IMG/VR virus record: IMGVR_UViG_3300010885_072825
Span: 32,001-96,000 of that record
Origin: a virus
Length of the DNA stretch: 64,000 bases
Reading direction: 5' to 3' (one strand)
Part shown: piece after piece, positions 1 through 64,000 of the stretch
Layout of the letters: every line of letters starts with the position of its first letter
Position numbering within the stretch: the stretch's first letter is position 1
The notes under the pieces: generated by a model
Database searches by the model: none
What the model saw: only the letters and a program-made list of their open reading frames with translations
Told to the model about the DNA's origin: nothing
Position numbers and translations under genes: made by a program

Positions 1-2
1 CA

Positions 3-149
3 GAAATTGATATTCTCAAGATGAATGTCAATACTCTGGAACAGCAGCTTCGGTCTGCTTACATGAGAATCAACGAACTTCGTGTTGAAGTTGAATCATA
101 TAAGCGGACCAAAAAGAAGTCTGTTCAAAAATTACCATCTGCTAGTTGA
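3..149 (+). CDS. partial (5'-truncated) coiled-coil protein
   Basis: Hand-translated open frame from the window edge: EIDILKMNVNTLEQQLRSAYMRINELRVEVESYKRTKKKSVQKLPSAS*, with heptad pattern; not in ORF track. Confidence 0.5.
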   Translation, partial: EIDILKMNVNTLEQQLRSAYMRINELRVEVESYKRTKKKSVQKLPSAS

Positions 150-598
150 AGACAACGGAGTCCAGCAGATCTCCAAAATGAAACTACTTGGTTTCTGTCG
201 TCAAAAGCCATAGTAGGATCAAATCCATCTGCTCGCATTTTTTCCAAAATTTCTGCTTTAATAACATGGTCTGGTCGATAATCTCGAGCCGGCCGCATAT
301 ACAGTCGCTCATAGACGAATCCATTATCTGCTAGCCAATCTTCAGTTACTTGTCGTTGTTCTTCTCCGCGACCAGACGCAAACAGCATGGTAACGCCCAT
401 CTGTCGAATTACGTTATAAAGCCAAAGCACGTCTGGATAGACTGTGTCTAGATGCATAGTATTGTTGAATGCACCCCAATTCTTGTTACCATCTCGAACA
501 TAATGGCGGCGGTGACTGATGTTTGCTACTGTACCATCAATATCGAAGATGACGGCGGTTGGAATTCCCAGAACTGGCGTTTCAATATTTTCAGTCAT
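125..598 (-). CDS. HAD-family polynucleotide 3'-phosphatase (stand-alone T4 PseT/PNK C-terminal-like domain)
   Basis: DIDGT (DxDGT) motif, SGR, LYMRP..DYRPD..IK, FDDRNQVV..WR..GL.CLQ. Confidence 0.85.
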   Translation of the reverse strand: MTENIETPVLGIPTAVIFDIDGTVANISHRRHYVRDGNKNWGAFNNTMHLDTVYPDVLWLYNVIRQMGVTMLFASGRGEEQRQVTEDWLADNGFVYERLYMRPARDYRPDHVIKAEILEKMRADGFDPTMAFDDRNQVVSFWRSAGLRCLQLADGNF

Positions 599-621
599 TT
601 TTCTTTTCCTACGATAAATTT

Positions 622-650
622 CTTATACAAGTATCAAGTTGATAAGTCAA
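622..650 (-). promoter_or_regulatory. sigma70-type promoter TTGACT-N17-TATAAG
   Basis: Minus-strand -35/-10 boxes with 17-nt spacer directly upstream of the 598 start. Confidence 0.6.
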
Positions 651-651
651 C

Positions 652-676
652 AAAAAAGGGCCTTTCGGCCCTCTTT
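652..676 (-). terminator. Rho-independent terminator
   Basis: Minus strand AGAGGGCC-GAAA-GGCCCTTTTTT: GC stem, GNRA loop, U tract. Confidence 0.85.
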
Positions 677-695
677 GAAGACCTGTATTGGTTGA

Positions 696-788
696 TCAAA
701 TTCGAACAAATGCTACTAGCATGGATGCCATCAGGATCCAAAACATCGTCCAACCTGCTTTGTTGATCATTTCATATTGATGTTTCAT
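696..788 (-). CDS. 30-aa single-TM peptide MKHQYEMINKAGWTMFWILMASMLVAFVRI
   Basis: AAGGAG RBS 6 nt before ATG, TATAAATA at 844-851 upstream, terminator downstream; below ORF-track cutoff. Confidence 0.65.
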   Translation of the reverse strand: MKHQYEMINKAGWTMFWILMASMLVAFVRI

Positions 789-843
789 CGCTATCTCCTT
801 TCCAAAAAAATATGCAACAAATCGCTTTGCTGCACTACAAACT

Positions 844-851
844 TATTTATA
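844..851 (-). promoter_or_regulatory. T4-type late promoter TATAAATA
   Basis: Exact T4 late consensus on minus strand, intergenic. Confidence 0.7.
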
Positions 852-934
852 TAGAAATGCTTCTGAAAAAGCTACCACATAATCAATTTTTACAAAAAAT
901 TCATTTTTCTTGCATTGATTAGTTAACGGAAGTA

Positions 935-1633
935 TCAGACCTTGTAAAATTGTGCTATTCGGTCCCACATCTTTTGTTCATACAATCGCCAATCAGACCC
1001 TTCAATCACAAATTCCAAATATTGTGGTTTTGATTGGAGTGTATCTGGTTGCACACACATCATGATCACACCGGTTTCAATTTTTGTTCCAAACATCTTG
1101 TTATGTGCGGTTCCATAAAACACTTCTTGTATGAAGTAGTCGTCAATCCATTCTCGCTTTTTAACTTTGTTGGATTGTTTGTAGTCAATAATAGCAGGAC
1201 GATTTTTCCAAACGCCTACTCCATCAGTTGTGCCAGCGTATAATTCACTGTAATACAAAGCAGTTTCAATACCCCAGAATTCAGAAACATTGGATAATCC
1301 ATGCTCAATAATTTCATTATGCATCAACCAACTGGGTATCGCCATGGGATTGGTTGGTCGAGGATCTGGTTTTCCCAATACCCAATTTTCCAAATATTTG
1401 TGCATTCGAGTACCGCGTGAACTGGATTCTTCTGAAATAGTCTGTGCTTTTTTATCACCAACTCGTTTACGCCAATTGTCTAAAGATTGTTTACTGTCTA
1501 ATGACTTGGTACTGTCCAATATAGTAGTAACAGATGATAATAATTGTCCACATGGTGTTTGATAAGTTCTATGCCCATCTACTTCAACTCTGGACATGGG
1601 CAAATATTCAAATCGATTAGTAAGTGGGATCAT
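935..1633 (-). CDS. PD-(D/E)XK exonuclease (lambda-exo/Cas4/MGME1-like phage exonuclease)
   Basis: SVTTIL, RGTRMH, E..LY...YAGTTD, IIDYKQS, DYFIQ motifs. Confidence 0.8.
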   Translation of the reverse strand: MIPLTNRFEYLPMSRVEVDGHRTYQTPCGQLLSSVTTILDSTKSLDSKQSLDNWRKRVGDKKAQTISEESSSRGTRMHKYLENWVLGKPDPRPTNPMAIPSWLMHNEIIEHGLSNVSEFWGIETALYYSELYAGTTDGVGVWKNRPAIIDYKQSNKVKKREWIDDYFIQEVFYGTAHNKMFGTKIETGVIMMCVQPDTLQSKPQYLEFVIEGSDWRLYEQKMWDRIAQFYKV

Positions 1634-1651
1634 ATGCCAGTCTATTGAATT

Positions 1652-2158
1652 TCAAATCAAAGATGCTACTCTATTGCGTTCCAATAATTGGAATTCTTGA
1701 TAATTGGCAATTTTTATAAATTGACTGTTTGCCAAAACTTGTTTCAATGTGATTAAATCAATCGTTGTTTTTACAGATTGAAAATATATTTGATTTTCTT
1801 CAGAATCATTAATAAAATAAACAACAGGCTTTAACTCCACTTCAGACCCTGAACGCCCTGATTTTAACCAAACACTGTCGAGTCCCATGTACTGATATAT
1901 GGAAACTATACCATTGACAATGCTTGGTTTTTTATTTGAATTTCGTTGTTGCATTAAGTCTGCTATCTTTTCAGCAATTGATGCTTTACCGTCACCAAAC
2001 TCTTTAATTAAGAGCAGCCCACTAATCGTATCTGCTTTTTCTGGAAGTGCTTTTATTTCATCAACTGTCATGGTTCGACTGTTTTTCACTAATTCAATTA
2101 TTCGGGGTTTTTTTGAAGCCAGCAGCAATTGATCTGGACCATAGAGACTGCTTCGCAT
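1652..2158 (-). CDS. hypothetical protein
   Basis: 168-aa ORF tightly packed in the minus-strand operon. Confidence 0.6.
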   Translation of the reverse strand: MRSSLYGPDQLLLASKKPRIIELVKNSRTMTVDEIKALPEKADTISGLLLIKEFGDGKASIAEKIADLMQQRNSNKKPSIVNGIVSIYQYMGLDSVWLKSGRSGSEVELKPVVYFINDSEENQIYFQSVKTTIDLITLKQVLANSQFIKIANYQEFQLLERNRVASLI

Positions 2159-2162
2159 CAGC

Positions 2163-2789
2163 TCACCAATTGACCTGCCAGTTGAAAGTGTTTCCAGTAT
2201 TGGTATTTGTAACTCGGTTTATATTATATCCCAAATTAGTGAAGTAATTTATTACTGTGGCCATTTGATCTTGATAGGGAGCAGTCAAATTTGTATTACT
2301 AGCTGGCATGTTTTGCCAAACATTAAAATAGTCAGTGGCTGTATTCCAAGTAGTGATCAACAAATTACCTGTGCCAGGATTTGTAATATCAATGGGAGTT
2401 GGTATGCCGGCGGTGGAATTTTCCAAACTAGCGGCCAGTTTAATATTGTTGGGATCCTGATAAATGGTCCAGTAAATCGTATTTGACGTTAGTGGTGTCG
2501 CAATATTGCCTGTCCCAGTAACTGTAATTGGTGTACCAGCAGGTAGTTCATGATTAGTGATTGTAAATGAATTTGTAGATGTATTAATATTGGCATTTGA
2601 AACCGCAAATACTTGGTTAACCGTTGAAGTCATAATAGTTGTATTGGTCACTGTTGCAGAGTAATATCCTAATTTAACTGAATCAAGAACTGCTTCTTCA
2701 ATAGTCCTGGCTTCTGAATGAATTATTTGATCCTTAACAGCATTGGTTCTAGCTTCAGTCGCAGTAATAAAGATTGTATTCCCACTCAA
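2163..2789 (-). CDS. putative virion structural protein with beta-rich insert
   Basis: T/N-rich; FTITNHEL..GTPI...LTSNTIYW...NIKLAAS segment typical of phage tail/baseplate accessory domains. Confidence 0.55.
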   Translation of the reverse strand: MSGNTIFITATEARTNAVKDQIIHSEARTIEEAVLDSVKLGYYSATVTNTTIMTSTVNQVFAVSNANINTSTNSFTITNHELPAGTPITVTGTGNIATPLTSNTIYWTIYQDPNNIKLAASLENSTAGIPTPIDITNPGTGNLLITTWNTATDYFNVWQNMPASNTNLTAPYQDQMATVINYFTNLGYNINRVTNTNTGNTFNWQVNW

Positions 2790-3130
2790 AATAGACTCCT
2801 ATCTTTTTTTGCTGCTCGACTTGCCATGTTCATCACATGTTCAACATCATCAACTTCTTTGTCTCGTGGTTGGTCTTCAAAACTGGTTTCTTCTTCGGGT
2901 GTTAGATAAACTGTTTCATCATCCATGTGATCAACAATGGGCAAATCTTCAAGTATGTCATATACAGTTGCTGCATCAACATCCACATGAATATCAATCA
3001 ATCCTTGTATGATATCTTGAATAGGCACAGAATTTTTATCAGTTGCTTTATAAACTACCAATTGATTTATGATTTCTTCTTTGACGTGATCTTCATATTC
3101 TGATTCACATAGCAAGTCTCGATATCTCAT
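2786..3130 (-). CDS. acidic hypothetical protein, possibly head-associated
   Basis: ORF with ATGA overlaps; N-terminus MRYRDLLCE|S resembles the putative protease-leader motif. Confidence 0.6.
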   Translation of the reverse strand: MRYRDLLCESEYEDHVKEEIINQLVVYKATDKNSVPIQDIIQGLIDIHVDVDAATVYDILEDLPIVDHMDDETVYLTPEEETSFEDQPRDKEVDDVEHVMNMASRAAKKDRSLF

Positions 3131-5796
3131 TTTAGTTTTGTCTTCTTCAGTGATTGAATTGTATTTTTGAAATTATCAGGATTGATTAATACTGATTCAT
3201 TTAGTAGTTTCCCATTTAACGATACCCAAAAATCACGAGCTTTTTGAGATTCAAAAAATTGACTTTTACGAGTCTTGTTTTCTGTCCAAATAATACCCCA
3301 TGGAGTTTTTGCAGATTCAGCTACTAAATTAATGTCAGACAAAACTCGTTGCTTCTTATTAAGAAGTTTGACAGATTCCTGTATTAAACTAGACAGCGTT
3401 GCTTTGATTGCTCGGTTTTCTTGAACAATCTTTAATTTCTTGCCTTCGAGTACGTCAGCCTCAATACCTTGTCCAAATCCCAAAAGATCAGGCTGGTTAT
3501 TTTCATTTAGGCGGCGAGCATAAGTTTTTCTATGTTCTTCTAATTTTTGATCCAAATTACGAATAGCTTGTTGATTAAGCTTGGTAACAGTTTCAAGCCT
3601 AGAAATTCTTTTTAGCGGTGCAACTTTTAGGAGTGATTCATAAATCGCTTTTGCTCGGCGATTTTCTGCTCCAGTTGATGTTCCACCAGTTCGGTTAAAT
3701 TCTCGTTGTGCCTGCATTTTTGCAAACAATTTAAGTGACTCAGTTAGTGTTCGACCTTCATCTGCCATGTGTGCCACGTGGTGATGTCCATCTTCATCAG
3801 TTCCCAAATGACCCCAATCAGAATTTAATTCCAGCCACTTGTTGCAATCTGCTACTGAATGGAATACTTTGGTATCAAACCGTTTGCCATATGACATGAA
3901 TGTTCCTGATTTGGGAGCAATTTTTGTTTCTTCATGATTACGACGATATTTGATATCAAGAGATAAGACGTCTCCCTTGTGCTTACTCAACCAATCTTGA
4001 TATGCTTCAAAAGTTTTGAATTCAACTTCTCCCTTTTGTCCAGATGCAGTCAAATATGTCACTGTGATTTTTGATATTTCATTTTTAAATTCTGTATCTG
4101 CTATTGACTCAGTAAGTGGTTCTTCAGCGCTGAGTTTCTTTTTGCCATCTTCTGGTTCCAGAGACCAGCCACCTTCACCTTTTTCAGACTGAGGATGTTC
4201 GGCCTTCTTATTTCTTCCCAAAGGCGAATTAGTTGGGCCTGAATCTGGTCCCATGCCTGTAAAATCATCAGTTGGCATCTTTTTTTGTTTTGGTTCTTTT
4301 CCACCCATGTCACTGGAATCATCCATTCCGCCCATGTCCCATTCAGGTGCTTTGGCAGAATCCAAGTCAGTAGCAGCAGTAGGAACCTGTCCAGATTGCA
4401 GGCTCATGATAGCATTATCAGTTGCATCTTTCGCTGTAATTGCAGTTTGAAGAAGCGTATCAAGTTGAGCTTTGACAATTTCATTAAAGCTTTGCGCAAT
4501 CTCTATACCAAATTGACGTTTCATAACATCTACCAATGGCATGAGATCTTCAACTCCCATTTTAGCAGATTGTTCTGCTATTTTCTGCAAACGGTCACTG
4601 ATGTCTTGTGCAGCAAGTAGAGTCTGTGCATTAGCAATTTCATCAGTGGGGCGATTGGCAATGCCCATTCTGCCATAACTGGCTTCTCTTAATTTTCTCA
4701 TGTTGGTGGCTTTCTGATTTGATTTGTTTTTCTCTCCTAATACTGTGCCTTGTACTTGTGCAGCTTGTGGTACAGGATTTGAAGTTACAGTCGTAGTAGT
4801 TGGGGCAGTATTTGGTTTTGCGACTACTGTATTTGTAGATGGTGCTGCATTTGCGGCTCGTGCTGGTTGGTTTGGTGGCGGTGGAGGAACAAGTACTTCT
4901 TCATCCAATTCACCATCCTGCCATTTTACGCCCTGCATATCACGCGGGTAAGTGGATTTTAAATGTTGAATTATTTTGGCATTATCCCAAGCAGGATTCA
5001 CTGAAGCGATTAACGTAGTTGCTGGAAGTTGTCCTTTGGTGTCAACCAAACAAATGTCTGTACGAGGTTTTCCAGTCACTCGATCTTTTAAAACCTTGCC
5101 TGTTTTTCCAGTTTTGACTTTTTGAATTTGCAGCGCAGTGCCTGTAAAATAACCCAGTATATGACTATCTGTTTTATAAACTGTTGAATTATTTTCTGGA
5201 TCTTGAGTTTCCATCACGTCTTCTGGTATTTCTTGCACTATGATTTTGATATTAAATCGTTCTTGGTCTACAAAATTATATCGACCTTTGTTATTACCCA
5301 GATCCTTGTATTCGCAAGTGTCAACGTTGAATAGACTCAATGACATGTCACCAGTTTCTGAACTATAATCATCTATAGCAAATTCCACTGCATGCACGTC
5401 ACTGGGAGCCATAAGATCCACATTAAAAATTTCCTTCTGATCACGATAGATTGTTACACCATAATGGTTACCTGGGAGATCATCACCTTCGGGTGTGACA
5501 AAAGATTCCTGGATGTTTTTCTTCGGACGGCGCTTGGGTGCTATTTCTTTGAGATATATTTTGCAGGCTTCTAAAATCAACATTGTTGCCGCGTAACGTG
5601 GATTAGTCATATAACTGTTGAAAGAGCTGGATCCAACAATCTGCTTTTTTTCAATTTCAGTGGTTTCTTGAAGGTGTAAAATTTGATCAATAGTGCGTTT
5701 GGCAAAATTGATTCGAATGCCATGTGTTTCATTCAATGTTTTTAGAATCTTTTGTAATTTGTAATTGCCGCCAGATCCAATATTATCCAAATTCAT
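3127..5796 (-). CDS. large late protein, putative prohead core/internal head protein
   Basis: 889 aa; late promoter at 5857-5862; coiled-coil and low-complexity linkers; many L/I-x-E|S/A sites (NIQES, KLREA, PLTES, TLTES, LIQES, LLNES). Confidence 0.55.
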   Translation of the reverse strand: MNLDNIGSGGNYKLQKILKTLNETHGIRINFAKRTIDQILHLQETTEIEKKQIVGSSSFNSYMTNPRYAATMLILEACKIYLKEIAPKRRPKKNIQESFVTPEGDDLPGNHYGVTIYRDQKEIFNVDLMAPSDVHAVEFAIDDYSSETGDMSLSLFNVDTCEYKDLGNNKGRYNFVDQERFNIKIIVQEIPEDVMETQDPENNSTVYKTDSHILGYFTGTALQIQKVKTGKTGKVLKDRVTGKPRTDICLVDTKGQLPATTLIASVNPAWDNAKIIQHLKSTYPRDMQGVKWQDGELDEEVLVPPPPPNQPARAANAAPSTNTVVAKPNTAPTTTTVTSNPVPQAAQVQGTVLGEKNKSNQKATNMRKLREASYGRMGIANRPTDEIANAQTLLAAQDISDRLQKIAEQSAKMGVEDLMPLVDVMKRQFGIEIAQSFNEIVKAQLDTLLQTAITAKDATDNAIMSLQSGQVPTAATDLDSAKAPEWDMGGMDDSSDMGGKEPKQKKMPTDDFTGMGPDSGPTNSPLGRNKKAEHPQSEKGEGGWSLEPEDGKKKLSAEEPLTESIADTEFKNEISKITVTYLTASGQKGEVEFKTFEAYQDWLSKHKGDVLSLDIKYRRNHEETKIAPKSGTFMSYGKRFDTKVFHSVADCNKWLELNSDWGHLGTDEDGHHHVAHMADEGRTLTESLKLFAKMQAQREFNRTGGTSTGAENRRAKAIYESLLKVAPLKRISRLETVTKLNQQAIRNLDQKLEEHRKTYARRLNENNQPDLLGFGQGIEADVLEGKKLKIVQENRAIKATLSSLIQESVKLLNKKQRVLSDINLVAESAKTPWGIIWTENKTRKSQFFESQKARDFWVSLNGKLLNESVLINPDNFKNTIQSLKKTKLK

Positions 5797-5887
5797 TCTC
5801 TACCTTTTTGACAAAACTTTGCCTTTCTTGCGAAAACACAAAGAGTTTATATTGGTTATTTATGCCAATTGGAGGAATTTATTTTTT

Positions 5888-6553
5888 TCAAATGTTTTCA
5901 GCAATTGAACGAATGTTTTGTTTACATTCCATTGCCCGCTGCATACTTGCTTGGAAACGTGCTTCATACAAATCTATTTTTTCAAATAGATTCTTTTTTT
6001 CTGCTGTGCGAACTTTTCTTTTATATCCAAGCGCATCTATCTTGTGATTCGCATATCCGTTGTCATATTCAAATAACCGACTTATTTTTGGATTGTTCAC
6101 AAAATGACCAGAATTCAACAGCTTGACTACTGATAAAGCAGTTTCATAAAGAGTTACTTGTTCTGCAATAATATCACCGCTTCTAATATGGTAGATATTA
6201 TAATATTGTTTGCCAGCAACTCTGTTGGGATCTTCACAACGATCAATTTGATACTGCCCAACTTTTATTCCAGATGAATTAACACTAGTGGTAATAGCGG
6301 TTTGTATTTCGGTATTTCTAACTGACTCAGTTACTAAACTATCAGTTACATCATCAGTTATATTATTCAGTTTTGAAAGCAGGTCTGTCATTGCTGAAAT
6401 ATCACGCTTGGTGGGGCCACGTTCAAGGACAATGGGATCCTGTGCTTCTGACAAATTTATCGACATTCCTGGCAGTGGAGCAGGCGGTGGATCACCATTC
6501 AAAATTGCTCGTAAACGAGCCATTTCATAAACTTCCTGTGGAGTTACTGTCAT
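5888..6553 (-). CDS. hypothetical protein
   Basis: 221-aa ORF, TAATG-coupled to upstream gene; LVTES site. Confidence 0.65.
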   Translation of the reverse strand: MTVTPQEVYEMARLRAILNGDPPPAPLPGMSINLSEAQDPIVLERGPTKRDISAMTDLLSKLNNITDDVTDSLVTESVRNTEIQTAITTSVNSSGIKVGQYQIDRCEDPNRVAGKQYYNIYHIRSGDIIAEQVTLYETALSVVKLLNSGHFVNNPKISRLFEYDNGYANHKIDALGYKRKVRTAEKKNLFEKIDLYEARFQASMQRAMECKQNIRSIAENI

Positions 6554-6783
6554 TAATCTCTCCTGACGTCTTCTAATCCATTGTAAGTAAAAACTAGTTG
6601 GTCTGCAATTTTAAATCTGTTGAATACACCTTTGACAACCAAGTTGCGAGCTACTTCCTGTTGTCTCTCATTCAATGCTCGTTTTTTAACAGGTTCAGGA
6701 CTTGACTTTACCTGTTCTACTAAAAGCAATTCTTCATTACTGACAACAACCAACATGTTGCCTTCTACTTCAATAAATTTCAT
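6553..6783 (-). CDS. small hypothetical protein (possible winged-helix)
   Basis: LNERQQEVARNLVVKGVFNR pattern; translationally coupled. Confidence 0.6.
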   Translation of the reverse strand: MKFIEVEGNMLVVVSNEELLLVEQVKSSPEPVKKRALNERQQEVARNLVVKGVFNRFKIADQLVFTYNGLEDVRRD

Positions 6784-7295
6784 TAGGGGGCGATCTTTGT
6801 CTTAAGCCATTCTGCTTCTTGTTTGGTAAGCGGCAATGTAACTTGACCATTTTCACTTATAAAATCAGCATCCGCAATTCTATTATTCAATTTACGATAA
6901 ATGTCTTTTTGCATTTGGTCAGTTTCTTCAGTGACGATTTCTTTGGGTTCTACGCCAGCCAATTGCATCATGCGATTGATGGGAGACAGGGATGTCATGC
7001 CCATTACCATTTCATCTAATTTAGTTAAATCTGATTTAGCAACCATTCGGAGTTTCCCTTCAAATAAAATACCTACTGTTTGACGTGGACCTTCTGGAAT
7101 TTTTACCTTCACTTCTGTATTTTGATAGATAACTGTTTCACGCTCTTCAAAAATACGATCCGCATTTTCTAAATTACGCAATTCAGCTTGCGAGAAATGA
7201 CGTTTGGCACGGCGGCTCCAACGATCTTGACGACTGTCATACAATCCTTCAGTTTCATTTAAATCAGTTTGTGTAAATTTTTTCATTGGTCGCAT
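6783..7295 (-). CDS. hypothetical protein
   Basis: AAGGAG RBS; DLNE, LDE and RMMQLAGV..IVTE motifs. Confidence 0.65.
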   Translation of the reverse strand: MRPMKKFTQTDLNETEGLYDSRQDRWSRRAKRHFSQAELRNLENADRIFEERETVIYQNTEVKVKIPEGPRQTVGILFEGKLRMVAKSDLTKLDEMVMGMTSLSPINRMMQLAGVEPKEIVTEETDQMQKDIYRKLNNRIADADFISENGQVTLPLTKQEAEWLKTKIAP

Positions 7296-7462
7296 TCGGG
7301 TTCTCCTTGGTTAGTTGGATCAACAGGAAACATGGATTTATCATTTATAAATGAATTGGTAGTTAGATCCATTGGCTGTTTTATTTTTTTCAAAACACCA
7401 TTCTGTCTTACAAAAACAATTTTTTGATAAGTTATTTTAGTCAGTTCAGGATCAAGTATCAT
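7283..7462 (-). CDS. 59-aa hypothetical protein (missed by ORF track)
   Basis: MILDPELTKITYQKIVFVRQNGVLKKIKQP...; ATGA overlap with the 7459 stop, fills the gap exactly. Confidence 0.55.
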   Translation of the reverse strand: MILDPELTKITYQKIVFVRQNGVLKKIKQPMDLTTNSFINDKSMFPVDPTNQGEPECDQ

Positions 7463-8175
7463 ATTTTATATCCCTGTCTATAATAACTTTCTTTTACTTC
7501 TTTTACTTTGGGTTTTATTTTATTAACCAATTCTCTAATAACAGGTAACCCTTTGATAAATTCATATACGCCAGCTAATTCTTCCTGTGTAATTTCACCA
7601 GATTTAATCTGTTGCAACACAATTTTAAGCTTTTCCATGAACCGAGTTTTGAATTCTTTCATCAATAGTTCACGAACCTGTTGCCAATCATTGGGTGTTA
7701 TTTGTTTATTTTTAACTCGTTCATACATTTCAATTACTAGATCAGCAAATGATTGATTACCATTATTAATCAATTCTTCATGTGCTGCCTTAATTGCTTG
7801 TTCAGGCCCAGTCAATGACTCAGTTGTTTCATCCATGCGATCTGATCGTTCTGATAAAAACCACAATGTTCTACCAGAAGCAATACCCATACAGGCACCA
7901 ACGGTAACAATAATAACCACTGCGACTGCACCTGCAATAAGTGAAATCGTAAATTGTACAATCCCTAGAAAAGTAGATATAATCACCCCCATCACAGCAA
8001 ATGCTACCCAAGCAGCAAATACACCGCCTCCAAACAGGATGGTAATTGCAGTTAATGATTTCAACAGACTTTCATGATCTTTGACTTTGTCAAGCATGTC
8101 ATCGATTCTATTACCAACAGTCGGATTTTTACTTTCAAATAAATCCATATATTTTCTGATTTCTTGACTGCTCAT
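7459..8175 (-). CDS. EIRK-leader protein with two TM helices
   Basis: MSSQEIRKYMDLFE|S N-terminus; long hydrophobic hairpin; TAAATA at 8204-8209. Confidence 0.7.
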   Translation of the reverse strand: MSSQEIRKYMDLFESKNPTVGNRIDDMLDKVKDHESLLKSLTAITILFGGGVFAAWVAFAVMGVIISTFLGIVQFTISLIAGAVAVVIIVTVGACMGIASGRTLWFLSERSDRMDETTESLTGPEQAIKAAHEELINNGNQSFADLVIEMYERVKNKQITPNDWQQVRELLMKEFKTRFMEKLKIVLQQIKSGEITQEELAGVYEFIKGLPVIRELVNKIKPKVKEVKESYYRQGYKI

Positions 8176-8248
8176 TAGATAATCCTATCATGCTTATAAT
8201 GCTTATTTATGTTTTTATTTCATTTTTATATCTAAAAACTCAGTCAAT

Positions 8249-8276
8249 AAAAAAGGCACTGTTGCCAGTGCCTTTT
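8249..8276 (-). terminator. Rho-independent terminator (possibly bidirectional)
   Basis: AAAAGGCACTG-GCAA-CAGTGCCTTTTTT on minus strand. Confidence 0.85.
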
Positions 8277-8296
8277 CTATACTCTAAATTATTGAA

Positions 8297-8902
8297 TTAG
8301 AGAACGTTGCTCAAAAGTGCAAGTGTATTGCGGTTTGTTGCACTCGCTGTTTCAAACACTGTGGTCTGAAGTACAGTTGAAGCTAAATCTACAACAGCAG
8401 TACCTTGAATTGCATCAAGCAGCTGGTAACCAGCTGCATTGGTGTTGTCTGTTGAAGTAGTAGCTTGTACCAACCATGGATTCAAACGGTCAGTAGCAAA
8501 TTTTACTGTGTAAACAGTAGCACTTGAACTATATGCTGATCCAAAAGCAGTTGAATAGCTGTAGCCAGTATAAGTAGCAGCAGCGGGGTTACCAACTGTA
8601 GCTGAAGATATGCTCATAGCAACCAGTGAAGCACGTTGAGAAAACATTTGAACTAGAGTGTTCAAGTTAGCTTGTTTGTTAAACGCGTCTTGATAAGATG
8701 CTTGGGTAGCATATGTTTGTGCTGTACCAGAACCATCTGTGATTGTGATTGAAACCCAACCAGAAGCAGGGATGTATAGATTTGCAACTGAAGTAGTAAC
8801 GTTGGTTTGTGCTACTGGAACGATAGTAGCTACGTTGTAGTAAGAAATATTACCGGTGATAAATTCGCCGGCTTTGGCATTGCCATTGACACGATCTGTC
8901 AT
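8297..8902 (-). CDS. putative abundant virion protein (head decoration-like)
   Basis: A/T/S-rich 201 aa, AGGAG RBS, own late promoter (8949-8954) and terminator. Confidence 0.55.
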   Translation of the reverse strand: MTDRVNGNAKAGEFITGNISYYNVATIVPVAQTNVTTSVANLYIPASGWVSITITDGSGTAQTYATQASYQDAFNKQANLNTLVQMFSQRASLVAMSISSATVGNPAAATYTGYSYSTAFGSAYSSSATVYTVKFATDRLNPWLVQATTSTDNTNAAGYQLLDAIQGTAVVDLASTVLQTTVFETASATNRNTLALLSNVL

Positions 8903-8974
8903 TTTGCTCTCCTAAGATTAAAATTGCAAAGATTGTTGTTTGCAATGTTATTTATGCAAATGCTCTAGTTTGAG

Positions 8975-9415
8975 TTATTTGCCACGCTTTTTTCGCATTT
9001 TCTTTTCAGCTTGTTTAATATAGCCAAACAAGTTGGGCTCTCTACTGATGGTTTTACCATAGGGGGTTGCCACTGACGCAATGGATCCTGCACCGGTTGC
9101 GCCAGAACTTGCATCTTCAGATAACGGTGAGTGATTATCAGACATATTCAAATAAGACATTATTTGATCTGCTTTATCCAGGCTAATCAACTGATCATGA
9201 TCCTGTGTATTATATGGATGAGAATCCCATGCAACCGGGTCAATTATTTTTGCAATTGATTGACGATGCTCTTCTTGTTCAGGGGGGACTTCGTCTACCA
9301 GCAGGTCTTCTGGCTGAGGTTTTTCATCTGGAATTTTTGATTTTAAATCAGCATCAATAGATTCCAGTGATTCCATGATGCGTTTTATTTCAGATACTTG
9401 AGTTGGACGAGTCAT
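8975..9415 (-). CDS. hypothetical late protein with EIKR..SLE|S leader
   Basis: AAGGAG RBS, TAAATA at 9435-9440; LSE|DASSGATGAGSIA segment. Confidence 0.65.
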   Translation of the reverse strand: MTRPTQVSEIKRIMESLESIDADLKSKIPDEKPQPEDLLVDEVPPEQEEHRQSIAKIIDPVAWDSHPYNTQDHDQLISLDKADQIMSYLNMSDNHSPLSEDASSGATGAGSIASVATPYGKTISREPNLFGYIKQAEKKMRKKRGK

Positions 9416-9434
9416 TGTATTCTCCTTAGCTTGT

Positions 9435-9466
9435 TATTTATCAGGATCTCAGTTTTCACATAAATA
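9435..9466. promoter_or_regulatory. divergent late promoters (TAAATA on each strand)
   Basis: tattta 9435-9440 and taaata 9461-9466 between divergent genes. Confidence 0.6.
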
Positions 9467-9494
9467 GTCTACAAAACCGAGGAATTTTTCTACG

Positions 9495-9749
9495 ATGAAT
9501 AGTATCATTGATGAACTTAATCGATCAGTACCCGCAAAAAACAAACATGTGGTTATTGAAAATCGAGCAAAACATGTTATTGCCAGTGTTCAAAATCTTG
9601 TGGAATTAATTCGGGACTATTACACACTTGAAGAATCTGAAGAATTGATCAAGCGGTTACAAAAAAGCATATTGACTGGAGATGACCGTAAATTTACTAG
9701 AAAAATAAATGAAATGAAAACTATTTCAAAGAGGCGAATAAATGACTGA
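9495..9749 (+). CDS. small helical hypothetical protein
   Basis: GAGGA RBS, late promoter upstream. Confidence 0.65.
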   Translation: MNSIIDELNRSVPAKNKHVVIENRAKHVIASVQNLVELIRDYYTLEESEELIKRLQKSILTGDDRKFTRKINEMKTISKRRIND

Positions 9750-10653
9750 CGCTGATCGACTTATTCTCTTGTTGGAAACACAACAATTAGATGAAATTTC
9801 CATACCTATTCCTGCAGGTATTCAAAATCTCATTAACAAAGCAGTTGATGCTCGTGCACGCTACAATCGAGATGCGGCCGCTAGAGAACATGCCAAAACT
9901 GAAAAAGCTGAATTAAACCGAAGTGTTAGAATAGTGTTCAATAAAATCATAGGTGACATGGAAAAGCAGATTGGATCAGATCGAAAATCCATGACATTAC
10001 AAACCATGACTTATAATTTCCTTTATAGAAAATTGATTCAATGGTGTGGTTATGAAAACTTAAAAGCAAATGACAAAATTTTTGTGAAAGTGTTAAAAAA
10101 TCCCATTGCATCAAAACTTGCTGCAATTGACCATTTCACACCCATATCACTTGCTATATTAAAATCAAACAATGTGATATCACAAGATCCACAATTTCGA
10201 AAATTTCGAAAGAATCCTAGACAAATTGACGCAGCTATAGCTGACTTGATTGAAGCGCTGATCACACTTACATTGGTTGAATTGGATGGAATGGAACATG
10301 GTGAAGACCTGCCTATTACAGACACTGTTGTTTTAAATAATACCAGTTACGCAAAAGAATCTGATGGATCCTGGTATGATGAAGCAACTGGTAAATCGGT
10401 GGTTGATAAAAGATTACTTGCAATCTTAAATAAAGCACATGGATTAAAAAATACTAATTTTGCAACGCATACAGTTAATTACGAAGGGGTCAATTATACT
10501 AAAGATCCAAAAACAGGTGTCTGGACAAGCGCGCCACAAAATATACCTGTTGAAAAATCACAATCACAACTAATTGACTTATTGAATGATTTACTTGCCC
10601 ATAAAACAGGAACGGAAGCAACCAGATCCGTAAACGACAATTTACCGAGATAA
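9742..10653 (+). CDS. hypothetical protein with two C-terminal short beta repeats
   Basis: LLLE/QLDE near N-terminus; TVVLNNTSYAKESDGSW and TVNYEGVNYTKDPKTGVW repeats. Confidence 0.6.
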   Translation: MTDADRLILLLETQQLDEISIPIPAGIQNLINKAVDARARYNRDAAAREHAKTEKAELNRSVRIVFNKIIGDMEKQIGSDRKSMTLQTMTYNFLYRKLIQWCGYENLKANDKIFVKVLKNPIASKLAAIDHFTPISLAILKSNNVISQDPQFRKFRKNPRQIDAAIADLIEALITLTLVELDGMEHGEDLPITDTVVLNNTSYAKESDGSWYDEATGKSVVDKRLLAILNKAHGLKNTNFATHTVNYEGVNYTKDPKTGVWTSAPQNIPVEKSQSQLIDLLNDLLAHKTGTEATRSVNDNLPR

Positions 10654-10659
10654 CGACGT

Positions 10660-10688
10660 TTGACAAGCGGTCATCTACCAGCTATTGT
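10660..10688 (+). promoter_or_regulatory. sigma70-type promoter TTGACA-N17-TATTGT
   Basis: Upstream of AGGAG RBS and the 10708 start. Confidence 0.6.
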
Positions 10689-10707
10689 ATATTCAGGAGT
10701 GATTTAG

Positions 10708-11829
10708 ATGAGATTTGACCAATTAGTTTTGAAAACAGCACGAGTTCGCATTTCACATCCTGAGGATTTGATTTTTGATGCTGGTCTATCAGGCGCTGCT
10801 GCTGCTCTAAATATTCTGGAAACAACTGCTAAAACCCCCAATCAAATTTCCATTAAATTTGATGGATCCCCAGCGTTGATTTTCGGACGTGATGAACGTG
10901 GATTTTCTGCAATTGATAAGATTGAATTCAACAAGTTGCAATATGAATTGCCTAGATCAGGATCTGAATTAGCTGAAAGATTATTCAAACGTGTTCCAGA
11001 CCAACCTGGCCGCGCTGACTATGCTGCTGCTATTGGTGAAGTCTGGAGATATCTAGAACGCTTGATTCCTGAATCATTCCAGGGTTTTCTACAAGGAGAC
11101 CTTATGTGGGCAGGTGATGTTCCTGTGATAAACGGCAATTTTCAATTCAGTCCAAATAAAATTGTCTATAAGGTACCAGTTGGTTCCACATTGGGACAAC
11201 AGATTGCCAAAAGTCAAGTTGGGATCGCAATCCACAGCTATTATGAAAACCGTCAACAACACCAATCAACTGCGGTTGACGTTAATGAACTCAAGCTTAA
11301 TTCTGTGCCTGGGTTAGTAATCTTAGATCCAACAATCACAATCAATCAGCCACTCAATTGGCCAGTTGAATTGGGAAATCAGTTGCGAAATCTATTGACT
11401 ATCCATCAAGACCAGTTAACTGAATTTTTTGATCCAGTTGAATTGAAGAAGCATCAAATAAGTGACATGGCAAGCTATATGAAACGCTATGTTAATTTAC
11501 TGGCTAGAAATGGCAAACCAGCATTATATGCACACATTCAAAATTTTGAAAGCTGGATCATTTCAGACAATCTAAAAATCACTCGTAGAAAAGCAGCCAA
11601 CCTATATGCTTACTTTGCACAACATAAATCTACGGTAGCTGAAATTTGGCAAATCGTAGATCTAACTGTTCGAATCAAATATAATTTAAAAGCCCAGCTT
11701 GATAGAATTACAGATTCTCATATACATGCAGAACTACATGGCAAACCAGAACAAGAAGGGTTTGTTTCAGATACGAAATATGGAAAAATTAAGTTGGTTG
11801 ACCGATCTCAATTTATGCGAGAAGTCTAA
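10708..11829 (+). CDS. ligase-fold nucleotidyltransferase-like phage protein
   Basis: KFDG (motif I), QGDL, EGFV (motif IV), IKLVDR (motif V). Confidence 0.55.
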   Translation: MRFDQLVLKTARVRISHPEDLIFDAGLSGAAAALNILETTAKTPNQISIKFDGSPALIFGRDERGFSAIDKIEFNKLQYELPRSGSELAERLFKRVPDQPGRADYAAAIGEVWRYLERLIPESFQGFLQGDLMWAGDVPVINGNFQFSPNKIVYKVPVGSTLGQQIAKSQVGIAIHSYYENRQQHQSTAVDVNELKLNSVPGLVILDPTITINQPLNWPVELGNQLRNLLTIHQDQLTEFFDPVELKKHQISDMASYMKRYVNLLARNGKPALYAHIQNFESWIISDNLKITRRKAANLYAYFAQHKSTVAEIWQIVDLTVRIKYNLKAQLDRITDSHIHAELHGKPEQEGFVSDTKYGKIKLVDRSQFMREV

Positions 11830-12200
11830 ACCTCATCAGACTTCACCAATGTTATGGTCCGTCGCTTAAGTCTTTTATTGGAAATTTCTGTTAGATTTAT
11901 CATGGGTCCTCCCATTATGGCACATTCTTTTCTAGCAAATACTCGCAAATAGGGTTTGAATTGCTGAAAACGATGTTTCAAAAATAAATTGATGGGTATG
12001 GATCGGTTGGATTCATACCACCAATCTTCCCCACATGATAGAAACTCCAGTTTTTGTTCTTCTGAATAATTGGGAGTAAGAACATACATGCTGATAAAAC
12101 TGTTGTCGGCATTTTGAATTATACCCACATAGACATTTTTCAAATATGAGATCATCGTGAGGAATGGAAATTTTTCTAAAAATTCAGAAGTTTCGGTCAT
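11826..12200 (-). CDS. hypothetical protein
   Basis: FPFLT...YVGIIQN...WWYESNRSIPINLFL; late promoter upstream. Confidence 0.65.
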   Translation of the reverse strand: MTETSEFLEKFPFLTMISYLKNVYVGIIQNADNSFISMYVLTPNYSEEQKLEFLSCGEDWWYESNRSIPINLFLKHRFQQFKPYLRVFARKECAIMGGPMINLTEISNKRLKRRTITLVKSDEV

Positions 12201-12227
12201 TGAAATCTTTATATAAAGTGAACTGTG

Positions 12228-12246
12228 TATTTATGCAGCATAAATA
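12228..12246. promoter_or_regulatory. palindromic back-to-back late promoters TATTTATGC-A-GCATAAATA
   Basis: Perfect 9-bp inverted repeat between divergent genes. Confidence 0.7.
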
Positions 12247-12267
12247 ATGGCAAAAGAAAGTTTTTGA

Positions 12268-13083
12268 ATGTCCACAGTTTTTTTATTTCAAACCAGTGAT
12301 TTGATTCAATTGACTTGGGAAATAGACACAGTTAGGAACATAAATCTGCCAATGATACAGTACAACACAAAAATATATAAAGGTGTAACGAACAGTTTGG
12401 ATTTCCAAGTCAAAAATAATGATCGCAAAGCTATTAACTTGGCTGGATTGACATTAACTGTTAGAATCAATAACGTAGAAACCAGCGACGTTCTTTTAAC
12501 AAAAGCAGCCCAACTAACTGATGAACCCAATGGTCGAGCTCAACTCATATTAACTCCCACTGAAATTTCAGAATGGCCAGCGGGTTTCTACACCTACAAT
12601 GTGGAAACAACTGATACTAGCGGTATCAGTAGATTCTTATGTGTTGATTTAAATCGATCAATAACTGGAAATTTTGAATTAATTGATACTATTGGAAACA
12701 TCTTGGTTCCAGCAACCACTATAAAGGGTTCTCAATTTACACCACAGCCAATTGGCAGCTATAGTTCAATTTGGACAAGTACTGCTTTTCCTGGCAATGC
12801 ACAATTGGGGTTGCTAAATGGAATGCATACTTGTGTGGTTTATCAAACCAATTGGACTGGAAAATTTTGGATTCAAACCAGTTTAAACAATGATCCCCCT
12901 CGTGATTATGAATGGAGCAATTCTACGATAGGCACCGGCGGTGAAGACTATTATCTGTTTACAAATTCAACACCAGCAATTTGTTATTTCAATATTGTGA
13001 TATCATGCAATTGGATACGTTTCCGATTCCTACCTGACAGTTTAAACCAGGGAACATTTGACCAAGTCAGCTATAAATGTTGA
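12268..13083 (+). CDS. putative virion structural protein (Ig-like N-domain plus beta C-domain)
   Basis: YKGVTNSLDFQVKNNDRKAINLAG pattern typical of BppU-N-like domains; late promoter. Confidence 0.55.
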   Translation: MSTVFLFQTSDLIQLTWEIDTVRNINLPMIQYNTKIYKGVTNSLDFQVKNNDRKAINLAGLTLTVRINNVETSDVLLTKAAQLTDEPNGRAQLILTPTEISEWPAGFYTYNVETTDTSGISRFLCVDLNRSITGNFELIDTIGNILVPATTIKGSQFTPQPIGSYSSIWTSTAFPGNAQLGLLNGMHTCVVYQTNWTGKFWIQTSLNNDPPRDYEWSNSTIGTGGEDYYLFTNSTPAICYFNIVISCNWIRFRFLPDSLNQGTFDQVSYKC

Positions 13084-13114
13084 TTGATTAGATCAACATC
13101 CAGTATCATTTGGC

Positions 13115-14134
13115 ATGGAATGCTTGACTCAAAATTTAATACTTCGATATTTGCCACCACATCGACAAAACAGTCGAGGTTGGAGAATATTTAATGCAGT
13201 TTGTTGTCATCACCGTGGACACAATCCTGACGGCCGAAACCGAGGCAATTTACTTTGTGAAGGTAACCTAACAACCTACAACTGTTACAATTGCAATTTC
13301 AGTATTGTATGTGATGAAATTAATCTAACCATGAAGGCACAATCATTGCTGCAATGGTTGGGTATACCTGAAGATGAAATCGCACTTCTAAAACTACAAC
13401 TTTATAAAAATAGAATAGAAGGCGTTGAACGAGTCAAACCCAAAATCGCAGAACCCGCTATTTCATATGCTGAACAAACCGTACCTGAAGATGCTAAATT
13501 GATAAGTTACTGGTTGAACCAGTCTGTTATTCCAGACGATTTGTTGGTAGTATTGGATAACATGTTGAGTGCTCGTGGATCAAGTGTGACCACAGCATAT
13601 GATTATTATTGGACACCGTCTACAAAATGGAACCTGAACCAACGCGTTATAATACCATTTTTCCATCAACAAAAAATCGTTGGTTGGACTGCTCGTTGGT
13701 GTTGGGGACCAGTTCCAGCAGGAGTTCCACGTTATAGAAATAGTGATATTCCTCCAAATTATATTTTCAATTTGGATACCATGGCAAAAAATCGAAAATT
13801 TTGTCTAATACATGAAGGTCCTTTTGATGCAATTGCAACAGAAGGCGTAGCTGTATTAGGAAGCAAATTAAGTTCAGAACAAATATTTGAATTGGAAAAA
13901 GCTGATGCTGAAAAAATTGTAGTACCTGATCGACAACAGAAAAATCAAAACTTAATTGATCAAGCACTGGCATTAGATTGGGCGGTTAGTTTTCCTGATT
14001 GGGAAAACGACGTAAAAGATGCTAGTGATGCAGCCAAAAAATATGGCAGATTATATACACTTAGAAGCATAATATCCAGTAAAACTAATAACAAACTGGA
14101 AATTGGCATCAAAAGGCAAATGTTCACTCAATAA
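13115..14134 (+). CDS. DNA primase (T4 gp61-like)
   Basis: N-terminal Cys/His Zn motif (CC-H..CYNC), RVIIPF, TOPRIM EGPFD, VPDR, KDASD; adjacent to helicase. Confidence 0.85.
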   Translation: MECLTQNLILRYLPPHRQNSRGWRIFNAVCCHHRGHNPDGRNRGNLLCEGNLTTYNCYNCNFSIVCDEINLTMKAQSLLQWLGIPEDEIALLKLQLYKNRIEGVERVKPKIAEPAISYAEQTVPEDAKLISYWLNQSVIPDDLLVVLDNMLSARGSSVTTAYDYYWTPSTKWNLNQRVIIPFFHQQKIVGWTARWCWGPVPAGVPRYRNSDIPPNYIFNLDTMAKNRKFCLIHEGPFDAIATEGVAVLGSKLSSEQIFELEKADAEKIVVPDRQQKNQNLIDQALALDWAVSFPDWENDVKDASDAAKKYGRLYTLRSIISSKTNNKLEIGIKRQMFTQ

Positions 14135-15540
14135 TGGCAAAGCAAATCGAAACAAGTGTCTCAGAATTTTCTGAAGACAAGCAAAAGTTACTTATTGATG
14201 TGCTTCTTAGCAGTGAAGATATCTATGCTAGGTGTCAGAATATTTTGAGTGACAAGTATTTTGTCAACAAGTTTCGTCCAGCAATTAGGTATATTAAAAA
14301 ATACACAAATGAGTATCGAGTCCTTCCCAAAATACAGCAAGTAAATGCTGAAACCGGCTTGAATTTTGAATTAATCGAAAACATTACCCTACAACACCAA
14401 GATTCGTTCTTAGATGAAATTGAAGAATTTTGCAAAAACCGAGCTATTGCAGATGCAGTATTAACTAGTGCTGGCCTGATTGAAAAAGGGAACTATGGTG
14501 AAGTTGAACGCTTGGTGCGAGAAGCAATCCTGGTAAGCATTAAAAGTGATTTGGGAACTAACTATTTTGAAAACCCCAAAGAAAGGCTTAATGCAATCAA
14601 AAACCGAAATGGGCAAGTATCAACTGGATTAAAATCAATTGATGAAAAATTATATGGTTTGAATCGAGGAGAAATAACTATATTTGCTGGTGCTTCTGGT
14701 ATGGGCAAATCAGTATTTCTACAAAACTTTGCAATCAATATGTTTCAACAGGGTATGAATGTGGTTTATATCAGCCTTGAGTTGAGTGAAGGCCTGACTG
14801 CAATGCGTATTGACAGCATGTTGACTGGATATTCATTAAAAGAAGTTTTTAAGAAGATTGATGATATTGAATTGAAAGTTATACAAGTAGGTCGGAAAAG
14901 TGGCAGTTTGCACATCAAGCAAATGACACAGGGCACCAGAACAAATGATATCAAAGCCTATTTGAAGAATTATGAAATACAAACCCAACAACGTCCAGAT
15001 GTTCTCATAGTAGACTATTTGGATTTGCTATTCCCCAATGATAAAAAAATTGATGTTAGTAATTTGAATATTAAGGACAAATTCGTCACCGAAGAGCTTC
15101 GTGGACTTGGGGTTGAACGCAATATGGTACTGGTGTCCGCTTCACAATTAAACCGGAGCGCGGTTAATGAGCAAGAACATGATCATTCAATGATTGCAGG
15201 CGGTATTAGTAAAATTCAAGCAGCAGACAACGTTATGAGCATCTATGCTAGTGACGCAATGAAAGAACGTGGCCAATACCTAATACAATTTTTAAAAACT
15301 AGAAGTAGCGGTGGTGTTGGTAGCAAAGTATATGTGGGGTTTGATCCCAATACTCTTAGAATCTTTGATATTGATCCAGCTGAATCACAAGCTATTCGAG
15401 AAGGCCCACAATCCACAGCAGACATGTTCAATAGTCTCCGGCGCCAAAATAATAGAATAGCTGATAAAACCGAAGAAGCAACTCCGGTTGAAACCAAGGT
15501 TCGAGACTTGAGTCAAATAAAAAACTTAATCCGGAGATAG
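14134..15540 (+). CDS. replicative DnaB-like helicase (T4 gp41-like)
   Basis: GASGMGKS Walker A, ISLELSE, IVDYLDL, ASQLNR, KTR motifs. Confidence 0.92.
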   Translation: MAKQIETSVSEFSEDKQKLLIDVLLSSEDIYARCQNILSDKYFVNKFRPAIRYIKKYTNEYRVLPKIQQVNAETGLNFELIENITLQHQDSFLDEIEEFCKNRAIADAVLTSAGLIEKGNYGEVERLVREAILVSIKSDLGTNYFENPKERLNAIKNRNGQVSTGLKSIDEKLYGLNRGEITIFAGASGMGKSVFLQNFAINMFQQGMNVVYISLELSEGLTAMRIDSMLTGYSLKEVFKKIDDIELKVIQVGRKSGSLHIKQMTQGTRTNDIKAYLKNYEIQTQQRPDVLIVDYLDLLFPNDKKIDVSNLNIKDKFVTEELRGLGVERNMVLVSASQLNRSAVNEQEHDHSMIAGGISKIQAADNVMSIYASDAMKERGQYLIQFLKTRSSGGVGSKVYVGFDPNTLRIFDIDPAESQAIREGPQSTADMFNSLRRQNNRIADKTEEATPVETKVRDLSQIKNLIRR

Positions 15541-15545
15541 TCATT

Positions 15546-15570
15546 AAAAAAGCTGCCTAAGCAGCTTTTT
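15546..15570. terminator. bidirectional terminator between convergent genes
   Basis: AAAAAAGCTGC-CTAA-GCAGCTTTTT. Confidence 0.85.
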
Positions 15571-15572
15571 CT

Positions 15573-15902
15573 TTATAGTGCAGGTTTAGTTTTTCGTCCC
15601 CGTTTTTTACCAACATTTTTAATTGATCCATCTGCATTCAATTCATATGTATCAATAAATCTATCAGGGCTCATGCCATCAATTTGAATAACTGAATTCC
15701 AATTAATATCTATAATCGCATCAGTTTTTAAATTTCGGCTTTTGAACCAATAATTATTGGCTTTGATTTGTATGGATTGAATATGAAAGTCGTCTGTTTT
15801 AGTAAATGGTCCAGTTTCAGTGTTGACCATATATTTTGCTGTAATTATAGTGTCTGTTTTAAATGCATTTTTTACTAATAGTGATTCTACTACATGAGCC
15901 AT
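15573..15902 (-). CDS. hypothetical protein
   Basis: IDGMSPDRF..Y and basic GKKRGRK tail. Confidence 0.6.
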   Translation of the reverse strand: MAHVVESLLVKNAFKTDTIITAKYMVNTETGPFTKTDDFHIQSIQIKANNYWFKSRNLKTDAIIDINWNSVIQIDGMSPDRFIDTYELNADGSIKNVGKKRGRKTKPAL

Positions 15903-15905
15903 TGA

Positions 15906-18122
15906 TTATTTTCCTTCTTGAAACTCAAACTCTAACTTTTTATTCTGTTCAGTGATAGTAACTCGCCCTCCTGTTTTTAGCCGACCCCAAAGAATTTCCT
16001 TGGCCAGTGGCGTCTTAATATAAGTTTGTATGACTTTTGGCATGGGGCGTGCTCCCATCCGTGGATCAAACCCACGTTCAATTAGCCAGGCTCTAGCTGA
16101 CGCATCAACTGTGACATCAACTGATTTTCCTTGACTTAACTGATTCAATTGACCAATGAATTTATCAAGTATATGATCCATAGTTATTTTTGTCAATGGC
16201 TTAAATTCAACTTGCGCATCAAGTCGATTTCTAAATTCAGGTGTAAAGAATCGGTTGACTGCATCCGAACTCTTGTCTGAATTGTCTGATTCACCAAATC
16301 CAATTCTCATTTTTGCAACTTCTTGTGCTCCAAGATTGGTGGTATAAATCACATAACAATTTCTAAGAGAAACAGTTTCACCATCTGAGCTGGTAATGAC
16401 ACCATAATCCATGGCTTGTAGGAAAATGTTGCTGATGTCCGGATGTGCTTTTTCAATTTCATCAATTAACAAAACTGCATAGGGATACTTTTGTAGCTTG
16501 TTGATCAACATGCCAGATCCTGCTGCACCATCTGAATATCCCACATAACCGGGTGGGCTCCCAATCAATTTAGAAACTGTATGCTTTTCTTGATATTCAC
16601 TCATATCAAAACGAATTAATTCAATTGACAATTGATTGGCAAGTTCTTGGGCAAGCGCTGTCTTACCAGTTCCTGTGGGACCAGTAAACAAAAAAGAACC
16701 CAGTGTTTTTTCCGTTTCTCTGAGACCACTACTAGATATCAATACTGAATCAACTAGTTGATCTACTGCCATGTCTTGTCCAAAAATTTTGGATTTTATT
16801 TTATCATTTAATGTTTTCAGTTGTTCAGTGGGATCGGCTGTTTTTGTAATTTTTATTTTTGCAACTCGTTCGATTTCTTCCTCAATTAAAGTTCGATCAA
16901 TTTGTCGAACACGTTGATTTTTAGGCAACAGTTTTTGTTTTGCACCAACTGAATCTATTAAATCAATAGCTTTATCTGGTAAGAAACGATCAATGATGTA
17001 TCGACTACTTAGTTCAACTGCTGCGACCAATGCATCAGGAGTGTATTTTACTGAATGGAATTTTTCATAGTGTTTTGAAATTCCCATCAAAATAGCAATA
17101 GCATCAGTTTGACTGGGTTCCAGCACGTCTATTTTTTGAAAACGGCGCACCAATGCACGATCTTTTGCAAAATGTCTCTTGTATTCTTCTTGTGTGGTAC
17201 TACCAATTGTTTTAATTTCACCACGTCCCAAAGCTGGCTTCAAAATATTTGCAGCATCCATTGCTCCACCAGACGTACCAACCGCACCAGCTCCCATGAT
17301 CATATGAATTTCATCAATAAACAAAATTAATTTGGGATCAGCTGCAAAAATACCAATAAGCTGTTTTAGTCGTTCTTCAAAATCACCACGAAATTTGGTT
17401 CCAGCCAACATACTAGATAAATCCAAACTGTAGATAGTGTGATTTTTCAAGCAATCTGGCACTTGATCTCGCACGATCTTGGCTGCAAGTCCTTCAACTA
17501 TCACGGTTTTACCAACGCCTGGATCCCCGGCCATAATCACATTGTTTTTATTTTTTCGAGTCAGGACCTGGCAAATAGCAGAGATTTCAGTTTCTCGACC
17601 AATAACAGTGTCGATTTTATTAGCTTTTGCTTGTTCATTTAAATTGATACACCATTGATTTAAAATATCACGCGGTGATTGCCGATTCCTTGCACTGCCA
17701 AGATTTGCCAAATAATTGAATAGCTGTTGTAGATCTGGTCCAAACTCTTCAATGAAATAAGAAGCATGACTTTCTTCAATACCATATAGTGCAATAAACA
17801 TGTCAATATCAGTTGGATCAGATTTGCCATTTATCATGGCCTGTGCTTTGGCTTTTTTCAAAACATTGGCAACGCTTGGTGTATGCCGTGGATTGTAGGG
17901 TTCTGCGGCTGACATAATTTCGTGATTATTGGTATTATCTAGATAATGCAGCGTGTATTCAATCAGTGAGTCAAAATCACCATCTGTCAGTTCAATCATT
18001 TTTTGAATTGCTTCACTTTCAAGTAGTGAAGCTAAGACGTGCTCCAAAGTCACCAGTTCATGATAGCGTTGACTGGCCAGTTGATAACTTCTGATCAGTA
18101 CTTCTTGTATGGTCTTATTCAT
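15906..18122 (-). CDS. clpA: ClpA-like ATP-dependent Clp protease ATP-binding subunit
   Basis: Clp-N domain, GDPGVGKT and GPTGTGKT Walker A motifs, [20 protein letters not shown] ClpP-docking loop, no ClpB M-domain. Confidence 0.92.
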
Positions 18123-18616
18123 TAAAATTCCTTCTTCATCATTCGTTTGATGGCCATTTCAGCTTTGAGATTCGATACTCTATCTACCATACAAATCCCT
18201 TGTAAATGATCAAATTCATGCAGAAATATTCTACTCAACATTTCAGACAACTGAGATTGTCGTATTTCTCCTGTTCGATCTAGCCATTTGGCTTCAATCA
18301 GATGTGGACGGGTGATTTCCAATTCCATGTTGGGCAAGCTCAAACAGCCTTCTGCATAAACGCTGTATTCTTCACTCACACCAACAATTTCAGGATTAAT
18401 GAAAACGATGTAATTGGTATCATCAGGATCACCAGCTATAAAAAACGATTTGTTTATTCCCACCTGTGGTGCTGCTAGACCAACCCCACCAAACATTTGC
18501 ATTATTTGATGCATTTCATCAAACGTGGCTTGTAATTCAGCAATTTCAGTGTCTTCCACTGGCAATGTTGGTTGAGTTAGTATTGGGTCCCAGGGTTTGA
18601 CTAATTCCAGTGTCAT
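18122..18616 (-). CDS. def: peptide deformylase
   Basis: GVGLAAPQVG, EGCLS, HEFDHLQG motifs. Confidence 0.95.
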   Translation of the reverse strand: MTLELVKPWDPILTQPTLPVEDTEIAELQATFDEMHQIMQMFGGVGLAAPQVGINKSFFIAGDPDDTNYIVFINPEIVGVSEEYSVYAEGCLSLPNMELEITRPHLIEAKWLDRTGEIRQSQLSEMLSRIFLHEFDHLQGICMVDRVSNLKAEMAIKRMMKKEF

Positions 18617-19503
18617 GCATAGTTCCTGTTTATTGTCATTATTGATAGTAATTGTTTAGCAAGTTCTTGTTGTTCTTCAGTTAGATGTTTAACATTGGTA
18701 ATTTTAATGACCACTATCAAATCACCCATCAGTGTTTCATTGTGTCTGATGGGCATTCCTTTACCGCGTACCTTTAGATGATCATTTGCATTAATGCCAG
18801 CTGGGATCTTCAAATTAATAGTTGTTTTGTCCAAGCAGGCGAGTGTTACTTCATCTCCCACCAATGCTTGAATTGAATTAATGGTTATTTCTTTGAACAG
18901 GATTGATCGTTCGCGATGATACCCCTGCATATCACTAATGACAATTCTTACATATAGATCGCCCGGGGGTAAATTTGTGTGGGTCGTATCACCATGTCCC
19001 GCATATCTTATTTGTTCTCCGCTTTCAATACCAGATGGTACTCGTACTGTTAATTTTGTAGTTTGTCCCGAGGGCCTATCAAATGATATGTCCACAGATT
19101 TGCCTGTCAATGCATCTGACAAACTGATGTTTAATGTAAAGACCAGGTCTTGATTCTTGGGTGGAGGAGGTTTGAAACCAAAAAAGCTATCGAATTGATT
19201 TCCAAATGCACCACTTCCCATAAATTCTCGCAAAATATCTTCAGGGGTAACATGTGATTGGAATCCGCCGCCGAAATTGGAGAAGCCACCCCCTGCTCCA
19301 CCATACTTTAGCTGCTGGTCATACTGCGCTTTTTTCTGAGTATCTCCCAATATGTCATAGGCTTCTGCAACAGCTTTGAATTTGTCTTCAGTGTCTTTGT
19401 TGACATCCGGATGATATTTTTTTGCTAACTTTCGATAGCTGGATTTGATTTCTTCTGCGGTGGCTGTTTCAGAAAGCCCCAGTGTTTGATAGTGATTTGT
19501 CAT
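18613..19503 (-). CDS. DnaJ/CbpA-like co-chaperone (type II, no Zn finger)
   Basis: J-domain with HPD, G/F-rich linker, DnaJ C-terminal domains. Confidence 0.92.
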   Translation of the reverse strand: MTNHYQTLGLSETATAEEIKSSYRKLAKKYHPDVNKDTEDKFKAVAEAYDILGDTQKKAQYDQQLKYGGAGGGFSNFGGGFQSHVTPEDILREFMGSGAFGNQFDSFFGFKPPPPKNQDLVFTLNISLSDALTGKSVDISFDRPSGQTTKLTVRVPSGIESGEQIRYAGHGDTTHTNLPPGDLYVRIVISDMQGYHRERSILFKEITINSIQALVGDEVTLACLDKTTINLKIPAGINANDHLKVRGKGMPIRHNETLMGDLIVVIKITNVKHLTEEQQELAKQLLSIMTINRNYA

Positions 19504-19534
19504 GTTTTAAATATTGTGAAACTAGTTCAAAAAG

Positions 19535-20413
19535 TCAAGATCTTTTATATTCATAGCCATATTCTTCACGCATGAAATCAATTACCTTGGGTGTAGGATT
19601 TGCTATTTCATTTATCAAACTTGCATCTTCTGAAACTGCATAAAGTTGAACATCTTCAATGGGATTAGTCATGTGCCTAATTGAATAAGCATTTTGTTTG
19701 ATAGCCGCCCACTGAAGCATCGGTAATTGATTTTCTACAAAACGAATCGAATTGCCATTTAATTGTACTGCTGCCAATTGAACTCGTAAGCTTGGATTTA
19801 CAATGTATTCCAATTCATAGGGATCTTCAGTCAATGCAGCAATGACTACCTTTTCACTAGGATTTTCCAACTGCCGTATTCTAGTACTCCAAGAACCACC
19901 GTCTAGAATCCATTCAATTTGCTGTTCTTCACTCCATGTATTTGGATCCCCTGCAACATATGATTCAGTTATTTGATTTTCAAGTTTTTTCAAATATTCC
20001 CGCCTATCCTGATCCAAAAAACTTTTATATTTTTTCAACAACGTAATATCAATACTATCAATTGGCCCAACCAAATTGATTAATATTGGCATTTTTTCAA
20101 AAGCAACTGTTTGAATCATAGGAGCTGGGGCGTATATTTGACAAATTGCTACTGCATTGGCTTGTACTGCGACTAGCTGTACTTTCAAATTTGGTGACTT
20201 GATATATTTCAATGCTTGGTAATCGCTTTTCACAGCAATCAATTGCGCTTCTATTGCAGGATCATCAATATATTGAATAGAGGTGGGCATTGATTCAACA
20301 GCGGCGATTTGAACTTTTAAGCTTGGTCGAGTGATAAATCTAATTACACTACCATCATATGATGAAATACGCTCTAGTTGTTCTAGCTCACTTAAATAAT
20401 CCAAAGCTCTCAT
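19535..20413 (-). CDS. helical-repeat protein (DUF4116-like, two modules)
   Basis: About 22-aa repeats PS..VQLAAV.....I.YI.N; ATG at 20413 lies 4 nt from TATAAATA (20418-20425). Confidence 0.7.
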   Translation of the reverse strand: MRALDYLSELEQLERISSYDGSVIRFITRPSLKVQIAAVESMPTSIQYIDDPAIEAQLIAVKSDYQALKYIKSPNLKVQLVAVQANAVAICQIYAPAPMIQTVAFEKMPILINLVGPIDSIDITLLKKYKSFLDQDRREYLKKLENQITESYVAGDPNTWSEEQQIEWILDGGSWSTRIRQLENPSEKVVIAALTEDPYELEYIVNPSLRVQLAAVQLNGNSIRFVENQLPMLQWAAIKQNAYSIRHMTNPIEDVQLYAVSEDASLINEIANPTPKVIDFMREEYGYEYKRS

Positions 20414-20494
20414 CAACTATTTATAGAATTCAATATTGAAAAACAAACTTCAAATAAAACAAACTATATTGACAACAATTGGAGACACTTTTTA

Positions 20495-21235
20495 ATGGAA
20501 CTAACTCAAACACAAGTAGATTTTCTAAGAACTACTCGACTACATTTTGCCATCCCCTGTTATGGTGGGCAGGTTTTTGAACCCTGCATGCTAAGTATGC
20601 TAAAATTTATGGCAACCGCAAATAGACTGGGGATGAATTTTACACTGGATACCATTTCCAACGAATCACTAGTACCACGTGCAAGAAATAGTTTGCAGGC
20701 CAAGTTCCTACAATTTGGAAGTGACCAAACTCCACCCATGCTAAGTACACACCTTATGTTTGTGGATTCTGATATCAGCTTTGAACCCGAAGAAGTAATC
20801 AAATTAATTTTGGCAAATAAAGATATTATCGGCGGTCTCTATCCCAAGAAATCATTGCCCATCAGTTACGTCGTTAACAAAGTACCAAATGCTCGTTCAG
20901 AAGGCAATTTGGTCCAAGTCCGAAACTTGGGCACGGGGTTTATGATGGTTAAACGTCATGTGATTGAAGCAATGATCAAACACTATCCGGAAACATTTTA
21001 TCAAGATGCTATTGGCCTTGATCCCAAGTATGATCCATTTAAATTCGCACTGTTTGATACATTGATTGATCCTGACACCAAAGAATATTTGTCAGAAGAT
21101 TATACATTCTGTAAACGTTGGACTGATATGGGCGGAGATATTTGGGCTGACTTGTCTATCAACTTGACTCACAATGGATTCTATTCATTCCGTGGCGATC
21201 CCGCATTGTTGATGTCTGGTTTAACTGAATCATAA
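20495..21235 (+). CDS. GT-A fold glycosyltransferase-like protein
   Basis: AIPCYGG, MFVDSDI (DxD), GTGFMMVKR, YLSEDYTFC. Confidence 0.75.
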   Translation: MELTQTQVDFLRTTRLHFAIPCYGGQVFEPCMLSMLKFMATANRLGMNFTLDTISNESLVPRARNSLQAKFLQFGSDQTPPMLSTHLMFVDSDISFEPEEVIKLILANKDIIGGLYPKKSLPISYVVNKVPNARSEGNLVQVRNLGTGFMMVKRHVIEAMIKHYPETFYQDAIGLDPKYDPFKFALFDTLIDPDTKEYLSEDYTFCKRWTDMGGDIWADLSINLTHNGFYSFRGDPALLMSGLTES

Positions 21236-21242
21236 AAACCAG

Positions 21243-21270
21243 TTGACATCAAACCTGATACTGCTAATAT
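21243..21270 (+). promoter_or_regulatory. sigma70-type promoter TTGACA-N16-TAATAT driving a non-coding region
   Basis: Canonical -35; TGC-TAATAT -10; no ORF downstream before the convergent gene end at 21496. Confidence 0.65.
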
Positions 21271-21278
21271 ATGGATAA

Positions 21279-21372
21279 CGGAAGCATTTGGCGATTTGGA
21301 GTTGAACTACTGACATGTTCAACAACTGCGGTCAGGCAGTCCAATAGAGTTCGATTCTCTAGCTTCTGTTCA
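21279..21372 (+). ncRNA. atypical tRNA-like RNA
   Basis: 7-bp acceptor-like stem CGGAAGC/GCTTCTG, T-arm TAGAG-TTCGATT-CTCTA, stemless D-loop with GG, central TTGGA/TCCAA helix enclosing two hairpins; ends T-TCA. Confidence 0.6.
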
Positions 21373-21375
21373 AAA

Positions 21376-21495
21376 TTGGTGACACACGGCCCTCAGATCT
21401 CGCCGTCTGATGTTTAGAATCGGTAGCTCAAGCTTTGAACTTGTTGGTGCTGATGCGACAGTGGTTTAAATGGAGAGATGAAAAGCTCCCCAGCC
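21376..21495 (+). ncRNA. possible second structured RNA domain
   Basis: GC-richer than flanks; interlocking ACGGC/GCCGT and TCAGA/TCTGA; ATCGGTA..TGCTGAT hairpin with plus-strand G-U pairs; GGAG/CTCC stem. Confidence 0.35.
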
Positions 21496-21978
21496 TTAGA
21501 ATTTGGTGACAACAAATATCAATAGACTGCCCCAAACAAATCCACGAGACAATTCTACTAGAGTGTTAGCCCATGTCTTATTAGGGTAGTATGTTACCAT
21601 GTAATTCAACCAAATTGCCAAACCGGTAGTAATTAAAGCAAACACAATGCCAGCTGCCAGCGTTTGAATCAAACTGACTGATACAAACACAGCAATCACC
21701 AAACTTGCTAATATCAAACAGTGTCGGAAAAAAGTTCCTACAATCTGTTTACTATTATTTGGAGTCATCGTACCACCAAACAATGACCAACCTGTGGATC
21801 GCCAGACGATCCATCCCAAACTAATCAATCCAACTGGCCAACCTGCTATCAAAACAGATAATATCACTAATGGCAAAAACGCCCAATATATGGGTCTACC
21901 ACGGAAACTAGATTTCCACCCCAGGCCACCACCACACCATCGATCAGCTAACATAAAAATTATTGGTAATGCAAACAT
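21496..21978 (-). CDS. multi-pass membrane protein
   Basis: Four to five hydrophobic segments. Confidence 0.7.
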   Translation of the reverse strand: MFALPIIFMLADRWCGGGLGWKSSFRGRPIYWAFLPLVILSVLIAGWPVGLISLGWIVWRSTGWSLFGGTMTPNNSKQIVGTFFRHCLILASLVIAVFVSVSLIQTLAAGIVFALITTGLAIWLNYMVTYYPNKTWANTLVELSRGFVWGSLLIFVVTKF

Positions 21979-21987
21979 GAATGGTCC

Positions 21988-23112
21988 TTAGAAAAATATG
22001 CTGATTCGAACTTTGGCGCCAATAACAGTACCCGTATTGGAAGGGGTTAATCCAGTAACGACAAAGGTATTTGGTTGACTGATATCATATGCAATGAAAC
22101 ATGAATTTGATTCTGAAATACCAGTCCAACGTGTGGAATTGATAGCTTGCTGTCCCCACAAGAACATGCCTTGTGGCAAACCCAATCCAGTATAAGTGAC
22201 CGTCACAGTACTTCCAGATACAACCGTTTGCCAACCTGAAGGCACCCCAGTAACAGAATTGATTGTACCATCCATATTATAAACAACCGTAAAATTATAT
22301 ATAGTGTTTAGTCCCTGTGGACCAGTAGCTCCAGTTGAGCCTTGTATTCCTGTTGGACCAGTCAACCCCATGGGCCCTGTTATCTGTGAAGCTGCTCCGA
22401 CTGGTCCAGTTGGTCCTGTGGGACCTCCATTAGGACCAGTTGGTCCTGTTACAGTTGATTGTGCACCAGTTACTCCAGTAGGTCCAGTTGAGCCTTGTAT
22501 TCCTGTTGGACCAGTTACGGTCGACGCTGCACCAGTAGAACCTGTTACTCCGGTAGGTCCAGTTGATCCAACAATACCAGTTGGACCAGTCGGTCCATCG
22601 GGACCCATGCTTGGCCCAGTTGGTCCTGTTATTTGAAGGCCGCCTCCAAGTGAGGTGAACCCACCTGCAACCCCACCAACTGTACCATAATTCAATAATA
22701 TCTGAGTAATAGATCCTATATAAGCAGGATCCAGTGGTTGATTGCTCAAATAAGATCGATCTATGCGGGCGCGTACCCAGATAAAATTTCCAGAAAAACT
22801 ATAAGTGGCAATGCCCGTATCACCCAAATCTCCACTAGTGGGATTTGCAGGATCTTTGGGAAATTGTTGATAGGGCAACAAATCCAATGTTAAAGGGATT
22901 GGAAACCAATCAGCCGCTTGTGGATCAGTTGCAAGTGATCCGTCAATATACAACCGACCTACGAAGTTGGCCAAATAGGCGCTTATTGTGTGATTGTTGC
23001 CAACTGTATTTGTGTAACCAGCTCCGGGTGTTTTTGGACCAGTCACATTTACGGGAGTCGGTGATCCAGAAGGATTGGTAGTCGTACTACTTAAAAGAAT
23101 GACACTGTGCAT
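21988..23112 (-). CDS. collagen-like (GPT-repeat) virion fibre protein
   Basis: About 100 aa of Gly-X-Thr triplets between N- and C-terminal beta domains; TAAATA 4 nt from ATG. Confidence 0.8.
22330..22515. repeat. 33-bp direct repeat within collagen region
   Basis: tccagttgagccttgtattcctgttggaccagt at 22330-22362 and 22483-22515. Confidence 0.8.
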
Positions 23113-23115
23113 TCT

Positions 23116-23301
23116 TTATTTATTTGTTTCGACAATCTCTACAACTATTGCTGGATCACCAATCATTTCTTGAATTATTTCGTCCAGCGTTTCTTTGAGT
23201 ATAGCAATTTTATCTTCTGAAAGAACTGCTTCCCTATCACCATTTTTAGATAACTTGTGAAAGTTGAGTTCCAGAGTCTGAGTTTTAATTTCTATTGACA
23301 T
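23116..23301 (-). CDS. small hypothetical protein
   Basis: 61 aa; TATAAATA at 23330-23337. Confidence 0.6.
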   Translation of the reverse strand: MSIEIKTQTLELNFHKLSKNGDREAVLSEDKIAILKETLDEIIQEMIGDPAIVVEIVETNK

Positions 23302-23332
23302 AAAGAGCCTTTTTGATTATGTACAGCTATAT

Positions 23333-23833
23333 TTATACCAGATCTTCAATAGTTGACACTTCAACTTGCATTCTTTTACCAACCAGGTTACCTTCTTCAT
23401 CTAGTATATCTTCAAATTCCAGTGATTTGCATTCCTTCTGTGATTCCAATTCCTTTTCATCACTCCACTTTTGGAAATGTCGTGCATGAGCCATGGAAAA
23501 CATGGCGGCATCTTCTGCATCAGAAAATCGAACTAGACTGGTCAGGCAACTGTTTTTCTCGTCCCACGACAATGTGAAATCGAATGGATCCCAGGATTCT
23601 GAAAGACTCACTAGAGCAGGTTTTAAAATTGAATCAGGTAAATTTGGTGCTTTGAATAAAAAACCATCAGTAGCGTTAGACAATTTTTCAAATGGATTGG
23701 TTAGCAGGTCGACAACGTATTTGTGTTTTTGATCAACTGTTTCAAAAACAGCTTGCCAACCAAACATGTTTCTAGTTACTTGATATTCAAATTTCATTGT
23801 CAATCTCCCATGTTTCGATAATGCGACATTCAA
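23333..23833 (-). CDS. hypothetical protein
   Basis: 166-aa ORF in operon. Confidence 0.55.
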   Translation of the reverse strand: MNVALSKHGRLTMKFEYQVTRNMFGWQAVFETVDQKHKYVVDLLTNPFEKLSNATDGFLFKAPNLPDSILKPALVSLSESWDPFDFTLSWDEKNSCLTSLVRFSDAEDAAMFSMAHARHFQKWSDEKELESQKECKSLEFEDILDEEGNLVGKRMQVEVSTIEDLV

Positions 23834-24423
23834 ACGGGGTTGTCAAGGTCTTCCAAAATTAATTGGGCATGAATTACCACTACCTGTGCATAAGACACAC
23901 CATGACTCTTTTTCAAATAGTAACCATCTGCCGAGGGAAGCCAAATTTCCGCGGAAATAGCAGAAAAACCCGAATGTTTACAAAGTGCTATCAAATGTTT
24001 TTTGCCAGGACGAATCAGAGCTAGGAACATGGCCAATTCCATTATGGAACCGGGTTTTAAAATTTTTATCAAATCCGAGTGGTTACTTATATGAAATAGC
24101 TGTTGACAAAATTCTGGGTATTGCAACAGTTCCCAATCAAATGGACGCTGCATCAAATCCAGTAAATGTGCTTCATCTCGTACTCGATCATAGACATGTA
24201 GATTAAGCAAATCTATTTTATAACAATGTCGATCTTCTGCAGATTTATAGTCGATACTGGCTAATCCCGTTATGGGATCAACTGGCATTTTGTGAAAATA
24301 AACGCCTGTATTATGACGAATGATTTCACCATCTCGAAATATACTAGCTGGTGTATGATCAATTCCAACTAATGCCAGTGATCGGTCTGGAAAATCAATG
24401 TCAATATCACCATGTCCGGACAT
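23830..24423 (-). CDS. minimal DnaE (Pol III alpha)-like catalytic core
   Basis: DIDIDF, HNTGVYF, YKIDLL, QLFHI, LALIRPG, YYLKKSHGVSYA correspond to C-family polymerase palm/fingers motifs. Confidence 0.75.
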   Translation of the reverse strand: MSGHGDIDIDFPDRSLALVGIDHTPASIFRDGEIIRHNTGVYFHKMPVDPITGLASIDYKSAEDRHCYKIDLLNLHVYDRVRDEAHLLDLMQRPFDWELLQYPEFCQQLFHISNHSDLIKILKPGSIMELAMFLALIRPGKKHLIALCKHSGFSAISAEIWLPSADGYYLKKSHGVSYAQVVVIHAQLILEDLDNPV

Positions 24424-24677
24424 CAGGAGATCTTGCTCGATATTTTTCGAACTTGTTGTTCCAAGTTGCTGATCCTGGTTGCTTGGTCACGCGTTTTTTG
24501 ATGTAGTGTATCAATGGTGGATTCCAGTGATCGAATCTTGGAAAGAAAATAGGTAGTTTGATTTTCTTCTTTATTCGGGTTTTTGGGAATAATAGCACTA
24601 CCTGCAACAGGAGCAGCAGGTGGATCACCAACATCATACATGTTTGACATTTCTTCATCAGTTAATTTTTTGTTCAT
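24423..24677 (-). CDS. small coiled-coil protein
   Basis: Start moved to ATG 24677 (ATGA overlap with upstream stop); C-terminal heptads. Confidence 0.55.
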   Translation of the reverse strand: MNKKLTDEEMSNMYDVGDPPAAPVAGSAIIPKNPNKEENQTTYFLSKIRSLESTIDTLHQKTRDQATRISNLEQQVRKISSKIS

Positions 24678-25351
24678 AGTCCAGCCTCTGCCAGTGTTTC
24701 TTTTAGGAATTTGGTGCCAGATGTATTTCGGGAAAATTTTATTTTCCAAACAGCGATGGGCGCCAAATCTTTTATTAGCGTTATTTGCTCTGCTGAACAT
24801 CTTTCAAAAAATTCTTCAGCTGATGGTGCGTTGTATAATACCCAGGGACTTAAACGTCCACGCTTCAACCATTGTATAACAGATCCTACTCCAACTTTTC
24901 GGAAAAAATCTGTCCAAGTTTCACCATTTTCTTGGCTCCATTTTTGCATCAATTCAATATTACGTTCTAGTGCTTCCTCAGGTTCTTCTTTTTTAATTAG
25001 TTCAGCAACATATTGATTATAAATTTTTTCATTGGTCCAATCTGCCATGGGAATATTACCTTTGATCACAAAGTCGATAAACTTGTTGACATCAACTGGA
25101 TCAGTTTGAACCAAATATTTTCCAAATTTATAAAACCCAATATAATACCGACTGTCTATAAATTCTCGGTAATCATTCCTGGATACCTTAGAATTCGGCA
25201 TACTGAGTTCATAAAAACGACTCCATGTAATAAACGCTAGTCGACTAACAGGATCTTCTTTGGCAAACCATCGTCGTTTAATCTCACAACTGTGATTAAT
25301 TAAAGCATCTTCACGATTGAATGACCTTTTGCAAAATTCACATTTATGCAT
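24674..25351 (-). CDS. hypothetical protein with N-terminal Zn finger
   Basis: CEFCKRSF...LINHSC. Confidence 0.7.
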   Translation of the reverse strand: MHKCEFCKRSFNREDALINHSCEIKRRWFAKEDPVSRLAFITWSRFYELSMPNSKVSRNDYREFIDSRYYIGFYKFGKYLVQTDPVDVNKFIDFVIKGNIPMADWTNEKIYNQYVAELIKKEEPEEALERNIELMQKWSQENGETWTDFFRKVGVGSVIQWLKRGRLSPWVLYNAPSAEEFFERCSAEQITLIKDLAPIAVWKIKFSRNTSGTKFLKETLAEAGL

Positions 25352-25838
25352 CTAATTTCTTTAAATCCTCTAAAATCTTTTTTGTATCTGCTTTGCTTTC
25401 ACCATGTGCTTGACACAGTTTTTCCAAAACATCTTTTGTCAAATCTTCTTTTAATATATTGAGCTCTATAATATTTACATCCGGATATATTTTTGAAAAA
25501 AACTCATCCAAATTGGGAGTATTCGTTGTTTTCTTTTTTGATATCCAAGGTCGATGTTGTTTTACTCCTGTACCAACTATACACATGAGTTGATGTTGTA
25601 ATTCCGGATGATTTGACAATTCCCAAAATCCCACATTCACAATATCATTTGTCAAAATAACAGATAGATCAGCTTGTGAATTTTGGCTTGGAAGACTGCT
25701 CATGTATCGCATAAGCACAAGAGCTGCATAACCCTTCTTTTCTTCCTCTGTCAAATTGTGATAATAATTCTTATTACCACGATCAATTGATTCCAGTGTT
25801 TTGAATAGATCTAATTTGTATTTTTTGTCTTCTGCCAT
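25344..25838 (-). CDS. putative clamp-loader small subunit (T4 gp62-like)
   Basis: KGY..LVLMRYMS...HPELQ...KQHRPWI pattern resembles gp62; weak. Confidence 0.5.
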   Translation of the reverse strand: MAEDKKYKLDLFKTLESIDRGNKNYYHNLTEEEKKGYAALVLMRYMSSLPSQNSQADLSVILTNDIVNVGFWELSNHPELQHQLMCIVGTGVKQHRPWISKKKTTNTPNLDEFFSKIYPDVNIIELNILKEDLTKDVLEKLCQAHGESKADTKKILEDLKKLDA

Positions 25839-25953
25839 AAAATTTCACCTGTTTGATAAATTTATTGAATTTGAGTTGAAATATCAAGTTTGATTCTGCT
25901 CAAAATTTTGGTTCTGCATAAATAAGACTACAGCACAAGGAGATAAACAACAC

Positions 25954-27069
25954 ATGGGTCGCCCTCTTAAAAAAACACTAATTGGCAATACCTCACAAAC
26001 AGGTCAGCAAATTGCCATTAATGCATGGGTATCTGGAGATTCACAAGCAAGAACCGGATACATTATTGAAGAAAAAAATTATCACAAGTACTATGTTAAT
26101 ACCACAAATGCCACATCTAATACCAGTTTCATTGGCACTGTTGGTCTACAAAATACTGCACCAACAGCAGCTGGACAAGCCACACTGCAAATTACACCAT
26201 ATGGTGCATCAGGGTCTGGAGTTGCTGCAACAGCAAACGTAGGACTTTATAGTGCAGGAAACATTGCTGTTTATGGTACAGGCACTACCAGTGCAAACTA
26301 TGTTCCCGGTGAAACACTGCAACTACTGGGTGGATCCAATACCACTGTAGCTAACGTCACTGTTAATGCAGTTCATATTCGTATTGCAAACGTGCAAACA
26401 AACGGCAATGGATTTACAGTTGGTGACACATTTACTTTCAGTGGACCAGGATATGCTATACCAGCACAAATAACAGTTGGATCAACCACTGGTAATGGTC
26501 AAATTGGATCATTAACATTGACTCTTGCAACTGATGGTTCATATACAAGCGCTACATTGCCTGCCAATCCCGTAACTCCAAATGCCGCGGTTACTGCAAA
26601 CACAGTTTCAACAACTGCAACATTTAATCTGGGATGGGGTATTGATCAACTTACTGTTAAATCAGCTGGTTTGTTCTCCAGTGTTCCTTCTAACCCAATT
26701 TCACTTTCAGGAAGTGCTACAGGAACAGGAGCTACCATTAATGGTACTTGGACTGTTAAAACGGTTACTGTTAGCCCAGGTGGATCTGGATATGATGCAC
26801 CTCCACTGGTTTCATTCAATGCTTCACTGGGATCAAATGCACAAGCAACGGCAACAATTGCGTCTGGCGTAGTAACTGCGGTTAGTATTGCAGCGGGCGG
26901 TGTATATGCCGCAGTGCCCGGTGTTAATTTTGCAAATGCTGGTAACGTAAAATATGCAGCTAAAATGAATAATCACACTGTGGTTGCTTTTGATGGTACT
27001 TCATATACTTGGTATCCAACTGGCACAACATTAACTGCTCCAGGACAAGCTATAATACCAACATCCTAA
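25954..27069 (+). CDS. putative virion structural/fibre protein, G/T/A-rich
   Basis: TAAATA 25919-25924, AAGGAG RBS, GSGY..PP.V...A.A.A repeats, own terminator. Confidence 0.65.
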   Translation: MGRPLKKTLIGNTSQTGQQIAINAWVSGDSQARTGYIIEEKNYHKYYVNTTNATSNTSFIGTVGLQNTAPTAAGQATLQITPYGASGSGVAATANVGLYSAGNIAVYGTGTTSANYVPGETLQLLGGSNTTVANVTVNAVHIRIANVQTNGNGFTVGDTFTFSGPGYAIPAQITVGSTTGNGQIGSLTLTLATDGSYTSATLPANPVTPNAAVTANTVSTTATFNLGWGIDQLTVKSAGLFSSVPSNPISLSGSATGTGATINGTWTVKTVTVSPGGSGYDAPPLVSFNASLGSNAQATATIASGVVTAVSIAAGGVYAAVPGVNFANAGNVKYAAKMNNHTVVAFDGTSYTWYPTGTTLTAPGQAIIPTS

Positions 27070-27102
27070 TCTCGCTAAACTAGAAAATAGTTAGCAGACT
27101 CA

Positions 27103-27147
27103 GGCAAAGCCCTTGACGAACCCAAGTAAGTCAGGGGCTTTGTTTTT
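27103..27147 (+). terminator. Rho-independent terminator
   Basis: GGCAAAGCCCTTGAC...GTCAGGGGCTTTGTTTTT long stem plus U tract. Confidence 0.75.
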
Positions 27148-27369
27148 CTGAGTAATAATAAATCGAACAGTGCTTTAATTGGATAAACAAATTGCCAATA
27201 TCAAAACAGCAATTATAAATCAAACTATAGTAGTTTATGACGCAGATGTCAAATCAATGCTGTGATGGCCGGGCCTGTTATCTATTGGCGTTATTTGAAC
27301 AATGGTGGAAGCACACGTCAGTATCAAACGTACTAACCGAACTCAATTGAAAAATTCTATAGAAAACTC

Positions 27370-27843
27370 TTATTTTTTTCTATAAGAATCCAAATCATAT
27401 ATTACAGCTGATTCTCTACGTTTCAGTGCTTCGTCTGCTTGAGATTGTAATTGCTGTCGATCAGCTTCTTGTTTTCTCAAGTCATCTAGTGTGGTATCTG
27501 CGCCCCAATTGGGATCACTCTGCAATTCCATTTCTACTTTTATCTGTTGTAAATAATATAGAGCTGTAAAAATTCCATATTCTAAATTTTCAGGCTCTGC
27601 TAAACATCTAGCATCCTGTGAACCAGTATTAAATTTTTTTCCTGTTTCCTGTTTAAGAAGTCTCAATAAACAATTATATTCTTGGTCGCTAATTTCGAAA
27701 ATATCACTGCTTGTTACTCTTTCTTTCCAAAAGCCGTGCCTCCAAGTTTCACTTGCGGCAATATAAGCAGGTGTATCTAAATACGCTAAATCTTCAATTG
27801 ATTCCAATAAATTAATGTATTTTCTAATTTCAACGCTGCTCAT
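27370..27843 (-). CDS. EIRK-leader protein, unknown payload
   Basis: MSSVEIRKYINLLE|S; TAAATA at 27867-27872. Confidence 0.7.
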   Translation of the reverse strand: MSSVEIRKYINLLESIEDLAYLDTPAYIAASETWRHGFWKERVTSSDIFEISDQEYNCLLRLLKQETGKKFNTGSQDARCLAEPENLEYGIFTALYYLQQIKVEMELQSDPNWGADTTLDDLRKQEADRQQLQSQADEALKRRESAVIYDLDSYRKK

Positions 27844-27872
27844 ATGATGTTATACCTTTAAAAAAATATTTA

Positions 27873-28373
27873 TCAAAACAGTTTTCTGATATCAATAGCT
27901 TCTGGTACTTTGCCAATATCTTTTATGAAATAAGCACATAGTGGTTTTGGTCCATCTTCCAAAGGCACTGCCAAAAGGTGGCCATTTTTTAATTTGGGAA
28001 AATACCATTTGACATCTGGCCAAATATTGATAACTTCAAACTTCGTAAACTTTGGCATATATCCATCTATGGGATTATAAGTGAACACATCAAAATCCTT
28101 GTCATTCAAATATATCAGTGGCATGATTTCTAGATCACCACTGTTAATATCTCCAATAATAACTGACCAATCCAGTGGCATTTGAATATTTGAATTTCCA
28201 ATTTTAATATCAACACAGGGACTATTGAAACTTTCAAGAAAAATAAGTGGTATAAAATAGTAGTCTACATCTGCTTGATCACTATAATCCAACACACAAT
28301 AGTTAATATCAACAGTTGCTTCTGGTATTTGATTTAAATTATAAGTTTGATTTTCGTTTGTTAATACTCTCAT
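27873..28373 (-). CDS. hypothetical protein downstream of uvsW
   Basis: 166-aa ORF; TAAATA-like box upstream. Confidence 0.65.
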   Translation of the reverse strand: MRVLTNENQTYNLNQIPEATVDINYCVLDYSDQADVDYYFIPLIFLESFNSPCVDIKIGNSNIQMPLDWSVIIGDINSGDLEIMPLIYLNDKDFDVFTYNPIDGYMPKFTKFEVINIWPDVKWYFPKLKNGHLLAVPLEDGPKPLCAYFIKDIGKVPEAIDIRKLF

Positions 28374-28423
28374 TTCCAGCTTTTTGTTAATTTTTGCTGA
28401 ATATTTACCTGTATTTTCAGTAC

Positions 28424-29881
28424 CTAAATCAAATAATTTATTTTTTCTGTTGTATAGGGATATTTTGCTGAATCATAATGCTTCTTACGAGCAGTCAAGT
28501 GACGTTTGCTGAACTTACAAGTGCTGGTAATATCATATATCATGGCATGATCCTTGTCATTTGCCATTCGAAGTCCACGCCCAATACTTTGTATCACTCG
28601 AATAAAACTCTTGCCGGGTTCAACCATCACTAGATTAAATATCCGCGGAATGTCAAGTCCAACCGCCGCAACTCCGAAAGTAGCGATAACAACTTGATCA
28701 TCGGCTACTCTAATAGAGTCATAGGCTTCTGATCTTTTTGCTGTCTTTACACTACCACTAACAAATACACTATTGGGAATTAATTCAGCTAATCGCTTGC
28801 CAGTTTCAATTCTGTCTACTAGAACCACAGTATTACCCGAATCTTTGATTAGCATGATTCTATCAGCCAACCATTTGAGCCTAGCTTCGTTTGTTGTTAG
28901 GAATTTCAGTTCATCAGGATACTTTCCGAATACTTGTGTTTCACGCGTTTGTAGAATATTGACATGACAATTTGCCAAAACCCCCTGTGCTTGCAATTCA
29001 TGAGCAGGTAATTCTCCAACTGGTGGTCCAATAGCAGACAACAAACTCAATTGATCTTGCTCTAGTTCCGGCAAAGTGCCTGTGACCCCCCAACGAAGAG
29101 GGACATTTGCGAAATTATTGGTCAACAAATCCAGAAGTGTGTTCCCCCTAACCATATGAGTTTCGTCGGTTATTACACAAACCAGGTCTTTCATGAAAAC
29201 TGCTAGTTGACCATCGTCCAAGCAATCTTTGGATTTTTTATCCAAAACACTTAGACTTTGCCAGGTACAAATAGTATGCTGTCGATTATATTCTTTTCGA
29301 TCACCAAATAGAACGCCAGTATCCAATCCCAAATTAATGTAGTCTTTTTCAGTTTGTTCAACTAGTGATATATTGGGAACGATTACTATTGATCGACCCC
29401 AGGGTTCAACAATAGAACTCAAAGTTCCACAGACTAGTGATTTTCCAGATCCTGTTGCCGCCACATAAATTGATTGTGGATTTTCAATAAACGTATTAAC
29501 GATGTTGACTTGGTAGTCTCGAAGTACAATTGGTTGACCTTCAAATCGATGACCAGCTGGCCAAGTTTTGCCTGCATGATAGTTTTCGTCAATGGTCTTT
29601 AGCGAAAAATCAAATGCAGGTCTTTGATCTTCTAATTCAATTTCATAGCCAGCTGTTTGAATAATAGGCAAGATGCGATCAAGTAGATTTAAATATGTTC
29701 GGCCACCAATGGTCATAAAGCTTTTGGTTCCGTCCCAACGTCCCAATTTAAATGCTGCTGAATATCGAGCACCCGGGATAAAATACTTTAATGCATTGAC
29801 ACATTGACGGCGTTCAGCTAATTCCAGTCCTTTAACTGAAATGTTGACTTCATCCTCAATGATTATTTTTGCTATTTTCAT
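28424..29881 (-). CDS. uvsW: SF2 DNA helicase UvsW
   Basis: LRDYQ, ATGSGKS, DETH, TGT, GLDIP, IQSIGRGLR. Confidence 0.9.
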   Translation of the reverse strand: MKIAKIIIEDEVNISVKGLELAERRQCVNALKYFIPGARYSAAFKLGRWDGTKSFMTIGGRTYLNLLDRILPIIQTAGYEIELEDQRPAFDFSLKTIDENYHAGKTWPAGHRFEGQPIVLRDYQVNIVNTFIENPQSIYVAATGSGKSLVCGTLSSIVEPWGRSIVIVPNISLVEQTEKDYINLGLDTGVLFGDRKEYNRQHTICTWQSLSVLDKKSKDCLDDGQLAVFMKDLVCVITDETHMVRGNTLLDLLTNNFANVPLRWGVTGTLPELEQDQLSLLSAIGPPVGELPAHELQAQGVLANCHVNILQTRETQVFGKYPDELKFLTTNEARLKWLADRIMLIKDSGNTVVLVDRIETGKRLAELIPNSVFVSGSVKTAKRSEAYDSIRVADDQVVIATFGVAAVGLDIPRIFNLVMVEPGKSFIRVIQSIGRGLRMANDKDHAMIYDITSTCKFSKRHLTARKKHYDSAKYPYTTEKINYLI

Positions 29882-30345
29882 CGATCATTATTTTCCATCT
29901 GGGCATCTTCCAGACCAGCTGCTCGTAGTTTTACAATATGTCCTATTTGAAATTGTTTGGTGTCTAGTCCTTTGATGACCGCCAAGTATTTGTTTCTAAC
30001 AAGTGCAACTTCATTAATGATGTCATACATGTCATTGACATCTGCTTCACCATCAATGTATTTTTCAATTGCACGATCAGTTAGTTCTCGATTATAAGCT
30101 TCCAAATATTTGCGATAATGAACACTTCGCATTCGATCCAATCGATGATTGAAATACTTGAGTATAGCTTCCAAATCTTGTAGTTGAGCATATCGGTGAG
30201 CCATAAACCCACCTATATTTTGAGACTGAGTTTCCAACTTGCCTGAAATTTTTGTTTCAGCAAATGCTGTTACCAGTTCTTCATTATAATAAGTGATAGC
30301 GTCTGTGACTCTCGACATGTCATCAACTACTCGATTATACCACAT
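29878..30345 (-). CDS. uvsY: recombination mediator UvsY-like
   Basis: Helical 155 aa between uvsX and uvsW; EKYIDGE and KGLDTKQFQI motifs. Confidence 0.7.
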   Translation of the reverse strand: MWYNRVVDDMSRVTDAITYYNEELVTAFAETKISGKLETQSQNIGGFMAHRYAQLQDLEAILKYFNHRLDRMRSVHYRKYLEAYNRELTDRAIEKYIDGEADVNDMYDIINEVALVRNKYLAVIKGLDTKQFQIGHIVKLRAAGLEDAQMENNDR

Positions 30346-30564
30346 TTATTCTTCTTCAACCTCTTCATCAGGATCGGTTTCTGTAAAATGATCCAGCGCT
30401 AGATCCAAATAGTGATCTTCACCTCGAACCTGTTCCAGGTCATCTAGATCAAATGCGTGATCAGAAAATACTTTGATCAATTTGTTTGCTGCATCTTCTT
30501 TTTTATTGGTTGGTAAGTTTTCATTCAATACTTCCCAAACATCCAGTATGATTGATATATCCAT
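30346..30564 (-). CDS. 72-aa acidic protein with its own start (C-terminus of the HEG ORF)
   Basis: GAGGA RBS before ATG 30564; MDISIILDVWE...; composition flips from basic to acidic. Confidence 0.6.
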   Translation of the reverse strand: MDISIILDVWEVLNENLPTNKKEDAANKLIKVFSDHAFDLDDLEQVRGEDHYLDLALDHFTETDPDEEVEEE

Positions 30565-31320
30565 TTTATTCCTCTTCTTCTTCAATTTTTTATTAATATT
30601 ATTTTCAGTCATTCGAATACGCAATTTTTCCTTGTATTCATCTGAATGAGTTTTACCAAACATTGGATTGTTTTCTCCAGATCTGTATTTTCCAACGTTT
30701 TTAACTTCTCTGGTAGTACCTTGCCCCGTGGTCAAATTGAATGCTTGCCACCCAGAAGACGAACCTTTTCTTGGTATCCATCCGTCTTTTACTGCTGCAC
30801 ACATGGTTGTATATGATATATTTTTATCAATGCAGAATTTCTTAAATCCGCCAGTAAATTCAAAAATTTCTCCCGCAGGGGAAATTACTCGCCATTGGAT
30901 ATTATTTGTTATACTATTCGTAGTACCAGTACGAGAGGGGTACCTTTCTGGATTATTTTTTCTAAGTTCAGATATTGATTTGCCAATTCTTGCACTTACA
31001 TCTGGAGTACGAGTATTTAAGTTTCTACCTCCCAAATCAATATTCAAACTCAATGGATCATCTATAAGTTCTTTAGTAACATACTTGAATTCCAAAGTAT
31101 TCAATTCATTCAAATCCTTTGCAAATTCTAATATTTCTCTCATAATACCAGTTTTACCATGTTTTTTAATATAATAGGTTAATAACAATCCAGATCCAAG
31201 ATAATATTGATCCATGGTTTTATGGCTTCGTATTTTATGTTGGCCAATATAAAACCTACCATCTGGTAGAGTGGTTTTATATATAAATCCATAATATTTT
31301 ATATTGTTAGGCTCAGACAA
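30346..31320 (-). CDS. GIY-YIG homing endonuclease (Seg-like, NUMOD3 motif) read in frame into a small acidic protein
   Basis: GFIY..FYIGQH, YLGSG, REILE, GENNPMFGKTHSDE; TTG start. Confidence 0.8.
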   Translation of the reverse strand: MSEPNNIKYYGFIYKTTLPDGRFYIGQHKIRSHKTMDQYYLGSGLLLTYYIKKHGKTGIMREILEFAKDLNELNTLEFKYVTKELIDDPLSLNIDLGGRNLNTRTPDVSARIGKSISELRKNNPERYPSRTGTTNSITNNIQWRVISPAGEIFEFTGGFKKFCIDKNISYTTMCAAVKDGWIPRKGSSSGWQAFNLTTGQGTTREVKNVGKYRSGENNPMFGKTHSDEYKEKLRIRMTENNINKKLKKKRNKMDISIILDVWEVLNENLPTNKKEDAANKLIKVFSDHAFDLDDLEQVRGEDHYLDLALDHFTETDPDEEVEEE

Positions 31321-31334
31321 TGTTTACCTACTAA

Positions 31335-32843
31335 CTATTCTTCAACATCAACCTGTGTTGTATCTGCATGCCTGAACATACCACCTTCAAGTGTTTGTAT
31401 GTCAGCCATAATTAGATCCAAGCAGTCATTTTTGTTTTGATTCCACGCTTTTCTGAAATATTTCAGCTTCTCTCCATTTTGAAGGGTATAAATCAAGCTG
31501 TTGCCTTCTTTGACAAGTAGACCGGCACCATCAACCAGATCCAGTAGACCCGAATATTCATCCAGTCCACCTGCATAGGGTATCTTCAACTCAATTTTCT
31601 CAAATGGTTTTGAATAACGCGTCTTAGCAACTTGACACATAGAACGAATACCATGTACATCTGTCGTTTTGTTGCCATCATCATCTTCTTTAAGCTTGCC
31701 TTTTTTAATACTCACTACAATACTGGCAGCAAAAATAGGACCAGATCCTCCGGAAATAATATCATCTGGTGCGTATTGTGATTGACTAGAATAAGTATGG
31801 TTGGTAGCCAACAGTCCAATACCTAAATCACCAAACATGTTCACGCAGTTTGTAATTAGCGCTTTAAGTGCTTTGGGTTTTAATCCCATATCACCACGTA
31901 GTGAACCAGCATTGAATTGATCTTGTTGAGTTGGAACCATCAACATTCCCAAACTATCAATTACGAAAAGTACTTCAGGACGATCTGCTTCAGAAAGTCC
32001 GCGATATTCTTTGACAAATTCACTGATCATTTTAGCAACATCATCAATCATAGCCATGTTAAACTTCAACAATTTACTTTCGGAAGTATCCACATTGAAA
32101 GCTTTTAGCCAATCTTCATCTAGAGCATTTTCACTATCTACTAGAATTACATATATTCCTTGATCTTGTGCATTTTTGATAATATTGGCACTTAGGAGGC
32201 TTTTGCCACTGTTGTGACTGGAAAACCCATCACCCCAATATCTATGGTTTGGATGATCAACTTCAAAATCATAGCACTCTTCGGCTGGCATAGAATTAGA
32301 TACTTCAACTGTTTGTATACCTGAATCAGTCAATAATTGATCACCGACTTGTAGTTCACTAGCTAAAATCCAATTGTTATTTGCATCTTGCAATAGATGA
32401 TTTACTGCACAGCACGTTTGATTGCGTTCAGTTTTGATAAATTGCATATTAAGCCGACCCTTATCAAACCAGTTAATAATTGGCTGATATCCATCCGGAG
32501 TATCAATAAAGATTATGTATTGTTGACTTTGAAAAAGTTTTTTTAATTCACCAACTGTTATTTTTTCTGGTGGGAAAAATGCAAACGGATCTTTTTCTCG
32601 ATCAAAATCAATTGGTTGAGCTCGAACCCGAACAATTGCTGATTCCGGCAAGCATCCTGACTCCCCGGCCAAAATTGTGGTCTTTCCCAATGGCACTCCA
32701 CGATTAAAGTTACCACTGATTACATAGTTTAGTGCATAATTACCTGTTGATATCCAAGTCTTGGGATCATGAAATCCCACACTGATACCATCTATACTTT
32801 TAGTTATGTTTTTACGAAAACGCGAAACATCAAATGGTTTCAT
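31335..32843 (-). CDS. uvsX: UvsX/RecA recombinase, intein-containing
   Basis: ISTGNYALN, split Walker A GESG|SGKS, VDSENA, VIDSLG, TNHTY, KTRYSKP. Confidence 0.92.
   Translation of the reverse strand: MKPFDVSRFRKNITKSIDGISVGFHDPKTWISTGNYALNYVISGNFNRGVPLGKTTILAGESGCLPESAIVRVRAQPIDFDREKDPFAFFPPEKITVGELKKLFQSQQYIIFIDTPDGYQPIINWFDKGRLNMQFIKTERNQTCCAVNHLLQDANNNWILASELQVGDQLLTDSGIQTVEVSNSMPAEECYDFEVDHPNHRYWGDGFSSHNSGKSLLSANIIKNAQDQGIYVILVDSENALDEDWLKAFNVDTSESKLLKFNMAMIDDVAKMISEFVKEYRGLSEADRPEVLFVIDSLGMLMVPTQQDQFNAGSLRGDMGLKPKALKALITNCVNMFGDLGIGLLATNHTYSSQSQYAPDDIISGGSGPIFAASIVVSIKKGKLKEDDDGNKTTDVHGIRSMCQVAKTRYSKPFEKIELKIPYAGGLDEYSGLLDLVDGAGLLVKEGNSLIYTLQNGEKLKYFRKAWNQNKNDCLDLIMADIQTLEGGMFRHADTTQVDVEE
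32211..32654 (-). mobile_element. mini-intein (148 aa, no endonuclease) in the UvsX P-loop
   Basis: Starts CLPES (Cys1), block B-like CAVNHLL, block F CYDFEV, ends SHN followed by Ser; no LAGLIDADG motifs. Confidence 0.9.
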
Positions 32844-32876
32844 AATTATTCTCCTAGTTGAAAAGGGTTTTTTAAT

Positions 32877-32900
32877 GGGGATACCGTTGCCAGTATCCCC
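32877..32900 (-). other. intergenic GCAA-tetraloop hairpin between gp32 and uvsX (weak terminator or stabiliser)
   Basis: GGGGATACTG-GCAA-CGGTATCCCC; no U tract on the coding strand. Confidence 0.6.
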
Positions 32901-32914
32901 GATATTAAATTGAA

Positions 32915-33937
32915 TTATCGAGCAGCTTGTTGGCGGCTTCGAATTACGGCCAGTATTTGTTCTGGCGTTTTCTTTTCACTAGTAGAACTCTGTGTTGGTT
33001 CAGGAGTAGTATCTACTTCTTCTTCAACAATAGGTGTCGCTTTCATTCGGCTCAATATTGAACTTGCAGAAGGAACAGCAGTTTCTGTTTTAACCGTTTG
33101 ATTAGCTTGACCAGTTGGTTGATCACTGGTTTCAGCTTTGAATCCACGAGGCTTATAGTATTGACCCCAACGATCTGGATCATACATTTCACCATCAACA
33201 CTGGCTTCAAACAATTCCATGATAGCTGTTTTATGAACTTCATCTGGTTTTTGTGGCAACCAAGAATTTAGGGTATAGAGGCCATGTGTTTCAATTACGT
33301 GTAGTTCATCAGCTGAAAGTGGACGTTCTTTCATGTGCCATGAGCTGGAAGTATAGTTAGGCCACTTGCCTTTGATAGTCTTGGAAATGTCAAAATCACG
33401 ACCATTCTCATAGTCGGTTGGTGAATTTTCCAGATCTGGGCGTAGCAAAATTCCTTTAATAATATCAAACAATTCTTGATTGATATCAAAACGTCGAATA
33501 GGATTTTCAGGTGTTGTGTCATCTGGGTTGGGATTTTTTGTAACAAATCCCTGTAGTAGAAAAGACTTCTTCCTATAATATGTGCGAGCCATGTCTTCCA
33601 AAGCAGTGTCTTTCCACCATGGAGCAATTGCGGCTGTAATACCACATGACCTGTCTTCCCACATATTGGTGCAGGGAACTACTACATCTGTTCTTTTGGA
33701 ATCGCGTTCACCTTTGATTCCTGCAAAGGGAAGTCGAATTGTTAATTTTTCTCTCCAGAAGAAATCATTAGTTGGATCTTCATCTGGTAGGAAACGCGCT
33801 GTTGCTAGTGAATTTTCCGGGTTATTCCAAAATGCATAAGTTAAATTGTTGTTTTGGAAGTTGCCTGTTTTACCTTTTTCTCGTTTTGCTTCTTGTTCTA
33901 ATAGTTTTGCTTGAATTTCTTTTAAAGTTTTTGCCAT
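32915..33937 (-). CDS. single-stranded DNA-binding protein (T4 gp32-like)
   Basis: ARFLPD, FFW, YYRKKSF, DYENGRDF.I.K, NYTSS motifs; next to uvsX. Confidence 0.85.
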   Translation of the reverse strand: MAKTLKEIQAKLLEQEAKREKGKTGNFQNNNLTYAFWNNPENSLATARFLPDEDPTNDFFWREKLTIRLPFAGIKGERDSKRTDVVVPCTNMWEDRSCGITAAIAPWWKDTALEDMARTYYRKKSFLLQGFVTKNPNPDDTTPENPIRRFDINQELFDIIKGILLRPDLENSPTDYENGRDFDISKTIKGKWPNYTSSSWHMKERPLSADELHVIETHGLYTLNSWLPQKPDEVHKTAIMELFEASVDGEMYDPDRWGQYYKPRGFKAETSDQPTGQANQTVKTETAVPSASSILSRMKATPIVEEEVDTTPEPTQSSTSEKKTPEQILAVIRSRQQAAR

Positions 33938-34041
33938 TTTGTTTTGCTTTCATTTAATGTTAAGACGTTCACTGTGATCCACACAGCGCCGACGAACTAT
34001 TTATGCAAAATGGCTGACTATTGATTCAATATTCATGACAT

Positions 34042-36027
34042 TTATTTCAAGTATTCACCATATTTCTCCAGTAAACTTGGGTCAATACATGATCGTGGGT
34101 TTATGAATTTGATTGCTATTGGATTTTGTTTTAACGCAGCACTTTGAACCATTGGTGCTGGTAAAATAATATATCGAATAGCTAATCCATTTTCGCTGAC
34201 CGCAGCCAATTGAATTGGTATACTAGGTTTGCTTATATATTGTATGGCATCCGGCATTGCTTTGACAGCAGCTAATTGAACTTCTAAAGAAGGATCGTTA
34301 ATGAATCTTATTGAAGTTCCATATAAATTAACGGATGCCAATTGAACAGGTATGCTAGGTTCTTCAATATGCTGAATATTAGCCCATGATTTCTCAACAA
34401 ATGCGATTTGTTGTTTCTCTGTCCAATCATTGGGTTCAACTGATTTGTTCTTTGTTTCGGTTAATGATTCATTCAATTGGTCACCATATTTCTCCAGTAA
34501 ACTAGGATTAATACATGATCGTGGATTTATGAATTTGATTGCTTCTGGTTTTTGTTTAATTGCAATCGATTGAATCATGGGTGCGGGATTTTCAATATAA
34601 CGAATTGCCATTCCATTTTGCTCCACCGCTTCCAGCTGTACTCTTATAGAAGGATTTTCAATAAGACGTATTAGGGTTCCATCTTTTCTAACAACAATTA
34701 ATTGAAGCTTCTCTGATGGATTTTTAATAAATTGAATAGCATAACCGTATCTGTTAATTGCCATTAATATAAGTTCTTCAGAGGCTTCAGAGGGATTTTT
34801 AATAAATTGAATAGCTCCTGGATTTTTTTGAACAGCAGCATACTGTATTTCAAAACTGGGATTTTTAATATATTTGAGTGCACTACCAAAAGGTGTCACC
34901 GGTTGATTCGTAACTGCACATAGTTGTACGTCAAAACAAGGATTTTTGATATACTGTATTGCATATGGATGAACTGCAACAATGGCCAATTGAACATTGA
35001 TTGAAGGATTATCAATTTGTTTAAATCTTTTAGAATAATTGAGAGTCTTTAATACCCATTTGATTTGTTCTTCATCACTCAAAGTATTGGGATCCGGATC
35101 TCGATTGATTGATTCATCTAATGGGATGATATTAGGTAAGTTATTGTACCAGTCTTTTATAGACGGTGCTAGGTCTTCCCGTTTAATACAAAATGTAACC
35201 ACCTGGTGATTTTTTTTTGCAGCGGCCCATTGGATCATTGCTGGAGGATGTTTTATATAAGCAATTGAATGTGGATCGGCGTTAACTGACGCCAACATAA
35301 CTCGAACACTAGGGTTCGGAATATATTCAATTGCAGCGCGATGGTTTTCGACTGCACACATCAAGATGTCTTCAGTGATTAACTCTGGCCAAGTATCCAG
35401 CATATCTCCAATGATCATTGAATCATCGTGGATTTTCACAACCCGGTCAATGGCCAATTTAATCAATCCAATACTTGGATTAGATAGATTGAATATCCAG
35501 TAGGGATTGTTTTTTATTTCTTCATATTTCTGTTCTTCTGAACGTAGATTACATTCATCTGAATAGGTTTCTAGAACTTGTTTTTTTAGAAAATCCAAAT
35601 TAGCTGAAAAAGAATTGAAATATTCCTGCAGCTCAACTTGTTCTCTTAATAGACCAAATTTGGGTTCAATGTCTCGATTGAATTTTGCCATGTGAATAGA
35701 CAAGCCACAATGCTTGCCAACTGATCTGATCAATTCAATCTTAGTCAACATTTTATTGAAATTCACATTACCGATCACGCTGGCGTCCGGAATTTTAATA
35801 TCGATCTGACTCTTTGCGCCATTTTCAACAAAAATAATCAAATAACTATAACTTTTTAAATTTTGTTTTTCAGTGTCAGAGTTTGCAACCGTAACAAACA
35901 TTCGTCGCATTTCAGACATGTCTTTGGTAGTTGCCCCATCTTGGTCAAACGTTTGAACGTGGCTTTCTTCCAAGCCTTTGACTATTCCCAGTATTCGTTC
36001 ACTAACATCATTCCAATCAATATTCAT
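34042..36027 (-). CDS. N-terminal domain fused to three helical-repeat (DUF4116-like) modules
   Basis: NPS..VQLAAV...G.AI.YI repeats; modules separated by LQE/VLE, LDE|S, LNE|SLTE; TAAATA at 36049-36054. Confidence 0.75.
   Translation of the reverse strand: MNIDWNDVSERILGIVKGLEESHVQTFDQDGATTKDMSEMRRMFVTVANSDTEKQNLKSYSYLIIFVENGAKSQIDIKIPDASVIGNVNFNKMLTKIELIRSVGKHCGLSIHMAKFNRDIEPKFGLLREQVELQEYFNSFSANLDFLKKQVLETYSDECNLRSEEQKYEEIKNNPYWIFNLSNPSIGLIKLAIDRVVKIHDDSMIIGDMLDTWPELITEDILMCAVENHRAAIEYIPNPSVRVMLASVNADPHSIAYIKHPPAMIQWAAAKKNHQVVTFCIKREDLAPSIKDWYNNLPNIIPLDESINRDPDPNTLSDEEQIKWVLKTLNYSKRFKQIDNPSINVQLAIVAVHPYAIQYIKNPCFDVQLCAVTNQPVTPFGSALKYIKNPSFEIQYAAVQKNPGAIQFIKNPSEASEELILMAINRYGYAIQFIKNPSEKLQLIVVRKDGTLIRLIENPSIRVQLEAVEQNGMAIRYIENPAPMIQSIAIKQKPEAIKFINPRSCINPSLLEKYGDQLNESLTETKNKSVEPNDWTEKQQIAFVEKSWANIQHIEEPSIPVQLASVNLYGTSIRFINDPSLEVQLAAVKAMPDAIQYISKPSIPIQLAAVSENGLAIRYIILPAPMVQSAALKQNPIAIKFINPRSCIDPSLLEKYGEYLK
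34055..34587. repeat. imperfect ~105-bp direct duplication (module ends)
   Basis: tcaccatatttctccagtaaact...atacatgatcgtgg.tttatgaatttgattgct at ~34055 and ~34481. Confidence 0.8.
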
Positions 36028-36054
36028 TCGTATTACTCCAGTAACAACTATTTA

Positions 36055-36762
36055 TCACATATCACCAAATGTGAAATGGCCCATGGGACTCAGTATTGAA
36101 TTGGGTAGATGACGTGACAATCTATAGCCAAAACTGACTTCTCGTCCTTCGGCAACATATTGAAATTTGTCAGGTGATTCTAACAAATAAAAGAAACGTT
36201 GTCCAGTATCAGTTGCAGGATCATAAAAATCAGCGTCAGCATCATCGAATTCCGGATCAATTGCCGTCGTTCCATCAGGCAATTGACTGCCAATATCAGC
36301 AAAATCAAATATGATTTGTGTTTTTAAATCTATTATTTTGGCTGTGAAAAATGGTGAACGAATCAAACTTTTCCACAATTGTTGGCCTGCAGGACTTAGA
36401 TGAGTATCACTCAATATTGGCAGTTTGGTATATTTTTTCACAAACAACATGAGCTCACTCAATATACCTTGTTTTTGATATTGTGGATCCACTGCGGCAT
36501 TAACTGCATATAAGACAGGACCTGGTGCTAATAAAAAACCACAATAACCCACCGGAGATCCTGGACCAACTGCGCGATTGACGGCAAAATAAATTTCATG
36601 CACTTCATCCTTTTGATACCAAACGTCGATTATGAATTTCACAGACCGTGGTTGAATCTGCCCTATCCTCCGTGCATTTGTTGCAGAAGGAATTGTCAAC
36701 TGTGGTTGGTCAAGTATCAATTGAAATTCTGCCAATGTTTTTTCGGTAAGTGGTAATCTCAT
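36055..36762 (-). CDS. GNAT-family acetyltransferase-like protein
   Basis: AVDPQYQKQGI (motif A), SDTHLSPAGQQLWKSL. Confidence 0.65.
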   Translation of the reverse strand: MRLPLTEKTLAEFQLILDQPQLTIPSATNARRIGQIQPRSVKFIIDVWYQKDEVHEIYFAVNRAVGPGSPVGYCGFLLAPGPVLYAVNAAVDPQYQKQGILSELMLFVKKYTKLPILSDTHLSPAGQQLWKSLIRSPFFTAKIIDLKTQIIFDFADIGSQLPDGTTAIDPEFDDADADFYDPATDTGQRFFYLLESPDKFQYVAEGREVSFGYRLSRHLPNSILSPMGHFTFGDM

Positions 36763-38333
36763 TACAGCCTCATAAAAGAAAATGGCAGTGGTTCTCTGAA
36801 TGATTCTTCTTCATCATCTCGAAAAATACTGGCAATTGATTCATCCCAACTGGTTGCAATTTGCATCAATCGAACACATAATAGGGTGGCAGAAACCGCA
36901 TCATCATGTTCACCAGTCTTACCACCAAAACTATCTCCTTTGGATACATAAAATTTTAATTGACGCACTATCAATTCACTATTAAGAGTCATACGATCAG
37001 TTTCTATCAGTGTTTTTAATCGAGTACATGACTGAACTTTGGTTCTAGTATTTGTGTTTAATCCTTTGCGTTTTTTTGTTGTTTTTAAACCTGGTTCATT
37101 TATCAATTGTCCATTGATAGTATTTTCACCAATTTCATGTAAGCTGACAATGATGGCTTCACCAACTGAGTTGTTTTCAAAAGTATAGTAAATGTCAGGT
37201 TCAGATTTGGGATCCAGTGTTTTTAATTCATCATGTATATAATTGACCAAGTCTTTTAACATCTGTGTTTGTTTTTTTGGAGACGTATTATTATTAGACC
37301 ACTCAGCGATTTGAATCATGTCTGGTAACATGAATACTTGAATCACACTGTCGTCTTTTCTAACACCTGCACTTGGATCCAGTGCAAGCAAATAGGTTTT
37401 ACCTTTTTCAACTGATTGATACCAGCGTACATGTTGGTGAGTTGTGAATTCAGGTTTACGGGATTTCAATTTAGCTAGTTTGGCTGGTGCAATCAATGTT
37501 TCATCTGCGGTGATAAATTCACACTGGTACTCTCTTCGGAACCGATCTAATGTAATTTTATTAATTTCTTTTTGTGCCCACTCTTCATCACGACCAGGAA
37601 CTTCAGAATACAACGCGGTAAATGATTTAAATCCATTTCTGCCAAGTCCTCCCGGAATAGGGTTACCCCATTCATCAATAGTATTGGTTGCTCCATTCCA
37701 AATTTCAGCAAACTTGTCTTCATCACTATTAGGGGTTGATGTAATTATACATTTTCCCCCAGTTGCTAACGTTGGACTCATTGCTGTCCAAAATTCTTCT
37801 GCAACCTTTGGTCGTATAAATGCAAATTCATCACAATATAAAAGGCTCAATGACATGCCACGCCCTGTATCAGGGGTTGTGGTATAAGCCATTATTCGAC
37901 TTTTATTATCGAATTTTACACTTTGGGTATTATATTCAAGTACACCTGATTTAATAAAATTTGGCATTTCTTCATAAGCAAATTTAACACGACTCATAAT
38001 TTCACTAGCTGCTTTAAATTTATTTGCAGCAATCAGCACGGTTACATCTGGATTAAACATTGCATACCAAAGCAAGTAACCAGCAGTGCAAGTAGTTTTT
38101 CCTGACTGTCGTGAAAGCATACCAATAGACAGTCTATTATTATGCATTATATCTATAAAACGTTCTTGGAAAGGATAAGCAGTGAAAGGCAGAACCCCAA
38201 TTACGGGGTATTGCACCTTCATATAAGTATTCATAAAATATAGTGGATCATACTCACATCGCAAAAAAGACTTCATCTGTTCTTGAGTTAGTGAAGTCCT
38301 AACATGTGGTTTTTTGATTAAATCAATTCCCAT
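36762..38333 (-). CDS. terminase large subunit (T4 gp17-like)
   Basis: YPFQ, SRQSGKTT, LYCDEFAF, ITSTPN, LDPSAG, HDDAV. Confidence 0.95.
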   Translation of the reverse strand: MGIDLIKKPHVRTSLTQEQMKSFLRCEYDPLYFMNTYMKVQYPVIGVLPFTAYPFQERFIDIMHNNRLSIGMLSRQSGKTTCTAGYLLWYAMFNPDVTVLIAANKFKAASEIMSRVKFAYEEMPNFIKSGVLEYNTQSVKFDNKSRIMAYTTTPDTGRGMSLSLLYCDEFAFIRPKVAEEFWTAMSPTLATGGKCIITSTPNSDEDKFAEIWNGATNTIDEWGNPIPGGLGRNGFKSFTALYSEVPGRDEEWAQKEINKITLDRFRREYQCEFITADETLIAPAKLAKLKSRKPEFTTHQHVRWYQSVEKGKTYLLALDPSAGVRKDDSVIQVFMLPDMIQIAEWSNNNTSPKKQTQMLKDLVNYIHDELKTLDPKSEPDIYYTFENNSVGEAIIVSLHEIGENTINGQLINEPGLKTTKKRKGLNTNTRTKVQSCTRLKTLIETDRMTLNSELIVRQLKFYVSKGDSFGGKTGEHDDAVSATLLCVRLMQIATSWDESIASIFRDDEEESFREPLPFSFMRL

Positions 38334-38337
38334 CCCT

Positions 38338-38345
38338 TATTTATA
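38338..38345 (-). promoter_or_regulatory. late promoter TATAAATA, 4 nt from the terminase ATG
   Basis: TATAAATA-AGGG-ATG, inside CCCTTA/TAAGGG inverted repeat. Confidence 0.7.
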
Positions 38346-38355
38346 AGGGGGTTAT

Positions 38356-39240
38356 TTATCCAGCGATCAATTTCATTTCCATAGTTGGATTTTTCACATA
38401 TTTTAACGCTTCAGGATTTTGACAAATAGCTTGATATTGTACTTCTCGTCGTGCTCTGGACTTGAAATGCCCTAATAGGAGGCCATCTTTTTTGACTGCC
38501 GCTAATTGATATTCATATTTGTGAGGATTACCTAACTCCAAAACAACACTTGGTTGAAGGTCAATTGCTAGATACACTAGTTCATCACTGGGATTGTTGA
38601 TGGATCTTATTACACTAGGGGTTGTTCGTATTGCTGTTTCCAACAATTCTGGGAAATGCAATTTGTCTGGAATAGAACGTATTGCATATCCCGACGTTTT
38701 CACAGCTCGCATCAAAAGATCTCGGGTCACGAATTTGGATTTGGATATATCATATATGGTAGAATAACTTTCATCTATACATTCTTCCAAAAGTGACTTT
38801 GGTGGATTTGGCATTTCTAAAACTAGATCCACAACACCACTAGGCCATCGTTTGATTCCCAATGACATTATTTCTTCACTGACGTCAGTGAAGAATTTAA
38901 AGATGTTTGGTGATTTAGAAGAAATGATAGCTGTCTTTTGAAATTCAGTATCTGCTGAATATTCTTGAAACAGTTCTATCAAATTGGCGTCAATGCTCAA
39001 CGCCAGTAACTTGACTTCTCGACTAGTACTATGATCAGCAATATGTTTTTCCCAAAATTCTCTTAGGGGCCTTGTATACCGAGAGTCATACCACGTGTTA
39101 CTTTTTTGTTTTTCATAAAAACAATTGATAGCCATCCTTTGTAGAGTTTCTGTTTGTGGTTCAAGAAATCGAATCAAACTGGGATCTGACTTGATCATCT
39201 CCTCAATCTTGTCTAAAGAAAGAGTTACTTGTTCACTCAT
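38356..39240 (-). CDS. helical-repeat (DUF4116-like) protein
   Basis: QLAAVKKDGLLL, QYQAICQNPEALKYVKNPT, AVKTSGYAIRSIP repeats. Confidence 0.7.
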   Translation of the reverse strand: MSEQVTLSLDKIEEMIKSDPSLIRFLEPQTETLQRMAINCFYEKQKSNTWYDSRYTRPLREFWEKHIADHSTSREVKLLALSIDANLIELFQEYSADTEFQKTAIISSKSPNIFKFFTDVSEEIMSLGIKRWPSGVVDLVLEMPNPPKSLLEECIDESYSTIYDISKSKFVTRDLLMRAVKTSGYAIRSIPDKLHFPELLETAIRTTPSVIRSINNPSDELVYLAIDLQPSVVLELGNPHKYEYQLAAVKKDGLLLGHFKSRARREVQYQAICQNPEALKYVKNPTMEMKLIAG

Positions 39241-40430
39241 GCATCACCATCCCAAGAATAATTCCAAGTCACTCGATTATTCCACAGGCTTCGTGCCTTG
39301 TCAACCCTGTTCTGAGTAGACAAACTCTTCACAATACGATCAATAACTTGTTCTCGAATCGACTTGCCATCTGCGGCTGCAAACATGATGCCAGCTGCCC
39401 ATGAATCAGTTAGACCAGGCACAACTTCAACCGCGAATTTCTTGCGTTCTGAGCCACACTGTTCAACAAATACGGTGTTAAACATGTTTTGATAACGTTC
39501 AACAGTTTCAGCAACCCCCTGCCAAAAACCAGTTTCGAACTTTTCCAGACGCTGTCGTTCTTCATCTGGCAACATGGATTTGATATCATCAGTTGCTGAA
39601 TTTAGAATCAAGTCAATCACGTTCTTTTCCTGTGACAAGCTATCTCGTGCTTTGTGAATACGTACATAGTCAGCTGCCTTAATCTTTGCCATATGACCGG
39701 TATCAAAGCGAAGCACCCAGCCTTCTTGACCGATGATTGGGCGAGTGGTTTCAACCAGCTCATGAATATCGTCAACTGATCCTGGTCGCTCTTGAACAAC
39801 ATCAAGCTCCCAATTGACAAATTCTTCAAGTGGCAGATAGTCACCCGTTACATTATCTCGAACGGCAAGCAGCACCAAGCGATCAACCGGATAGTCGATC
39901 ACGATTCGTTGCTTTCGGCTACAAAACTCAAAAACTGGCGTCCAGTGATTCCGAATCATCAAATCACAAAATTCCCGATAGTTCTTTCGAGTTTGAACCC
40001 ACTCCTGAGCCATTTGAGCAATATCTGTATCACCCATCTTTGTGGCCATTGTCCAATCACCGGTGGGCAAGACCAGTGGACGCACAAAAGAACCATCCAG
40101 CTTTTCCAAAATTTTATGTGGCCGACCAAGATCAATCAAATGCGGTTGACAATCATCATTTTCACCAATATTTTTGAATTTGTGCAGGGGGCGGCTGATA
40201 ATGCGCCGTTCGTTGTTAAACAGAATTCCGCGACATTCACGCCGAATTGCCCAGTTGCGGGCCGTCTTTGAATCTGGCGCAGTGGTGGGATCAGGAAACG
40301 TATCAGAAAAGTTAACCATATAATTTACAACGTGACCCCAGTCACGACGAGCCACGATAAATTCATCTCGACCTTCAATCGCAGGAAGCACATCGGAAAG
40401 AAATTCAATGCGTGGAAAATCATAAAACAT
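39237..40430 (-). CDS. RNA ligase 1 (T4 RnlA-like)
   Basis: RECRGILF, SRPLHKFKN, EKLDGS, FEF, EGWVL, KIKAADY. Confidence 0.9.
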   Translation of the reverse strand: MFYDFPRIEFLSDVLPAIEGRDEFIVARRDWGHVVNYMVNFSDTFPDPTTAPDSKTARNWAIRRECRGILFNNERRIISRPLHKFKNIGENDDCQPHLIDLGRPHKILEKLDGSFVRPLVLPTGDWTMATKMGDTDIAQMAQEWVQTRKNYREFCDLMIRNHWTPVFEFCSRKQRIVIDYPVDRLVLLAVRDNVTGDYLPLEEFVNWELDVVQERPGSVDDIHELVETTRPIIGQEGWVLRFDTGHMAKIKAADYVRIHKARDSLSQEKNVIDLILNSATDDIKSMLPDEERQRLEKFETGFWQGVAETVERYQNMFNTVFVEQCGSERKKFAVEVVPGLTDSWAAGIMFAAADGKSIREQVIDRIVKSLSTQNRVDKARSLWNNRVTWNYSWDGDA

Positions 40431-40454
40431 TTGGTAACCTCGTTGTTGTGTTTC

Positions 40455-40483
40455 ACAATAGCTGGTTTTCCTAAACTTGTCAA
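40455..40483 (-). promoter_or_regulatory. sigma70-type promoter TTGACA-N17-TATTGT
   Basis: Upstream of RNA ligase; same CCAGCTATTGT -10 context as 10660-10688. Confidence 0.65.
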
Positions 40484-40499
40484 ATAGATAAATAGCTAG

Positions 40500-40988
40500 A
40501 TGACAACTGCTGAAATCCGAAAAATAATGACTGATTTAGAAACCATTGATTCTGTGGAAAATTCAGTTGATCAAGTTTCTACAGCATTGACAGATTTCAT
40601 TTCAGTTGGACGACCCTTATTAGAGTCATCTGAAATTGATTATGAAGAATTAAGCAAAAAATTTGTTCGATATGTTATGCGTGGATTGAAATTGACTGAC
40701 ATACCACGCATTGAATTCATTACTAAAAAAAGGGTAGAAACCCAACAACCATCGTTTGGTTCATTCAATCCAAATGACAATTCTATTGTGGTCAGCTGTT
40801 TGAATCGTCATCCGGTTGACGTGTTTAGAACTTTGGCACATGAATTGATTCACTACAAACAAAATATTGCCGGTGAACTGAGTACTGATTCTGGTTCAAC
40901 GGGCAGTCGACATGAAAATGAAGCAAATGCCGGGGCTGGTATTATAATGCGAAACTTTGCTAAAAAATACCCCGGCTACTTTAATTGA
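40500..40988 (+). CDS. EIRK-leader protein with zincin metallopeptidase domain
   Basis: MTTAEIRKIMTDLE, PLLE|S, LAHELIHYKQ (HExxH), ENEAN; TAAATA 5 nt from ATG. Confidence 0.75.
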   Translation: MTTAEIRKIMTDLETIDSVENSVDQVSTALTDFISVGRPLLESSEIDYEELSKKFVRYVMRGLKLTDIPRIEFITKKRVETQQPSFGSFNPNDNSIVVSCLNRHPVDVFRTLAHELIHYKQNIAGELSTDSGSTGSRHENEANAGAGIIMRNFAKKYPGYFN

Positions 40989-41448
40989 ACATTATTTTTC
41001 GTTCTAATTCTAATTCTGGGTTCAAATAATACCAACGAGCAATTAATTGCTCGTTGGTACTGCCGTCAGTATATAATTCCAATCTTTTTGATTCCGCATC
41101 AAAGTATTTTGCATGTAGTTTTCCATTCATGCTAGCATAAATTAAAGACAGTCGCTTTTTGTTGTGCATGTCTACTAGTACAACGAGGTGATTTTTATGC
41201 AGCAACCAATAAAAAATTGTTTCGACAAATTGTATAATGTGGATTCGCCATCCCAGAACAGGTATATTGATCATGGTGACTATGATTATAAATGATACCA
41301 AAACAATAGCTGATGTAGAAAAAAGTATCAAAGTTTCGACTACGCTCAAATGATTAATCTTAGATGTCCATAATATGAAATTCTCAAACGCCATCATGAT
41401 TATGAAGGGTGTTAAAAATTTAAAAATGCCAAATATAACACCCTTCAT
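40981..41448 (-). CDS. membrane protein
   Basis: Two N-terminal TM segments. Confidence 0.6.
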   Translation of the reverse strand: MKGVIFGIFKFLTPFIIMMAFENFILWTSKINHLSVVETLILFSTSAIVLVSFIIIVTMINIPVLGWRIHIIQFVETIFYWLLHKNHLVVLVDMHNKKRLSLIYASMNGKLHAKYFDAESKRLELYTDGSTNEQLIARWYYLNPELELERKIMFN

Positions 41449-41459
41449 AGATTTTAATC

Positions 41460-42623
41460 CTACTGTAGTTCAGTTCCGCCCTTGCGGGTAAGGTACGCTG
41501 GACTCACCATTTTGAGAATTGGACGCAGGGCGTGCTTTTCATCTGCCATTCGCTTGTCTTGCACCCCAGTGGAGGTGATAACAATACCTTCTCGGATATT
41601 ACCACCACCCATTAGTGTCACACCATCGCGAAGTTGGGTTAGGATGTCAAGATCCCAAGGACCACGGTAAAGAACAGGCGGACGTTCAATACCAATTGCA
41701 GCAAAGTTGGCAATTTTGCGATCAGTATCCATGTAGAACATATTGTCGTTAAACAGCACAGCCATATCAAATGCTCGGAAGATGGGCTTTTGTGAACCAT
41801 AGTGTAGGTCTTGAACTCCTCGGCCAAACACTTCTCCCATGATATGCACCTGTGCGCCCGCAAACGTCCGATCACAGTGCGCAATCATTCGTTCAATAAA
41901 ACCACTTTCCAGCACAGTTCGAACATAGAGATTGTATTGAATATTTTCCTCTACGTTCTTGAATACCAGGCCTTTGGCTCCCAGTCCTTTGCTGGCAATC
42001 ACAGCATCACCATTTGCAAATGCTTCAGGATTGTTTAGTCCAGGGAGGTAACTGATGCGACAAAAGGTCCCATGAATTTTCTCAAGCACTTCCACTTCAT
42101 CATTCACAAGGAATTCTGGGTAGTTTTGCCAATTTTCGATGTCATATGAAAACTGTGCTTTATGACAAGCAAACAGTTGTCCGGACATTGATGACGGAAT
42201 GGGTTCTTCATATTTTTGAATACCAAAGAACTCAACCACATTGTCATATACTGCAACATCTTGCTGAGTTTGATTGGGATGTTCAATCCAATGACGGTCG
42301 CCATCTGTTTTGACTTTCCAAACCAGGCCCTGTGAAACAACCCCTCTGAGCCGAATTGCTCGGACACGATTACCCTGACTTCCGGACAGCATGCCCTGTC
42401 CATTCTCATTGCAGTAGCCTCGATCTTTGAGAACGTCTAGTGGGATAACTGCATTTTCCGGAACATAAACAATCAGTTCACCTGCGGCAAATCGATGATT
42501 GCCGTTTTCGTCCTTATTGGTGATTGCTTCGTATCCCCGAATTTTGCAGATCGAAAGGCGGTCAGCACCCGGATGATCATAGACTGAATCGATTGGGAGT
42601 ACCAGTACTTCAAACGTGCTCAT
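41460..42623 (-). CDS. RNA ligase, DRB0094 family
   Basis: N-terminal OB domain HPGADRL, LRGVVSQGL, EKIHGT, GEVFG, FRAFD, REGIVI, LKMVSPAYL. Confidence 0.9.
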   Translation of the reverse strand: MSTFEVLVLPIDSVYDHPGADRLSICKIRGYEAITNKDENGNHRFAAGELIVYVPENAVIPLDVLKDRGYCNENGQGMLSGSQGNRVRAIRLRGVVSQGLVWKVKTDGDRHWIEHPNQTQQDVAVYDNVVEFFGIQKYEEPIPSSMSGQLFACHKAQFSYDIENWQNYPEFLVNDEVEVLEKIHGTFCRISYLPGLNNPEAFANGDAVIASKGLGAKGLVFKNVEENIQYNLYVRTVLESGFIERMIAHCDRTFAGAQVHIMGEVFGRGVQDLHYGSQKPIFRAFDMAVLFNDNMFYMDTDRKIANFAAIGIERPPVLYRGPWDLDILTQLRDGVTLMGGGNIREGIVITSTGVQDKRMADEKHALRPILKMVSPAYLTRKGGTELQ

Positions 42624-42632
42624 TTGATTTCC

Positions 42633-42878
42633 TTAAAAATTCATATGTTGGTGGATAGAAGTGATGCCTGCAGGAATCATCCAAGCGGGCCAAGTAATGC
42701 CGAGGTAAATCAACGCGAGAATGGTGATGTGCGGAACCAACATTTTCACAAAAATTGCAGTTACCACAGAAACAATGAAGTATGCCCAAGCAGCCATTTC
42801 AAGAACTGCTTTTTGGGTTGCCGTCAATGTCCGATTGATAGATTGTCTAATTGGGCGTGGATTTGCAAGAGCTGTCAT
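42633..42878 (-). CDS. small membrane protein
   Basis: Likely start MTALAN after AAGGA; two TM segments. Confidence 0.5.
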   Translation of the reverse strand: MTALANPRPIRQSINRTLTATQKAVLEMAAWAYFIVSVVTAIFVKMLVPHITILALIYLGITWPAWMIPAGITSIHQHMNF

Positions 42879-42918
42879 GTTAGTGTTCCTTGTTTGGTTA
42901 CACATTCATAACAGGTTT

Positions 42919-43443
42919 TTATTCTGAGTCAACCCTTTCGTAGACGATTCCTTGCGGCAAGCTCATTATAATTTCAAATATGTGTTCTTCAGACCCAGAT
43001 ATAATCACATTGTTTGTCCATTTTTCAGAAAACACTTTAATATTAATTTCCCATTCTAGTTTTCTAAAATACTCGAATAACGTGTCATCATCTGACCAAA
43101 TTCTGACTGCATGCGTTCTGGGTGGGATTGCTGACAACAAATTATTAAATGACCAAAACAAATATTCATGCATCAAAATGCTGATTTCTTTGTTATCAAA
43201 ACCCCCAACATCACTGTCTGAATAATTGCTTATCAACCCGGGTACTGCTTGCCACTGATTTTGATGTAACCAACCTCGAATAGCAGTCAGCTCCATTTCT
43301 GAAAAGCTAACAATACATACAGCCGTTTTGGGATCATGAATAGGAGTAATTGATGACAGTGAAGTTTCATCAATTTTCCACCATTTTAAACAAAAACGGT
43401 CATTAACTCCTAGATCTGATTTGGGCAAACTAGTCAATTTCAA
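42919..43443 (-). CDS. hypothetical protein
   Basis: 174-aa ORF in operon. Confidence 0.55.
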   Translation of the reverse strand: MKLTSLPKSDLGVNDRFCLKWWKIDETSLSSITPIHDPKTAVCIVSFSEMELTAIRGWLHQNQWQAVPGLISNYSDSDVGGFDNKEISILMHEYLFWSFNNLLSAIPPRTHAVRIWSDDDTLFEYFRKLEWEINIKVFSEKWTNNVIISGSEEHIFEIIMSLPQGIVYERVDSE

Positions 43444-44185
43444 CTACTAAATTTGGATCAAAAGCAGGATTTAATTCATGCCCCACATACCCACGTGGAT
43501 TACAAACGAATCGAGTATCACCCAACTTAAAGTCAAAGCTGTCATGCATGTGCCCACTAAACCAAGCCAGCGGATTCACTTGATCAATAGTAGAATACAA
43601 TCGACTTGTATAATAGGGATTATTAGTATAATTTTTAAAACGTTCATTTATACATTCAGGAATTGCTGGATGGTGAGTTACTACAATCGTTTTTTGTTCA
43701 GGCTTGTTTGAAAATGATTCAATAAAGAATCGAGTTTGTTGATGCTCTGCTAGAATATGTTCAGGTGTTAATTTCTGACCACCAAAAGTAATTTGGTTAT
43801 AGTCATTCATTTGTGCAGGTGCATCCAGCATTGCTAGTAGTTGATTTCCGAATAGATTGAAATCTGTCCAAAGAGTTCCGCCCACAAAAGTATAGCCATT
43901 TATATCAACTGAGTTGTTTTGTAGAAAATGAATTCCTAGTTTTTGGCATTTGACGCGGAGTTCTTCTGTATGGTAAACAATATCTCGTCCATAAACCTCA
44001 TGGTTTCCGGCCACATAGATAGCAGGTATATTCTTATCCAAGAAAGTTCGTTCAATCCAGGGCAGTGCCATGCATCCCACTCCCATGTCACCAGCTAGTA
44101 CTGCTACATCACACTCAGGTGGTGTATGTCGGAACTTGCCGAACTCCAGGTGGCAATCATTCAATGAATGTATTTTTATAGACAT
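43430..44185 (-). CDS. calcineurin-like metallophosphoesterase
   Basis: DCH, AGD, GNHE, THH, GHMH motifs. Confidence 0.9.
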   Translation of the reverse strand: MSIKIHSLNDCHLEFGKFRHTPPECDVAVLAGDMGVGCMALPWIERTFLDKNIPAIYVAGNHEVYGRDIVYHTEELRVKCQKLGIHFLQNNSVDINGYTFVGGTLWTDFNLFGNQLLAMLDAPAQMNDYNQITFGGQKLTPEHILAEHQQTRFFIESFSNKPEQKTIVVTHHPAIPECINERFKNYTNNPYYTSRLYSTIDQVNPLAWFSGHMHDSFDFKLGDTRFVCNPRGYVGHELNPAFDPNLVVEID

Positions 44186-44194
44186 ATTACAGCC

Positions 44195-44476
44195 CTAGAT
44201 CCTTCCAAGGAATTGCCTAGCAAACGTTTCTGCCCAACTATCCAAATTTTTCTGAAGTTCATCAATTCCAGAAGCTGTATGTAGACTTGGCGTTTTAGCA
44301 ATTGCGTTTGTAACAACTGTTGGTAATTGATCTTCAATCATATTGATGATACGTGATTTTTCCACAGGATTCATATCCTGATCTTTTATACTCATGTAGA
44401 GTTTTTCACTCACCATTATACAGATTTGAACGGTCAATTCTTCTAGTTGTGATTTATAGTCGCCGGGCGTTGTCAT
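44195..44476 (-). CDS. hypothetical protein
   Basis: AAGGA RBS, 93 aa. Confidence 0.6.
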   Translation of the reverse strand: MTTPGDYKSQLEELTVQICIMVSEKLYMSIKDQDMNPVEKSRIINMIEDQLPTVVTNAIAKTPSLHTASGIDELQKNLDSWAETFARQFLGRI

Positions 44477-44536
44477 TGTTTTCCTTATAGATACGTCATC
44501 TTCAAGACTAACAGTTGTTATTCATCAATGTCAATA

Positions 44537-45853
44537 TCAATCAAAATCTGCTAGCAGATCAATGTAAGCATATGCCCCAAACGGCGGAACAATACGAGAT
44601 CCATGTCCTCCTGCGATGATCCAAAGAGTGTCACAATAATCGGACGATCCCCAGCCATAATTTGGATATCCATCTGTGAACCAAATTGCTTTCTTTGGCA
44701 AGATTTCATTTTGTTGCCAATATTCCCAAACAGCTTCAAAGCTAGTACCGCCGCCGCCTCGGCATTCATAACTTAGAAACTCTTCTTTGTTTTCATGTGT
44801 AAATTCCTGGTAGTTATGGATGCTAGTATCGAAGCACAAAACACCAATTTTAAACTGAGAATATACTTCCATGATTTCCCAGACTTCAGTCAAAAATTTC
44901 CTAGCAACTTGATCACTGATTGATGCACTCATATCAATTGCAACTTGTACATCAATTGTTTCATCCACATTAAGAACCGGCATGAAAATACTAGTACCCG
45001 TAAACCTGCGATTGGGTTCCATAAAGGTATAATCGTCTGACATACAACTGTTGATAGTTGATTGCAGTAGTTCTCGCCAATTGATTTCTGGTGTTAGAAA
45101 ATTGTTGAGCAGGCGTTGCATGCCAGCGGACATATTACCTGCCGCTGCGGCTGCTGAACTAATCAGCGCTGACTTGATATGTTCTCGAATTTCTTCTAGA
45201 TCAGCATCACTAATTTTAGGCATACTTTGCCCACCCGGATTTTTGCCATCTTCAGGGTCACTGGATCCTGCCATGGGAATATGAACATCCAGAGTCAGCT
45301 GTTTCTTGACCTTTCGTTTCATCAAGTCATCATAAACAGCTTCACTGGTCCATAGGTTGGGTTCACAATAGCGTTTGTCATAGAGTCCAACGCGTTGTTG
45401 ACCTTTGGTGGCAGAAGTTGTATCAACCACGATTTCTGTGGGCATCTTACCAATGCCTTCTTGTTCCAGAAATCCATTGACAATAAAATCCGTTGCCATG
45501 TTCCAATAGTCTGGATCGCGCAGTGAACGACGTCCAAAATGTTCAAATGCACAGTGAAGCAGCTCATGACAAAACACAAACATGAGTTCTGATGGTGCAC
45601 CAGACTGTTCAACGGCTAGTCCTAAAACAAAGTCTGCATTGTAATAGATCTTTCGACCATCAACTGCCATCGTAGGACACCATCCTACATCGGTGGCATC
45701 TACTAGACCAAAATGCATTGCCAGATTTCCCAAGAAGGGGTGTTTCATAAGTAGACTGATTCTGGCCTTAGTAATTTGACGCCGAGCTAGTTCTGACTTC
45801 TGACTTTTTTCAGCAAGTGTCAATTCTTTTGTTTTTGTTACTGCTTTTGCCAT
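44537..45853 (-). CDS. metallopeptidase-vWA protein (DUF2201-like)
   Basis: TMAVDG, HELLH, WNMATD, INWRELL, DMSASI (MIDAS), GGGGTSF, FTDGY. Confidence 0.85.
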   Translation of the reverse strand: MAKAVTKTKELTLAEKSQKSELARRQITKARISLLMKHPFLGNLAMHFGLVDATDVGWCPTMAVDGRKIYYNADFVLGLAVEQSGAPSELMFVFCHELLHCAFEHFGRRSLRDPDYWNMATDFIVNGFLEQEGIGKMPTEIVVDTTSATKGQQRVGLYDKRYCEPNLWTSEAVYDDLMKRKVKKQLTLDVHIPMAGSSDPEDGKNPGGQSMPKISDADLEEIREHIKSALISSAAAAAGNMSAGMQRLLNNFLTPEINWRELLQSTINSCMSDDYTFMEPNRRFTGTSIFMPVLNVDETIDVQVAIDMSASISDQVARKFLTEVWEIMEVYSQFKIGVLCFDTSIHNYQEFTHENKEEFLSYECRGGGGTSFEAVWEYWQQNEILPKKAIWFTDGYPNYGWGSSDYCDTLWIIAGGHGSRIVPPFGAYAYIDLLADFD

Positions 45854-47043
45854 TAGACGATCAATTCTGCAAATTCTTTGGTGTATTCTTTCCAGATAGG
45901 CAAATCACGCCCACGGTATTGTGTTGGTTGGTGTGGGTGCCCCAAAATACCTTTACATCCCATAACAGCCAGCTCACGTTCAAAATTCCTTAGGATGAAT
46001 GTTAAATACGTGTTGGCCATTTCCTTCAGTTTTTTAACTGAATCCGGATTGGGGTTGGCTGCGGCTTTTTTATCCAGTTCAATAAGTCGATAAATGCAGC
46101 TTGTGATCAAGCTATATACAATACCAATGTCTTTAATATCTAGTTTAGTGAGTTTACCAGTCAAAATTTCATCTGGGTTGGGAAGTTTGGCGGCCTGTTC
46201 TCGATACTTCATGAACTTCAAACCACGACTTGCTCCCACTGTGCCATTTACCAGTGACGTCAGTGTTGATTCAGTGTTCCAGACCTTTTCGTGAATATTG
46301 CCCGCATCATCCACAGTCTGGAGGAACTTGCTGACAAATTCCCAGGAACGTGGTGTAGCAAATGCTTCTGAATCCATGTTCTCACCAAACGAGTTTAGGT
46401 CGTTGGGCTGGAAGCAAATATATCCCACAACATCTCGGTGGATTCGGTTTTGCATGGCCCACATCTTCCAGTCTTCAAAAGTCGTTTGAAGTGTGACATG
46501 GGTGAACCTGTTCCTGAGAGGAGTTGGCATTTTATAGCTAACGCCCTGGTCCTTCAGTCGATTGCCTGCTGCAATAATTGCACATTGTTCTGGCAGTTGG
46601 TAATTGCCAATACGTCGGTTTAGAATCATTTGATAGGTAGCTGCTTGTACACTGGGAGGAGCAGCTGAAATTTCATCATAAAATACCAGTGCTCGACTAG
46701 CTTGGTCAACTGGTAGGTCACTGGGATTACTCCAGCGGAATTCCTTTTCAACCAATGGCACCCCGGTATCATCACGCACTAGTTTACCATCAGCATCAAA
46801 TACTTTTACTTCTGCTAGATAGGGAATGCCTCGAACATCTGTAATATCCAACAGTGGCAATCGAATATCAATAAGTGGTCGATTTTGTTTTTTCGCTGCT
46901 TGCGCAACAATATCAGACTTACCAACACCTGGCCCAGCCCAAATCATAAGAGGACGTTTCATATCGATACAAACGTCGATCATTTCAGCAAGTGCTGCTG
47001 GTCCTACTGAATCACTGATATCAATCGTATTACCTTTAGACAT
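45853..47043 (-). CDS. MoxR-like AAA+ ATPase
   Basis: GPGVGKS, FYDE, AAGN, PLRNRF, TPRSWE; partner of adjacent vWA. Confidence 0.88.
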   Translation of the reverse strand: MSKGNTIDISDSVGPAALAEMIDVCIDMKRPLMIWAGPGVGKSDIVAQAAKKQNRPLIDIRLPLLDITDVRGIPYLAEVKVFDADGKLVRDDTGVPLVEKEFRWSNPSDLPVDQASRALVFYDEISAAPPSVQAATYQMILNRRIGNYQLPEQCAIIAAGNRLKDQGVSYKMPTPLRNRFTHVTLQTTFEDWKMWAMQNRIHRDVVGYICFQPNDLNSFGENMDSEAFATPRSWEFVSKFLQTVDDAGNIHEKVWNTESTLTSLVNGTVGASRGLKFMKYREQAAKLPNPDEILTGKLTKLDIKDIGIVYSLITSCIYRLIELDKKAAANPNPDSVKKLKEMANTYLTFILRNFERELAVMGCKGILGHPHQPTQYRGRDLPIWKEYTKEFAELIV

Positions 47044-47074
47044 TCAAATACCTTTTTTCTCGGGTTGTATGTCA

Positions 47075-47102
47075 ATTATATGGTAACTTTTTTGTTTGTC
47101 TA
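47075..47102 (-). promoter_or_regulatory. sigma70-type promoter TAGACA-N16-TATAAT
   Basis: Upstream of MoxR gene. Confidence 0.55.
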
Positions 47103-47113
47103 CCTGACTAGTA

Positions 47114-47536
47114 TCAAAAAGTGCAAAAGGCTCGAACATTTCCACTGGATAATTGGAATTCAAAAGCTGCTTCTGGATTCCAGAGAAACATAGTGCCTGA
47201 TTTGAAAAACCAGGGTCCTGCTATGTAGCGATTCAAACCAATTATGACTTTGGGTGTCATTTCAGCTTGGAATTCTCGATAGGTTTTTGTTTGAAGTTCA
47301 ACTGCAATAGGTGGCCAGTGTGGGGACAATAATTCAAATCCGAATTTGGTTAACTGCCAACTCCTGTTTACCCAAACTAGGTCAGCTAATTCCTTGATTC
47401 GTTTTGCGTGTTCATCGGGACCCCGGTCAGTCAATTCCTGCAAAATAGGATTCAAGTCATTGATTATTTCAGTAACTTCCTGTCTAGATATTGCCTGTGG
47501 AAAACGATCACTCACCTTCTTTGATTTCAACTCCAC
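47114..47536 (-). CDS. hypothetical protein
   Basis: 140-aa ORF; WQLTKFGF motif. Confidence 0.55.
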   Translation of the reverse strand: MELKSKKVSDRFPQAISRQEVTEIINDLNPILQELTDRGPDEHAKRIKELADLVWVNRSWQLTKFGFELLSPHWPPIAVELQTKTYREFQAEMTPKVIIGLNRYIAGPWFFKSGTMFLWNPEAAFEFQLSSGNVRAFCTF

Positions 47537-47804
47537 TGTTTAAAAGAAAAACTTGAAATTTAGTTGTTTTAAACATTCGATTTAATTTTTCCGCCAAATT
47601 AAAAGCATGACCCTGATTGGAAAAACTGCTTTTTTTATATTTCAGTGAATTTTCACTCAATAGACTATTTTTAATAGTTCTCAAATTAATGGGTTTGCCG
47701 TCATAGAATACAGCATAAATGCCGGTTGCTGCTAATACCTGTTCACTTTTATAAGTTTTGGGATCCGTATAATTTAATACTACTCGAGGTTTGGGACGCG
47801 ACAT
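47508..47804 (-). CDS. basic hypothetical protein (MSRPKP start)
   Basis: TAAATA at 47830-47835; YKKSSFSNQGHAFNLA. Confidence 0.65.
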   Translation of the reverse strand: MSRPKPRVVLNYTDPKTYKSEQVLAATGIYAVFYDGKPINLRTIKNSLLSENSLKYKKSSFSNQGHAFNLAEKLNRMFKTTKFQVFLLNSGVEIKEGE

Positions 47805-47845
47805 AAAAACACCATAATGATTATATGGCTATTTATTCATTTTGT

Positions 47846-48082
47846 TCAAAAATTTCCACCTTCAAAACTTATATCAATTTGCTCAGATTTTTGAAGTTCA
47901 ATGATTTGATTTTGTAGATCAAGAATTTTAGAACTCAACGATAATTCGCGCGCTAAAACTAGACTTATTGCAGTAGATAATCTTTCTGCTTCCTGTATGC
48001 TCAAACGAATTTCTTTGCTATTTTGATTTTTAGCTGTTTGAAATTTAAGAACAAATTCTTCTATTCCATGATAATTTGACAT
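47846..48082 (-). CDS. small coiled-coil protein
   Basis: 78 aa, ends EGGNF. Confidence 0.6.
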   Translation of the reverse strand: MSNYHGIEEFVLKFQTAKNQNSKEIRLSIQEAERLSTAISLVLARELSLSSKILDLQNQIIELQKSEQIDISFEGGNF

Positions 48083-48083
48083 T

Positions 48084-48566
48084 TTATTGCAATTCCTCGG
48101 ATTTGTTTTTTTCTTGATTTACCACATGCGTTGCTTCAAGTTTCGTTTTAAATGGTCCCAAGGTTTGATACTGTTCCAAGGTTGCTTTTTTGGGGGAAAA
48201 TGCAGTTGTCCAGCCATTGGGAAATAAAATTACCCAATAACCAGCCGCATATAATACGTCTGAAGTAGCCGTTTTAGTATAAGTTGGTATTTGCCCCTCA
48301 GTTATATTGAATGGCGCGTGTTTTACCGGGAACCCTGAAATATCACCCAGTTCTTCTGATTTGTTATTGTCAGTTACTTCTTCAATCTGTATTTCTATTT
48401 TGAGCTGTTTTTCCATGTCAGCAAATGATTCAAACGTTTTGCCTTTGGCAATAGACACTCCAATCAGATGGTATGTTTCATTTATCAATGCACAAAGTCC
48501 CTGTTTATTTCCCCCTACTGAAACAATCCAGCTGGTTGTGGATATTGGTTTAAAATCATATCGCAT
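48084..48566 (-). CDS. hypothetical protein
   Basis: YAAGYW...FSPK...GPFKT. Confidence 0.6.
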   Translation of the reverse strand: MRYDFKPISTTSWIVSVGGNKQGLCALINETYHLIGVSIAKGKTFESFADMEKQLKIEIQIEEVTDNNKSEELGDISGFPVKHAPFNITEGQIPTYTKTATSDVLYAAGYWVILFPNGWTTAFSPKKATLEQYQTLGPFKTKLEATHVVNQEKNKSEELQ

Positions 48567-49563
48567 TGGCAGTATTCCTAATTGTCAATAAATGTCCGGT
48601 ATAGGGTGTAGAGAAGCAAGCACTAAAATCACTTGCCGATTTTTCTATTCTAACCAATCCATGCGTGTGACAAAATTGCAACAACCCAATACCAACTTGT
48701 GATCTACCGGGCCTATCAATTGAATCCAATATTGAACTATCAAATTTTTCAATTAGATCTGCTGGCTGTTGAGTCAAGTCAATCAGTAGTCGATTCCTTT
48801 TATAATCATCTTGTACACGGTGTTCCGCGCCTTCGTGATCCAACCAAGTACTTAACATCAAATTATTCCAAGCATAGCCCTGTGTAGTTCGATCTTCAAA
48901 CGCCAGCTGCATCTGCGTTTTTCTAACGCGTGGAAAAGCAGACATGATATTATCTGAAGAATCTCCGCGCAGACATTTTTCAAACAACATCCATTCGGGA
49001 TCGGGTTTGGCTATTTGGTTGCCTTTTTTATCAACAGCCGGGGCCCCATTTTTGTCCCAAACACCTTCAATAGTGTATAAGAGTGCTGATATACCATCAT
49101 AAAGCATTACACGATCTGATATCAATTGTTTGAAATCACTGTCACTGGAAATAATAACGTGATTATCTTCAGGATGTAATTGTATCCAACGCGCAATAAG
49201 ATCGTCTGCTTCAGCTTCTGGGTTTTGAAGAACTGTGCAATTGGTTTTTGTTCGGAGAAATTTAACAAATTCATTCATTGTTTCAAAAAAAGCAGTGTCG
49301 TCATCTATTTCACGCTGAGTTCGCTGTGCAGCAGCCGCCTTTCGATTTGCCTTATAGGGAGCATAGATATTTTTTCTCCATGAACGTCCTTCTAGCATGA
49401 AAACCAGGTGTTTGGAATCTGCATCAAACTGATCCCAAACTTTTTTAATACTTTGGAATATTATGTGCAATGCCATTCCAGAAGCTGAATCTTGATCCGG
49501 TGCTCGAATACCATGTCTTATTCGCATGAATAGATTTTGTTGATCTATTAGGATATATCTCAT
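48556..49563 (-). CDS. rnh: RNase H / 5'-3' flap exonuclease (T4 rnh-like)
   Basis: ILID, SWRK..Y..YKANR, EADD, SSDSDF.QL, GDSSDNI. Confidence 0.88.
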   Translation of the reverse strand: MRYILIDQQNLFMRIRHGIRAPDQDSASGMALHIIFQSIKKVWDQFDADSKHLVFMLEGRSWRKNIYAPYKANRKAAAAQRTQREIDDDTAFFETMNEFVKFLRTKTNCTVLQNPEAEADDLIARWIQLHPEDNHVIISSDSDFKQLISDRVMLYDGISALLYTIEGVWDKNGAPAVDKKGNQIAKPDPEWMLFEKCLRGDSSDNIMSAFPRVRKTQMQLAFEDRTTQGYAWNNLMLSTWLDHEGAEHRVQDDYKRNRLLIDLTQQPADLIEKFDSSILDSIDRPGRSQVGIGLLQFCHTHGLVRIEKSASDFSACFSTPYTGHLLTIRNTANAI

Positions 49564-49574
49564 TCACATTACTT

Positions 49575-50276
49575 TCAAAAATATTCTGTTAAATCACCTG
49601 AGATTCTTTGACTTTGTCCATTTGCCACAAATGTATTTTCAGGAATGTTTAGCTCATTTGAAACCAGTCGACAAATATCATTCAACCAATGATTTATTAC
49701 TTCTTCTTCAGTTCCATTGTAGCCATTTGCTTTTAGGAATTCCAAGAAATAATCATTGTAGTCTAGCTCAAAAAAGTTCTTTTTATCATCAACTGGATCC
49801 CAATTTATTTTGGGCATAGAAACCCAGGGTTCATGCCGGAGCTCAGCTGCTTGTTTTTCCATTTCATAATCTGTAATCAACTTGAATTCCAAATCCAACT
49901 CAAGTTTAGCTAGTTGCCATTCCACACTGTCAGTTTCACCTGGCAGTTTAGCTAGTCGATAATCATATTCAGAAATGTTATTATGCTTGAATTCAGTTTC
50001 AGCATTTAGTCGGGCCAGTTCAGTTTTATTATCAGCAATAAGTTCATTTTTTTGTAGTTCATAATCATACTGGCTAATGTGATCATATTGACGCTGTATA
50101 TCAAGTTTCTTTAATTGATATTCAATATCATTTTCAGATTCTAGAGCAGCGATTCTGAGATCAAGGTCATAACCAGTATATTCATATTCTGCTTGTGCTC
50201 TGAGTCTGGTTTTGCCTTTGAGTCCCCAGCTTGCCGGGTGTAGAAAAAATGGTATTATTGTGTTCTTTTTTGTCAT
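49575..50276 (-). CDS. hypothetical protein with short helical repeats
   Basis: Start at MTKKN after GGGGAG RBS; repeated I(S/T).YDY.L...E units. Confidence 0.6.
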   Translation of the reverse strand: MTKKNTIIPFFLHPASWGLKGKTRLRAQAEYEYTGYDLDLRIAALESENDIEYQLKKLDIQRQYDHISQYDYELQKNELIADNKTELARLNAETEFKHNNISEYDYRLAKLPGETDSVEWQLAKLELDLEFKLITDYEMEKQAAELRHEPWVSMPKINWDPVDDKKNFFELDYNDYFLEFLKANGYNGTEEEVINHWLNDICRLVSNELNIPENTFVANGQSQRISGDLTEYF

Positions 50277-50277
50277 T

Positions 50278-51210
50278 TTAAACTCCCCAAGCATTCCCTT
50301 TGACATTGACATGATATCTAGGACTCATTCTGTAACCATATTTAAGGCACAAATCATATACTATTTCTTGATAGTGAATATATTCTTCATAACAACCACC
50401 AACTGGCATTAGAAATACTTGTTCTACTCCCAGTTCTTTTACAGCTTGTTCAACTTCGGGAATGTGTTCTTCACCAGCAACCACAAATTTCAAATACATG
50501 ATCCGAGCTTTGACCTGTTCAAAGCTGCGAATGACTTCGGGGCGAATGGCCTGACTCCACAATTCTCCACTAGCAGACAGTTTGGGACTAACTGAAAAAG
50601 TTACTGTAATTGGTCTGGGTGGTTCTGGAGTTGTGTATATCTCTCGGTATCCACCCAGACCATCGTCTTCTAATTCACCCTCTTCCCAAGCCCATATTTC
50701 ATGTGTTTTATTACGATCGTTAAAATAGTCAACCAATGCTTTGCTGAGTGGTTGCGTGCCATTAGTTTCAAAAGTGAGATTCGTTAATTCCGGCAATAGA
50801 TCCAAAAGTTTGGGATATGCACGTTGCCAGCCCAACAGTGGTTCGCCGCCTGTAATCACTAGATGAAACTCTTTGCCATTTTCTGTGTGAAATTTGCCAT
50901 CTGGCAACAAAGCTCGCATTTCATTTACCAAGTCTTCTTCTGTTTTCATTGGTGATAGATGTTTGAATTCAGTGTAGATAGCCGCATAGCTATCACACCC
51001 TGTTCTTACCAGTGGTAAATCGTCAAATTTTTCATAATTATCGATGTTTTTGATTATTTCACCAACTTCAGTTGTCTGTTCTCCCTTAGGTAACCCAAAT
51101 GATTTACATCGAAAATTACACCCGAATGTACGTAGAAAAATACTGGGTTGTCCAAGCCAATAGCCTTCTCCTTGATGAGCTGGTCCAAAAAGTTCTGATA
51201 CTTTAATCAT
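50278..51210 (-). CDS. queE: 7-carboxy-7-deazaguanine synthase QueE-like radical SAM enzyme
   Basis: ELF...QGEG..LG.PSIFLRT.GCNFRC, GCDS, ITGGEPL, ETNGT, VSPKL, FLMP, SPRYH; start after GAGGT RBS. Confidence 0.8.
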   Translation of the reverse strand: MIKVSELFGPAHQGEGYWLGQPSIFLRTFGCNFRCKSFGLPKGEQTTEVGEIIKNIDNYEKFDDLPLVRTGCDSYAAIYTEFKHLSPMKTEEDLVNEMRALLPDGKFHTENGKEFHLVITGGEPLLGWQRAYPKLLDLLPELTNLTFETNGTQPLSKALVDYFNDRNKTHEIWAWEEGELEDDGLGGYREIYTTPEPPRPITVTFSVSPKLSASGELWSQAIRPEVIRSFEQVKARIMYLKFVVAGEEHIPEVEQAVKELGVEQVFLMPVGGCYEEYIHYQEIVYDLCLKYGYRMSPRYHVNVKGNAWGV

Positions 51211-51265
51211 AATTACCTCTGATTCTATCTTCAATTATTCTATATTCACTGGCTGCCAGTCAATA

Positions 51266-51300
51266 AAAAACTCCGGACTTTGATATCCGGAGTTTCTTTT
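51266..51300 (-). terminator. Rho-independent terminator
   Basis: AAACTCCGGA-N-TCCGGAGTTTTTT. Confidence 0.8.
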
Positions 51301-51303
51301 GAG

Positions 51304-52104
51304 TTATCGTACCCAGCTGGGAGGCGGTTGACATCCAGATGAACTACCATTTCCTGGGAATGGATTGGGAATCGTGGGAGAATTTTTTGTCCTAAGCTGT
51401 ATACCCATCTTCCGTAAATTTTCTGCTGTGTCATAATAAATGATCATTAGACTGTCTGCTGTTGTGGTATTGTATCTGACAAAGTTCACTTCTTGTGTTA
51501 TGTGATCAACAGCATTACCAAAAGCTGTTCCCACTTTTAATTGTGAGCAATTGTTGGTGGTAACAGTTGAAACTGTACTACGTAGATAAGAGTCGTGATG
51601 TGATGCAGCACTAATTAATATTGGTGTAGCAATATTAGAATGAAGATTTGCTGAATAACCGGCATAATTTGATAATGGTGTTGCATTTGAGTTCTCACCA
51701 AATACCATACACCCAATTACTCCTGTGTTAGCAACCGTACCGCCAATCTGATTTACATAGGAATTTGATTTTTTAGAGAAATAAAATTCTGCTGCTTCTC
51801 GGTTATTAAGTCTCCAGCCCGGTATTTCCATGCTTTGATTGGGTGATAACACATAACCTCTGCTGTGGATACCTGCCGGTAACCCATCAAGTATATCTAG
51901 TCCATCCACGCTTACGATGAACTGGGCACGTCGCCAATCATTGTTTTTTAGATAGATAGTGTACTTACTGCCTTCTCGTCCTTCAATCCAAATATTACCA
52001 TTGTGGAGGTATTCATCAGCAGCAGCACGACCATTTGGACGTATTTGCATTTCATATAGTGCGCCAGTATTAAACATGATTTGTGCCTCGCTTTTTAGAA
52101 CCAC
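51304..52104 (-). CDS. hypothetical protein, vWA-gene partner
   Basis: SVDGLDILDG..GYVL.P....IPGWR, NTGVIG, NPFPG...CQPP. Confidence 0.7.
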   Translation of the reverse strand: MVLKSEAQIMFNTGALYEMQIRPNGRAAADEYLHNGNIWIEGREGSKYTIYLKNNDWRRAQFIVSVDGLDILDGLPAGIHSRGYVLSPNQSMEIPGWRLNNREAAEFYFSKKSNSYVNQIGGTVANTGVIGCMVFGENSNATPLSNYAGYSANLHSNIATPILISAASHHDSYLRSTVSTVTTNNCSQLKVGTAFGNAVDHITQEVNFVRYNTTTADSLMIIYYDTAENLRKMGIQLRTKNSPTIPNPFPGNGSSSGCQPPPSWVR

Positions 52105-52867
52105 GAACTTTGACAGATGTAGTTGTTACCACATCTGCAACTGAATCAGACCATCCTGATGTTGCAGCACCTGAAGCATATATGGTTTGGGTATTCATAC
52201 CAGCAAATTTTGCACCACGCATTGCCGTAGTACTGGAACTCACTGAATTCATAGTCTTAATCATGTCAGAAGTACTATAAGATACGGTGTTGTGAGATCC
52301 CATGCCATAAGCAGATCCCACGCTGAATGCATCAATATTAGCTCCCAAGAAGATGAATGAATAATCAGCAGCTTCGCCTGCTGCCACCATTTCTTTGATT
52401 TGAGCATTGGTATATTTTTGACTAGCGTTTTCTTCACCATCTGTCATGATCACCACAATCACACCTGGACGTTCCAATTCAGGTACTGATCGAAGTACTT
52501 CATCTATATTTTGAATAGCAGACCCAATGGCATCATTCAAATTGGTCCCACCACCTGGTTGATAGTCACGAGTAGTTAATGGCTCTACCAATTCAATTGG
52601 TTTATTTTTATAAAGTGTGTGAATATGAGGTGCATTCAGCTTAGTGACTGTAAGATACGCTCGTCCGGCGCCTTCGGTGCGTTTTTGTCCATCAACAAAT
52701 TCATTGAATCCTGCGATAGTGCTGGCTTGAGCATGAGCCATGCTGCCGCTTTCATCTAAAATAATGCTGATTAATGTTCCGTTATTGGATGCTTTGGCAA
52801 ATTCCCATTTTTTATCTGCGGGGAACGCATTTGGTAGATCATTCAGAGCTGTAGTGTATGTTTTCAT
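52070..52867 (-). CDS. vWA domain protein
   Basis: ILDESGSM (MIDAS), GGTNLNDAIG, IMTDGEENAS, FLGAN. Confidence 0.88.
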   Translation of the reverse strand: MKTYTTALNDLPNAFPADKKWEFAKASNNGTLISIILDESGSMAHAQASTIAGFNEFVDGQKRTEGAGRAYLTVTKLNAPHIHTLYKNKPIELVEPLTTRDYQPGGGTNLNDAIGSAIQNIDEVLRSVPELERPGVIVVIMTDGEENASQKYTNAQIKEMVAAGEAADYSFIFLGANIDAFSVGSAYGMGSHNTVSYSTSDMIKTMNSVSSSTTAMRGAKFAGMNTQTIYASGAATSGWSDSVADVVTTTSVKVRGSKKRGTNHV

Positions 52868-52963
52868 TTATTTTCCTTCTGAGGTCTTCGCTGCTCAGCA
52901 TCACCGCTGAGACTTCACCGCCTCGTGTGAATCGACCCTATGTCAACTCACATTCTATTTATA
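52868..52963 (-). promoter_or_regulatory. TATAAATA late promoter plus structured ~85-nt 5' leader
   Basis: Hairpin TGTGAGTTGAC/GTCGATTCACA, then GAGG..CTCAGC/GCTGAG..CCTC with purine-rich internal loop abutting the AAGGA RBS. Confidence 0.6.
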
Positions 52964-53006
52964 ATTTATTGAACTGAATAAAATCAAATTTCAGTAAATA
53001 AAATAA

Positions 53007-53192
53007 TCATTTGATTGCTTGAAATTCAATTTGTCTAATTCCATCACGCATTGGCAAAAAGACCGGCATATTATTGCCTGCTTTGAAGTATTCTTGTTCC
53101 TTGAGTTCTTTTGCAATTTTATCAATATAAAGTTTGGCTTTGTCATCACTAAGATTCCCAACTTCAACATATGCTATCAAAATAGTTTCCAT
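53007..53192 (-). CDS. small hypothetical protein
   Basis: AAGGA RBS; YVEVGNL...KA..YI. Confidence 0.6.
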   Translation of the reverse strand: METILIAYVEVGNLSDDKAKLYIDKIAKELKEQEYFKAGNNMPVFLPMRDGIRQIEFQAIK

Positions 53193-53243
53193 TTAATTCC
53201 TTTTTTAAATTAAATCAAATTATATGCAGCAAATAATTAGAAA

Positions 53244-53867
53244 TCAAATCTGAGGAAATAATATTTGAGTCATGAAAGTTTTAGCAGACTGTTCACCAAT
53301 AATATTTTTCAATGCTCGGAATGTATGTTCATTCTGACGTTGTTTTTCACAATATCTATTTTGACCAATAGTAATTTCAGCAACATCACCTAATTCAGTT
53401 TGTAAAGTAGTCAAATAAGCGGTCAACACTCGCTTAGCTTCGTCTGCTATTAACCGCATTTCTGCTTCATCTGGGCGTGCTGCTATCCAGTGATCACTGA
53501 ATATATCGCCCCATGCTGGTCGTTCACGTTGTTTGACAATTGCAATGTCACTGAATGGTTTGAGTGGTTTGCTATTTGTTGGACTCAAATCTAAGAACAC
53601 ACCAGTGACTTTATTCTCACCCGCAATTACATCAAAGCCAAAGATGGGTGCTGTGTCATTAGCACGTGGAAAAACACAACAGTGAACTACCATAAATCTG
53701 TCTTGGTTGAAAATTTCAATATGTGCTAGACGAAATCGATCACTTGAATATCTATAATTTTCCCAACCCCAGTCTTCAGTTGGTATTTCGGTCAAATTAG
53801 ACTGACTTAATATTATTGCGTGTAATTCTCGAGCCAGGTTATCTAGAAAATGAATATAGTTCATCAT
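53244..53867 (-). CDS. ferredoxin-dependent bilin reductase (PcyA/PcyX family)
   Basis: FRLAHIE, VVHCCVFP, PIFGFD, DLSP, R.RPAWGDIFS, NRYC..QRQN.HT; follows heme oxygenase. Confidence 0.85.
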   Translation of the reverse strand: MMNYIHFLDNLARELHAIILSQSNLTEIPTEDWGWENYRYSSDRFRLAHIEIFNQDRFMVVHCCVFPRANDTAPIFGFDVIAGENKVTGVFLDLSPTNSKPLKPFSDIAIVKQRERPAWGDIFSDHWIAARPDEAEMRLIADEAKRVLTAYLTTLQTELGDVAEITIGQNRYCEKQRQNEHTFRALKNIIGEQSAKTFMTQILFPQI

Positions 53868-54351
53868 AAATCTTTATTATCCATTCGAATGATTTGATTG
53901 CTAGATCGGGATCTATATGTTTGGTATTGTTTCTAATAAAATCAATGGTTCCTGCTCTATCAATATAAGTCAAATAATTCAATTTGATTGGTTGTCGATC
54001 AGCAATAATAGAACCTCCGTAGAGATCTCCCAAATAATGCACATAAATAGGCGCCCAAATATCTTGGTCAGATAAAGTATTCAACCAAGAAATATATGCT
54101 TGAGCGGTTTTTGTTATTTTGCCTGGTGACTTTAGTGTTAATAAATCTTGTGAAATTAAATTCGATCTCATGAGTTCTGTATCGGCAAATAAATCACGTG
54201 CTTCAAAATGACTGTAGATCAAAATTAAATTGTAGAGATGATTGGACCATTCTGTTTTTGTAAGTTCGCCAGCAATCATTAGTTGACTCCAAGCAGTTTT
54301 TTCTGCTTGATGGTGAATATCAGATATAACGTCTTTTATTGATAGTGTCAT
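53839..54351 (-). CDS. heme oxygenase
   Basis: Proximal His in DIHHQAE; distal YVHYLGDLYGGSII helix. Confidence 0.88.
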   Translation of the reverse strand: MTLSIKDVISDIHHQAEKTAWSQLMIAGELTKTEWSNHLYNLILIYSHFEARDLFADTELMRSNLISQDLLTLKSPGKITKTAQAYISWLNTLSDQDIWAPIYVHYLGDLYGGSIIADRQPIKLNYLTYIDRAGTIDFIRNNTKHIDPDLAIKSFEWIIKIYDELYSFSR

Positions 54352-54923
54352 TTTTCAGCAATTCGAAGACCCAAGTTATTTAGGGTTTCAAAAAGCGATA
54401 GGATCAACTCGAATTCCTGCTTTTGGTATTTTTCACTTAAATTTTCCCAAGGCATGATCATGGGATGCAGTTTATTCTTTTGATCCAATCGTATACCAAA
54501 ATTCCAACCCGCTTTTACTTTGGATTTCATCCAAGCCGTATGATGTTGTTTTGCAGCAGTTTCAACAATTTCTTTTAGCTTGTTATCATACTTTTCTTTG
54601 ACCTGATGCTTCATTCGAGTCAATTGACTAAAATTGATGATGAAGTTTTTATTCGTGGTCCAAGTTTTAGACCAAGCAGCCGCAATAGAACCAGCTTCAT
54701 GTTCTTGTAGATCTCTGCATAATACAACAACATAATGGGTTTTTCCATTATGTGTTCTATGCACATGAGTTAACATGCGTGGTTTGGAATCAATGAATAT
54801 TTCGGTTGAACTCACTATAGAAGGTGGTCCAACCGTTTCAACCAAGTCATACCAAAGTTGTTTTTCGGCTGGTGAAAGTTTTTCTTTGACAATTAACTCA
54901 ATAAATGGGAATTGATATTTCAT
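54348..54923 (-). CDS. protein with C-terminal RyR (ryanodine-receptor repeat) domain
   Basis: HHTAWM..KVKAGWNFG..LD..NKLHPMIMPWENL; TAAATA 4 nt from ATG. Confidence 0.75.
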   Translation of the reverse strand: MKYQFPFIELIVKEKLSPAEKQLWYDLVETVGPPSIVSSTEIFIDSKPRMLTHVHRTHNGKTHYVVVLCRDLQEHEAGSIAAAWSKTWTTNKNFIINFSQLTRMKHQVKEKYDNKLKEIVETAAKQHHTAWMKSKVKAGWNFGIRLDQKNKLHPMIMPWENLSEKYQKQEFELILSLFETLNNLGLRIAEK

Positions 54924-54946
54924 CCCTTATTTATCATTAAGTGTCG

Positions 54947-55390
54947 TTAGTCTTCTTCAACGTCGTCGTCATCAAACTCTTCGTCTGACATTTCACTGGA
55001 AAGCACAAAGCTGATATTGTCTACGTTACTTAGATCAGTTACAAAATTGTTGATTCTGCATACTGACAGTTCAACATCTCCAGACAATTTAAATGCCATG
55101 AATTGTTCTAGTACAAGATTGCCTTGTTCTTCCACATCTTCCACGGTCATTCCAGTAGTATCATTTGCATTGCAAATATGTTCAATATGTTCAGCACCCG
55201 ATTTATAATTGATGATGAATGTCAAACATGGAGGAATTTCTGCCAAGCCATCTCGTGACTTGCCAGATGTCCAACCAGCTTCTACCGCTGCTTGTGCTTC
55301 TTCAAACGTTGAATCAAATTGTTCTCGGTGTTCTTTTACCAGTTTCATTGCTGCAATTGATGAAACCTTATTCGTGTCTTTCATTACCAT
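54947..55390 (-). CDS. acidic hypothetical protein
   Basis: 147 aa, acidic tail. Confidence 0.6.
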   Translation of the reverse strand: MVMKDTNKVSSIAAMKLVKEHREQFDSTFEEAQAAVEAGWTSGKSRDGLAEIPPCLTFIINYKSGAEHIEHICNANDTTGMTVEDVEEQGNLVLEQFMAFKLSGDVELSVCRINNFVTDLSNVDNISFVLSSEMSDEEFDDDDVEED

Positions 55391-55608
55391 ACCTTTTTGT
55401 CTCCAGATGCTTCACAGTCATCATACCCTAAATTATATTCTGCAATTTCTTTGTCAGTTAGATCAATAATTTTTTCACCATGATAAGTGCCTTCGGGATA
55501 CCAATGCGGATCTCTTGGACGACCATAGTAACTGTCTGCTGACCCCCGATCATAGAGTGCACCATTTCGGTCTCGGTCAAATTGTGGTAGCATTTGTTTT
55601 CTCTTCAT
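55384..55608 (-). CDS. small phage protein
   Basis: GALYDRGSADSYYGRPRDPH...EY.LGY. Confidence 0.65.
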   Translation of the reverse strand: MKRKQMLPQFDRDRNGALYDRGSADSYYGRPRDPHWYPEGTYHGEKIIDLTDKEIAEYNLGYDDCEASGDKKVW

Positions 55609-55619
55609 TTTAAAATTGC

Positions 55620-56123
55620 CTACAGTTTGTCAAATTGCCAATCTTCAGCACGAACCACCAAATCAAACCCTTCTTCGACAGTAGGCGGTTGATAGGTCGT
55701 TGCCATGTTTTTCAGGATATGGCCGGGAATGGTTTTACCAAGCCGGGAATCCAGTACTTGTTGCCAAACAGTGTCTTCCAATGCTGGAAACACTAACGCG
55801 ATCTTAAAATAAGTCGCAGGAATTTTCGACAACTTGGATCGTCTAGCTTTGGCAGATAAATTGGTTTGGTCCCAAAGGATTAGACTTTGATTCTTAACCG
55901 CGTTTTGTAATTTTTCTTCTGCTAGCTGAGTCGCGGTTTTGATATATTCTTCAAACACTGCATCATAAGTCGTGTTTTGTTTGCGAGCATAGATATCAAT
56001 GAACTTGTCAGTTGAAATGAGTGCAATGTCAGAGAATCGATTAGCTAGAGACTGTTCCAACTTCTTGAAAAACGTAGACTTGCCCGTTCCTGGAAGTCCC
56101 ACTGCCATAATCATCAAGTTCAT
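55620..56123 (-). CDS. P-loop kinase (PNK kinase-domain / AAA_33-like)
   Basis: GLPGTGKST, ISTD, WDQTNL...R, PTVEEGFD. Confidence 0.8.
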   Translation of the reverse strand: MNLMIMAVGLPGTGKSTFFKKLEQSLANRFSDIALISTDKFIDIYARKQNTTYDAVFEEYIKTATQLAEEKLQNAVKNQSLILWDQTNLSAKARRSKLSKIPATYFKIALVFPALEDTVWQQVLDSRLGKTIPGHILKNMATTYQPPTVEEGFDLVVRAEDWQFDKL

Positions 56124-56169
56124 TGTTTAACCCTTTTGTCTTTTGATTATAACATGATGTTATCAAAAA

Positions 56170-56739
56170 TCAACGCATCTTATAAAAAACATGCAAGCCA
56201 ATTTGACGTGTTTTTTTCAATGAACCATTATGAGACCATTGGGGTTTCACATAGTTAGCATGATAATAGGTTGCGCCTCGAGTCACGTCTGAAACATTGC
56301 CTAGATAAACATTTTCAGCCAATTTGATTGTACGCCGAAACGTTCGTCGATCTCGTATGGGACGATGTGGTTCACACTGCCATGAAAATTGACATACCGT
56401 TTGAGTACGTTGTCGAATCACACTACAAGGTGTACGTCCAAACTTACCATTGTGTATTCGATTGATTACAACGTTATTAACTGCAATAATTCCAAGATCA
56501 CCCTGATCAGCAGCTTCATAATAGGCATTCTCTGCCATACAATATATTTGTTCTCGATCTTTGACGGTTAGGTTTACCGGAACTCGGACCACCACTCGAC
56601 GTTCTACGATCTTTGGTACTTGAACTATTTGTATTCTGGGAGCAGGTTGTGAATGTATCATGCACAACAAAATTATTACTGCACCAACCAGTTTAAAATT
56701 TATGGCCCATAATACATTGTTCAATGTGATAGTTGGCAT
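56170..56739 (-). CDS. SleB/Hydrolase_2 cell-wall hydrolase with N-terminal anchor
   Basis: CMAENAYYEA, VVINR, CQFSW, GATYYHANYVKPQW, IGLHVFY. Confidence 0.88.
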   Translation of the reverse strand: MPTITLNNVLWAINFKLVGAVIILLCMIHSQPAPRIQIVQVPKIVERRVVVRVPVNLTVKDREQIYCMAENAYYEAADQGDLGIIAVNNVVINRIHNGKFGRTPCSVIRQRTQTVCQFSWQCEPHRPIRDRRTFRRTIKLAENVYLGNVSDVTRGATYYHANYVKPQWSHNGSLKKTRQIGLHVFYKMR

Positions 56740-56794
56740 AAGCTTGTGACCACGTTGATTACTGCTTCATAGTTAACGGATTAGCAATCAAATG

Positions 56795-57355
56795 TCAACT
56801 GTTTTTCACATACCCTCTGAAAGTCAAAGAGATTCTAGCTCCGCAAATGAAACTGGCCTTGGGAATGCGATGCAAATGGGTATCTTGCATTCCAGCATGC
56901 ATCAAACACAAACTGCCATGTGGCAACTTGACTTTGGTGATATTTTCAGGACTATTGTCTGCACCAATTTCCTTGAACCAAATTTCTCGTTCTACTCCCA
57001 AACTAATGATGCCAATTGGTCGAGCATCATCCATCTCAGGACTGTTGTCCGAGTGCCATCCCAATTGATCCTTTTGATCCAAATAGCGATTCAAGAAACA
57101 AACTTCGAACACTGCTCCAGTGTGTGCTTCCAATGATTGACGAATCGTCAAAATTTCTGGGTGCCAGGGTTGAACTTGATAGGCACGTCCATGTTCAGGA
57201 GTACCATAGAAATAAGGCTCAGGAAAATCATTGCAGTAGTATTCGCTACGCGGCGTGTTAGAGATCCTTACCCAATCCAATTCCTGATTCAACACAGCAA
57301 AAGAATCCGATGGGTTGGTAATAAAGTCGGGGATCAATGTGATAGGTACGGTCAT
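56795..57355 (-). CDS. alkB: AlkB-family 2OG-Fe(II) dioxygenase (ALKBH2/3-like)
   Basis: NRY...DQLGWHSD, ISLG..R, HGSL..M....Q..HLH, RISLTFR. Confidence 0.9.
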   Translation of the reverse strand: MTVPITLIPDFITNPSDSFAVLNQELDWVRISNTPRSEYYCNDFPEPYFYGTPEHGRAYQVQPWHPEILTIRQSLEAHTGAVFEVCFLNRYLDQKDQLGWHSDNSPEMDDARPIGIISLGVEREIWFKEIGADNSPENITKVKLPHGSLCLMHAGMQDTHLHRIPKASFICGARISLTFRGYVKNS

Positions 57356-57378
57356 CGGATTTTTCTCATCGTTCGTTG

Positions 57379-57753
57379 TTAAATGAATCTATTTCTTGCG
57401 TCTTTCAAATGAGCAGGCAATGCTTCAGCTTCAGTATCATCAAGTTCCCAAAGATTGCAGGTGAACTGTCGTTCAATGATCACAAATTGTTGACCATCCC
57501 ATTCTGCCATAGCCCATTCACGATAGTTATTTACCGGCTTGTCCGTAGGGCAACATTTACGTCTTTGTGATTGAAAGTTCCAATGATCACTAATTCGGAT
57601 ACACCCAATTGGCGTCTTTCCCCAATCTTTTTCACTGTCTTCACAGCTATAGTAGCTTTTTGAATAGGGACTCTTGTGTACCTTATCCCAACTGCGAATG
57701 ATACGCTTAAAGTCTCGAGGAACTTGCCAAGCGATTTGCATGATCAAATGCAT
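57379..57753 (-). CDS. hypothetical protein
   Basis: KSPYSKSYY, IRISDHWNF motif. Confidence 0.65.
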   Translation of the reverse strand: MHLIMQIAWQVPRDFKRIIRSWDKVHKSPYSKSYYSCEDSEKDWGKTPIGCIRISDHWNFQSQRRKCCPTDKPVNNYREWAMAEWDGQQFVIIERQFTCNLWELDDTEAEALPAHLKDARNRFI

Positions 57754-57944
57754 TCTGAAGTGGGTACAGCCTTAAACCAATAGCGTCCCTTCTTAGCACC
57801 CACGATATGACCACCAGCAACGGCTTGGTAACGTGCCTTTTTGATTGCATCAGACTTGGACGTCGCCGTTACGTAGAATGGGATACCACCCTTTTCATCC
57901 CATGCAGGATATTGAAAGGTCATTGTAACTTCATATTCGGTCAT
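57744..57944 (-). CDS. small hypothetical protein
   Basis: GGGAG RBS; promoter at 57971-57998. Confidence 0.65.
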   Translation of the reverse strand: MTEYEVTMTFQYPAWDEKGGIPFYVTATSKSDAIKKARYQAVAGGHIVGAKKGRYWFKAVPTSECI

Positions 57945-57970
57945 GCTGCGCTCTCCCGTTGCATGCGTGT

Positions 57971-57998
57971 ATACTAGCAGAATCTAATTCATTGTCAA
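57971..57998 (-). promoter_or_regulatory. sigma70-type promoter TTGACA-N16-TAGTAT
   Basis: TGC-TAGTAT -10. Confidence 0.6.
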
Positions 57999-58006
57999 TA
58001 CCTAGT

Positions 58007-58261
58007 TCAATTCCAATTCACGGTTTTCGAAGTGGTGCAATTGTAAATAAACACCGCTGCGGATTTGCTTGAACACCAAATTTTATCAGTACAGTTTGGA
58101 TCTTCAACTTTTGTGATTCGAACAAAATACTCTGCATTCTTAAAGTCATAACTCAGTTGCTTTTGAGTTTCGCCATCTTCGGTGAACGATTCAGCAAGAA
58201 GAATAGGTTCCATTTCATCCAGGTCATTCTCTGAAATATGAAATTGATCCAAAGTAGTCAT
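58007..58261 (-). CDS. hypothetical protein
   Basis: Start MTTLDQ after GGGAG. Confidence 0.55.
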   Translation of the reverse strand: MTTLDQFHISENDLDEMEPILLAESFTEDGETQKQLSYDFKNAEYFVRITKVEDPNCTDKIWCSSKSAAVFIYNCTTSKTVNWN

Positions 58262-58346
58262 TTTGTTGTCTCCCAACAAGTATTCTTCAACAATTTGATA
58301 ATAACAACTTTTGATTTTTTGTCAAATGAAAAACATAAATAGTTTT

Positions 58347-58790
58347 ATGAGAATTAGTGACTTGCTTGATACACCCTTGAATGAATCCGATAAAAAAGCT
58401 GATCAAAAAGACCGAGAACAATATAAAAAATGGCGACAACTAGTGAACATGTCGTCAGCAACCTTGTCTAAATTTCTTGAAACTCGAACTGGTGATGAAG
58501 CTGGACTTAAAAAGAAGCAAGCAGCCAAATTGGGAATTGGTACTGGTCATGAAAGTGCGCGCGCAATTTTGCGAATGAGAAAAAAGCCATTTTCTGAATG
58601 GAATGAAACTGATCGCAAATGGATGAATCGACAAATATCATTCATATCTCGGATGTCTGGCAACCCTGGCCCACTGGTGAAAAAAGATGCTGACGGCAAA
58701 AATATACCTACAAGAAAATTAACATCACTTTGGATCTGGGGTCATATTCCAACCGGATATCCGCCCGGCAAGTTTGGTGTTTTTAAATAA
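58347..58790 (+). CDS. DUF3140-like protein with putative protease leader
   Basis: LVNMS, GHESARAI, SL..WGH.P; MRISDLLDTPLNE|S; TAAATA 5 nt from ATG 58347. Confidence 0.7.
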   Translation: MRISDLLDTPLNESDKKADQKDREQYKKWRQLVNMSSATLSKFLETRTGDEAGLKKKQAAKLGIGTGHESARAILRMRKKPFSEWNETDRKWMNRQISFISRMSGNPGPLVKKDADGKNIPTRKLTSLWIWGHIPTGYPPGKFGVFK

Positions 58791-59172
58791 ATTCATCTAG
58801 ATCAATATATTGAATTTGTTCAATATGTAATGACTCCATAGCACCTGAACCATAATAATTACTAACTGGATAAAGAAAGAGTTGAATAACTCGTCCCGAA
58901 TCTAAAGTCATCTCAAATGTAGGATTTTTGATCTTAATTCTTTCTTGCCATGGCAATAGTTCATAATGTTTGTGTGACGCTGCAATATAAGGACTTTCAT
59001 CACCTTCACATCTTCCAAAATATCCATTCGAAGTGCCTTCAATTTTGTCTTTGATTTCTTCCAGTGTCTGTTTATTTTTGCTCATTGCCAAAATTCTTAG
59101 ATCACGAAGCGACTCATGATCAGTGCCATTGAAGCTGTAGATATATGTTGTCAATTGATATGCAGTAGCCAT
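58783..59172 (-). CDS. hypothetical protein
   Basis: AGGA RBS, 129 aa. Confidence 0.55.
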   Translation of the reverse strand: MATAYQLTTYIYSFNGTDHESLRDLRILAMSKNKQTLEEIKDKIEGTSNGYFGRCEGDESPYIAASHKHYELLPWQERIKIKNPTFEMTLDSGRVIQLFLYPVSNYYGSGAMESLHIEQIQYIDLDEFI

Positions 59173-59198
59173 TTAAAAATTCCTAAAAAAGTTAAATT

Positions 59199-59456
59199 TT
59201 ACGCTCTGTTGAAGCTTGCACAGATTACACCAGCTGGTAGATGAGTTTCACCAATATATTCTACAATTACGTTTTCTGGATTGGTCCATGAATGATCATC
59301 ACCTCCAATCCAATCAGAACCATCCCATTTAAGAAATATACCATCCGGATGAATCAGTTTCGCAGAATCTGATGTTTCAGCAGCCACAACCGCACAGTCA
59401 TAGCTGTCCCACCATTGGTTTTTCAAAACAGTACGTGAAATAAGAAATAATTTCAT
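59199..59456 (-). CDS. small phage protein
   Basis: YDCAVVAA...A..IHP...VICASFN; GAGGA RBS. Confidence 0.65.
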   Translation of the reverse strand: MKLFLISRTVLKNQWWDSYDCAVVAAETSDSAKLIHPDGIFLKWDGSDWIGGDDHSWTNPENVIVEYIGETHLPAGVICASFNRA

Positions 59457-59465
59457 GTCAAATCC

Positions 59466-59585
59466 TCAATTAGTTTTGTCTGAGTCTTGAGTTTCATTCA
59501 ATGCGTCTCGGCGGCCATCCAAAAACCCAGCTACATAACCAATAATTGCTGCACTTAATGCCGTGATTACAAGTTCCAAAAACAA
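59466..59585 (-). CDS. possible 39-aa TM peptide (TTG start)
   Basis: FLELVITALSAAIIGYVAGFLDGRRD...; AGGAG upstream, sigma70-like promoter ~59617-59642. Confidence 0.4.
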   Translation of the reverse strand: MFLELVITALSAAIIGYVAGFLDGRRDALNETQDSDKTN

Positions 59586-59638
59586 TGCATTTGAATGTCT
59601 CCTGTTGTGCCGTCATCATAACAGGATTATTGTTTATG

Positions 59639-60871
59639 TCAATCAATTTCTCGAACATCCCATGCTTGCGGACCCCAGCTGGTATATTTTACTTGAACTT
59701 GATTTTGATGTCGAAGACGACCAACAAAATCTTTAGATCTAGCTTCCACAACTTCATTTGATCCAGGATGGATATATGAAATATTATCAAACTGATCCAA
59801 ACATGTGACGGCCAATTGAGGAGTGTTCAGTTTGATTTTGAACACTGTGGCCATTGCCTGAGATCGTTCCCAATCTGATTGAATGTTCTTATAGAGCTCG
59901 TTAAGATCCAGAGGCGCGAATCGCAAAGTATCTTGCCATGGATTGGGTTTGTTGGTTTGATCAACTACTTGAGAAAAATCCATTTTCAAATTTTCCCATT
60001 TTAGTGGACCTGCTCCATGGCGAGTGGCATAGCAGCGGGTCACATATACAGGGGTGATTTCTTTTACTCCCAGTTCAGCCGCAGTATGAATTGCACTGAG
60101 CAGTCCCGTAATCGACCTAGTCACATGGGGAAATTCACCCATAAGTTCATCCAACCCCAGACCCTGTGCACCTTCAAAAATCACAGGTGTATCTTCCCAA
60201 ATGTTGAAAGGGTTGAAATTGGGTTGAATCACTTTGAGAGTTTCTAGCATACGTTTGATCATGGCCCATTCTGAATCAACATTCATCAATGGTACAAATT
60301 TTTGATATTCGGGGAGATGTTCAAATGGTTCTAGTAGTGGTTTGTAATATTCCTGTACTCGCAAAAGACTGAGAGAACTAGTACCATAACAACAATCATT
60401 GAGAACCAACTGCGCTGATGGATCTTGATTTCTAGTTACCGTAGCATTCACACCCAAACCACAGGACCCATGCTTGCTAGTACCTCGACTAATTTCTTGC
60501 AATTGATTATATGCAATATCCCAAATTGTGGTGATGATTGCGCTGGGATGAGCCCAAAAATTATAATGATAGGGACCATCAACATGTTGGATTCCCAATG
60601 CTTGTAATTGATCCCATTCTTTTAGAAATGCAAATGGATTGACGATAAAATTACTAGATAGATAAGTTCTAGATCCAGCAAGTGTTCCAGATCCAAAGTG
60701 ACCAAACACATGACGATGTTGATCTGTTACCACAGTGTGTCCAGCTTGAGCTCCGCCATTAACACGAGCAACTAGTGTATTTTTTGGACCTAACTTTCTA
60801 GCTAGATAATCAGTAATCAAGCCTTTGCCTTCATCACCATATCCAGCACCAATAACAGCATAGTTCGTCAT
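59639..60871 (-). CDS. purA: adenylosuccinate synthetase (PurA-like)
   Basis: GDEGKG, GGAQAGHT, HGSCGLG, EGAQG..LD, TRHGAGP; start moved to MTNYAV (AAGGTG RBS, promoter 60895-60922). Confidence 0.85.
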   Translation of the reverse strand: MTNYAVIGAGYGDEGKGLITDYLARKLGPKNTLVARVNGGAQAGHTVVTDQHRHVFGHFGSGTLAGSRTYLSSNFIVNPFAFLKEWDQLQALGIQHVDGPYHYNFWAHPSAIITTIWDIAYNQLQEISRGTSKHGSCGLGVNATVTRNQDPSAQLVLNDCCYGTSSLSLLRVQEYYKPLLEPFEHLPEYQKFVPLMNVDSEWAMIKRMLETLKVIQPNFNPFNIWEDTPVIFEGAQGLGLDELMGEFPHVTRSITGLLSAIHTAAELGVKEITPVYVTRCYATRHGAGPLKWENLKMDFSQVVDQTNKPNPWQDTLRFAPLDLNELYKNIQSDWERSQAMATVFKIKLNTPQLAVTCLDQFDNISYIHPGSNEVVEARSKDFVGRLRHQNQVQVKYTSWGPQAWDVREID

Positions 60872-60894
60872 GACGTCACCTTGAAGTTTCATAG

Positions 60895-60922
60895 ATTATA
60901 ACATGCCATTGAAATCTGTCAA
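60895..60922 (-). promoter_or_regulatory. sigma70 consensus promoter TTGACA-N16-TATAAT
   Basis: Exact -35 and -10 hexamers. Confidence 0.75.
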
Positions 60923-60979
60923 CCTCTCTGTCAGAATGATACAAAAACAATAAATAAAAGCAGCAATCCGGAGAACAAC

Positions 60980-61561
60980 GTGTCTATTGAAGAAATTAGA
61001 AAACTTATTGATTTATTAGAATCTGTTGATCAACATCAAGTACTTGGTGAGTCTATTTGGCCAAGTGCGGAAAAACGTACTGCTAAAGAACTTAAAAGGG
61101 ATGAAGCCAAGCGAAGAAAGCTAACTCCAACAGTAGATGAACAAGCACAGGATTTGTTACCAGCTGTAAAAAAAGCATTTAATTATGTGGTAAATGGTGG
61201 AAATAGGCCAGACGGGGTTTATATTCGTATAGAAGAAAATAAAAAAATATCATTTAAACTCAGTGGTGATTATATTACATCTTATGCAACGCCATTTAAT
61301 ATATTATTATGCACCAAACGAAATAATATGTTGGGGTGGGATGCAGATAATAATAAGTTATACTTGTTTGAATACAAAAATATCGGTACGTCTAAGACCC
61401 CAATATTCATACCACACACCAGATATGTGGATTTTAAATTTCCCGGAGAATATAATCCGCAGTTACCAGGGGATGTCAAAAAGGCATCCGCTATTTTGAA
61501 GACATTATGTGATTCTCCTGAATACAAGGATTTCACAAAATATTATACATATTTCAGCTAG
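60980..61561 (+). CDS. EIRK-leader protein, unknown payload
   Basis: MSIEEIRKLIDLLE|S..VLGE|S; TAAATA 60951-60956; GGAG RBS, GTG start. Confidence 0.7.
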   Translation: MSIEEIRKLIDLLESVDQHQVLGESIWPSAEKRTAKELKRDEAKRRKLTPTVDEQAQDLLPAVKKAFNYVVNGGNRPDGVYIRIEENKKISFKLSGDYITSYATPFNILLCTKRNNMLGWDADNNKLYLFEYKNIGTSKTPIFIPHTRYVDFKFPGEYNPQLPGDVKKASAILKTLCDSPEYKDFTKYYTYFS

Positions 61562-62385
61562 CGAAACAACCAAGCAACTTTTTCATCAATCGACCAGGTT
61601 CTAAATTCAGGGCAGGGAGCACTTTTGATCACATGTCGATCAAACAAAGTATCTGGTGAGGGTCGATGTGCGGCCGGGATGCCATCAAGTTCTTTGTTAG
61701 TCAGAGGGTGTTGAACCAAGTATCGACGTACCCAAGTGCCGTGGACAAATGCAGCCGGAAACGAATCAATCAGATGGTCAAGCTCAGCCAACCGTTGTCG
61801 CATTTCTTGACTGTTTTGCCCTTGCAAACTCTTATGGGAAAAATAATGATGGGCTGCCATACTGGTGGAATTTTTCTCACAATCCAATACCCTCCAAAGC
61901 ATGGCATTGGCTGCTTCAGTTTGTGAGGGCAGAGAAAAAACCCTGGCATCAAAATGCGGAATATATTCTTGCAGTGCCTGAACTCGACCGTGATAATCGT
62001 CACTAGCATCTATTGAATGCATGAATTTAGAACTGGCCATACCAGACAGTACACTAGACATCTTAGTGACTTTGCCTGAAAACCAATCAGGTTTAGCCCA
62101 AACTAAACTGATTTCATCGCTTTGAGTGAATCCTGCCAGTGCATGGGTTTGCTCCACAAGGTACTCGGTGGTCTTGACCATGCATGCATGAAAATTGACA
62201 TCAAATGGTCGTTCTAAATTTTTGGTTAGTTTGGAAAAACTGCGCCCATCTATCCTAGCATACACGGGTAGATCTTCAGGCAATCGAATCTCAGTGTACA
62301 CTGATTCTAATTCCTTCATTCGATCACCCAGCTCGTCTTTGGATACAGAAACCAAAGGTTTACGATCTTCGTCTAAGAATGTCAT
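61558..62385 (-). CDS. Thg1-like tRNA(His) guanylyltransferase / 3'-5' polymerase
   Basis: RMKELE, RIDGRSFS, QSDEISL, FDARVF, WR..D..KNS. Confidence 0.88.
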   Translation of the reverse strand: MTFLDEDRKPLVSVSKDELGDRMKELESVYTEIRLPEDLPVYARIDGRSFSKLTKNLERPFDVNFHACMVKTTEYLVEQTHALAGFTQSDEISLVWAKPDWFSGKVTKMSSVLSGMASSKFMHSIDASDDYHGRVQALQEYIPHFDARVFSLPSQTEAANAMLWRVLDCEKNSTSMAAHHYFSHKSLQGQNSQEMRQRLAELDHLIDSFPAAFVHGTWVRRYLVQHPLTNKELDGIPAAHRPSPDTLFDRHVIKSAPCPEFRTWSIDEKVAWLFR

Positions 62386-62387
62386 TA

Positions 62388-62708
62388 TTAATCTTCTTTG
62401 TTTTCATTGTAGAAACTCAATGCTTTACGAAGCCTGGCAATTTCCTCTTCTGCTGCTGCCGCTCTGGCCAAAGCGTTATTGACGGTTTCCATCATGCCAC
62501 GTCCAGTTCGAGCAAGACTAGAGATTTGGGTTTGCAAACTGTCTACTGTTTCTTGAGAATACAGAGGTTCGATTGGTCCAAAAATCTCAACCAAATTCTT
62601 TTCCCAATACTCAACGGTGGTATCGTATTCGGTATACGTATAGTCGCAGACACCAATACCGGGATTGCGGGCTCCAATACGCCAAGCAATGGGATTAACT
62701 TCTGACAT
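62388..62708 (-). CDS. hypothetical protein with C-terminal coiled coil
   Basis: PIAWR, IEPLY, heptads; GGAG RBS. Confidence 0.6.
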   Translation of the reverse strand: MSEVNPIAWRIGARNPGIGVCDYTYTEYDTTVEYWEKNLVEIFGPIEPLYSQETVDSLQTQISSLARTGRGMMETVNNALARAAAAEEEIARLRKALSFYNENKED

Positions 62709-62754
62709 TTTGCTCTCCAGCAGTTCGTTATACTATTACATAGCAGATTATATT

Positions 62755-62952
62755 TTATTTGTCAATGCATCGATTGATATATTTTACAATTCCCAAAGGT
62801 ACCATAATTGGCCAACCAAAAACACAAAGCACGATGGTTTCTGAGTTTACCTTTGTGAACAGTGCTTTTGCTAACATTGCAGTATAAGGTATGAACATGA
62901 TACTAGCAAAAACACCACAAACCCAATATGCAACAAACTGTTGAATTTCCAT
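62755..62952 (-). CDS. small membrane protein
   Basis: Two TM segments; AAGGAG RBS. Confidence 0.6.
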   Translation of the reverse strand: MEIQQFVAYWVCGVFASIMFIPYTAMLAKALFTKVNSETIVLCVFGWPIMVPLGIVKYINRCIDK

Positions 62953-63068
62953 TATCGGTCTCCTTCGATGCGATTCAAAATTTCAGTACCGATCCAATAC
63001 ACGCAGACTACCATTACAAATGCTACCTCTCCGGTTGCAAGTGCATCAAATAAAGACTCTGTTGTCAT
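62952..63068 (-). CDS. 38-aa TM peptide MTTESLFDALATGEVAFVMVVCVYWIGTEILNRIEGDR
   Basis: AGGA RBS; TAATG coupling to next gene. Confidence 0.55.
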   Translation of the reverse strand: MTTESLFDALATGEVAFVMVVCVYWIGTEILNRIEGDR

Positions 63069-63091
63069 TTGAAATATTTCCTGTGAGTTAA

Positions 63092-63120
63092 AATGATGCA
63101 GAGGTTATCTCTGCATCATT
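63092..63120 (-). terminator. terminator-like hairpin
   Basis: AATGATGCAGAG-N-CTCTGCATCATTTT. Confidence 0.65.
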
Positions 63121-63130
63121 CATAATCAAA

Positions 63131-64000
63131 TTATGCCGTTTGCAATGCGTTAGTAAACGCATATTCCAATTTACTAGCTATTTCAGATTCTGTCAAGACC
63201 TGTCGAATGCTAGTGCCTTCAGCAATCTTAATAGTAGCTGTGATAATAGCAGGCAGGTCTTTATGATCCTTCATCCTAATCACATTTGGCCCCAACAGTT
63301 CAGTCCAGTTTGCAACCACTAGCCCTGGGTTAGAACGAGCATAGCTACCTTGTTCAGCAACAATATGGAACACATTGTATTTTTGTTGAACCAATTCCAA
63401 CAGTTCGGCATTTGAATAAACTAGATGTTGTCCTTCTGTACCAAACACCGATTTCAATTGACTGGCCGTAAGAGGTTTAGGTGCCATTTCGTCACCGATA
63501 GTAAAGATGTAACCTTTTTTGCCACGTTTTTCGAGACAATCAATTGCAGTCTTAGTAAGAGCAAAATACCACGGTAGGTTATAAGATTCAGTGTTGTTTC
63601 CACCACCACCGCTTTCAATCCACATGGTGCGCAATTGTCCAATCAATGGGATTGCTCCTGCTTCAAACTGTGAAACTTGCAAAGGTGCTGAGTCTGAATA
63701 CACATCACCGATGCCCATAAACATTAGGTGAGGGTCAGTAACAGGACGTTGATCATAGATAGAATTCATGATCTCAGGTAGTTGTGTTTTGGCAATTTCA
63801 TGTGCCACAAATCCCATGCTACCAGTTACATCCAATCCAATGATAATGGATGTGGACATCGGATTAGCGTCTGAGTCTCTGGATTCACGAATTGTGATCT
63901 TGCGTGGATCCAATGCTTGTGGCATGTTGCGACTAGTAAACACTTCATGCTGAGATTTAGTTCCCAGCCCATGCGTGCTTGAATAAGTTCTATAAGTAGT
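63131..64000 (-). CDS. vWA-domain protein (start beyond window edge)
   Basis: LDVTGSMG (MIDAS), IGD, GGGGNNTESY, FTIGDE; frame stays open to the window end. Confidence 0.8.
   Translation of the reverse strand, partial: TTYRTYSSTHGLGTKSQHEVFTSRNMPQALDPRKITIRESRDSDANPMSTSIIIGLDVTGSMGFVAHEIAKTQLPEIMNSIYDQRPVTDPHLMFMGIGDVYSDSAPLQVSQFEAGAIPLIGQLRTMWIESGGGGNNTESYNLPWYFALTKTAIDCLEKRGKKGYIFTIGDEMAPKPLTASQLKSVFGTEGQHLVYSNAELLELVQQKYNVFHIVAEQGSYARSNPGLVVANWTELLGPNVIRMKDHKDLPAIITATIKIAEGTSIRQVLTESEIASKLEYAFTNALQTA

Follow-up and report, generated by a model that had tools for sequence, protein, structure and literature searches.

Five open reading frames (ORFs) of the window, the 64,000-nt stretch of DNA that was analysed, and a sixth located elsewhere on the same 139.6-kb contig share an N-terminal start, [ST]xEIRKxhxLhE[STG], on otherwise unrelated proteins. 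The similarity among the six leaders is real and far beyond chance. Judged from sequence, the EIRK leader is, somewhat more probably than otherwise, an address tag at the N-terminus that is later removed, comparable in kind to the T4 capsid-targeting sequence (CTS), and that loads proteins into the head. The principle of T4-type N-terminal targeting is already known. The contig covers about 35% of the genome of an uncultured freshwater giant (jumbo) phage, a relative of Phosso and PA5oct in a Phosso/PA5oct/RaK2-like lineage distant from T4. If the address-tag reading is true, the packaged, and probably injected, proteins of this uncultured freshwater jumbo phage group could be read from sequence alone, the T4 targeting principle would persist in a distant lineage under another, partly modular code, and the tag could be used for loading foreign proteins into large capsids.

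Members of the leader family

All five window ORFs named in the earlier note exist and start where it placed them. Three are located on the minus strand, and the two on the plus strand are lone genes flanked by minus-strand genes, as had been observed. The members of the family are as follows.

7459–8175, minus strand: ORF1, 238 aa; leader MSSQEIRKYMDLFES at 8131–8175
27370–27843, minus strand: ORF2, 157 aa, orphan; leader MSSVEIRKYINLLES at 27799–27843
40500–40988, plus strand: ORF3, 162 aa; leader MTTAEIRKIMTDLET; PLLES at residues 39–43; HExxH
60980–61561, plus strand: ORF4, 193 aa, GTG start, orphan; leader (M)SIEEIRKLIDLLES
8975–9415, minus strand: ORF5, 146 aa, acidic; starts MTRPTQVSEIKRIMESLES; leader ..VSEIKRIMESLES at 9359–9415
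132242–133498 of the contig, minus strand, outside the window: ORF6; leader MSASEIRKHLNLFEG

A scan of the contig with a leader HMM had been proposed earlier. The HMM, trained on the five leaders and searched against 2,180 six-frame segments covering the contig, recovered these five and one new N-terminal match, ORF6 (10.5 bits), while the next best match reached only 7.1 bits. A degenerate DNA pattern of the leader gave five matches in the contig and its reversed control gave none. When the first 25 residues of 178 ORFs were compared all against all (15,753 pairs), the top seven pairs were all within the six-member family, with family pair scores of 41–47 against a null maximum of 36. The payloads are unrelated, as originally claimed, the lowest member-versus-member BLASTP E-value being 0.23. 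The proteins are 146–418 aa long and their bodies have pI values of 7.7, 4.65, 8.7, 9.1, 5.0 and 6.25 (range 4.65 to 9.14). The cargo includes one small zincin peptidase (ORF3) and one protein with two transmembrane (TM) segments (ORF1), the rest being orphans; domain searches found no peptidase domain in five of the six. The body of ORF1 contains two hydrophobic spans (about residues 41–103) followed by a helical C-terminal part, and ORF5 ends in a GATGAGSIAS motif resembling the N-arm of the capsid protein. ORF2 had no relatives besides itself among 1.84 billion representatives.

Similar leaders could also be a remnant of common descent, or ordinary amphipathic helices that converged, with no common function. 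EIRK-like N-terminal helices do occur on unrelated cellular-looking metagenome ORFs (e.g., MNLSEIRKLVKLVESSEIQEVEIE..), which may be biotin carboxyl carrier proteins, and a looser first scan of IMG/VR returned mostly unrelated MxxxEIRKxxxxxE starts. This explanation is made very unlikely by the six copies within 139.6 kb, which score higher than any null pair, by the retention of the ORF5 leader core (11/11) in orthologues elsewhere 63–83% identical, the full core being kept even at 63%, and by the spread of the leader, in related contigs, over some 15 different bodies, the majority preceded by the same ATAAATA box. The leader core of ORF1 is kept at 10/11 and 8/11 positions in its orthologues P0055 and P0056. 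The leader is not in every case better conserved than the body: between ORF3 and P0002, 6/11 leader positions agree, versus 79% for the remainder.

Among isolates, Sinorhizobium phage Phosso carries the EIRK leader on two genes, 445 and 595, the former at a virion-module position, and the idea is therefore testable by ordinary virion mass spectrometry. Neither of the related isolates PA5oct and Atu_ph07 was found to have it, so the device is not common to the whole clade.

Promoter boxes and the coding DNA of the leader

The late box attributed to the leader genes was confirmed. An ATAAATA sequence lies within 60 nt upstream of all six, versus 42 of the 178 genes overall, at a variable distance of 12–35 nt. 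In the window, the boxes are located as follows.

8204–8210, minus strand: box of ORF1, 35 nt upstream
9435–9441, minus strand: box of ORF5, 26 nt upstream
27867–27873, minus strand: box of ORF2, 30 nt upstream
40488–40494, plus strand: box of ORF3, last base 5 nt before the start codon
60950–60956, plus strand: box of ORF4, 30 nt upstream

The proposal that promoter and leader form one portable DNA cassette found no support. The 60 nt upstream of the genes cannot be aligned (31% ungapped identity), the distance of the box varies and the leader codons differ synonymously between copies (ATC/ATT/ATA for Ile, AGA/CGA/CGC for Arg, TTA/TTG/CTG for Leu and AGT/TCA/TCT for Ser). Since the codons differ and the upstream DNA is unalignable, conservation operates at the level of the peptide. 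An RNA element within the opening 45 nt of the transcript, acting in translation initiation or regulation, would suit the fixed place of the leader at the coding start, close behind the promoter box; with the peptide kept despite synonymous changes and a mean nucleotide identity of 65% between the copies, such a role is scarcely credible.

Head proteins and the end of the leader

The contig encodes a prohead protease of the T4 gp21 family (Peptidase_S77, 89.9 bits, cut-off 27) and a Gp23-type capsid protein (317 bits), both found with profile searches, as well as a gp22-like scaffold homologous to PA5oct gp330, and so the gp21/gp22/gp23-type set of protease, core and shell is complete in this phage. 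The leaders end in LFE|S, LLE|S (twice), IME|S and LFE|G in this phage and in LNE|A (twice), the classical L-N-E|A, in Phosso. The leader-end motif h-x-E-[STG] is also N-terminal on the phage's own capsid protein, scaffold and protease. The capsid protein begins with MKQNLFES and has MLMES immediately ahead of the stretch aligning to residue 15 of mature T4 gp23; the scaffold begins with MKDALTELLES, and the N-terminal site of the protease is VLTES. The NLFES/RLFES/KLFES and ELLES versions are kept in PA5oct and Phosso. Of the 26 [LIMF]xE sites in the scaffold, 11 have S or A as the next residue, against an S content of 10% in the whole proteome. A point against the address-tag reading is that, with the leader family removed, h-x-E-[STG] shows only a weak N-terminal enrichment proteome-wide (0.0047 vs. 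0.0033 per position).

Further sites are found inside the cargo: VLGE|S at residue 24 of ORF4, PLSE|D at residue 100 of ORF5 and, in ORF6, three [LI]SE|SDQ junctions ahead of repeated modules. Relatives L259 and L261 have NLFE|SDQ, the end of the leader, joined directly to an ORF6-type module; at the sequence level, leader ends and the internal [LI]SE|SDQ module junctions of ORF6 and its relatives can stand in for one another. Two observations at leader ends count against the address-tag reading. Some leader relatives finish in LFEI or LIEL, and the first Glu of the ORF3 leader (DLE|T) has Asp at P3 and is placed by the AlphaFold2 model within a continuous helix (residues 3–35). ORF3 has the protease motif, L/I-x-E plus a small residue, at its second site only, LLE|S.

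A further indication of a virion role comes from gene order and from a second, shorter class of leaders.

935–9749: block syntenic with PA5oct gp244–gp259, containing ORF1 and ORF5
2786–3130, minus strand: short-leader protein, 114 aa, MRYRDLLCE|S; homologue of PA5oct gp246 (pairwise E 1e-6)
58347–58790, plus strand: DUF3140 protein, 147 aa, short-leader class; starts MRISDLLDTPLNE|S; ATAAATA box at 58335–58341

In PA5oct, gp244–gp259 is a run of proteins most of which were verified in the virion by ESI-MS/MS. One of those verified, gp246, starts with (V)KIKDILVES and shares the N-terminal decapeptide with the protein at 2786–3130; the strict decapeptide pattern matches two PA5oct ORFs, gp333 and gp246, both MS-verified. 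The earlier note had ranked the last two proteins listed above as weaker relatives of the family. They do bear a leader, of a different and shorter type (M-R-x-x-D-L-L..E-S) and not of the EIRK type. A third supposed relative, a GNAT protein that starts with MRLPLTE (36055–36762), lacks an ATAAATA box in the 60 nt before it, does not resemble the leader and is not supported as a member of the family. What stands of the T4-style reading proposed there is backed indirectly by the S77 protease, the h-x-E-[STG] ending common to the head proteins, T4-CTS-like decapeptides at the aligned position in cargo homologues and the synteny of the virion block; the DNA cassette and the GNAT protein do not form part of it.

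We infer docking, cleavage, packaging and ejection of the leader proteins in the following way. The leader genes would be transcribed from late-type ATAAATA boxes alongside the head genes, and the amphipathic leader helix would dock the protein on the scaffolding core during prohead assembly. The Peptidase_S77 prohead protease would then cut behind the Glu of h-x-E at the leader end, and in ORF3, ORF4, ORF5 and ORF6 at the downstream sites too. The body would be retained in the head and might be carried into the host by the DNA.

A docking helix could instead have no relation to capsid loading and serve a non-virion partner. This might be a chaperone, the membrane, a host target, or a ClpA-like unfoldase to which the helix would act as a degron or signal timing. 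ClpA systems read N-terminal signals, and the phage encodes an AAA+ ClpA-like protein (835 bits to TIGR02639, under the equivalog cut-off), a DnaJ-like protein and a peptide deformylase. The leader is also a generic amphipathic helix found on unrelated proteins, and the charge of the cargo is heterogeneous. We regard this alternative as unlikely, if the most serious of those considered: PA5oct possesses a ClpA-like gene (40.7% identity) and lacks the EIRK leader, and a non-virion partner would leave unexplained the ending common to capsid protein, scaffold and protease, the interchangeability of leader ends with LSE|SDQ junctions and the two members within the virion-protein block.

The ORF3 peptidase, a possible two-part code and known systems

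The body of ORF3 is, by prediction, a small HExxH zincin-like metallopeptidase fold. The helix of residues 3–35 is followed by a loop (36–47) with GRPLLE|S and by the zincin domain (48–162), modelled by AlphaFold2 at pLDDT 86 with strands 70–74, 87–90 and 95–99 and helices 105–123 and 137–156. HELIH is invariant in 17 aligned sequences of the family. Structure searches in BFVD matched IrrE-N-like phage proteins down to E 8.6e-13 and placed the fold also inside multidomain proteins of 800–1,100 residues from uncultured phages; the nearest solved structures (IrrE/PprI, minigluzincins and SPRTN) matched weakly, with E of 2e-3 and above.

Half of the homologues examined (13/26) begin with a decapeptide, e.g., MKIRDLLFES or MRAQEFITEN, resembling the T4 CTS MKTYQEFIAE as quoted in PMC8442874. 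In the MAFFT alignment, this N-terminal decapeptide falls column for column on the internal GRPLLES of ORF3. In multidomain homologues, h-x-E-[SGNTA] is present in the 32-residue junction window in 26 of 35 cases, with 0.16 sites expected per window. Among contigs longer than 100 kb carrying the ORF3 family, 14 of 18 encode Peptidase_S77, including all five that are at least 90% complete. Since the junction motif is inherited within one family, it could also have a structural role as a cap, or be a place where the peptidase processes itself, and not be a site for the prohead protease.

The leader may instead be a propeptide cut by the prohead protease or, in the ORF3 type, by the protein's own zincin, with a role in inactivation or chaperoning and not as an address, so that packaging would not be required. 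The retention of h-x-E-[SGA] at the domain junction of ORF3 homologues, N-terminal or internal alike, and the fold within large multidomain proteins agree with this, as does the self-processing proposed for the zincin peptidases of phage polyvalent proteins (PMC5512222). We consider it improbable, as only one of the six leader proteins, ORF3, has a peptidase domain, the common 11-residue helix upstream of the site exceeds the needs of cleavage, and the same arrangement serves targeting in T4, according to the accounts cited below.

Returning to the address tag, the EIRK helix of ORF3 stands ahead of what would be an older processing site, h-x-E-[SGA], widespread in that protein family, and so the leader looks like a lineage-specific docking module before a generic cleavage site. 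A tentative extension, possible and rather less likely than the tag itself, is a two-part address code, in which a lineage-specific EIRK docking helix precedes an older h-x-E-[SGA] site that is common to T4-type phages and occurs at junctions between modules as well. On this view, ORF6 would be a small polyprotein with cuts at LSE|SDQ, and the proteins packaged by uncultured jumbo phages could be predicted from sequence. Those packaged here would include a two-TM protein and a zincin peptidase of the injected-polyvalent-protein kind. Cultured Phosso, with its two leader genes, would offer an immediate test system and might serve as a chassis for protein delivery.

In T4, a CTS is present on IPI, IPII, IPIII and Alt and is removed by gp21 (Mullaney & Black 1996, as described in PMC9026906, PMC3012670, PMC8442874 and PMC5694885); the propeptides, of 10–19 residues, target the proteins to the core before gp21 removes them (as outlined in PMC9026906 and PMC5694885). 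The present system shares with T4 a short N-terminal peptide on otherwise unrelated proteins, the h-x-E end, the gp21-family protease, the Gp23-type capsid, the gp22-like scaffold and a TATAAATA-like box before the leader genes. It differs in the EIRK-type helix of 14–15 residues or longer, which bears no resemblance to MKTYQEFIAE, such resemblance being confined to the separate decapeptide class (MRYRDLLCES and ORF3 homologues). Unlike the small, highly basic T4 internal proteins, the leader cargo is not uniformly small or basic; in one cargo the EIRK helix forms a module of its own ahead of a site of the decapeptide type; the leader genes are dispersed and not clustered; and the system is known here from sequence alone.

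Long N-terminal propeptides, which gp175/gp245 cleave at S/A-x-E, are found on inner-head and ejection proteins of phiKZ, 201phi2-1 and SPN3US (PMC5694885 and PMC9026906). These are likewise jumbo phages with several redundant Glu-ending sites, conserved N-termini in paralogues and one TM ejection protein. The latter, SPN3US gp47, combines a propeptide with a TM segment (same sources), which sets a precedent for membrane-spanning cargo like ORF1. Unlike the leaders, their propeptides have 20–130 residues, belong to another lineage, end in small-x-E and not h-x-E, and were shown by mass spectrometry to be cleaved.

Zincin-like MPTase domains of phage polyvalent proteins form 12 published clades (Iyer, Burroughs, Anand, de Souza & Aravind 2017, PMC5512222). 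ORF3 resembles them as a small HExxH zincin, the link consisting only of fold matches to multidomain phage proteins, and differs from them in being a stand-alone protein of 162 residues.

Phage identity and the EIRK leader family

The contig of 139,590 bp, of which the window covers positions 32001-96000, is a single IMG/VR record, classed as linear and about 35% complete (CheckV). In the large terminase it shares 45% identity with Sinorhizobium phage Phosso and with Agrobacterium phage Atu_ph07, and 43% with Pseudomonas phage PA5oct; for the major capsid protein the values are 76% (Phosso) and 68% (PA5oct). These identities place the contig in the Phosso/PA5oct/RaK2-like group, as part of the genome of an uncultured jumbo phage. 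Parts of the window are contained in 10 DNA runs from six studies, mostly labeled as freshwater metagenome; no RNA run is listed among the sequencing runs containing part of it. Three head genes located at the far end of the contig encode the capsid protein (Gp23-type), a scaffold that is gp22-like and has PA5oct gp330 as a homologue, and a prohead protease of the Peptidase_S77 family, that of T4 gp21 (score 89.9 bits, cut-off 27). In the Phosso record (PV764938.1), the homologue of the protease (240503-241135) is named 'scaffolding protein' and that of the scaffold (245307-246719) 'Rad50 ATPase'; judged from the N-terminal sequences and the gene order beside the capsid gene, both names look wrong. 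A literature search for Phosso found no paper.

The earlier note had described four window ORFs with near-identical starts and a fifth with a similar one, two of the five as lone plus-strand inserts. All five exist and begin as stated, with a peptide of the form [ST]xEIRKxhxLhE[STG] (the EIRK leader), in which h-x-E is a candidate prohead-protease site; three are on the minus strand, and each of the two plus-strand ORFs is a single gene flanked by minus-strand neighbors. The genome scan proposed in that note was run with an HMM built from the five window leaders against 2,180 six-frame segments of the whole contig. It recovered the five known leaders and a sixth, also N-terminal, MSASEIRKHLNLFEG, whose gene lies some 3 kb away from that of the capsid protein; beyond these six, no contig segment scored above 7.1 bits. 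The leader genes and the capsid gene (L005 being a stretch of the same contig) are as follows:

7459-8175 (-), ORF1, two-TM protein
8975-9415 (-), ORF5
27370-27843 (-), ORF2
40500-40988 (+), ORF3, HExxH zincin
60980-61561 (+), ORF4, start codon GTG
contig 132242-133498 (-), ORF6, 418 residues
L005:11450-12652 (-), capsid protein gene, Gp23-type

A degenerate DNA pattern of the leader gave five matches on the contig and none for the reversed control. An all-against-all comparison of N-termini (residues 1-25 of 178 ORFs; 15,753 pairs) placed its seven top pairs entirely within the leader family, with scores of 41-47 against a null maximum of 36. Past the leader, the six protein bodies are unrelated (lowest mutual BLASTP E-value 0.23). 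Six leaders on unrelated bodies exceed chance.

Each leader gene had also been credited with its own late-type box, and ATAAATA is indeed present 12-35 nt upstream in six of six, versus 42 of 178 genes overall. We take this box to be a putative late promoter from its likeness to T4 TATAAATA. Among the other genes carrying it are those for protease, terminase, tail-fiber and virion proteins, but also some replication genes. The portable promoter-plus-leader DNA cassette that had been suggested was not borne out, as no recent copying is visible. Mean nucleotide identity over the 33-nt leader core is 65%, with Ile, Arg, Leu and Ser encoded by different synonymous codons among the six copies. Upstream of the start codon, 60 nt cannot be aligned except for the box (31% ungapped identity), and the distance from box to start varies. 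The synonymous differences and the unalignable upstream DNA indicate that selection acts on the peptide, and an RNA-level element in the leader region is hardly to be expected.

Spacing between the box and the start codon falls into two preferred classes, about 26-37 nt and just 4-5 nt. Some 14 of the 42 genes belong to the close class (offsets -8 to -12), among them terminase, ORF3 (box 40488-40494) and the ORF at 58347 (box 58335-58341). Should the box act as a late promoter of the T4 type, this class would yield leaderless or nearly leaderless late mRNAs.

Leader-bearing proteins in other genomes

The census drew on two IMG/VR pattern scans, the first of which gave at least 112 stretches, an HMM scan of eight fetched contigs and one metagenome scan. 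Among the matches listed from the IMG/VR and HMM scans are orthologues of ORF1, ORF3 and ORF5 and new leader-bearing bodies of 89, 141, 155 and about 255 residues. The metagenome scan returned 101 stretches, the majority being unrelated proteins with a similar start, and added more bodies behind an ATAAATA box. Clustering gave at least 25 unique N-termini and at least 19 body clusters; about 15 of the 19 listed look genuine, and four without a box look unrelated. ORF6 itself is below the clustering threshold of 11 bits; L259 and L261, which are related to it, were grouped into a single cluster. ORF1 and ORF5 have close orthologues only, and no homologue of ORF2 was found, so leader swapping across lineages can be examined for ORF3 only. 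ORF5 had no tblastn match in 50,697 phage records, and the protein atlas look-up gave no usable match for ORF4.

Phosso has two genes with a form of the leader one residue longer, MTNDIRKHMDMLNE/A in gene 445 (328028-328768) and MSNANEIRKTLEILNE/A in gene 595 (418489-418956); here and below, a slash marks the candidate cut. A GTAAATA box precedes gene 595, like the boxes before the Phosso protease and core genes. The initial observation is confirmed and extended by a sixth member, by cargo types numbering at least about 15 and by the two genes of Phosso, a cultured phage. The literature search, of limited coverage, found no published description of such a leader in this phage lineage.

PA5oct and Atu_ph07 are without the EIRK leader in DNA-pattern, HMM and regex scans, which were used in place of a 16-column alignment search of Phosso and PA5oct that gave no candidates and had no positive control. 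Three DNA-pattern matches in Phosso and PA5oct were rejected, one having a stop codon, one Ser for Arg and the third lying within a PA5oct recombinase ORF. The N-terminus of PA5oct gp332, KELEKVLDLLLNE, has some likeness to the leader, obtained no score with the leader HMM and was set aside. N-terminal clustering of PA5oct gave paralogous small early genes and tail-fiber N-termini, and no EIRK-like family.

Candidate processing sites and the role of the leader

Passages in PMC9026906, PMC3012670 and PMC5694885 describe T4 propeptides of 10-19 residues that direct IPI-III, Alt and core proteins to the scaffolding core; for IPIII, residues 1-10 are enough, the route also accepts foreign proteins, and gp21 cuts the tag off after L/I-x-E. 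Passages in PMC5694885 and PMC9026906 add that phiKZ-like phages have longer propeptides with several sites and that the SPN3US ejection protein gp47 combines a propeptide with a TM segment. Given that precedent, a cargo with two TM spans, such as ORF1, is nothing unusual. By analogy, the EIRK leader would be a docking helix like the T4 capsid targeting sequence (CTS), followed by a gp21-type cleavage site. Consistent motifs, alignment, synteny and homology make this the most likely reading, which we hold with slightly better than even confidence.

The leader ends LFE/S, LLE/S and IME/S equal the motif at the N-termini of the phage's own capsid protein, scaffold and protease. The capsid protein has MKQNLFES, and MLMES directly before the stretch aligning to residue 15 of mature T4 gp23; the scaffold begins MKDALTELLES, and the protease has VLTES. 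The capsid and scaffold N-termini are kept in PA5oct and Phosso. Within the scaffold, Ser or Ala follows 11 of 26 [LIMF]xE sites, and proteome-wide Ser follows 10% of such sites. It counts against the CTS-like reading that the motif is barely enriched at N-termini proteome-wide once the leader family is removed. Complex prediction pairing the 407-aa scaffold with residues 1-40 of ORF2, run without controls, returned 'no answer' (score 0.00) and weighs neither way.

As a separate observation, residues 100-146 of ORF5, ..LSE/DASSGATGAGSIASV.., closely resemble the mature-type N-arm start of the capsid protein, ..MLME/SATAGATGAGNIATL.. This capsid-like C-terminal motif has an h-x-E site of its own in front of it. 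Orthologues retain the motif, which matches phrog_17311.

ORF3 has 47 homologues at E <= 0.001, mostly of 128-140 residues. In 13 of the 26 examined (24 fetched and those of cyanophages B3 and S-SRM01), the N-terminus is a decapeptide ending h-x-E-[SGN], such as MKIRDLLFES, MKVKELLNES, MRAQEFITEN or MNYKQFLRES, resembling the T4 CTS MKTYQEFIAE as given in a passage of PMC8442874. These decapeptides align column for column on the internal ..GRPLLES of ORF3 (MAFFT), so that in ORF3 and its relative P0002 (77% identical) the EIRK helix and linker form an additional 33 residues ahead of the point where the family normally begins. In the AlphaFold2 prediction, ORF3 (pLDDT 86) has a helix at 3-35, a loop at 36-47 holding PLLE/S and then the zincin domain. 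Among 80 IMG/VR homologues of ORF3, the strict N-terminal site is kept in 18 of 43 short forms, and h-x-E-[SGNTA] occurs in the 32-residue junction window in 26 of 35 multidomain homologues, with 0.16 per window expected from upstream regions; since the proteins are homologous, this is one conserved feature and not 26 independent events. Alternatively, the junction site could cap a helix or serve for self-processing, and a leader that is a propeptide without any address function is improbable. Peptidase_S77 is present in 14 of 18 ORF3-family contigs >100 kb and in five of five that are >= 90% complete, counts that cover contigs of this family only.

The ORF3 fold gave weak matches in the PDB to IrrE/PprI, minigluzincins and SPRTN (E 2e-3 and above) and strong matches to phage IrrE-N-like proteins, and it also matched domains in uncultured-phage proteins of 800-1,100 residues. 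In fold, these matches recall the polyvalent-protein zincin peptidases described in PMC5512222. Many homologues (P0030, P0031, P0026, P0037; L293-L296) have a basic module, ..RHGIN..SSLRK..GGRKGQLAHW..NMK.G..K, located C- or N-terminal of the peptidase; when it is N-terminal, an h-x-E-[SA] site is again found between them.

ORF6 contains three [LI]SE/SDQ junctions, each before repeated modules. In L259 and L261, the leader end ..NLFE/SDQ is joined straight to an ORF6-type module, and the leader aligns with the internal ..DTLSE of ORF6 (MAFFT), so leader ends and internal junctions are interchangeable. A common processing site would predict this, and recombination at a short shared sequence would fit equally. 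The AlphaFold2 model of ORF6, from a four-row alignment, has a pLDDT of 44, too low to show whether these sites are exposed.

Several further points count against the CTS-like reading: the lack of the leader in PA5oct and Atu_ph07, a generic helix type, a cargo not uniformly basic (pI 4.65-9.14), the few leader relatives that end LFEI or LIEL, and the first Glu of ORF3, which misfits the site and sits inside the predicted helix. That the leader is simply a shared helix without function is quite improbable.

Genome position also bears on the mechanism. Window 935-9749, which includes ORF1 and ORF5, shares synteny with PA5oct gp244-gp259, most of them virion proteins verified by ESI-MS/MS; Phosso gene 445 occupies the corresponding place, past a DnaB-type helicase and adjoining the gp256 homologue. 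The ORF at 2786-3130 (MRYRDLLCES), previously taken as a weak relative, has a homologue in PA5oct gp246 (pairwise E 1e-6), whose N-terminus reads (V)KIKDILVES and whose presence in the virion is verified. The strict decapeptide pattern occurs in only two PA5oct ORFs, gp333 and gp246, both MS-verified. A docking helix for an extra-virion partner, e.g., a ClpA-like unfoldase, is an unlikely account of the leader. A third and looser decapeptide match, in PA5oct gp213, is not N-terminal, and the protein was not detected by MS. The passages searched in the PA5oct paper (PMC7318152) contain nothing on head-protein cleavage or processing or on late promoters.

Other genes of the contig

Genes for a ClpA-like AAA+ unfoldase, a peptide deformylase and a J-domain protein adjoin at 15906-19503 (-). 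The unfoldase scores 835 bits to TIGR02639, under the equivalog cut-off, and the gene is also present in PA5oct. A divergent adenylosuccinate-synthase-like gene (phrog_1211) at 59639-60892 (-) is far under the PurA and PurZ model cut-offs, so the phage may or may not make 2-aminoadenine DNA; QueD-like, QueE-like and Thg1-like genes are present too.

At contig 15766-18264 (L001:15766-18264), two ORFs match the two halves of one dehydrogenase family (phrog_9582) and have an HNH/homing endonuclease ORF between them, as if a mobile element had split the gene. Several further homing endonucleases adjoin core genes (UvsX, capsid gene). This contig of a lytic-type jumbo phage also has two ORFs of transposase-like type with matches to phrog_506 (L001:9347-10585 and L003:10140-11345); they presumably resemble IS200/IS605 TnpB. 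Five large paralogous proteins (phrog_5925/17056/25923, 293-1,548 aa) are dispersed over the contig, with the terminase lying between two of them:

window 19535-20416
window 34042-36027
window 38356-39240
L001:2839-5115
L005:2566-7212

Follow-up and report, generated by a model that had tools for sequence, protein, structure and literature searches.

Between two convergent genes of a freshwater phage lies a short stretch of DNA in which a promoter is followed by a sequence resembling the upper half of a tRNA. The question raised by this locus is whether the element is a gene for a functional RNA and, if so, which kind of RNA it encodes. The window analyzed in the present study is a 64-kb stretch comprising bases 32001-96000 of a 139.6-kb viral record. 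The completeness of this record is estimated at approximately 35%, and the phage is therefore considered huge. Several host-like genes, including those encoding ClpB, DnaJ and peptide deformylase, are carried by this phage. The genes in the window include a T4-type terminase, an Rnl1-type RNA ligase, a second RNA ligase and a PNKP phosphatase, together with a Thg1-like enzyme, an AlkB-like oxygenase and a bilin reductase with haem oxygenase. The Thg1 and ligase genes are located 18-40 kb from the tRNA-shaped RNA, and no link between these genes and the RNA was seen.

The element is situated in the 260-nt spacer separating the two convergent genes. It stands alone, outside any tRNA cluster, and ARAGORN detected 0 tRNA or tmRNA genes in the 64-kb window; the lone genuine tRNA of the whole record, a tRNA-Met, lies outside the window. 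The features of the locus are as follows.

20495-21235, + strand: phrog_1574 gene, the left neighbor of the tRNA-shaped RNA
21243..21270, + strand: sigma-70-type promoter (TTGACA at 21243-48, 16-nt spacer, TAATAT at 21265-70)
21271..21417, + strand: mechanical 48-aa open reading frame, not a gene, overlapping the tRNA-shaped RNA
21278..21372, + strand: tRNA-shaped RNA of approximately 92 nt (core 21279-21368; tail T(73)-TCA at 21369-72)
21496-21978, - strand: 160-aa gene without an assigned function, the convergent right neighbor

Results

Architecture of the RNA

The RNA is composed of the following parts, all on the + strand.

21279..21285: 5' strand of the acceptor stem, CGGAAGC, pairing with GCTTCTG at 21362-21368
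21286..21295: single-stranded 10-nt linker ATTTGGCGAT in the D-arm position, as given by the fold
21296..21299 with 21341-44: helix X, TTGG/CCAA, enclosing both hairpins and invariant in the relative described below
21301..21323: hairpin 1, with a 7-bp stem and the 9-nt loop TACTGACAT; kissing strand CTGAC at 21310-14
21325..21340: hairpin 2, resembling a variable arm, with a 5-bp stem and the loop GGTCAG; kissing strand GTCAG at 21331-35
21345..21361: T arm, TAGAG/TTCGATT/CTCTA, with the canonical G53, T54, T55, C56, A58 and C61

An earlier note, made from the letters of this DNA, had described an acceptor stem, a T arm, a helix enclosing two hairpins with complementary loops, and a T-TCA tail. 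All of these parts were recovered in place, and the minimum free energy structure predicted using RNAfold corresponded exactly to this architecture (-30.1 kcal/mol, z -2.57). Only 2 of 200 shuffled sequences folded as well as the window RNA, and the - strand folded worse than the + strand (-24.2 vs -30.1 kcal/mol). The acceptor stem comprises 7 bp with one G.U wobble (G21280.T21367) and extends to 8 bp through A21278:T21369, with a ninth pair in this genome only. Helix X comprises 4-5 bp, the longer form being TTGG(A)/(T)CCAA (21296-300 with 21340-44). The complementarity between CTGAC (21310-14) and GTCAG (21331-35) amounts to five possible Watson-Crick pairs between the two loops (CUGAC:GUCAG), and at least five such pairs were obtained in 50 of 5000 comparisons between random 9-nt and 6-nt loops (1%). 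A D stem and a 7-nt anticodon loop are absent from the window RNA, the two hairpin loops being 9 and 6 nt.

A strict composite of acceptor stem and T arm was observed at 2 places in the 139.6-kb record, the window RNA and the tRNA-Met. The same composite, for which the criteria were chosen after the sequence was seen, was obtained in 1 of 150 Markov simulations. Simulated genomes contained 0.5 copies of a looser composite on average, which is therefore not rare.

Comparison with tRNA, tmRNA and Y RNA

The earlier note had read the RNA as something other than a decoding tRNA, and the detectors agree with this view, as neither ARAGORN nor Rfam returned a confident match to a canonical tRNA or to an RNA family. 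A malformed "tRNA-?(Ser|Val)", in which the anticodon has 2 bases, was obtained only when the ARAGORN thresholds were lowered to 80%. This model contains three G.U pairs in its "D stem" and a mismatched anticodon stem, and it competes with a perfect 7-bp hairpin. The tmRNA search of ARAGORN (-m) found nothing, even at -ps70. In Rfam, 0 matches at the gathering score and 1 chance miRNA match at E<=10 were observed, and the Rfam tRNA model RF00005, applied to the whole record at E<=10, matched the tRNA-Met only, leaving the window RNA unmatched. Of the features of a canonical tRNA, the 7-bp acceptor stem with a 5-bp T stem, the TTCRANY motif and the G53-C61 pair are all present in the window RNA, while a full cloverleaf recognized by tRNA models is missing.

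The tRNA-like domain of tmRNA consists, in order, of an acceptor stem, an unpaired D-loop-like linker, a helix, and a T arm placed directly after the returning strand of that helix. The window RNA has its parts in the same order. However, a tmRNA was rejected: the element has no tag reading frame or pseudoknots, only 39 nt are located inside the helix, and neither ARAGORN nor Rfam produced a match. The G:U pair of tmRNA also lies at 3:70, whereas the G.U pair of the window RNA lies at 2:71 in the 7-bp register. A Y RNA or YrlA was rejected as well, with no Rfam match at E<=10 and an acceptor stem formed by the RNA's own ends; in Y RNA and YrlA, the ends instead form a stem that contains the tRNA-like module. 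The tmRNA and Y RNA offered for comparison in the earlier note are not the closest known RNAs, and a better fit is provided by RNAC of phage T4, as described below.

Conservation in a related lineage

The RNA was found in one other lineage only, hereafter called the relative. Pattern and protein scans of IMG/VR detected it there alone, in two overlapping contigs from one metagenome (L001 and L023), and a pattern scan of metagenomes yielded 17 loci, 1 of which had the RNA (L051). The RNA sequence of this further metagenome contig is identical to that of L023, and the comparison therefore rests on two sequence variants, the window and L023/L051. None of the 8 loci obtained in a pattern scan of genome contigs had the RNA. 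A relaxed IMG/VR pattern matched at least 119 loci; among those listed, none combined a full T stem (5/5) with a full acceptor stem (7/7), and the weaker matches sit in apparent coding regions. In a blastn search against 50,697 phage records, no match was obtained for 1.7 kb, and the spacer gave one chance 40-nt match. A covariance model of the window RNA did not match any of 4 related phage records, one of which is complete (518 kb). In addition, a third lineage (run X3), approximately 92% identical, was collinear over 20500-21999, with 121 differences and 0 gaps, and contigs from three further DNA runs did not reach across the RNA.

Between the window RNA and the relative, 93 of 96 bases are identical. 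The differences are at 21290 (G>A), 21293 (G>A) and 21370, and the stretch 21294-21369 is unchanged. Identity in the flanks is 84.6% (left, 3.3 kb) and 86.7% (right, 3.2 kb), and the adjacent gene encodes a protein that is 97% identical, with 77.7% identity at third codon positions. Against the coding background, the binomial probability of 3 differences in 96 positions is 3.8e-4. Because only 3 of 96 positions differ, compared with 13-15% in the flanks and 22% at third codon positions, the element is, as judged from these two variants, under strong purifying selection. All three substitutions fall at unpaired positions, an outcome with a chance of approximately 0.06 by simple arithmetic; this agrees with the fold without proving it.

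Two of the three substitutions (21290 and 21293) are located in the 10-nt linker. This linker had been described as a stemless D-loop with GG; it is unpaired as described, but the GG is not conserved and reads AG in the relative. The description of the RNA as free of reading frames also holds only in part, as a 48-aa frame spans the stretch. This frame was rejected as a gene, and it is destroyed in the relative, where the ATG is missing, codon 7 is changed from TGG to TAG, and the terminal stop is lost.

Promoter and predicted start of transcription

The promoter TTGACA-N16-TAATAT, previously claimed upstream of the RNA, is present and was also identified in a promoter scan, with 10 of 12 matches and a TG at 21262-63 before the -10 element. 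In the record, 24 sites of the form TTGACA-N16-18-TAnnnT were observed, compared with 9.9 +/- 3.1 in simulated sequences, and TGn precedes the -10 element at 7 of the 9 record sites with a 16-nt spacer, including this promoter. By this motif, the promoter belongs to an enriched class of the phage's own promoters. Using the usual distance of 6-8 nt from the -10 element, the start of transcription is predicted at approximately 21277-21278, which is where the extended acceptor stem begins. A search for RNA-seq runs containing the element sequence found none.

The relative keeps the -35 element and a weaker -10 element, and an A+T-rich insert of approximately 330 nt precedes the RNA. This insert was found to contain neither an open reading frame >30 aa nor a tRNA, and it is not repeated in this genome. 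As the insert lies between promoter and RNA, the RNA of the relative would be cut from a longer precursor.

Resemblance to T4 RNAC

The covariance model of the window RNA was applied to the tRNA region of phage T4 (AF158101), in which rnaC lies at 70908-71046. The best match was rnaC (species 1 RNA), with 26.9 bits, and the tRNAs of T4 and T5 scored <=17.8 bits. However, the model was aligned to an internal ACGGAACG of T4 and not to the true 5' end of RNAC, and diverged RNAC homologues scored 8.4-16.2 bits. The reciprocal RNAC model gave 14.4 bits for the window RNA (E 0.07, rank 3 of 24 in the window); two unrelated hairpins in the window scored higher, and ordinary tRNAs reach 14.7 bits. The covariance models do not prove homology between RNAC and the window RNA. 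The relation therefore rests on a shared design and on the loop pair rather than on similarity statistics.

The RNAC set comprises 11 homologues (10 distinct) from T4-like phages. The consensus has a 7-bp acceptor stem, a long arm, a 10-bp hairpin before the T arm, and U73 followed by ACA. In the acceptor stem, columns 2-8 pair with columns 133-139, with covariation at 4:137. The apical loop UUGACG is the exact reverse complement of CGUCAA, the loop of the second hairpin. All 6 loop-loop pairs are retained throughout (100% of cells paired), and 2 pairs change on both sides, giving UUGAUG/CAUCAA in one phage and UUGGCG/CGCCAA in another. This count is independent of the alignment model because the loops were not pairs in that model.

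Several parts of the design are common to RNAC and the window RNA. First, an acceptor stem is formed from both ends, with C1-G72, G2 and G3, followed by U73. Second, a canonical T arm lies beside the 3' acceptor strand. Third, a hairpin with a 6-nt xGUCAx loop is located 5' of the T arm, and this loop is complementary to a UGAC loop. In the window RNA, the loops GGTCAG and TACTGACAT carry GUCA and UGAC, respectively, with a flanking C-G pair where T4 has U-A; two loops of such lengths would contain both 4-mers with a chance of approximately 3e-4 by simple arithmetic. A D arm and an anticodon loop are lacking in both RNAs, and both are missed by the tRNA model and Rfam. The tail reads ACA in T4 RNAC and UCA in the window, whereas the relative has GUACA, like T4.

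The two RNAs also differ in several respects. RNAC is 139-142 nt long, with an irregular arm of approximately 25 bp, a 10-bp variable-arm hairpin and a four-way junction, whereas the window RNA is approximately 92 nt and, unlike RNAC, places hairpins of 7 bp and 5 bp within an extra helix of 4-5 bp that is preceded by a 10-nt linker. The long arm of RNAC (columns 9-80, closed by AGG/CCU) is not present in the window RNA. Moreover, RNAC is co-transcribed within a tRNA cluster, whereas the window RNA is a solitary element with a promoter of its own.

Knowledge of RNAC dates back to the 1970s, and reviews and omics papers assign it no function (PMC3014915, PMC9697503). According to PMC2330249, it is cut from a long tRNA-cluster transcript. 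A literature search, which left out the RNAC work of the 1970s-80s, found no paper on the structure of RNAC. In Rfam, no family exists for T4 RNAC. The earlier note, in which the element was not recognized as a named family, was fair in this respect, although a known kind of RNA does exist.

Other phage RNAs were considered. T4 RNAD was rejected, as it has no tRNA-like frame. RNA1 and RNA2 of phage T5 (AY543070, 30501-30644 and 32959-33083) are likewise non-decoding, tRNA-shaped stable RNAs with an acceptor stem and a T arm. Their predicted folds keep a hairpin in the D-arm position, whereas the window RNA has no D stem, and both lie in the tRNA region, unlike the window RNA. From a reading of its sequence, RNA1 is without the UGAC/GUCA loop pair. 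Kinship with these RNAs was rejected, with a score of 8.9 bits for RNA1 under the covariance model of the window RNA, below those of the T5 tRNAs (9.1-17.8 bits), and no match for RNA2 at E<=1.

The downstream block and a possible role in processing

Two further features are located between the RNA and the 160-aa gene.

21373..21495, + strand: conserved non-coding block, with 6 differences in 123 nt, almost as conserved as the RNA
21471..21492, - strand: hairpin with an A/T-rich tail, just past the stop codon of the 160-aa gene

The entire intergenic block 21273-21500 is conserved, beyond the RNA itself, and the functional unit may thus be larger than the RNA. A possible + strand hairpin with two G.U pairs is present at 21419-21454, inside the downstream block, but the folds of this block are not significant (z 0.81 and 0.13). 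In the relative, 21451 T>C changes a G.U pair to G-C; the pair closing the loop is disrupted by 21432 G>A, and 21428 is located in a bulge. These folds lend no support to a second tRNA-like unit, or to a larger structured RNA, within 21373-21498. The hairpin at 21471..21492, with a G.U pair that is valid on the - strand only, is probably the terminator of the 160-aa gene.

In t-elements and mascRNA-type signals, a tRNA-shaped fold recruits tRNA-end enzymes and defines transcript ends, acting as a cis signal within longer transcripts of organelles or eukaryotes. Signals of this kind are the subject of PMC1920247. The element might similarly be a processing handle, the fold of which guides RNase P and the 3' tRNA-end enzymes, with the tRNA-like piece as a by-product. 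Such a handle would set the 3' end of the upstream mRNA (20495-21235) or give the downstream block (21373-~21470), once freed, a fixed 5' end. Conservation of the next 123 nt, which comes close to that of the RNA, would favor this explanation, but these bases form no significant fold. No intrinsic terminator was found on the + strand 3' of the tRNA-shaped RNA, as a processing handle would also favor. The RNA of the relative, approximately 330 nt from its promoter, would have to be processed from a precursor, as is T4 RNAC (PMC2330249). In the window, however, the promoter is dedicated to the element and the predicted start coincides with the first base of the stem, so that nothing upstream would need to be cut off. 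A cutting signal would also not require a fully conserved two-hairpin body with complementary loops, and 0 changes were observed in 21294-21369. In these respects, the dedicated promoter at the stem and a body conserved beyond the needs of a signal, the window RNA is unlike t-elements and mascRNA. A processing handle is therefore considered unlikely, although it is more probable than the alternatives described below.

A tRNA-Pro-type upper half

A pattern combining the acceptor strand and the T loop matched 4 places, namely the relative and three phage tRNA-Pro(UGG) genes (L078, L080 and L081), indicating that the upper half of the window RNA is of the tRNA-Pro type. These three genes are normal 74-75-nt cloverleafs recognized by ARAGORN. 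CGGAAGC and TTCGATT are identical to those of the window RNA, and the 3' strand, GCTTCCG, differs by one base. The G2-C71 pair of the phage tRNA-Pro corresponds to G2.U71 in the window RNA, and the base after G72 is A in the former and U in the latter. In the window RNA, the D arm, the anticodon arm and the variable loop of tRNA-Pro have been replaced.

The match to three phage tRNA-Pro(UGG) genes in CGGAAGC and TTCGATT could point to a decayed or rearranged tRNA-Pro gene, i.e. a functionless pseudo-tRNA. TTTGG occurs twice in the linker, comparable to the Pro anticodon loop TTTGGGG, and the tRNA detectors reject the element. Nevertheless, the element is conserved far above neutral sites, all of its helices are intact, its promoter is of the phage's own class, and its loop pair matches that of RNAC, making functionless decay very improbable.

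An unusual working tRNA, charged for use on the ribosome or for another aminoacyl transfer, with the 9-nt loop as an expanded anticodon loop, is also hardly credible. The acceptor/T-arm minihelix alone is enough for several tRNA enzymes, and CUGACAU within the 9-nt loop resembles a 7-nt anticodon loop with GAC. However, the D stem is missing, the loops are 9 and 6 nt instead of 7 nt, and no variable region is present between helix X and the T stem. RF00005 gave no match at E<=10, and by the rules of tRNA identity U73 is presumably a discriminator unsuited to a Pro-type stem.

A DNA-level element, such as a protein-binding, replication or packaging site with an incidental RNA fold, would agree with conservation across the whole 225-nt spacer and with the breakage of two assemblies of the relative just upstream, but it is highly unlikely given that the strict tRNA-like composite arose in 1/150 simulations, that the acceptor G.U pair works only as + strand RNA, and that the - strand folds worse. 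The pseudo-tRNA-Pro, the odd working tRNA and the DNA-level site are all less likely than the processing handle.

Discussion

In the present study, a tRNA-shaped element behind a promoter of a huge freshwater phage has been examined as a candidate RNA gene. From its sequence and predicted fold, the element is rather likely to be a gene for a stable, non-decoding, tRNA-shaped RNA of the T4 RNAC kind, in a compact form of approximately 92 nt. The earlier proposal that the element is a tRNA mimic which does not decode, is driven by a promoter and carries a loop-loop pair is consistent with the negative results of the detectors, the purifying selection, the class of the promoter and the covariation in RNAC. 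The earlier note also offered a decoy for anticodon nucleases or a substrate of Thg1 and the ligases as possible functions, but the Thg1 and ligase genes are 18-40 kb distant from the RNA.

Herein, we propose how such an RNA might be produced and act. First, transcription in this genome would begin either with the acceptor stem itself or 1-2 nt ahead of it. Second, the acceptor/T-arm minihelix would be a substrate for RNase P, 3' trimming, CCA addition and T-loop modification; the action of the host tRNA-end enzymes on this minihelix would, as proposed, make the RNA stable. Third, the loop-loop pair would hold both hairpins together as a rigid lower body, giving a tRNA-like shape with no anticodon. 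Finally, and speculatively, the RNA might act in trans by occupying a protein that reads the shape of tRNA, with no role in translation. Candidate targets would be enzymes of tRNA processing or repair and, on the host side, a tRNA nuclease or sensor.

What the present study adds is the loop-loop covariation in the RNAC family, as read from the alignment, and the recurrence of this predicted pair in a distant phage. The loop-loop pairing provides a concrete structural hypothesis for RNAC, backed by two compensatory changes in T4-like phages. If the window RNA is of the same kind as RNAC, then a smaller version, consisting of a handle and two kissing hairpins, would narrow which parts of the molecule matter. 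In addition, standard annotation with tRNA detectors and Rfam silently misses such genes in huge-phage genomes.

More tentatively, RNAC-like RNAs may constitute one old and widespread family, extending from T4-type coliphages to huge freshwater phages, in which arms locked by UGAC:GUCA are set on the upper half of a tRNA and of which the 92-nt RNA might be near the minimal core. If this family reading is true, species 1 RNA would be a rigid, anticodon-less tRNA body that captures a host or phage protein reading the shape of tRNA.

Sequences flanking the RNA and a promoter class

First, in the only other lineage found to carry the tRNA-shaped RNA, a ~330-nt A+T-rich insert (L001:3275-3522 with L023:3203-3307, - strand, corresponding to window 21268-21273) separates the conserved TTGACA promoter from the RNA. 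No ORF longer than 30 aa was observed in this insert, which shows mild structure (z -2.16). L001 and L023, both IMG/VR contigs, share an overlap of ~48 nt inside the insert region, and a third assembly, metagenome contig L051, stops ~126 nt 5' of the RNA, seemingly inside the same insert. Second, the non-coding block 3' of the RNA (window 21373-21495) is ~95% identical to this relative, with 6 differences in 123 nt, and possibly contains a hairpin:
21419-21454, + strand, candidate hairpin whose loop has 7 nt (CTTTGAA) and whose stem includes two G.U pairs
Among the substitutions at this candidate hairpin, one strengthens a base pair, another disrupts the pair that closes the loop, and a third falls in a bulge. 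Third, a promoter class of this phage was TTGACA-N13-TGn-TAnnnT, with the spacer fixed at 16 nt:
57998, 58325, 59642 and 60922, - strand, promoter sites
28009, + strand, promoter site
102375 (window-relative numbering), promoter site outside the window
The TTGACA-N16-18-TAnnnT sites were enriched (24 observed vs 9.9 expected).

RNA-related and auxiliary genes

Six RNA repair and modification genes were observed in the window, encoding a PNKP phosphatase, an Rnl1-type ligase, a second RNA ligase, a P-loop kinase, an AlkB-like oxygenase and a Thg1-like enzyme:
125-598, 39237-40430, 41460-42623, 55620-56123, 56795-57355 and 61558-62385, the RNA repair and modification set
The 139.6-kb record (G000:C1) contains a single canonical tRNA, tRNA-Met, outside the window at G000:C1:12358-12432. 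Host-like auxiliary genes for a ClpB-type ATPase, peptide deformylase, DnaJ, ferredoxin-dependent bilin reductase and haem oxygenase were also present:
15906-19503 and 53244-54351, host-like auxiliary genes

Comparison with T4 species 1 RNA

Two other window segments, 40980-41080 (+) and 63036-63147 (+), scored 15.9 and 15.0 bits with the covariance model of the T4 species 1 RNA (rnaC) family, slightly above the RNA; both have long hairpins (~10 bp), which are probably terminator-like. Within the family itself, T4 rnaC (L072:1907-2047) was aligned with its homologues (alignment A4; n=11, 10 distinct), and covariation was observed in the acceptor stem, built from both RNA ends. The loops UUGACG and CGUCAA are exactly complementary in the 11 homologues (10 distinct) and co-vary twice, as UUGAUG/CAUCAA in fHe-Yen9-01 and UUGGCG/CGCCAA in PWKp16, and this complementarity and covariation are evidence for a kissing-loop lock in T4 species 1 RNA.
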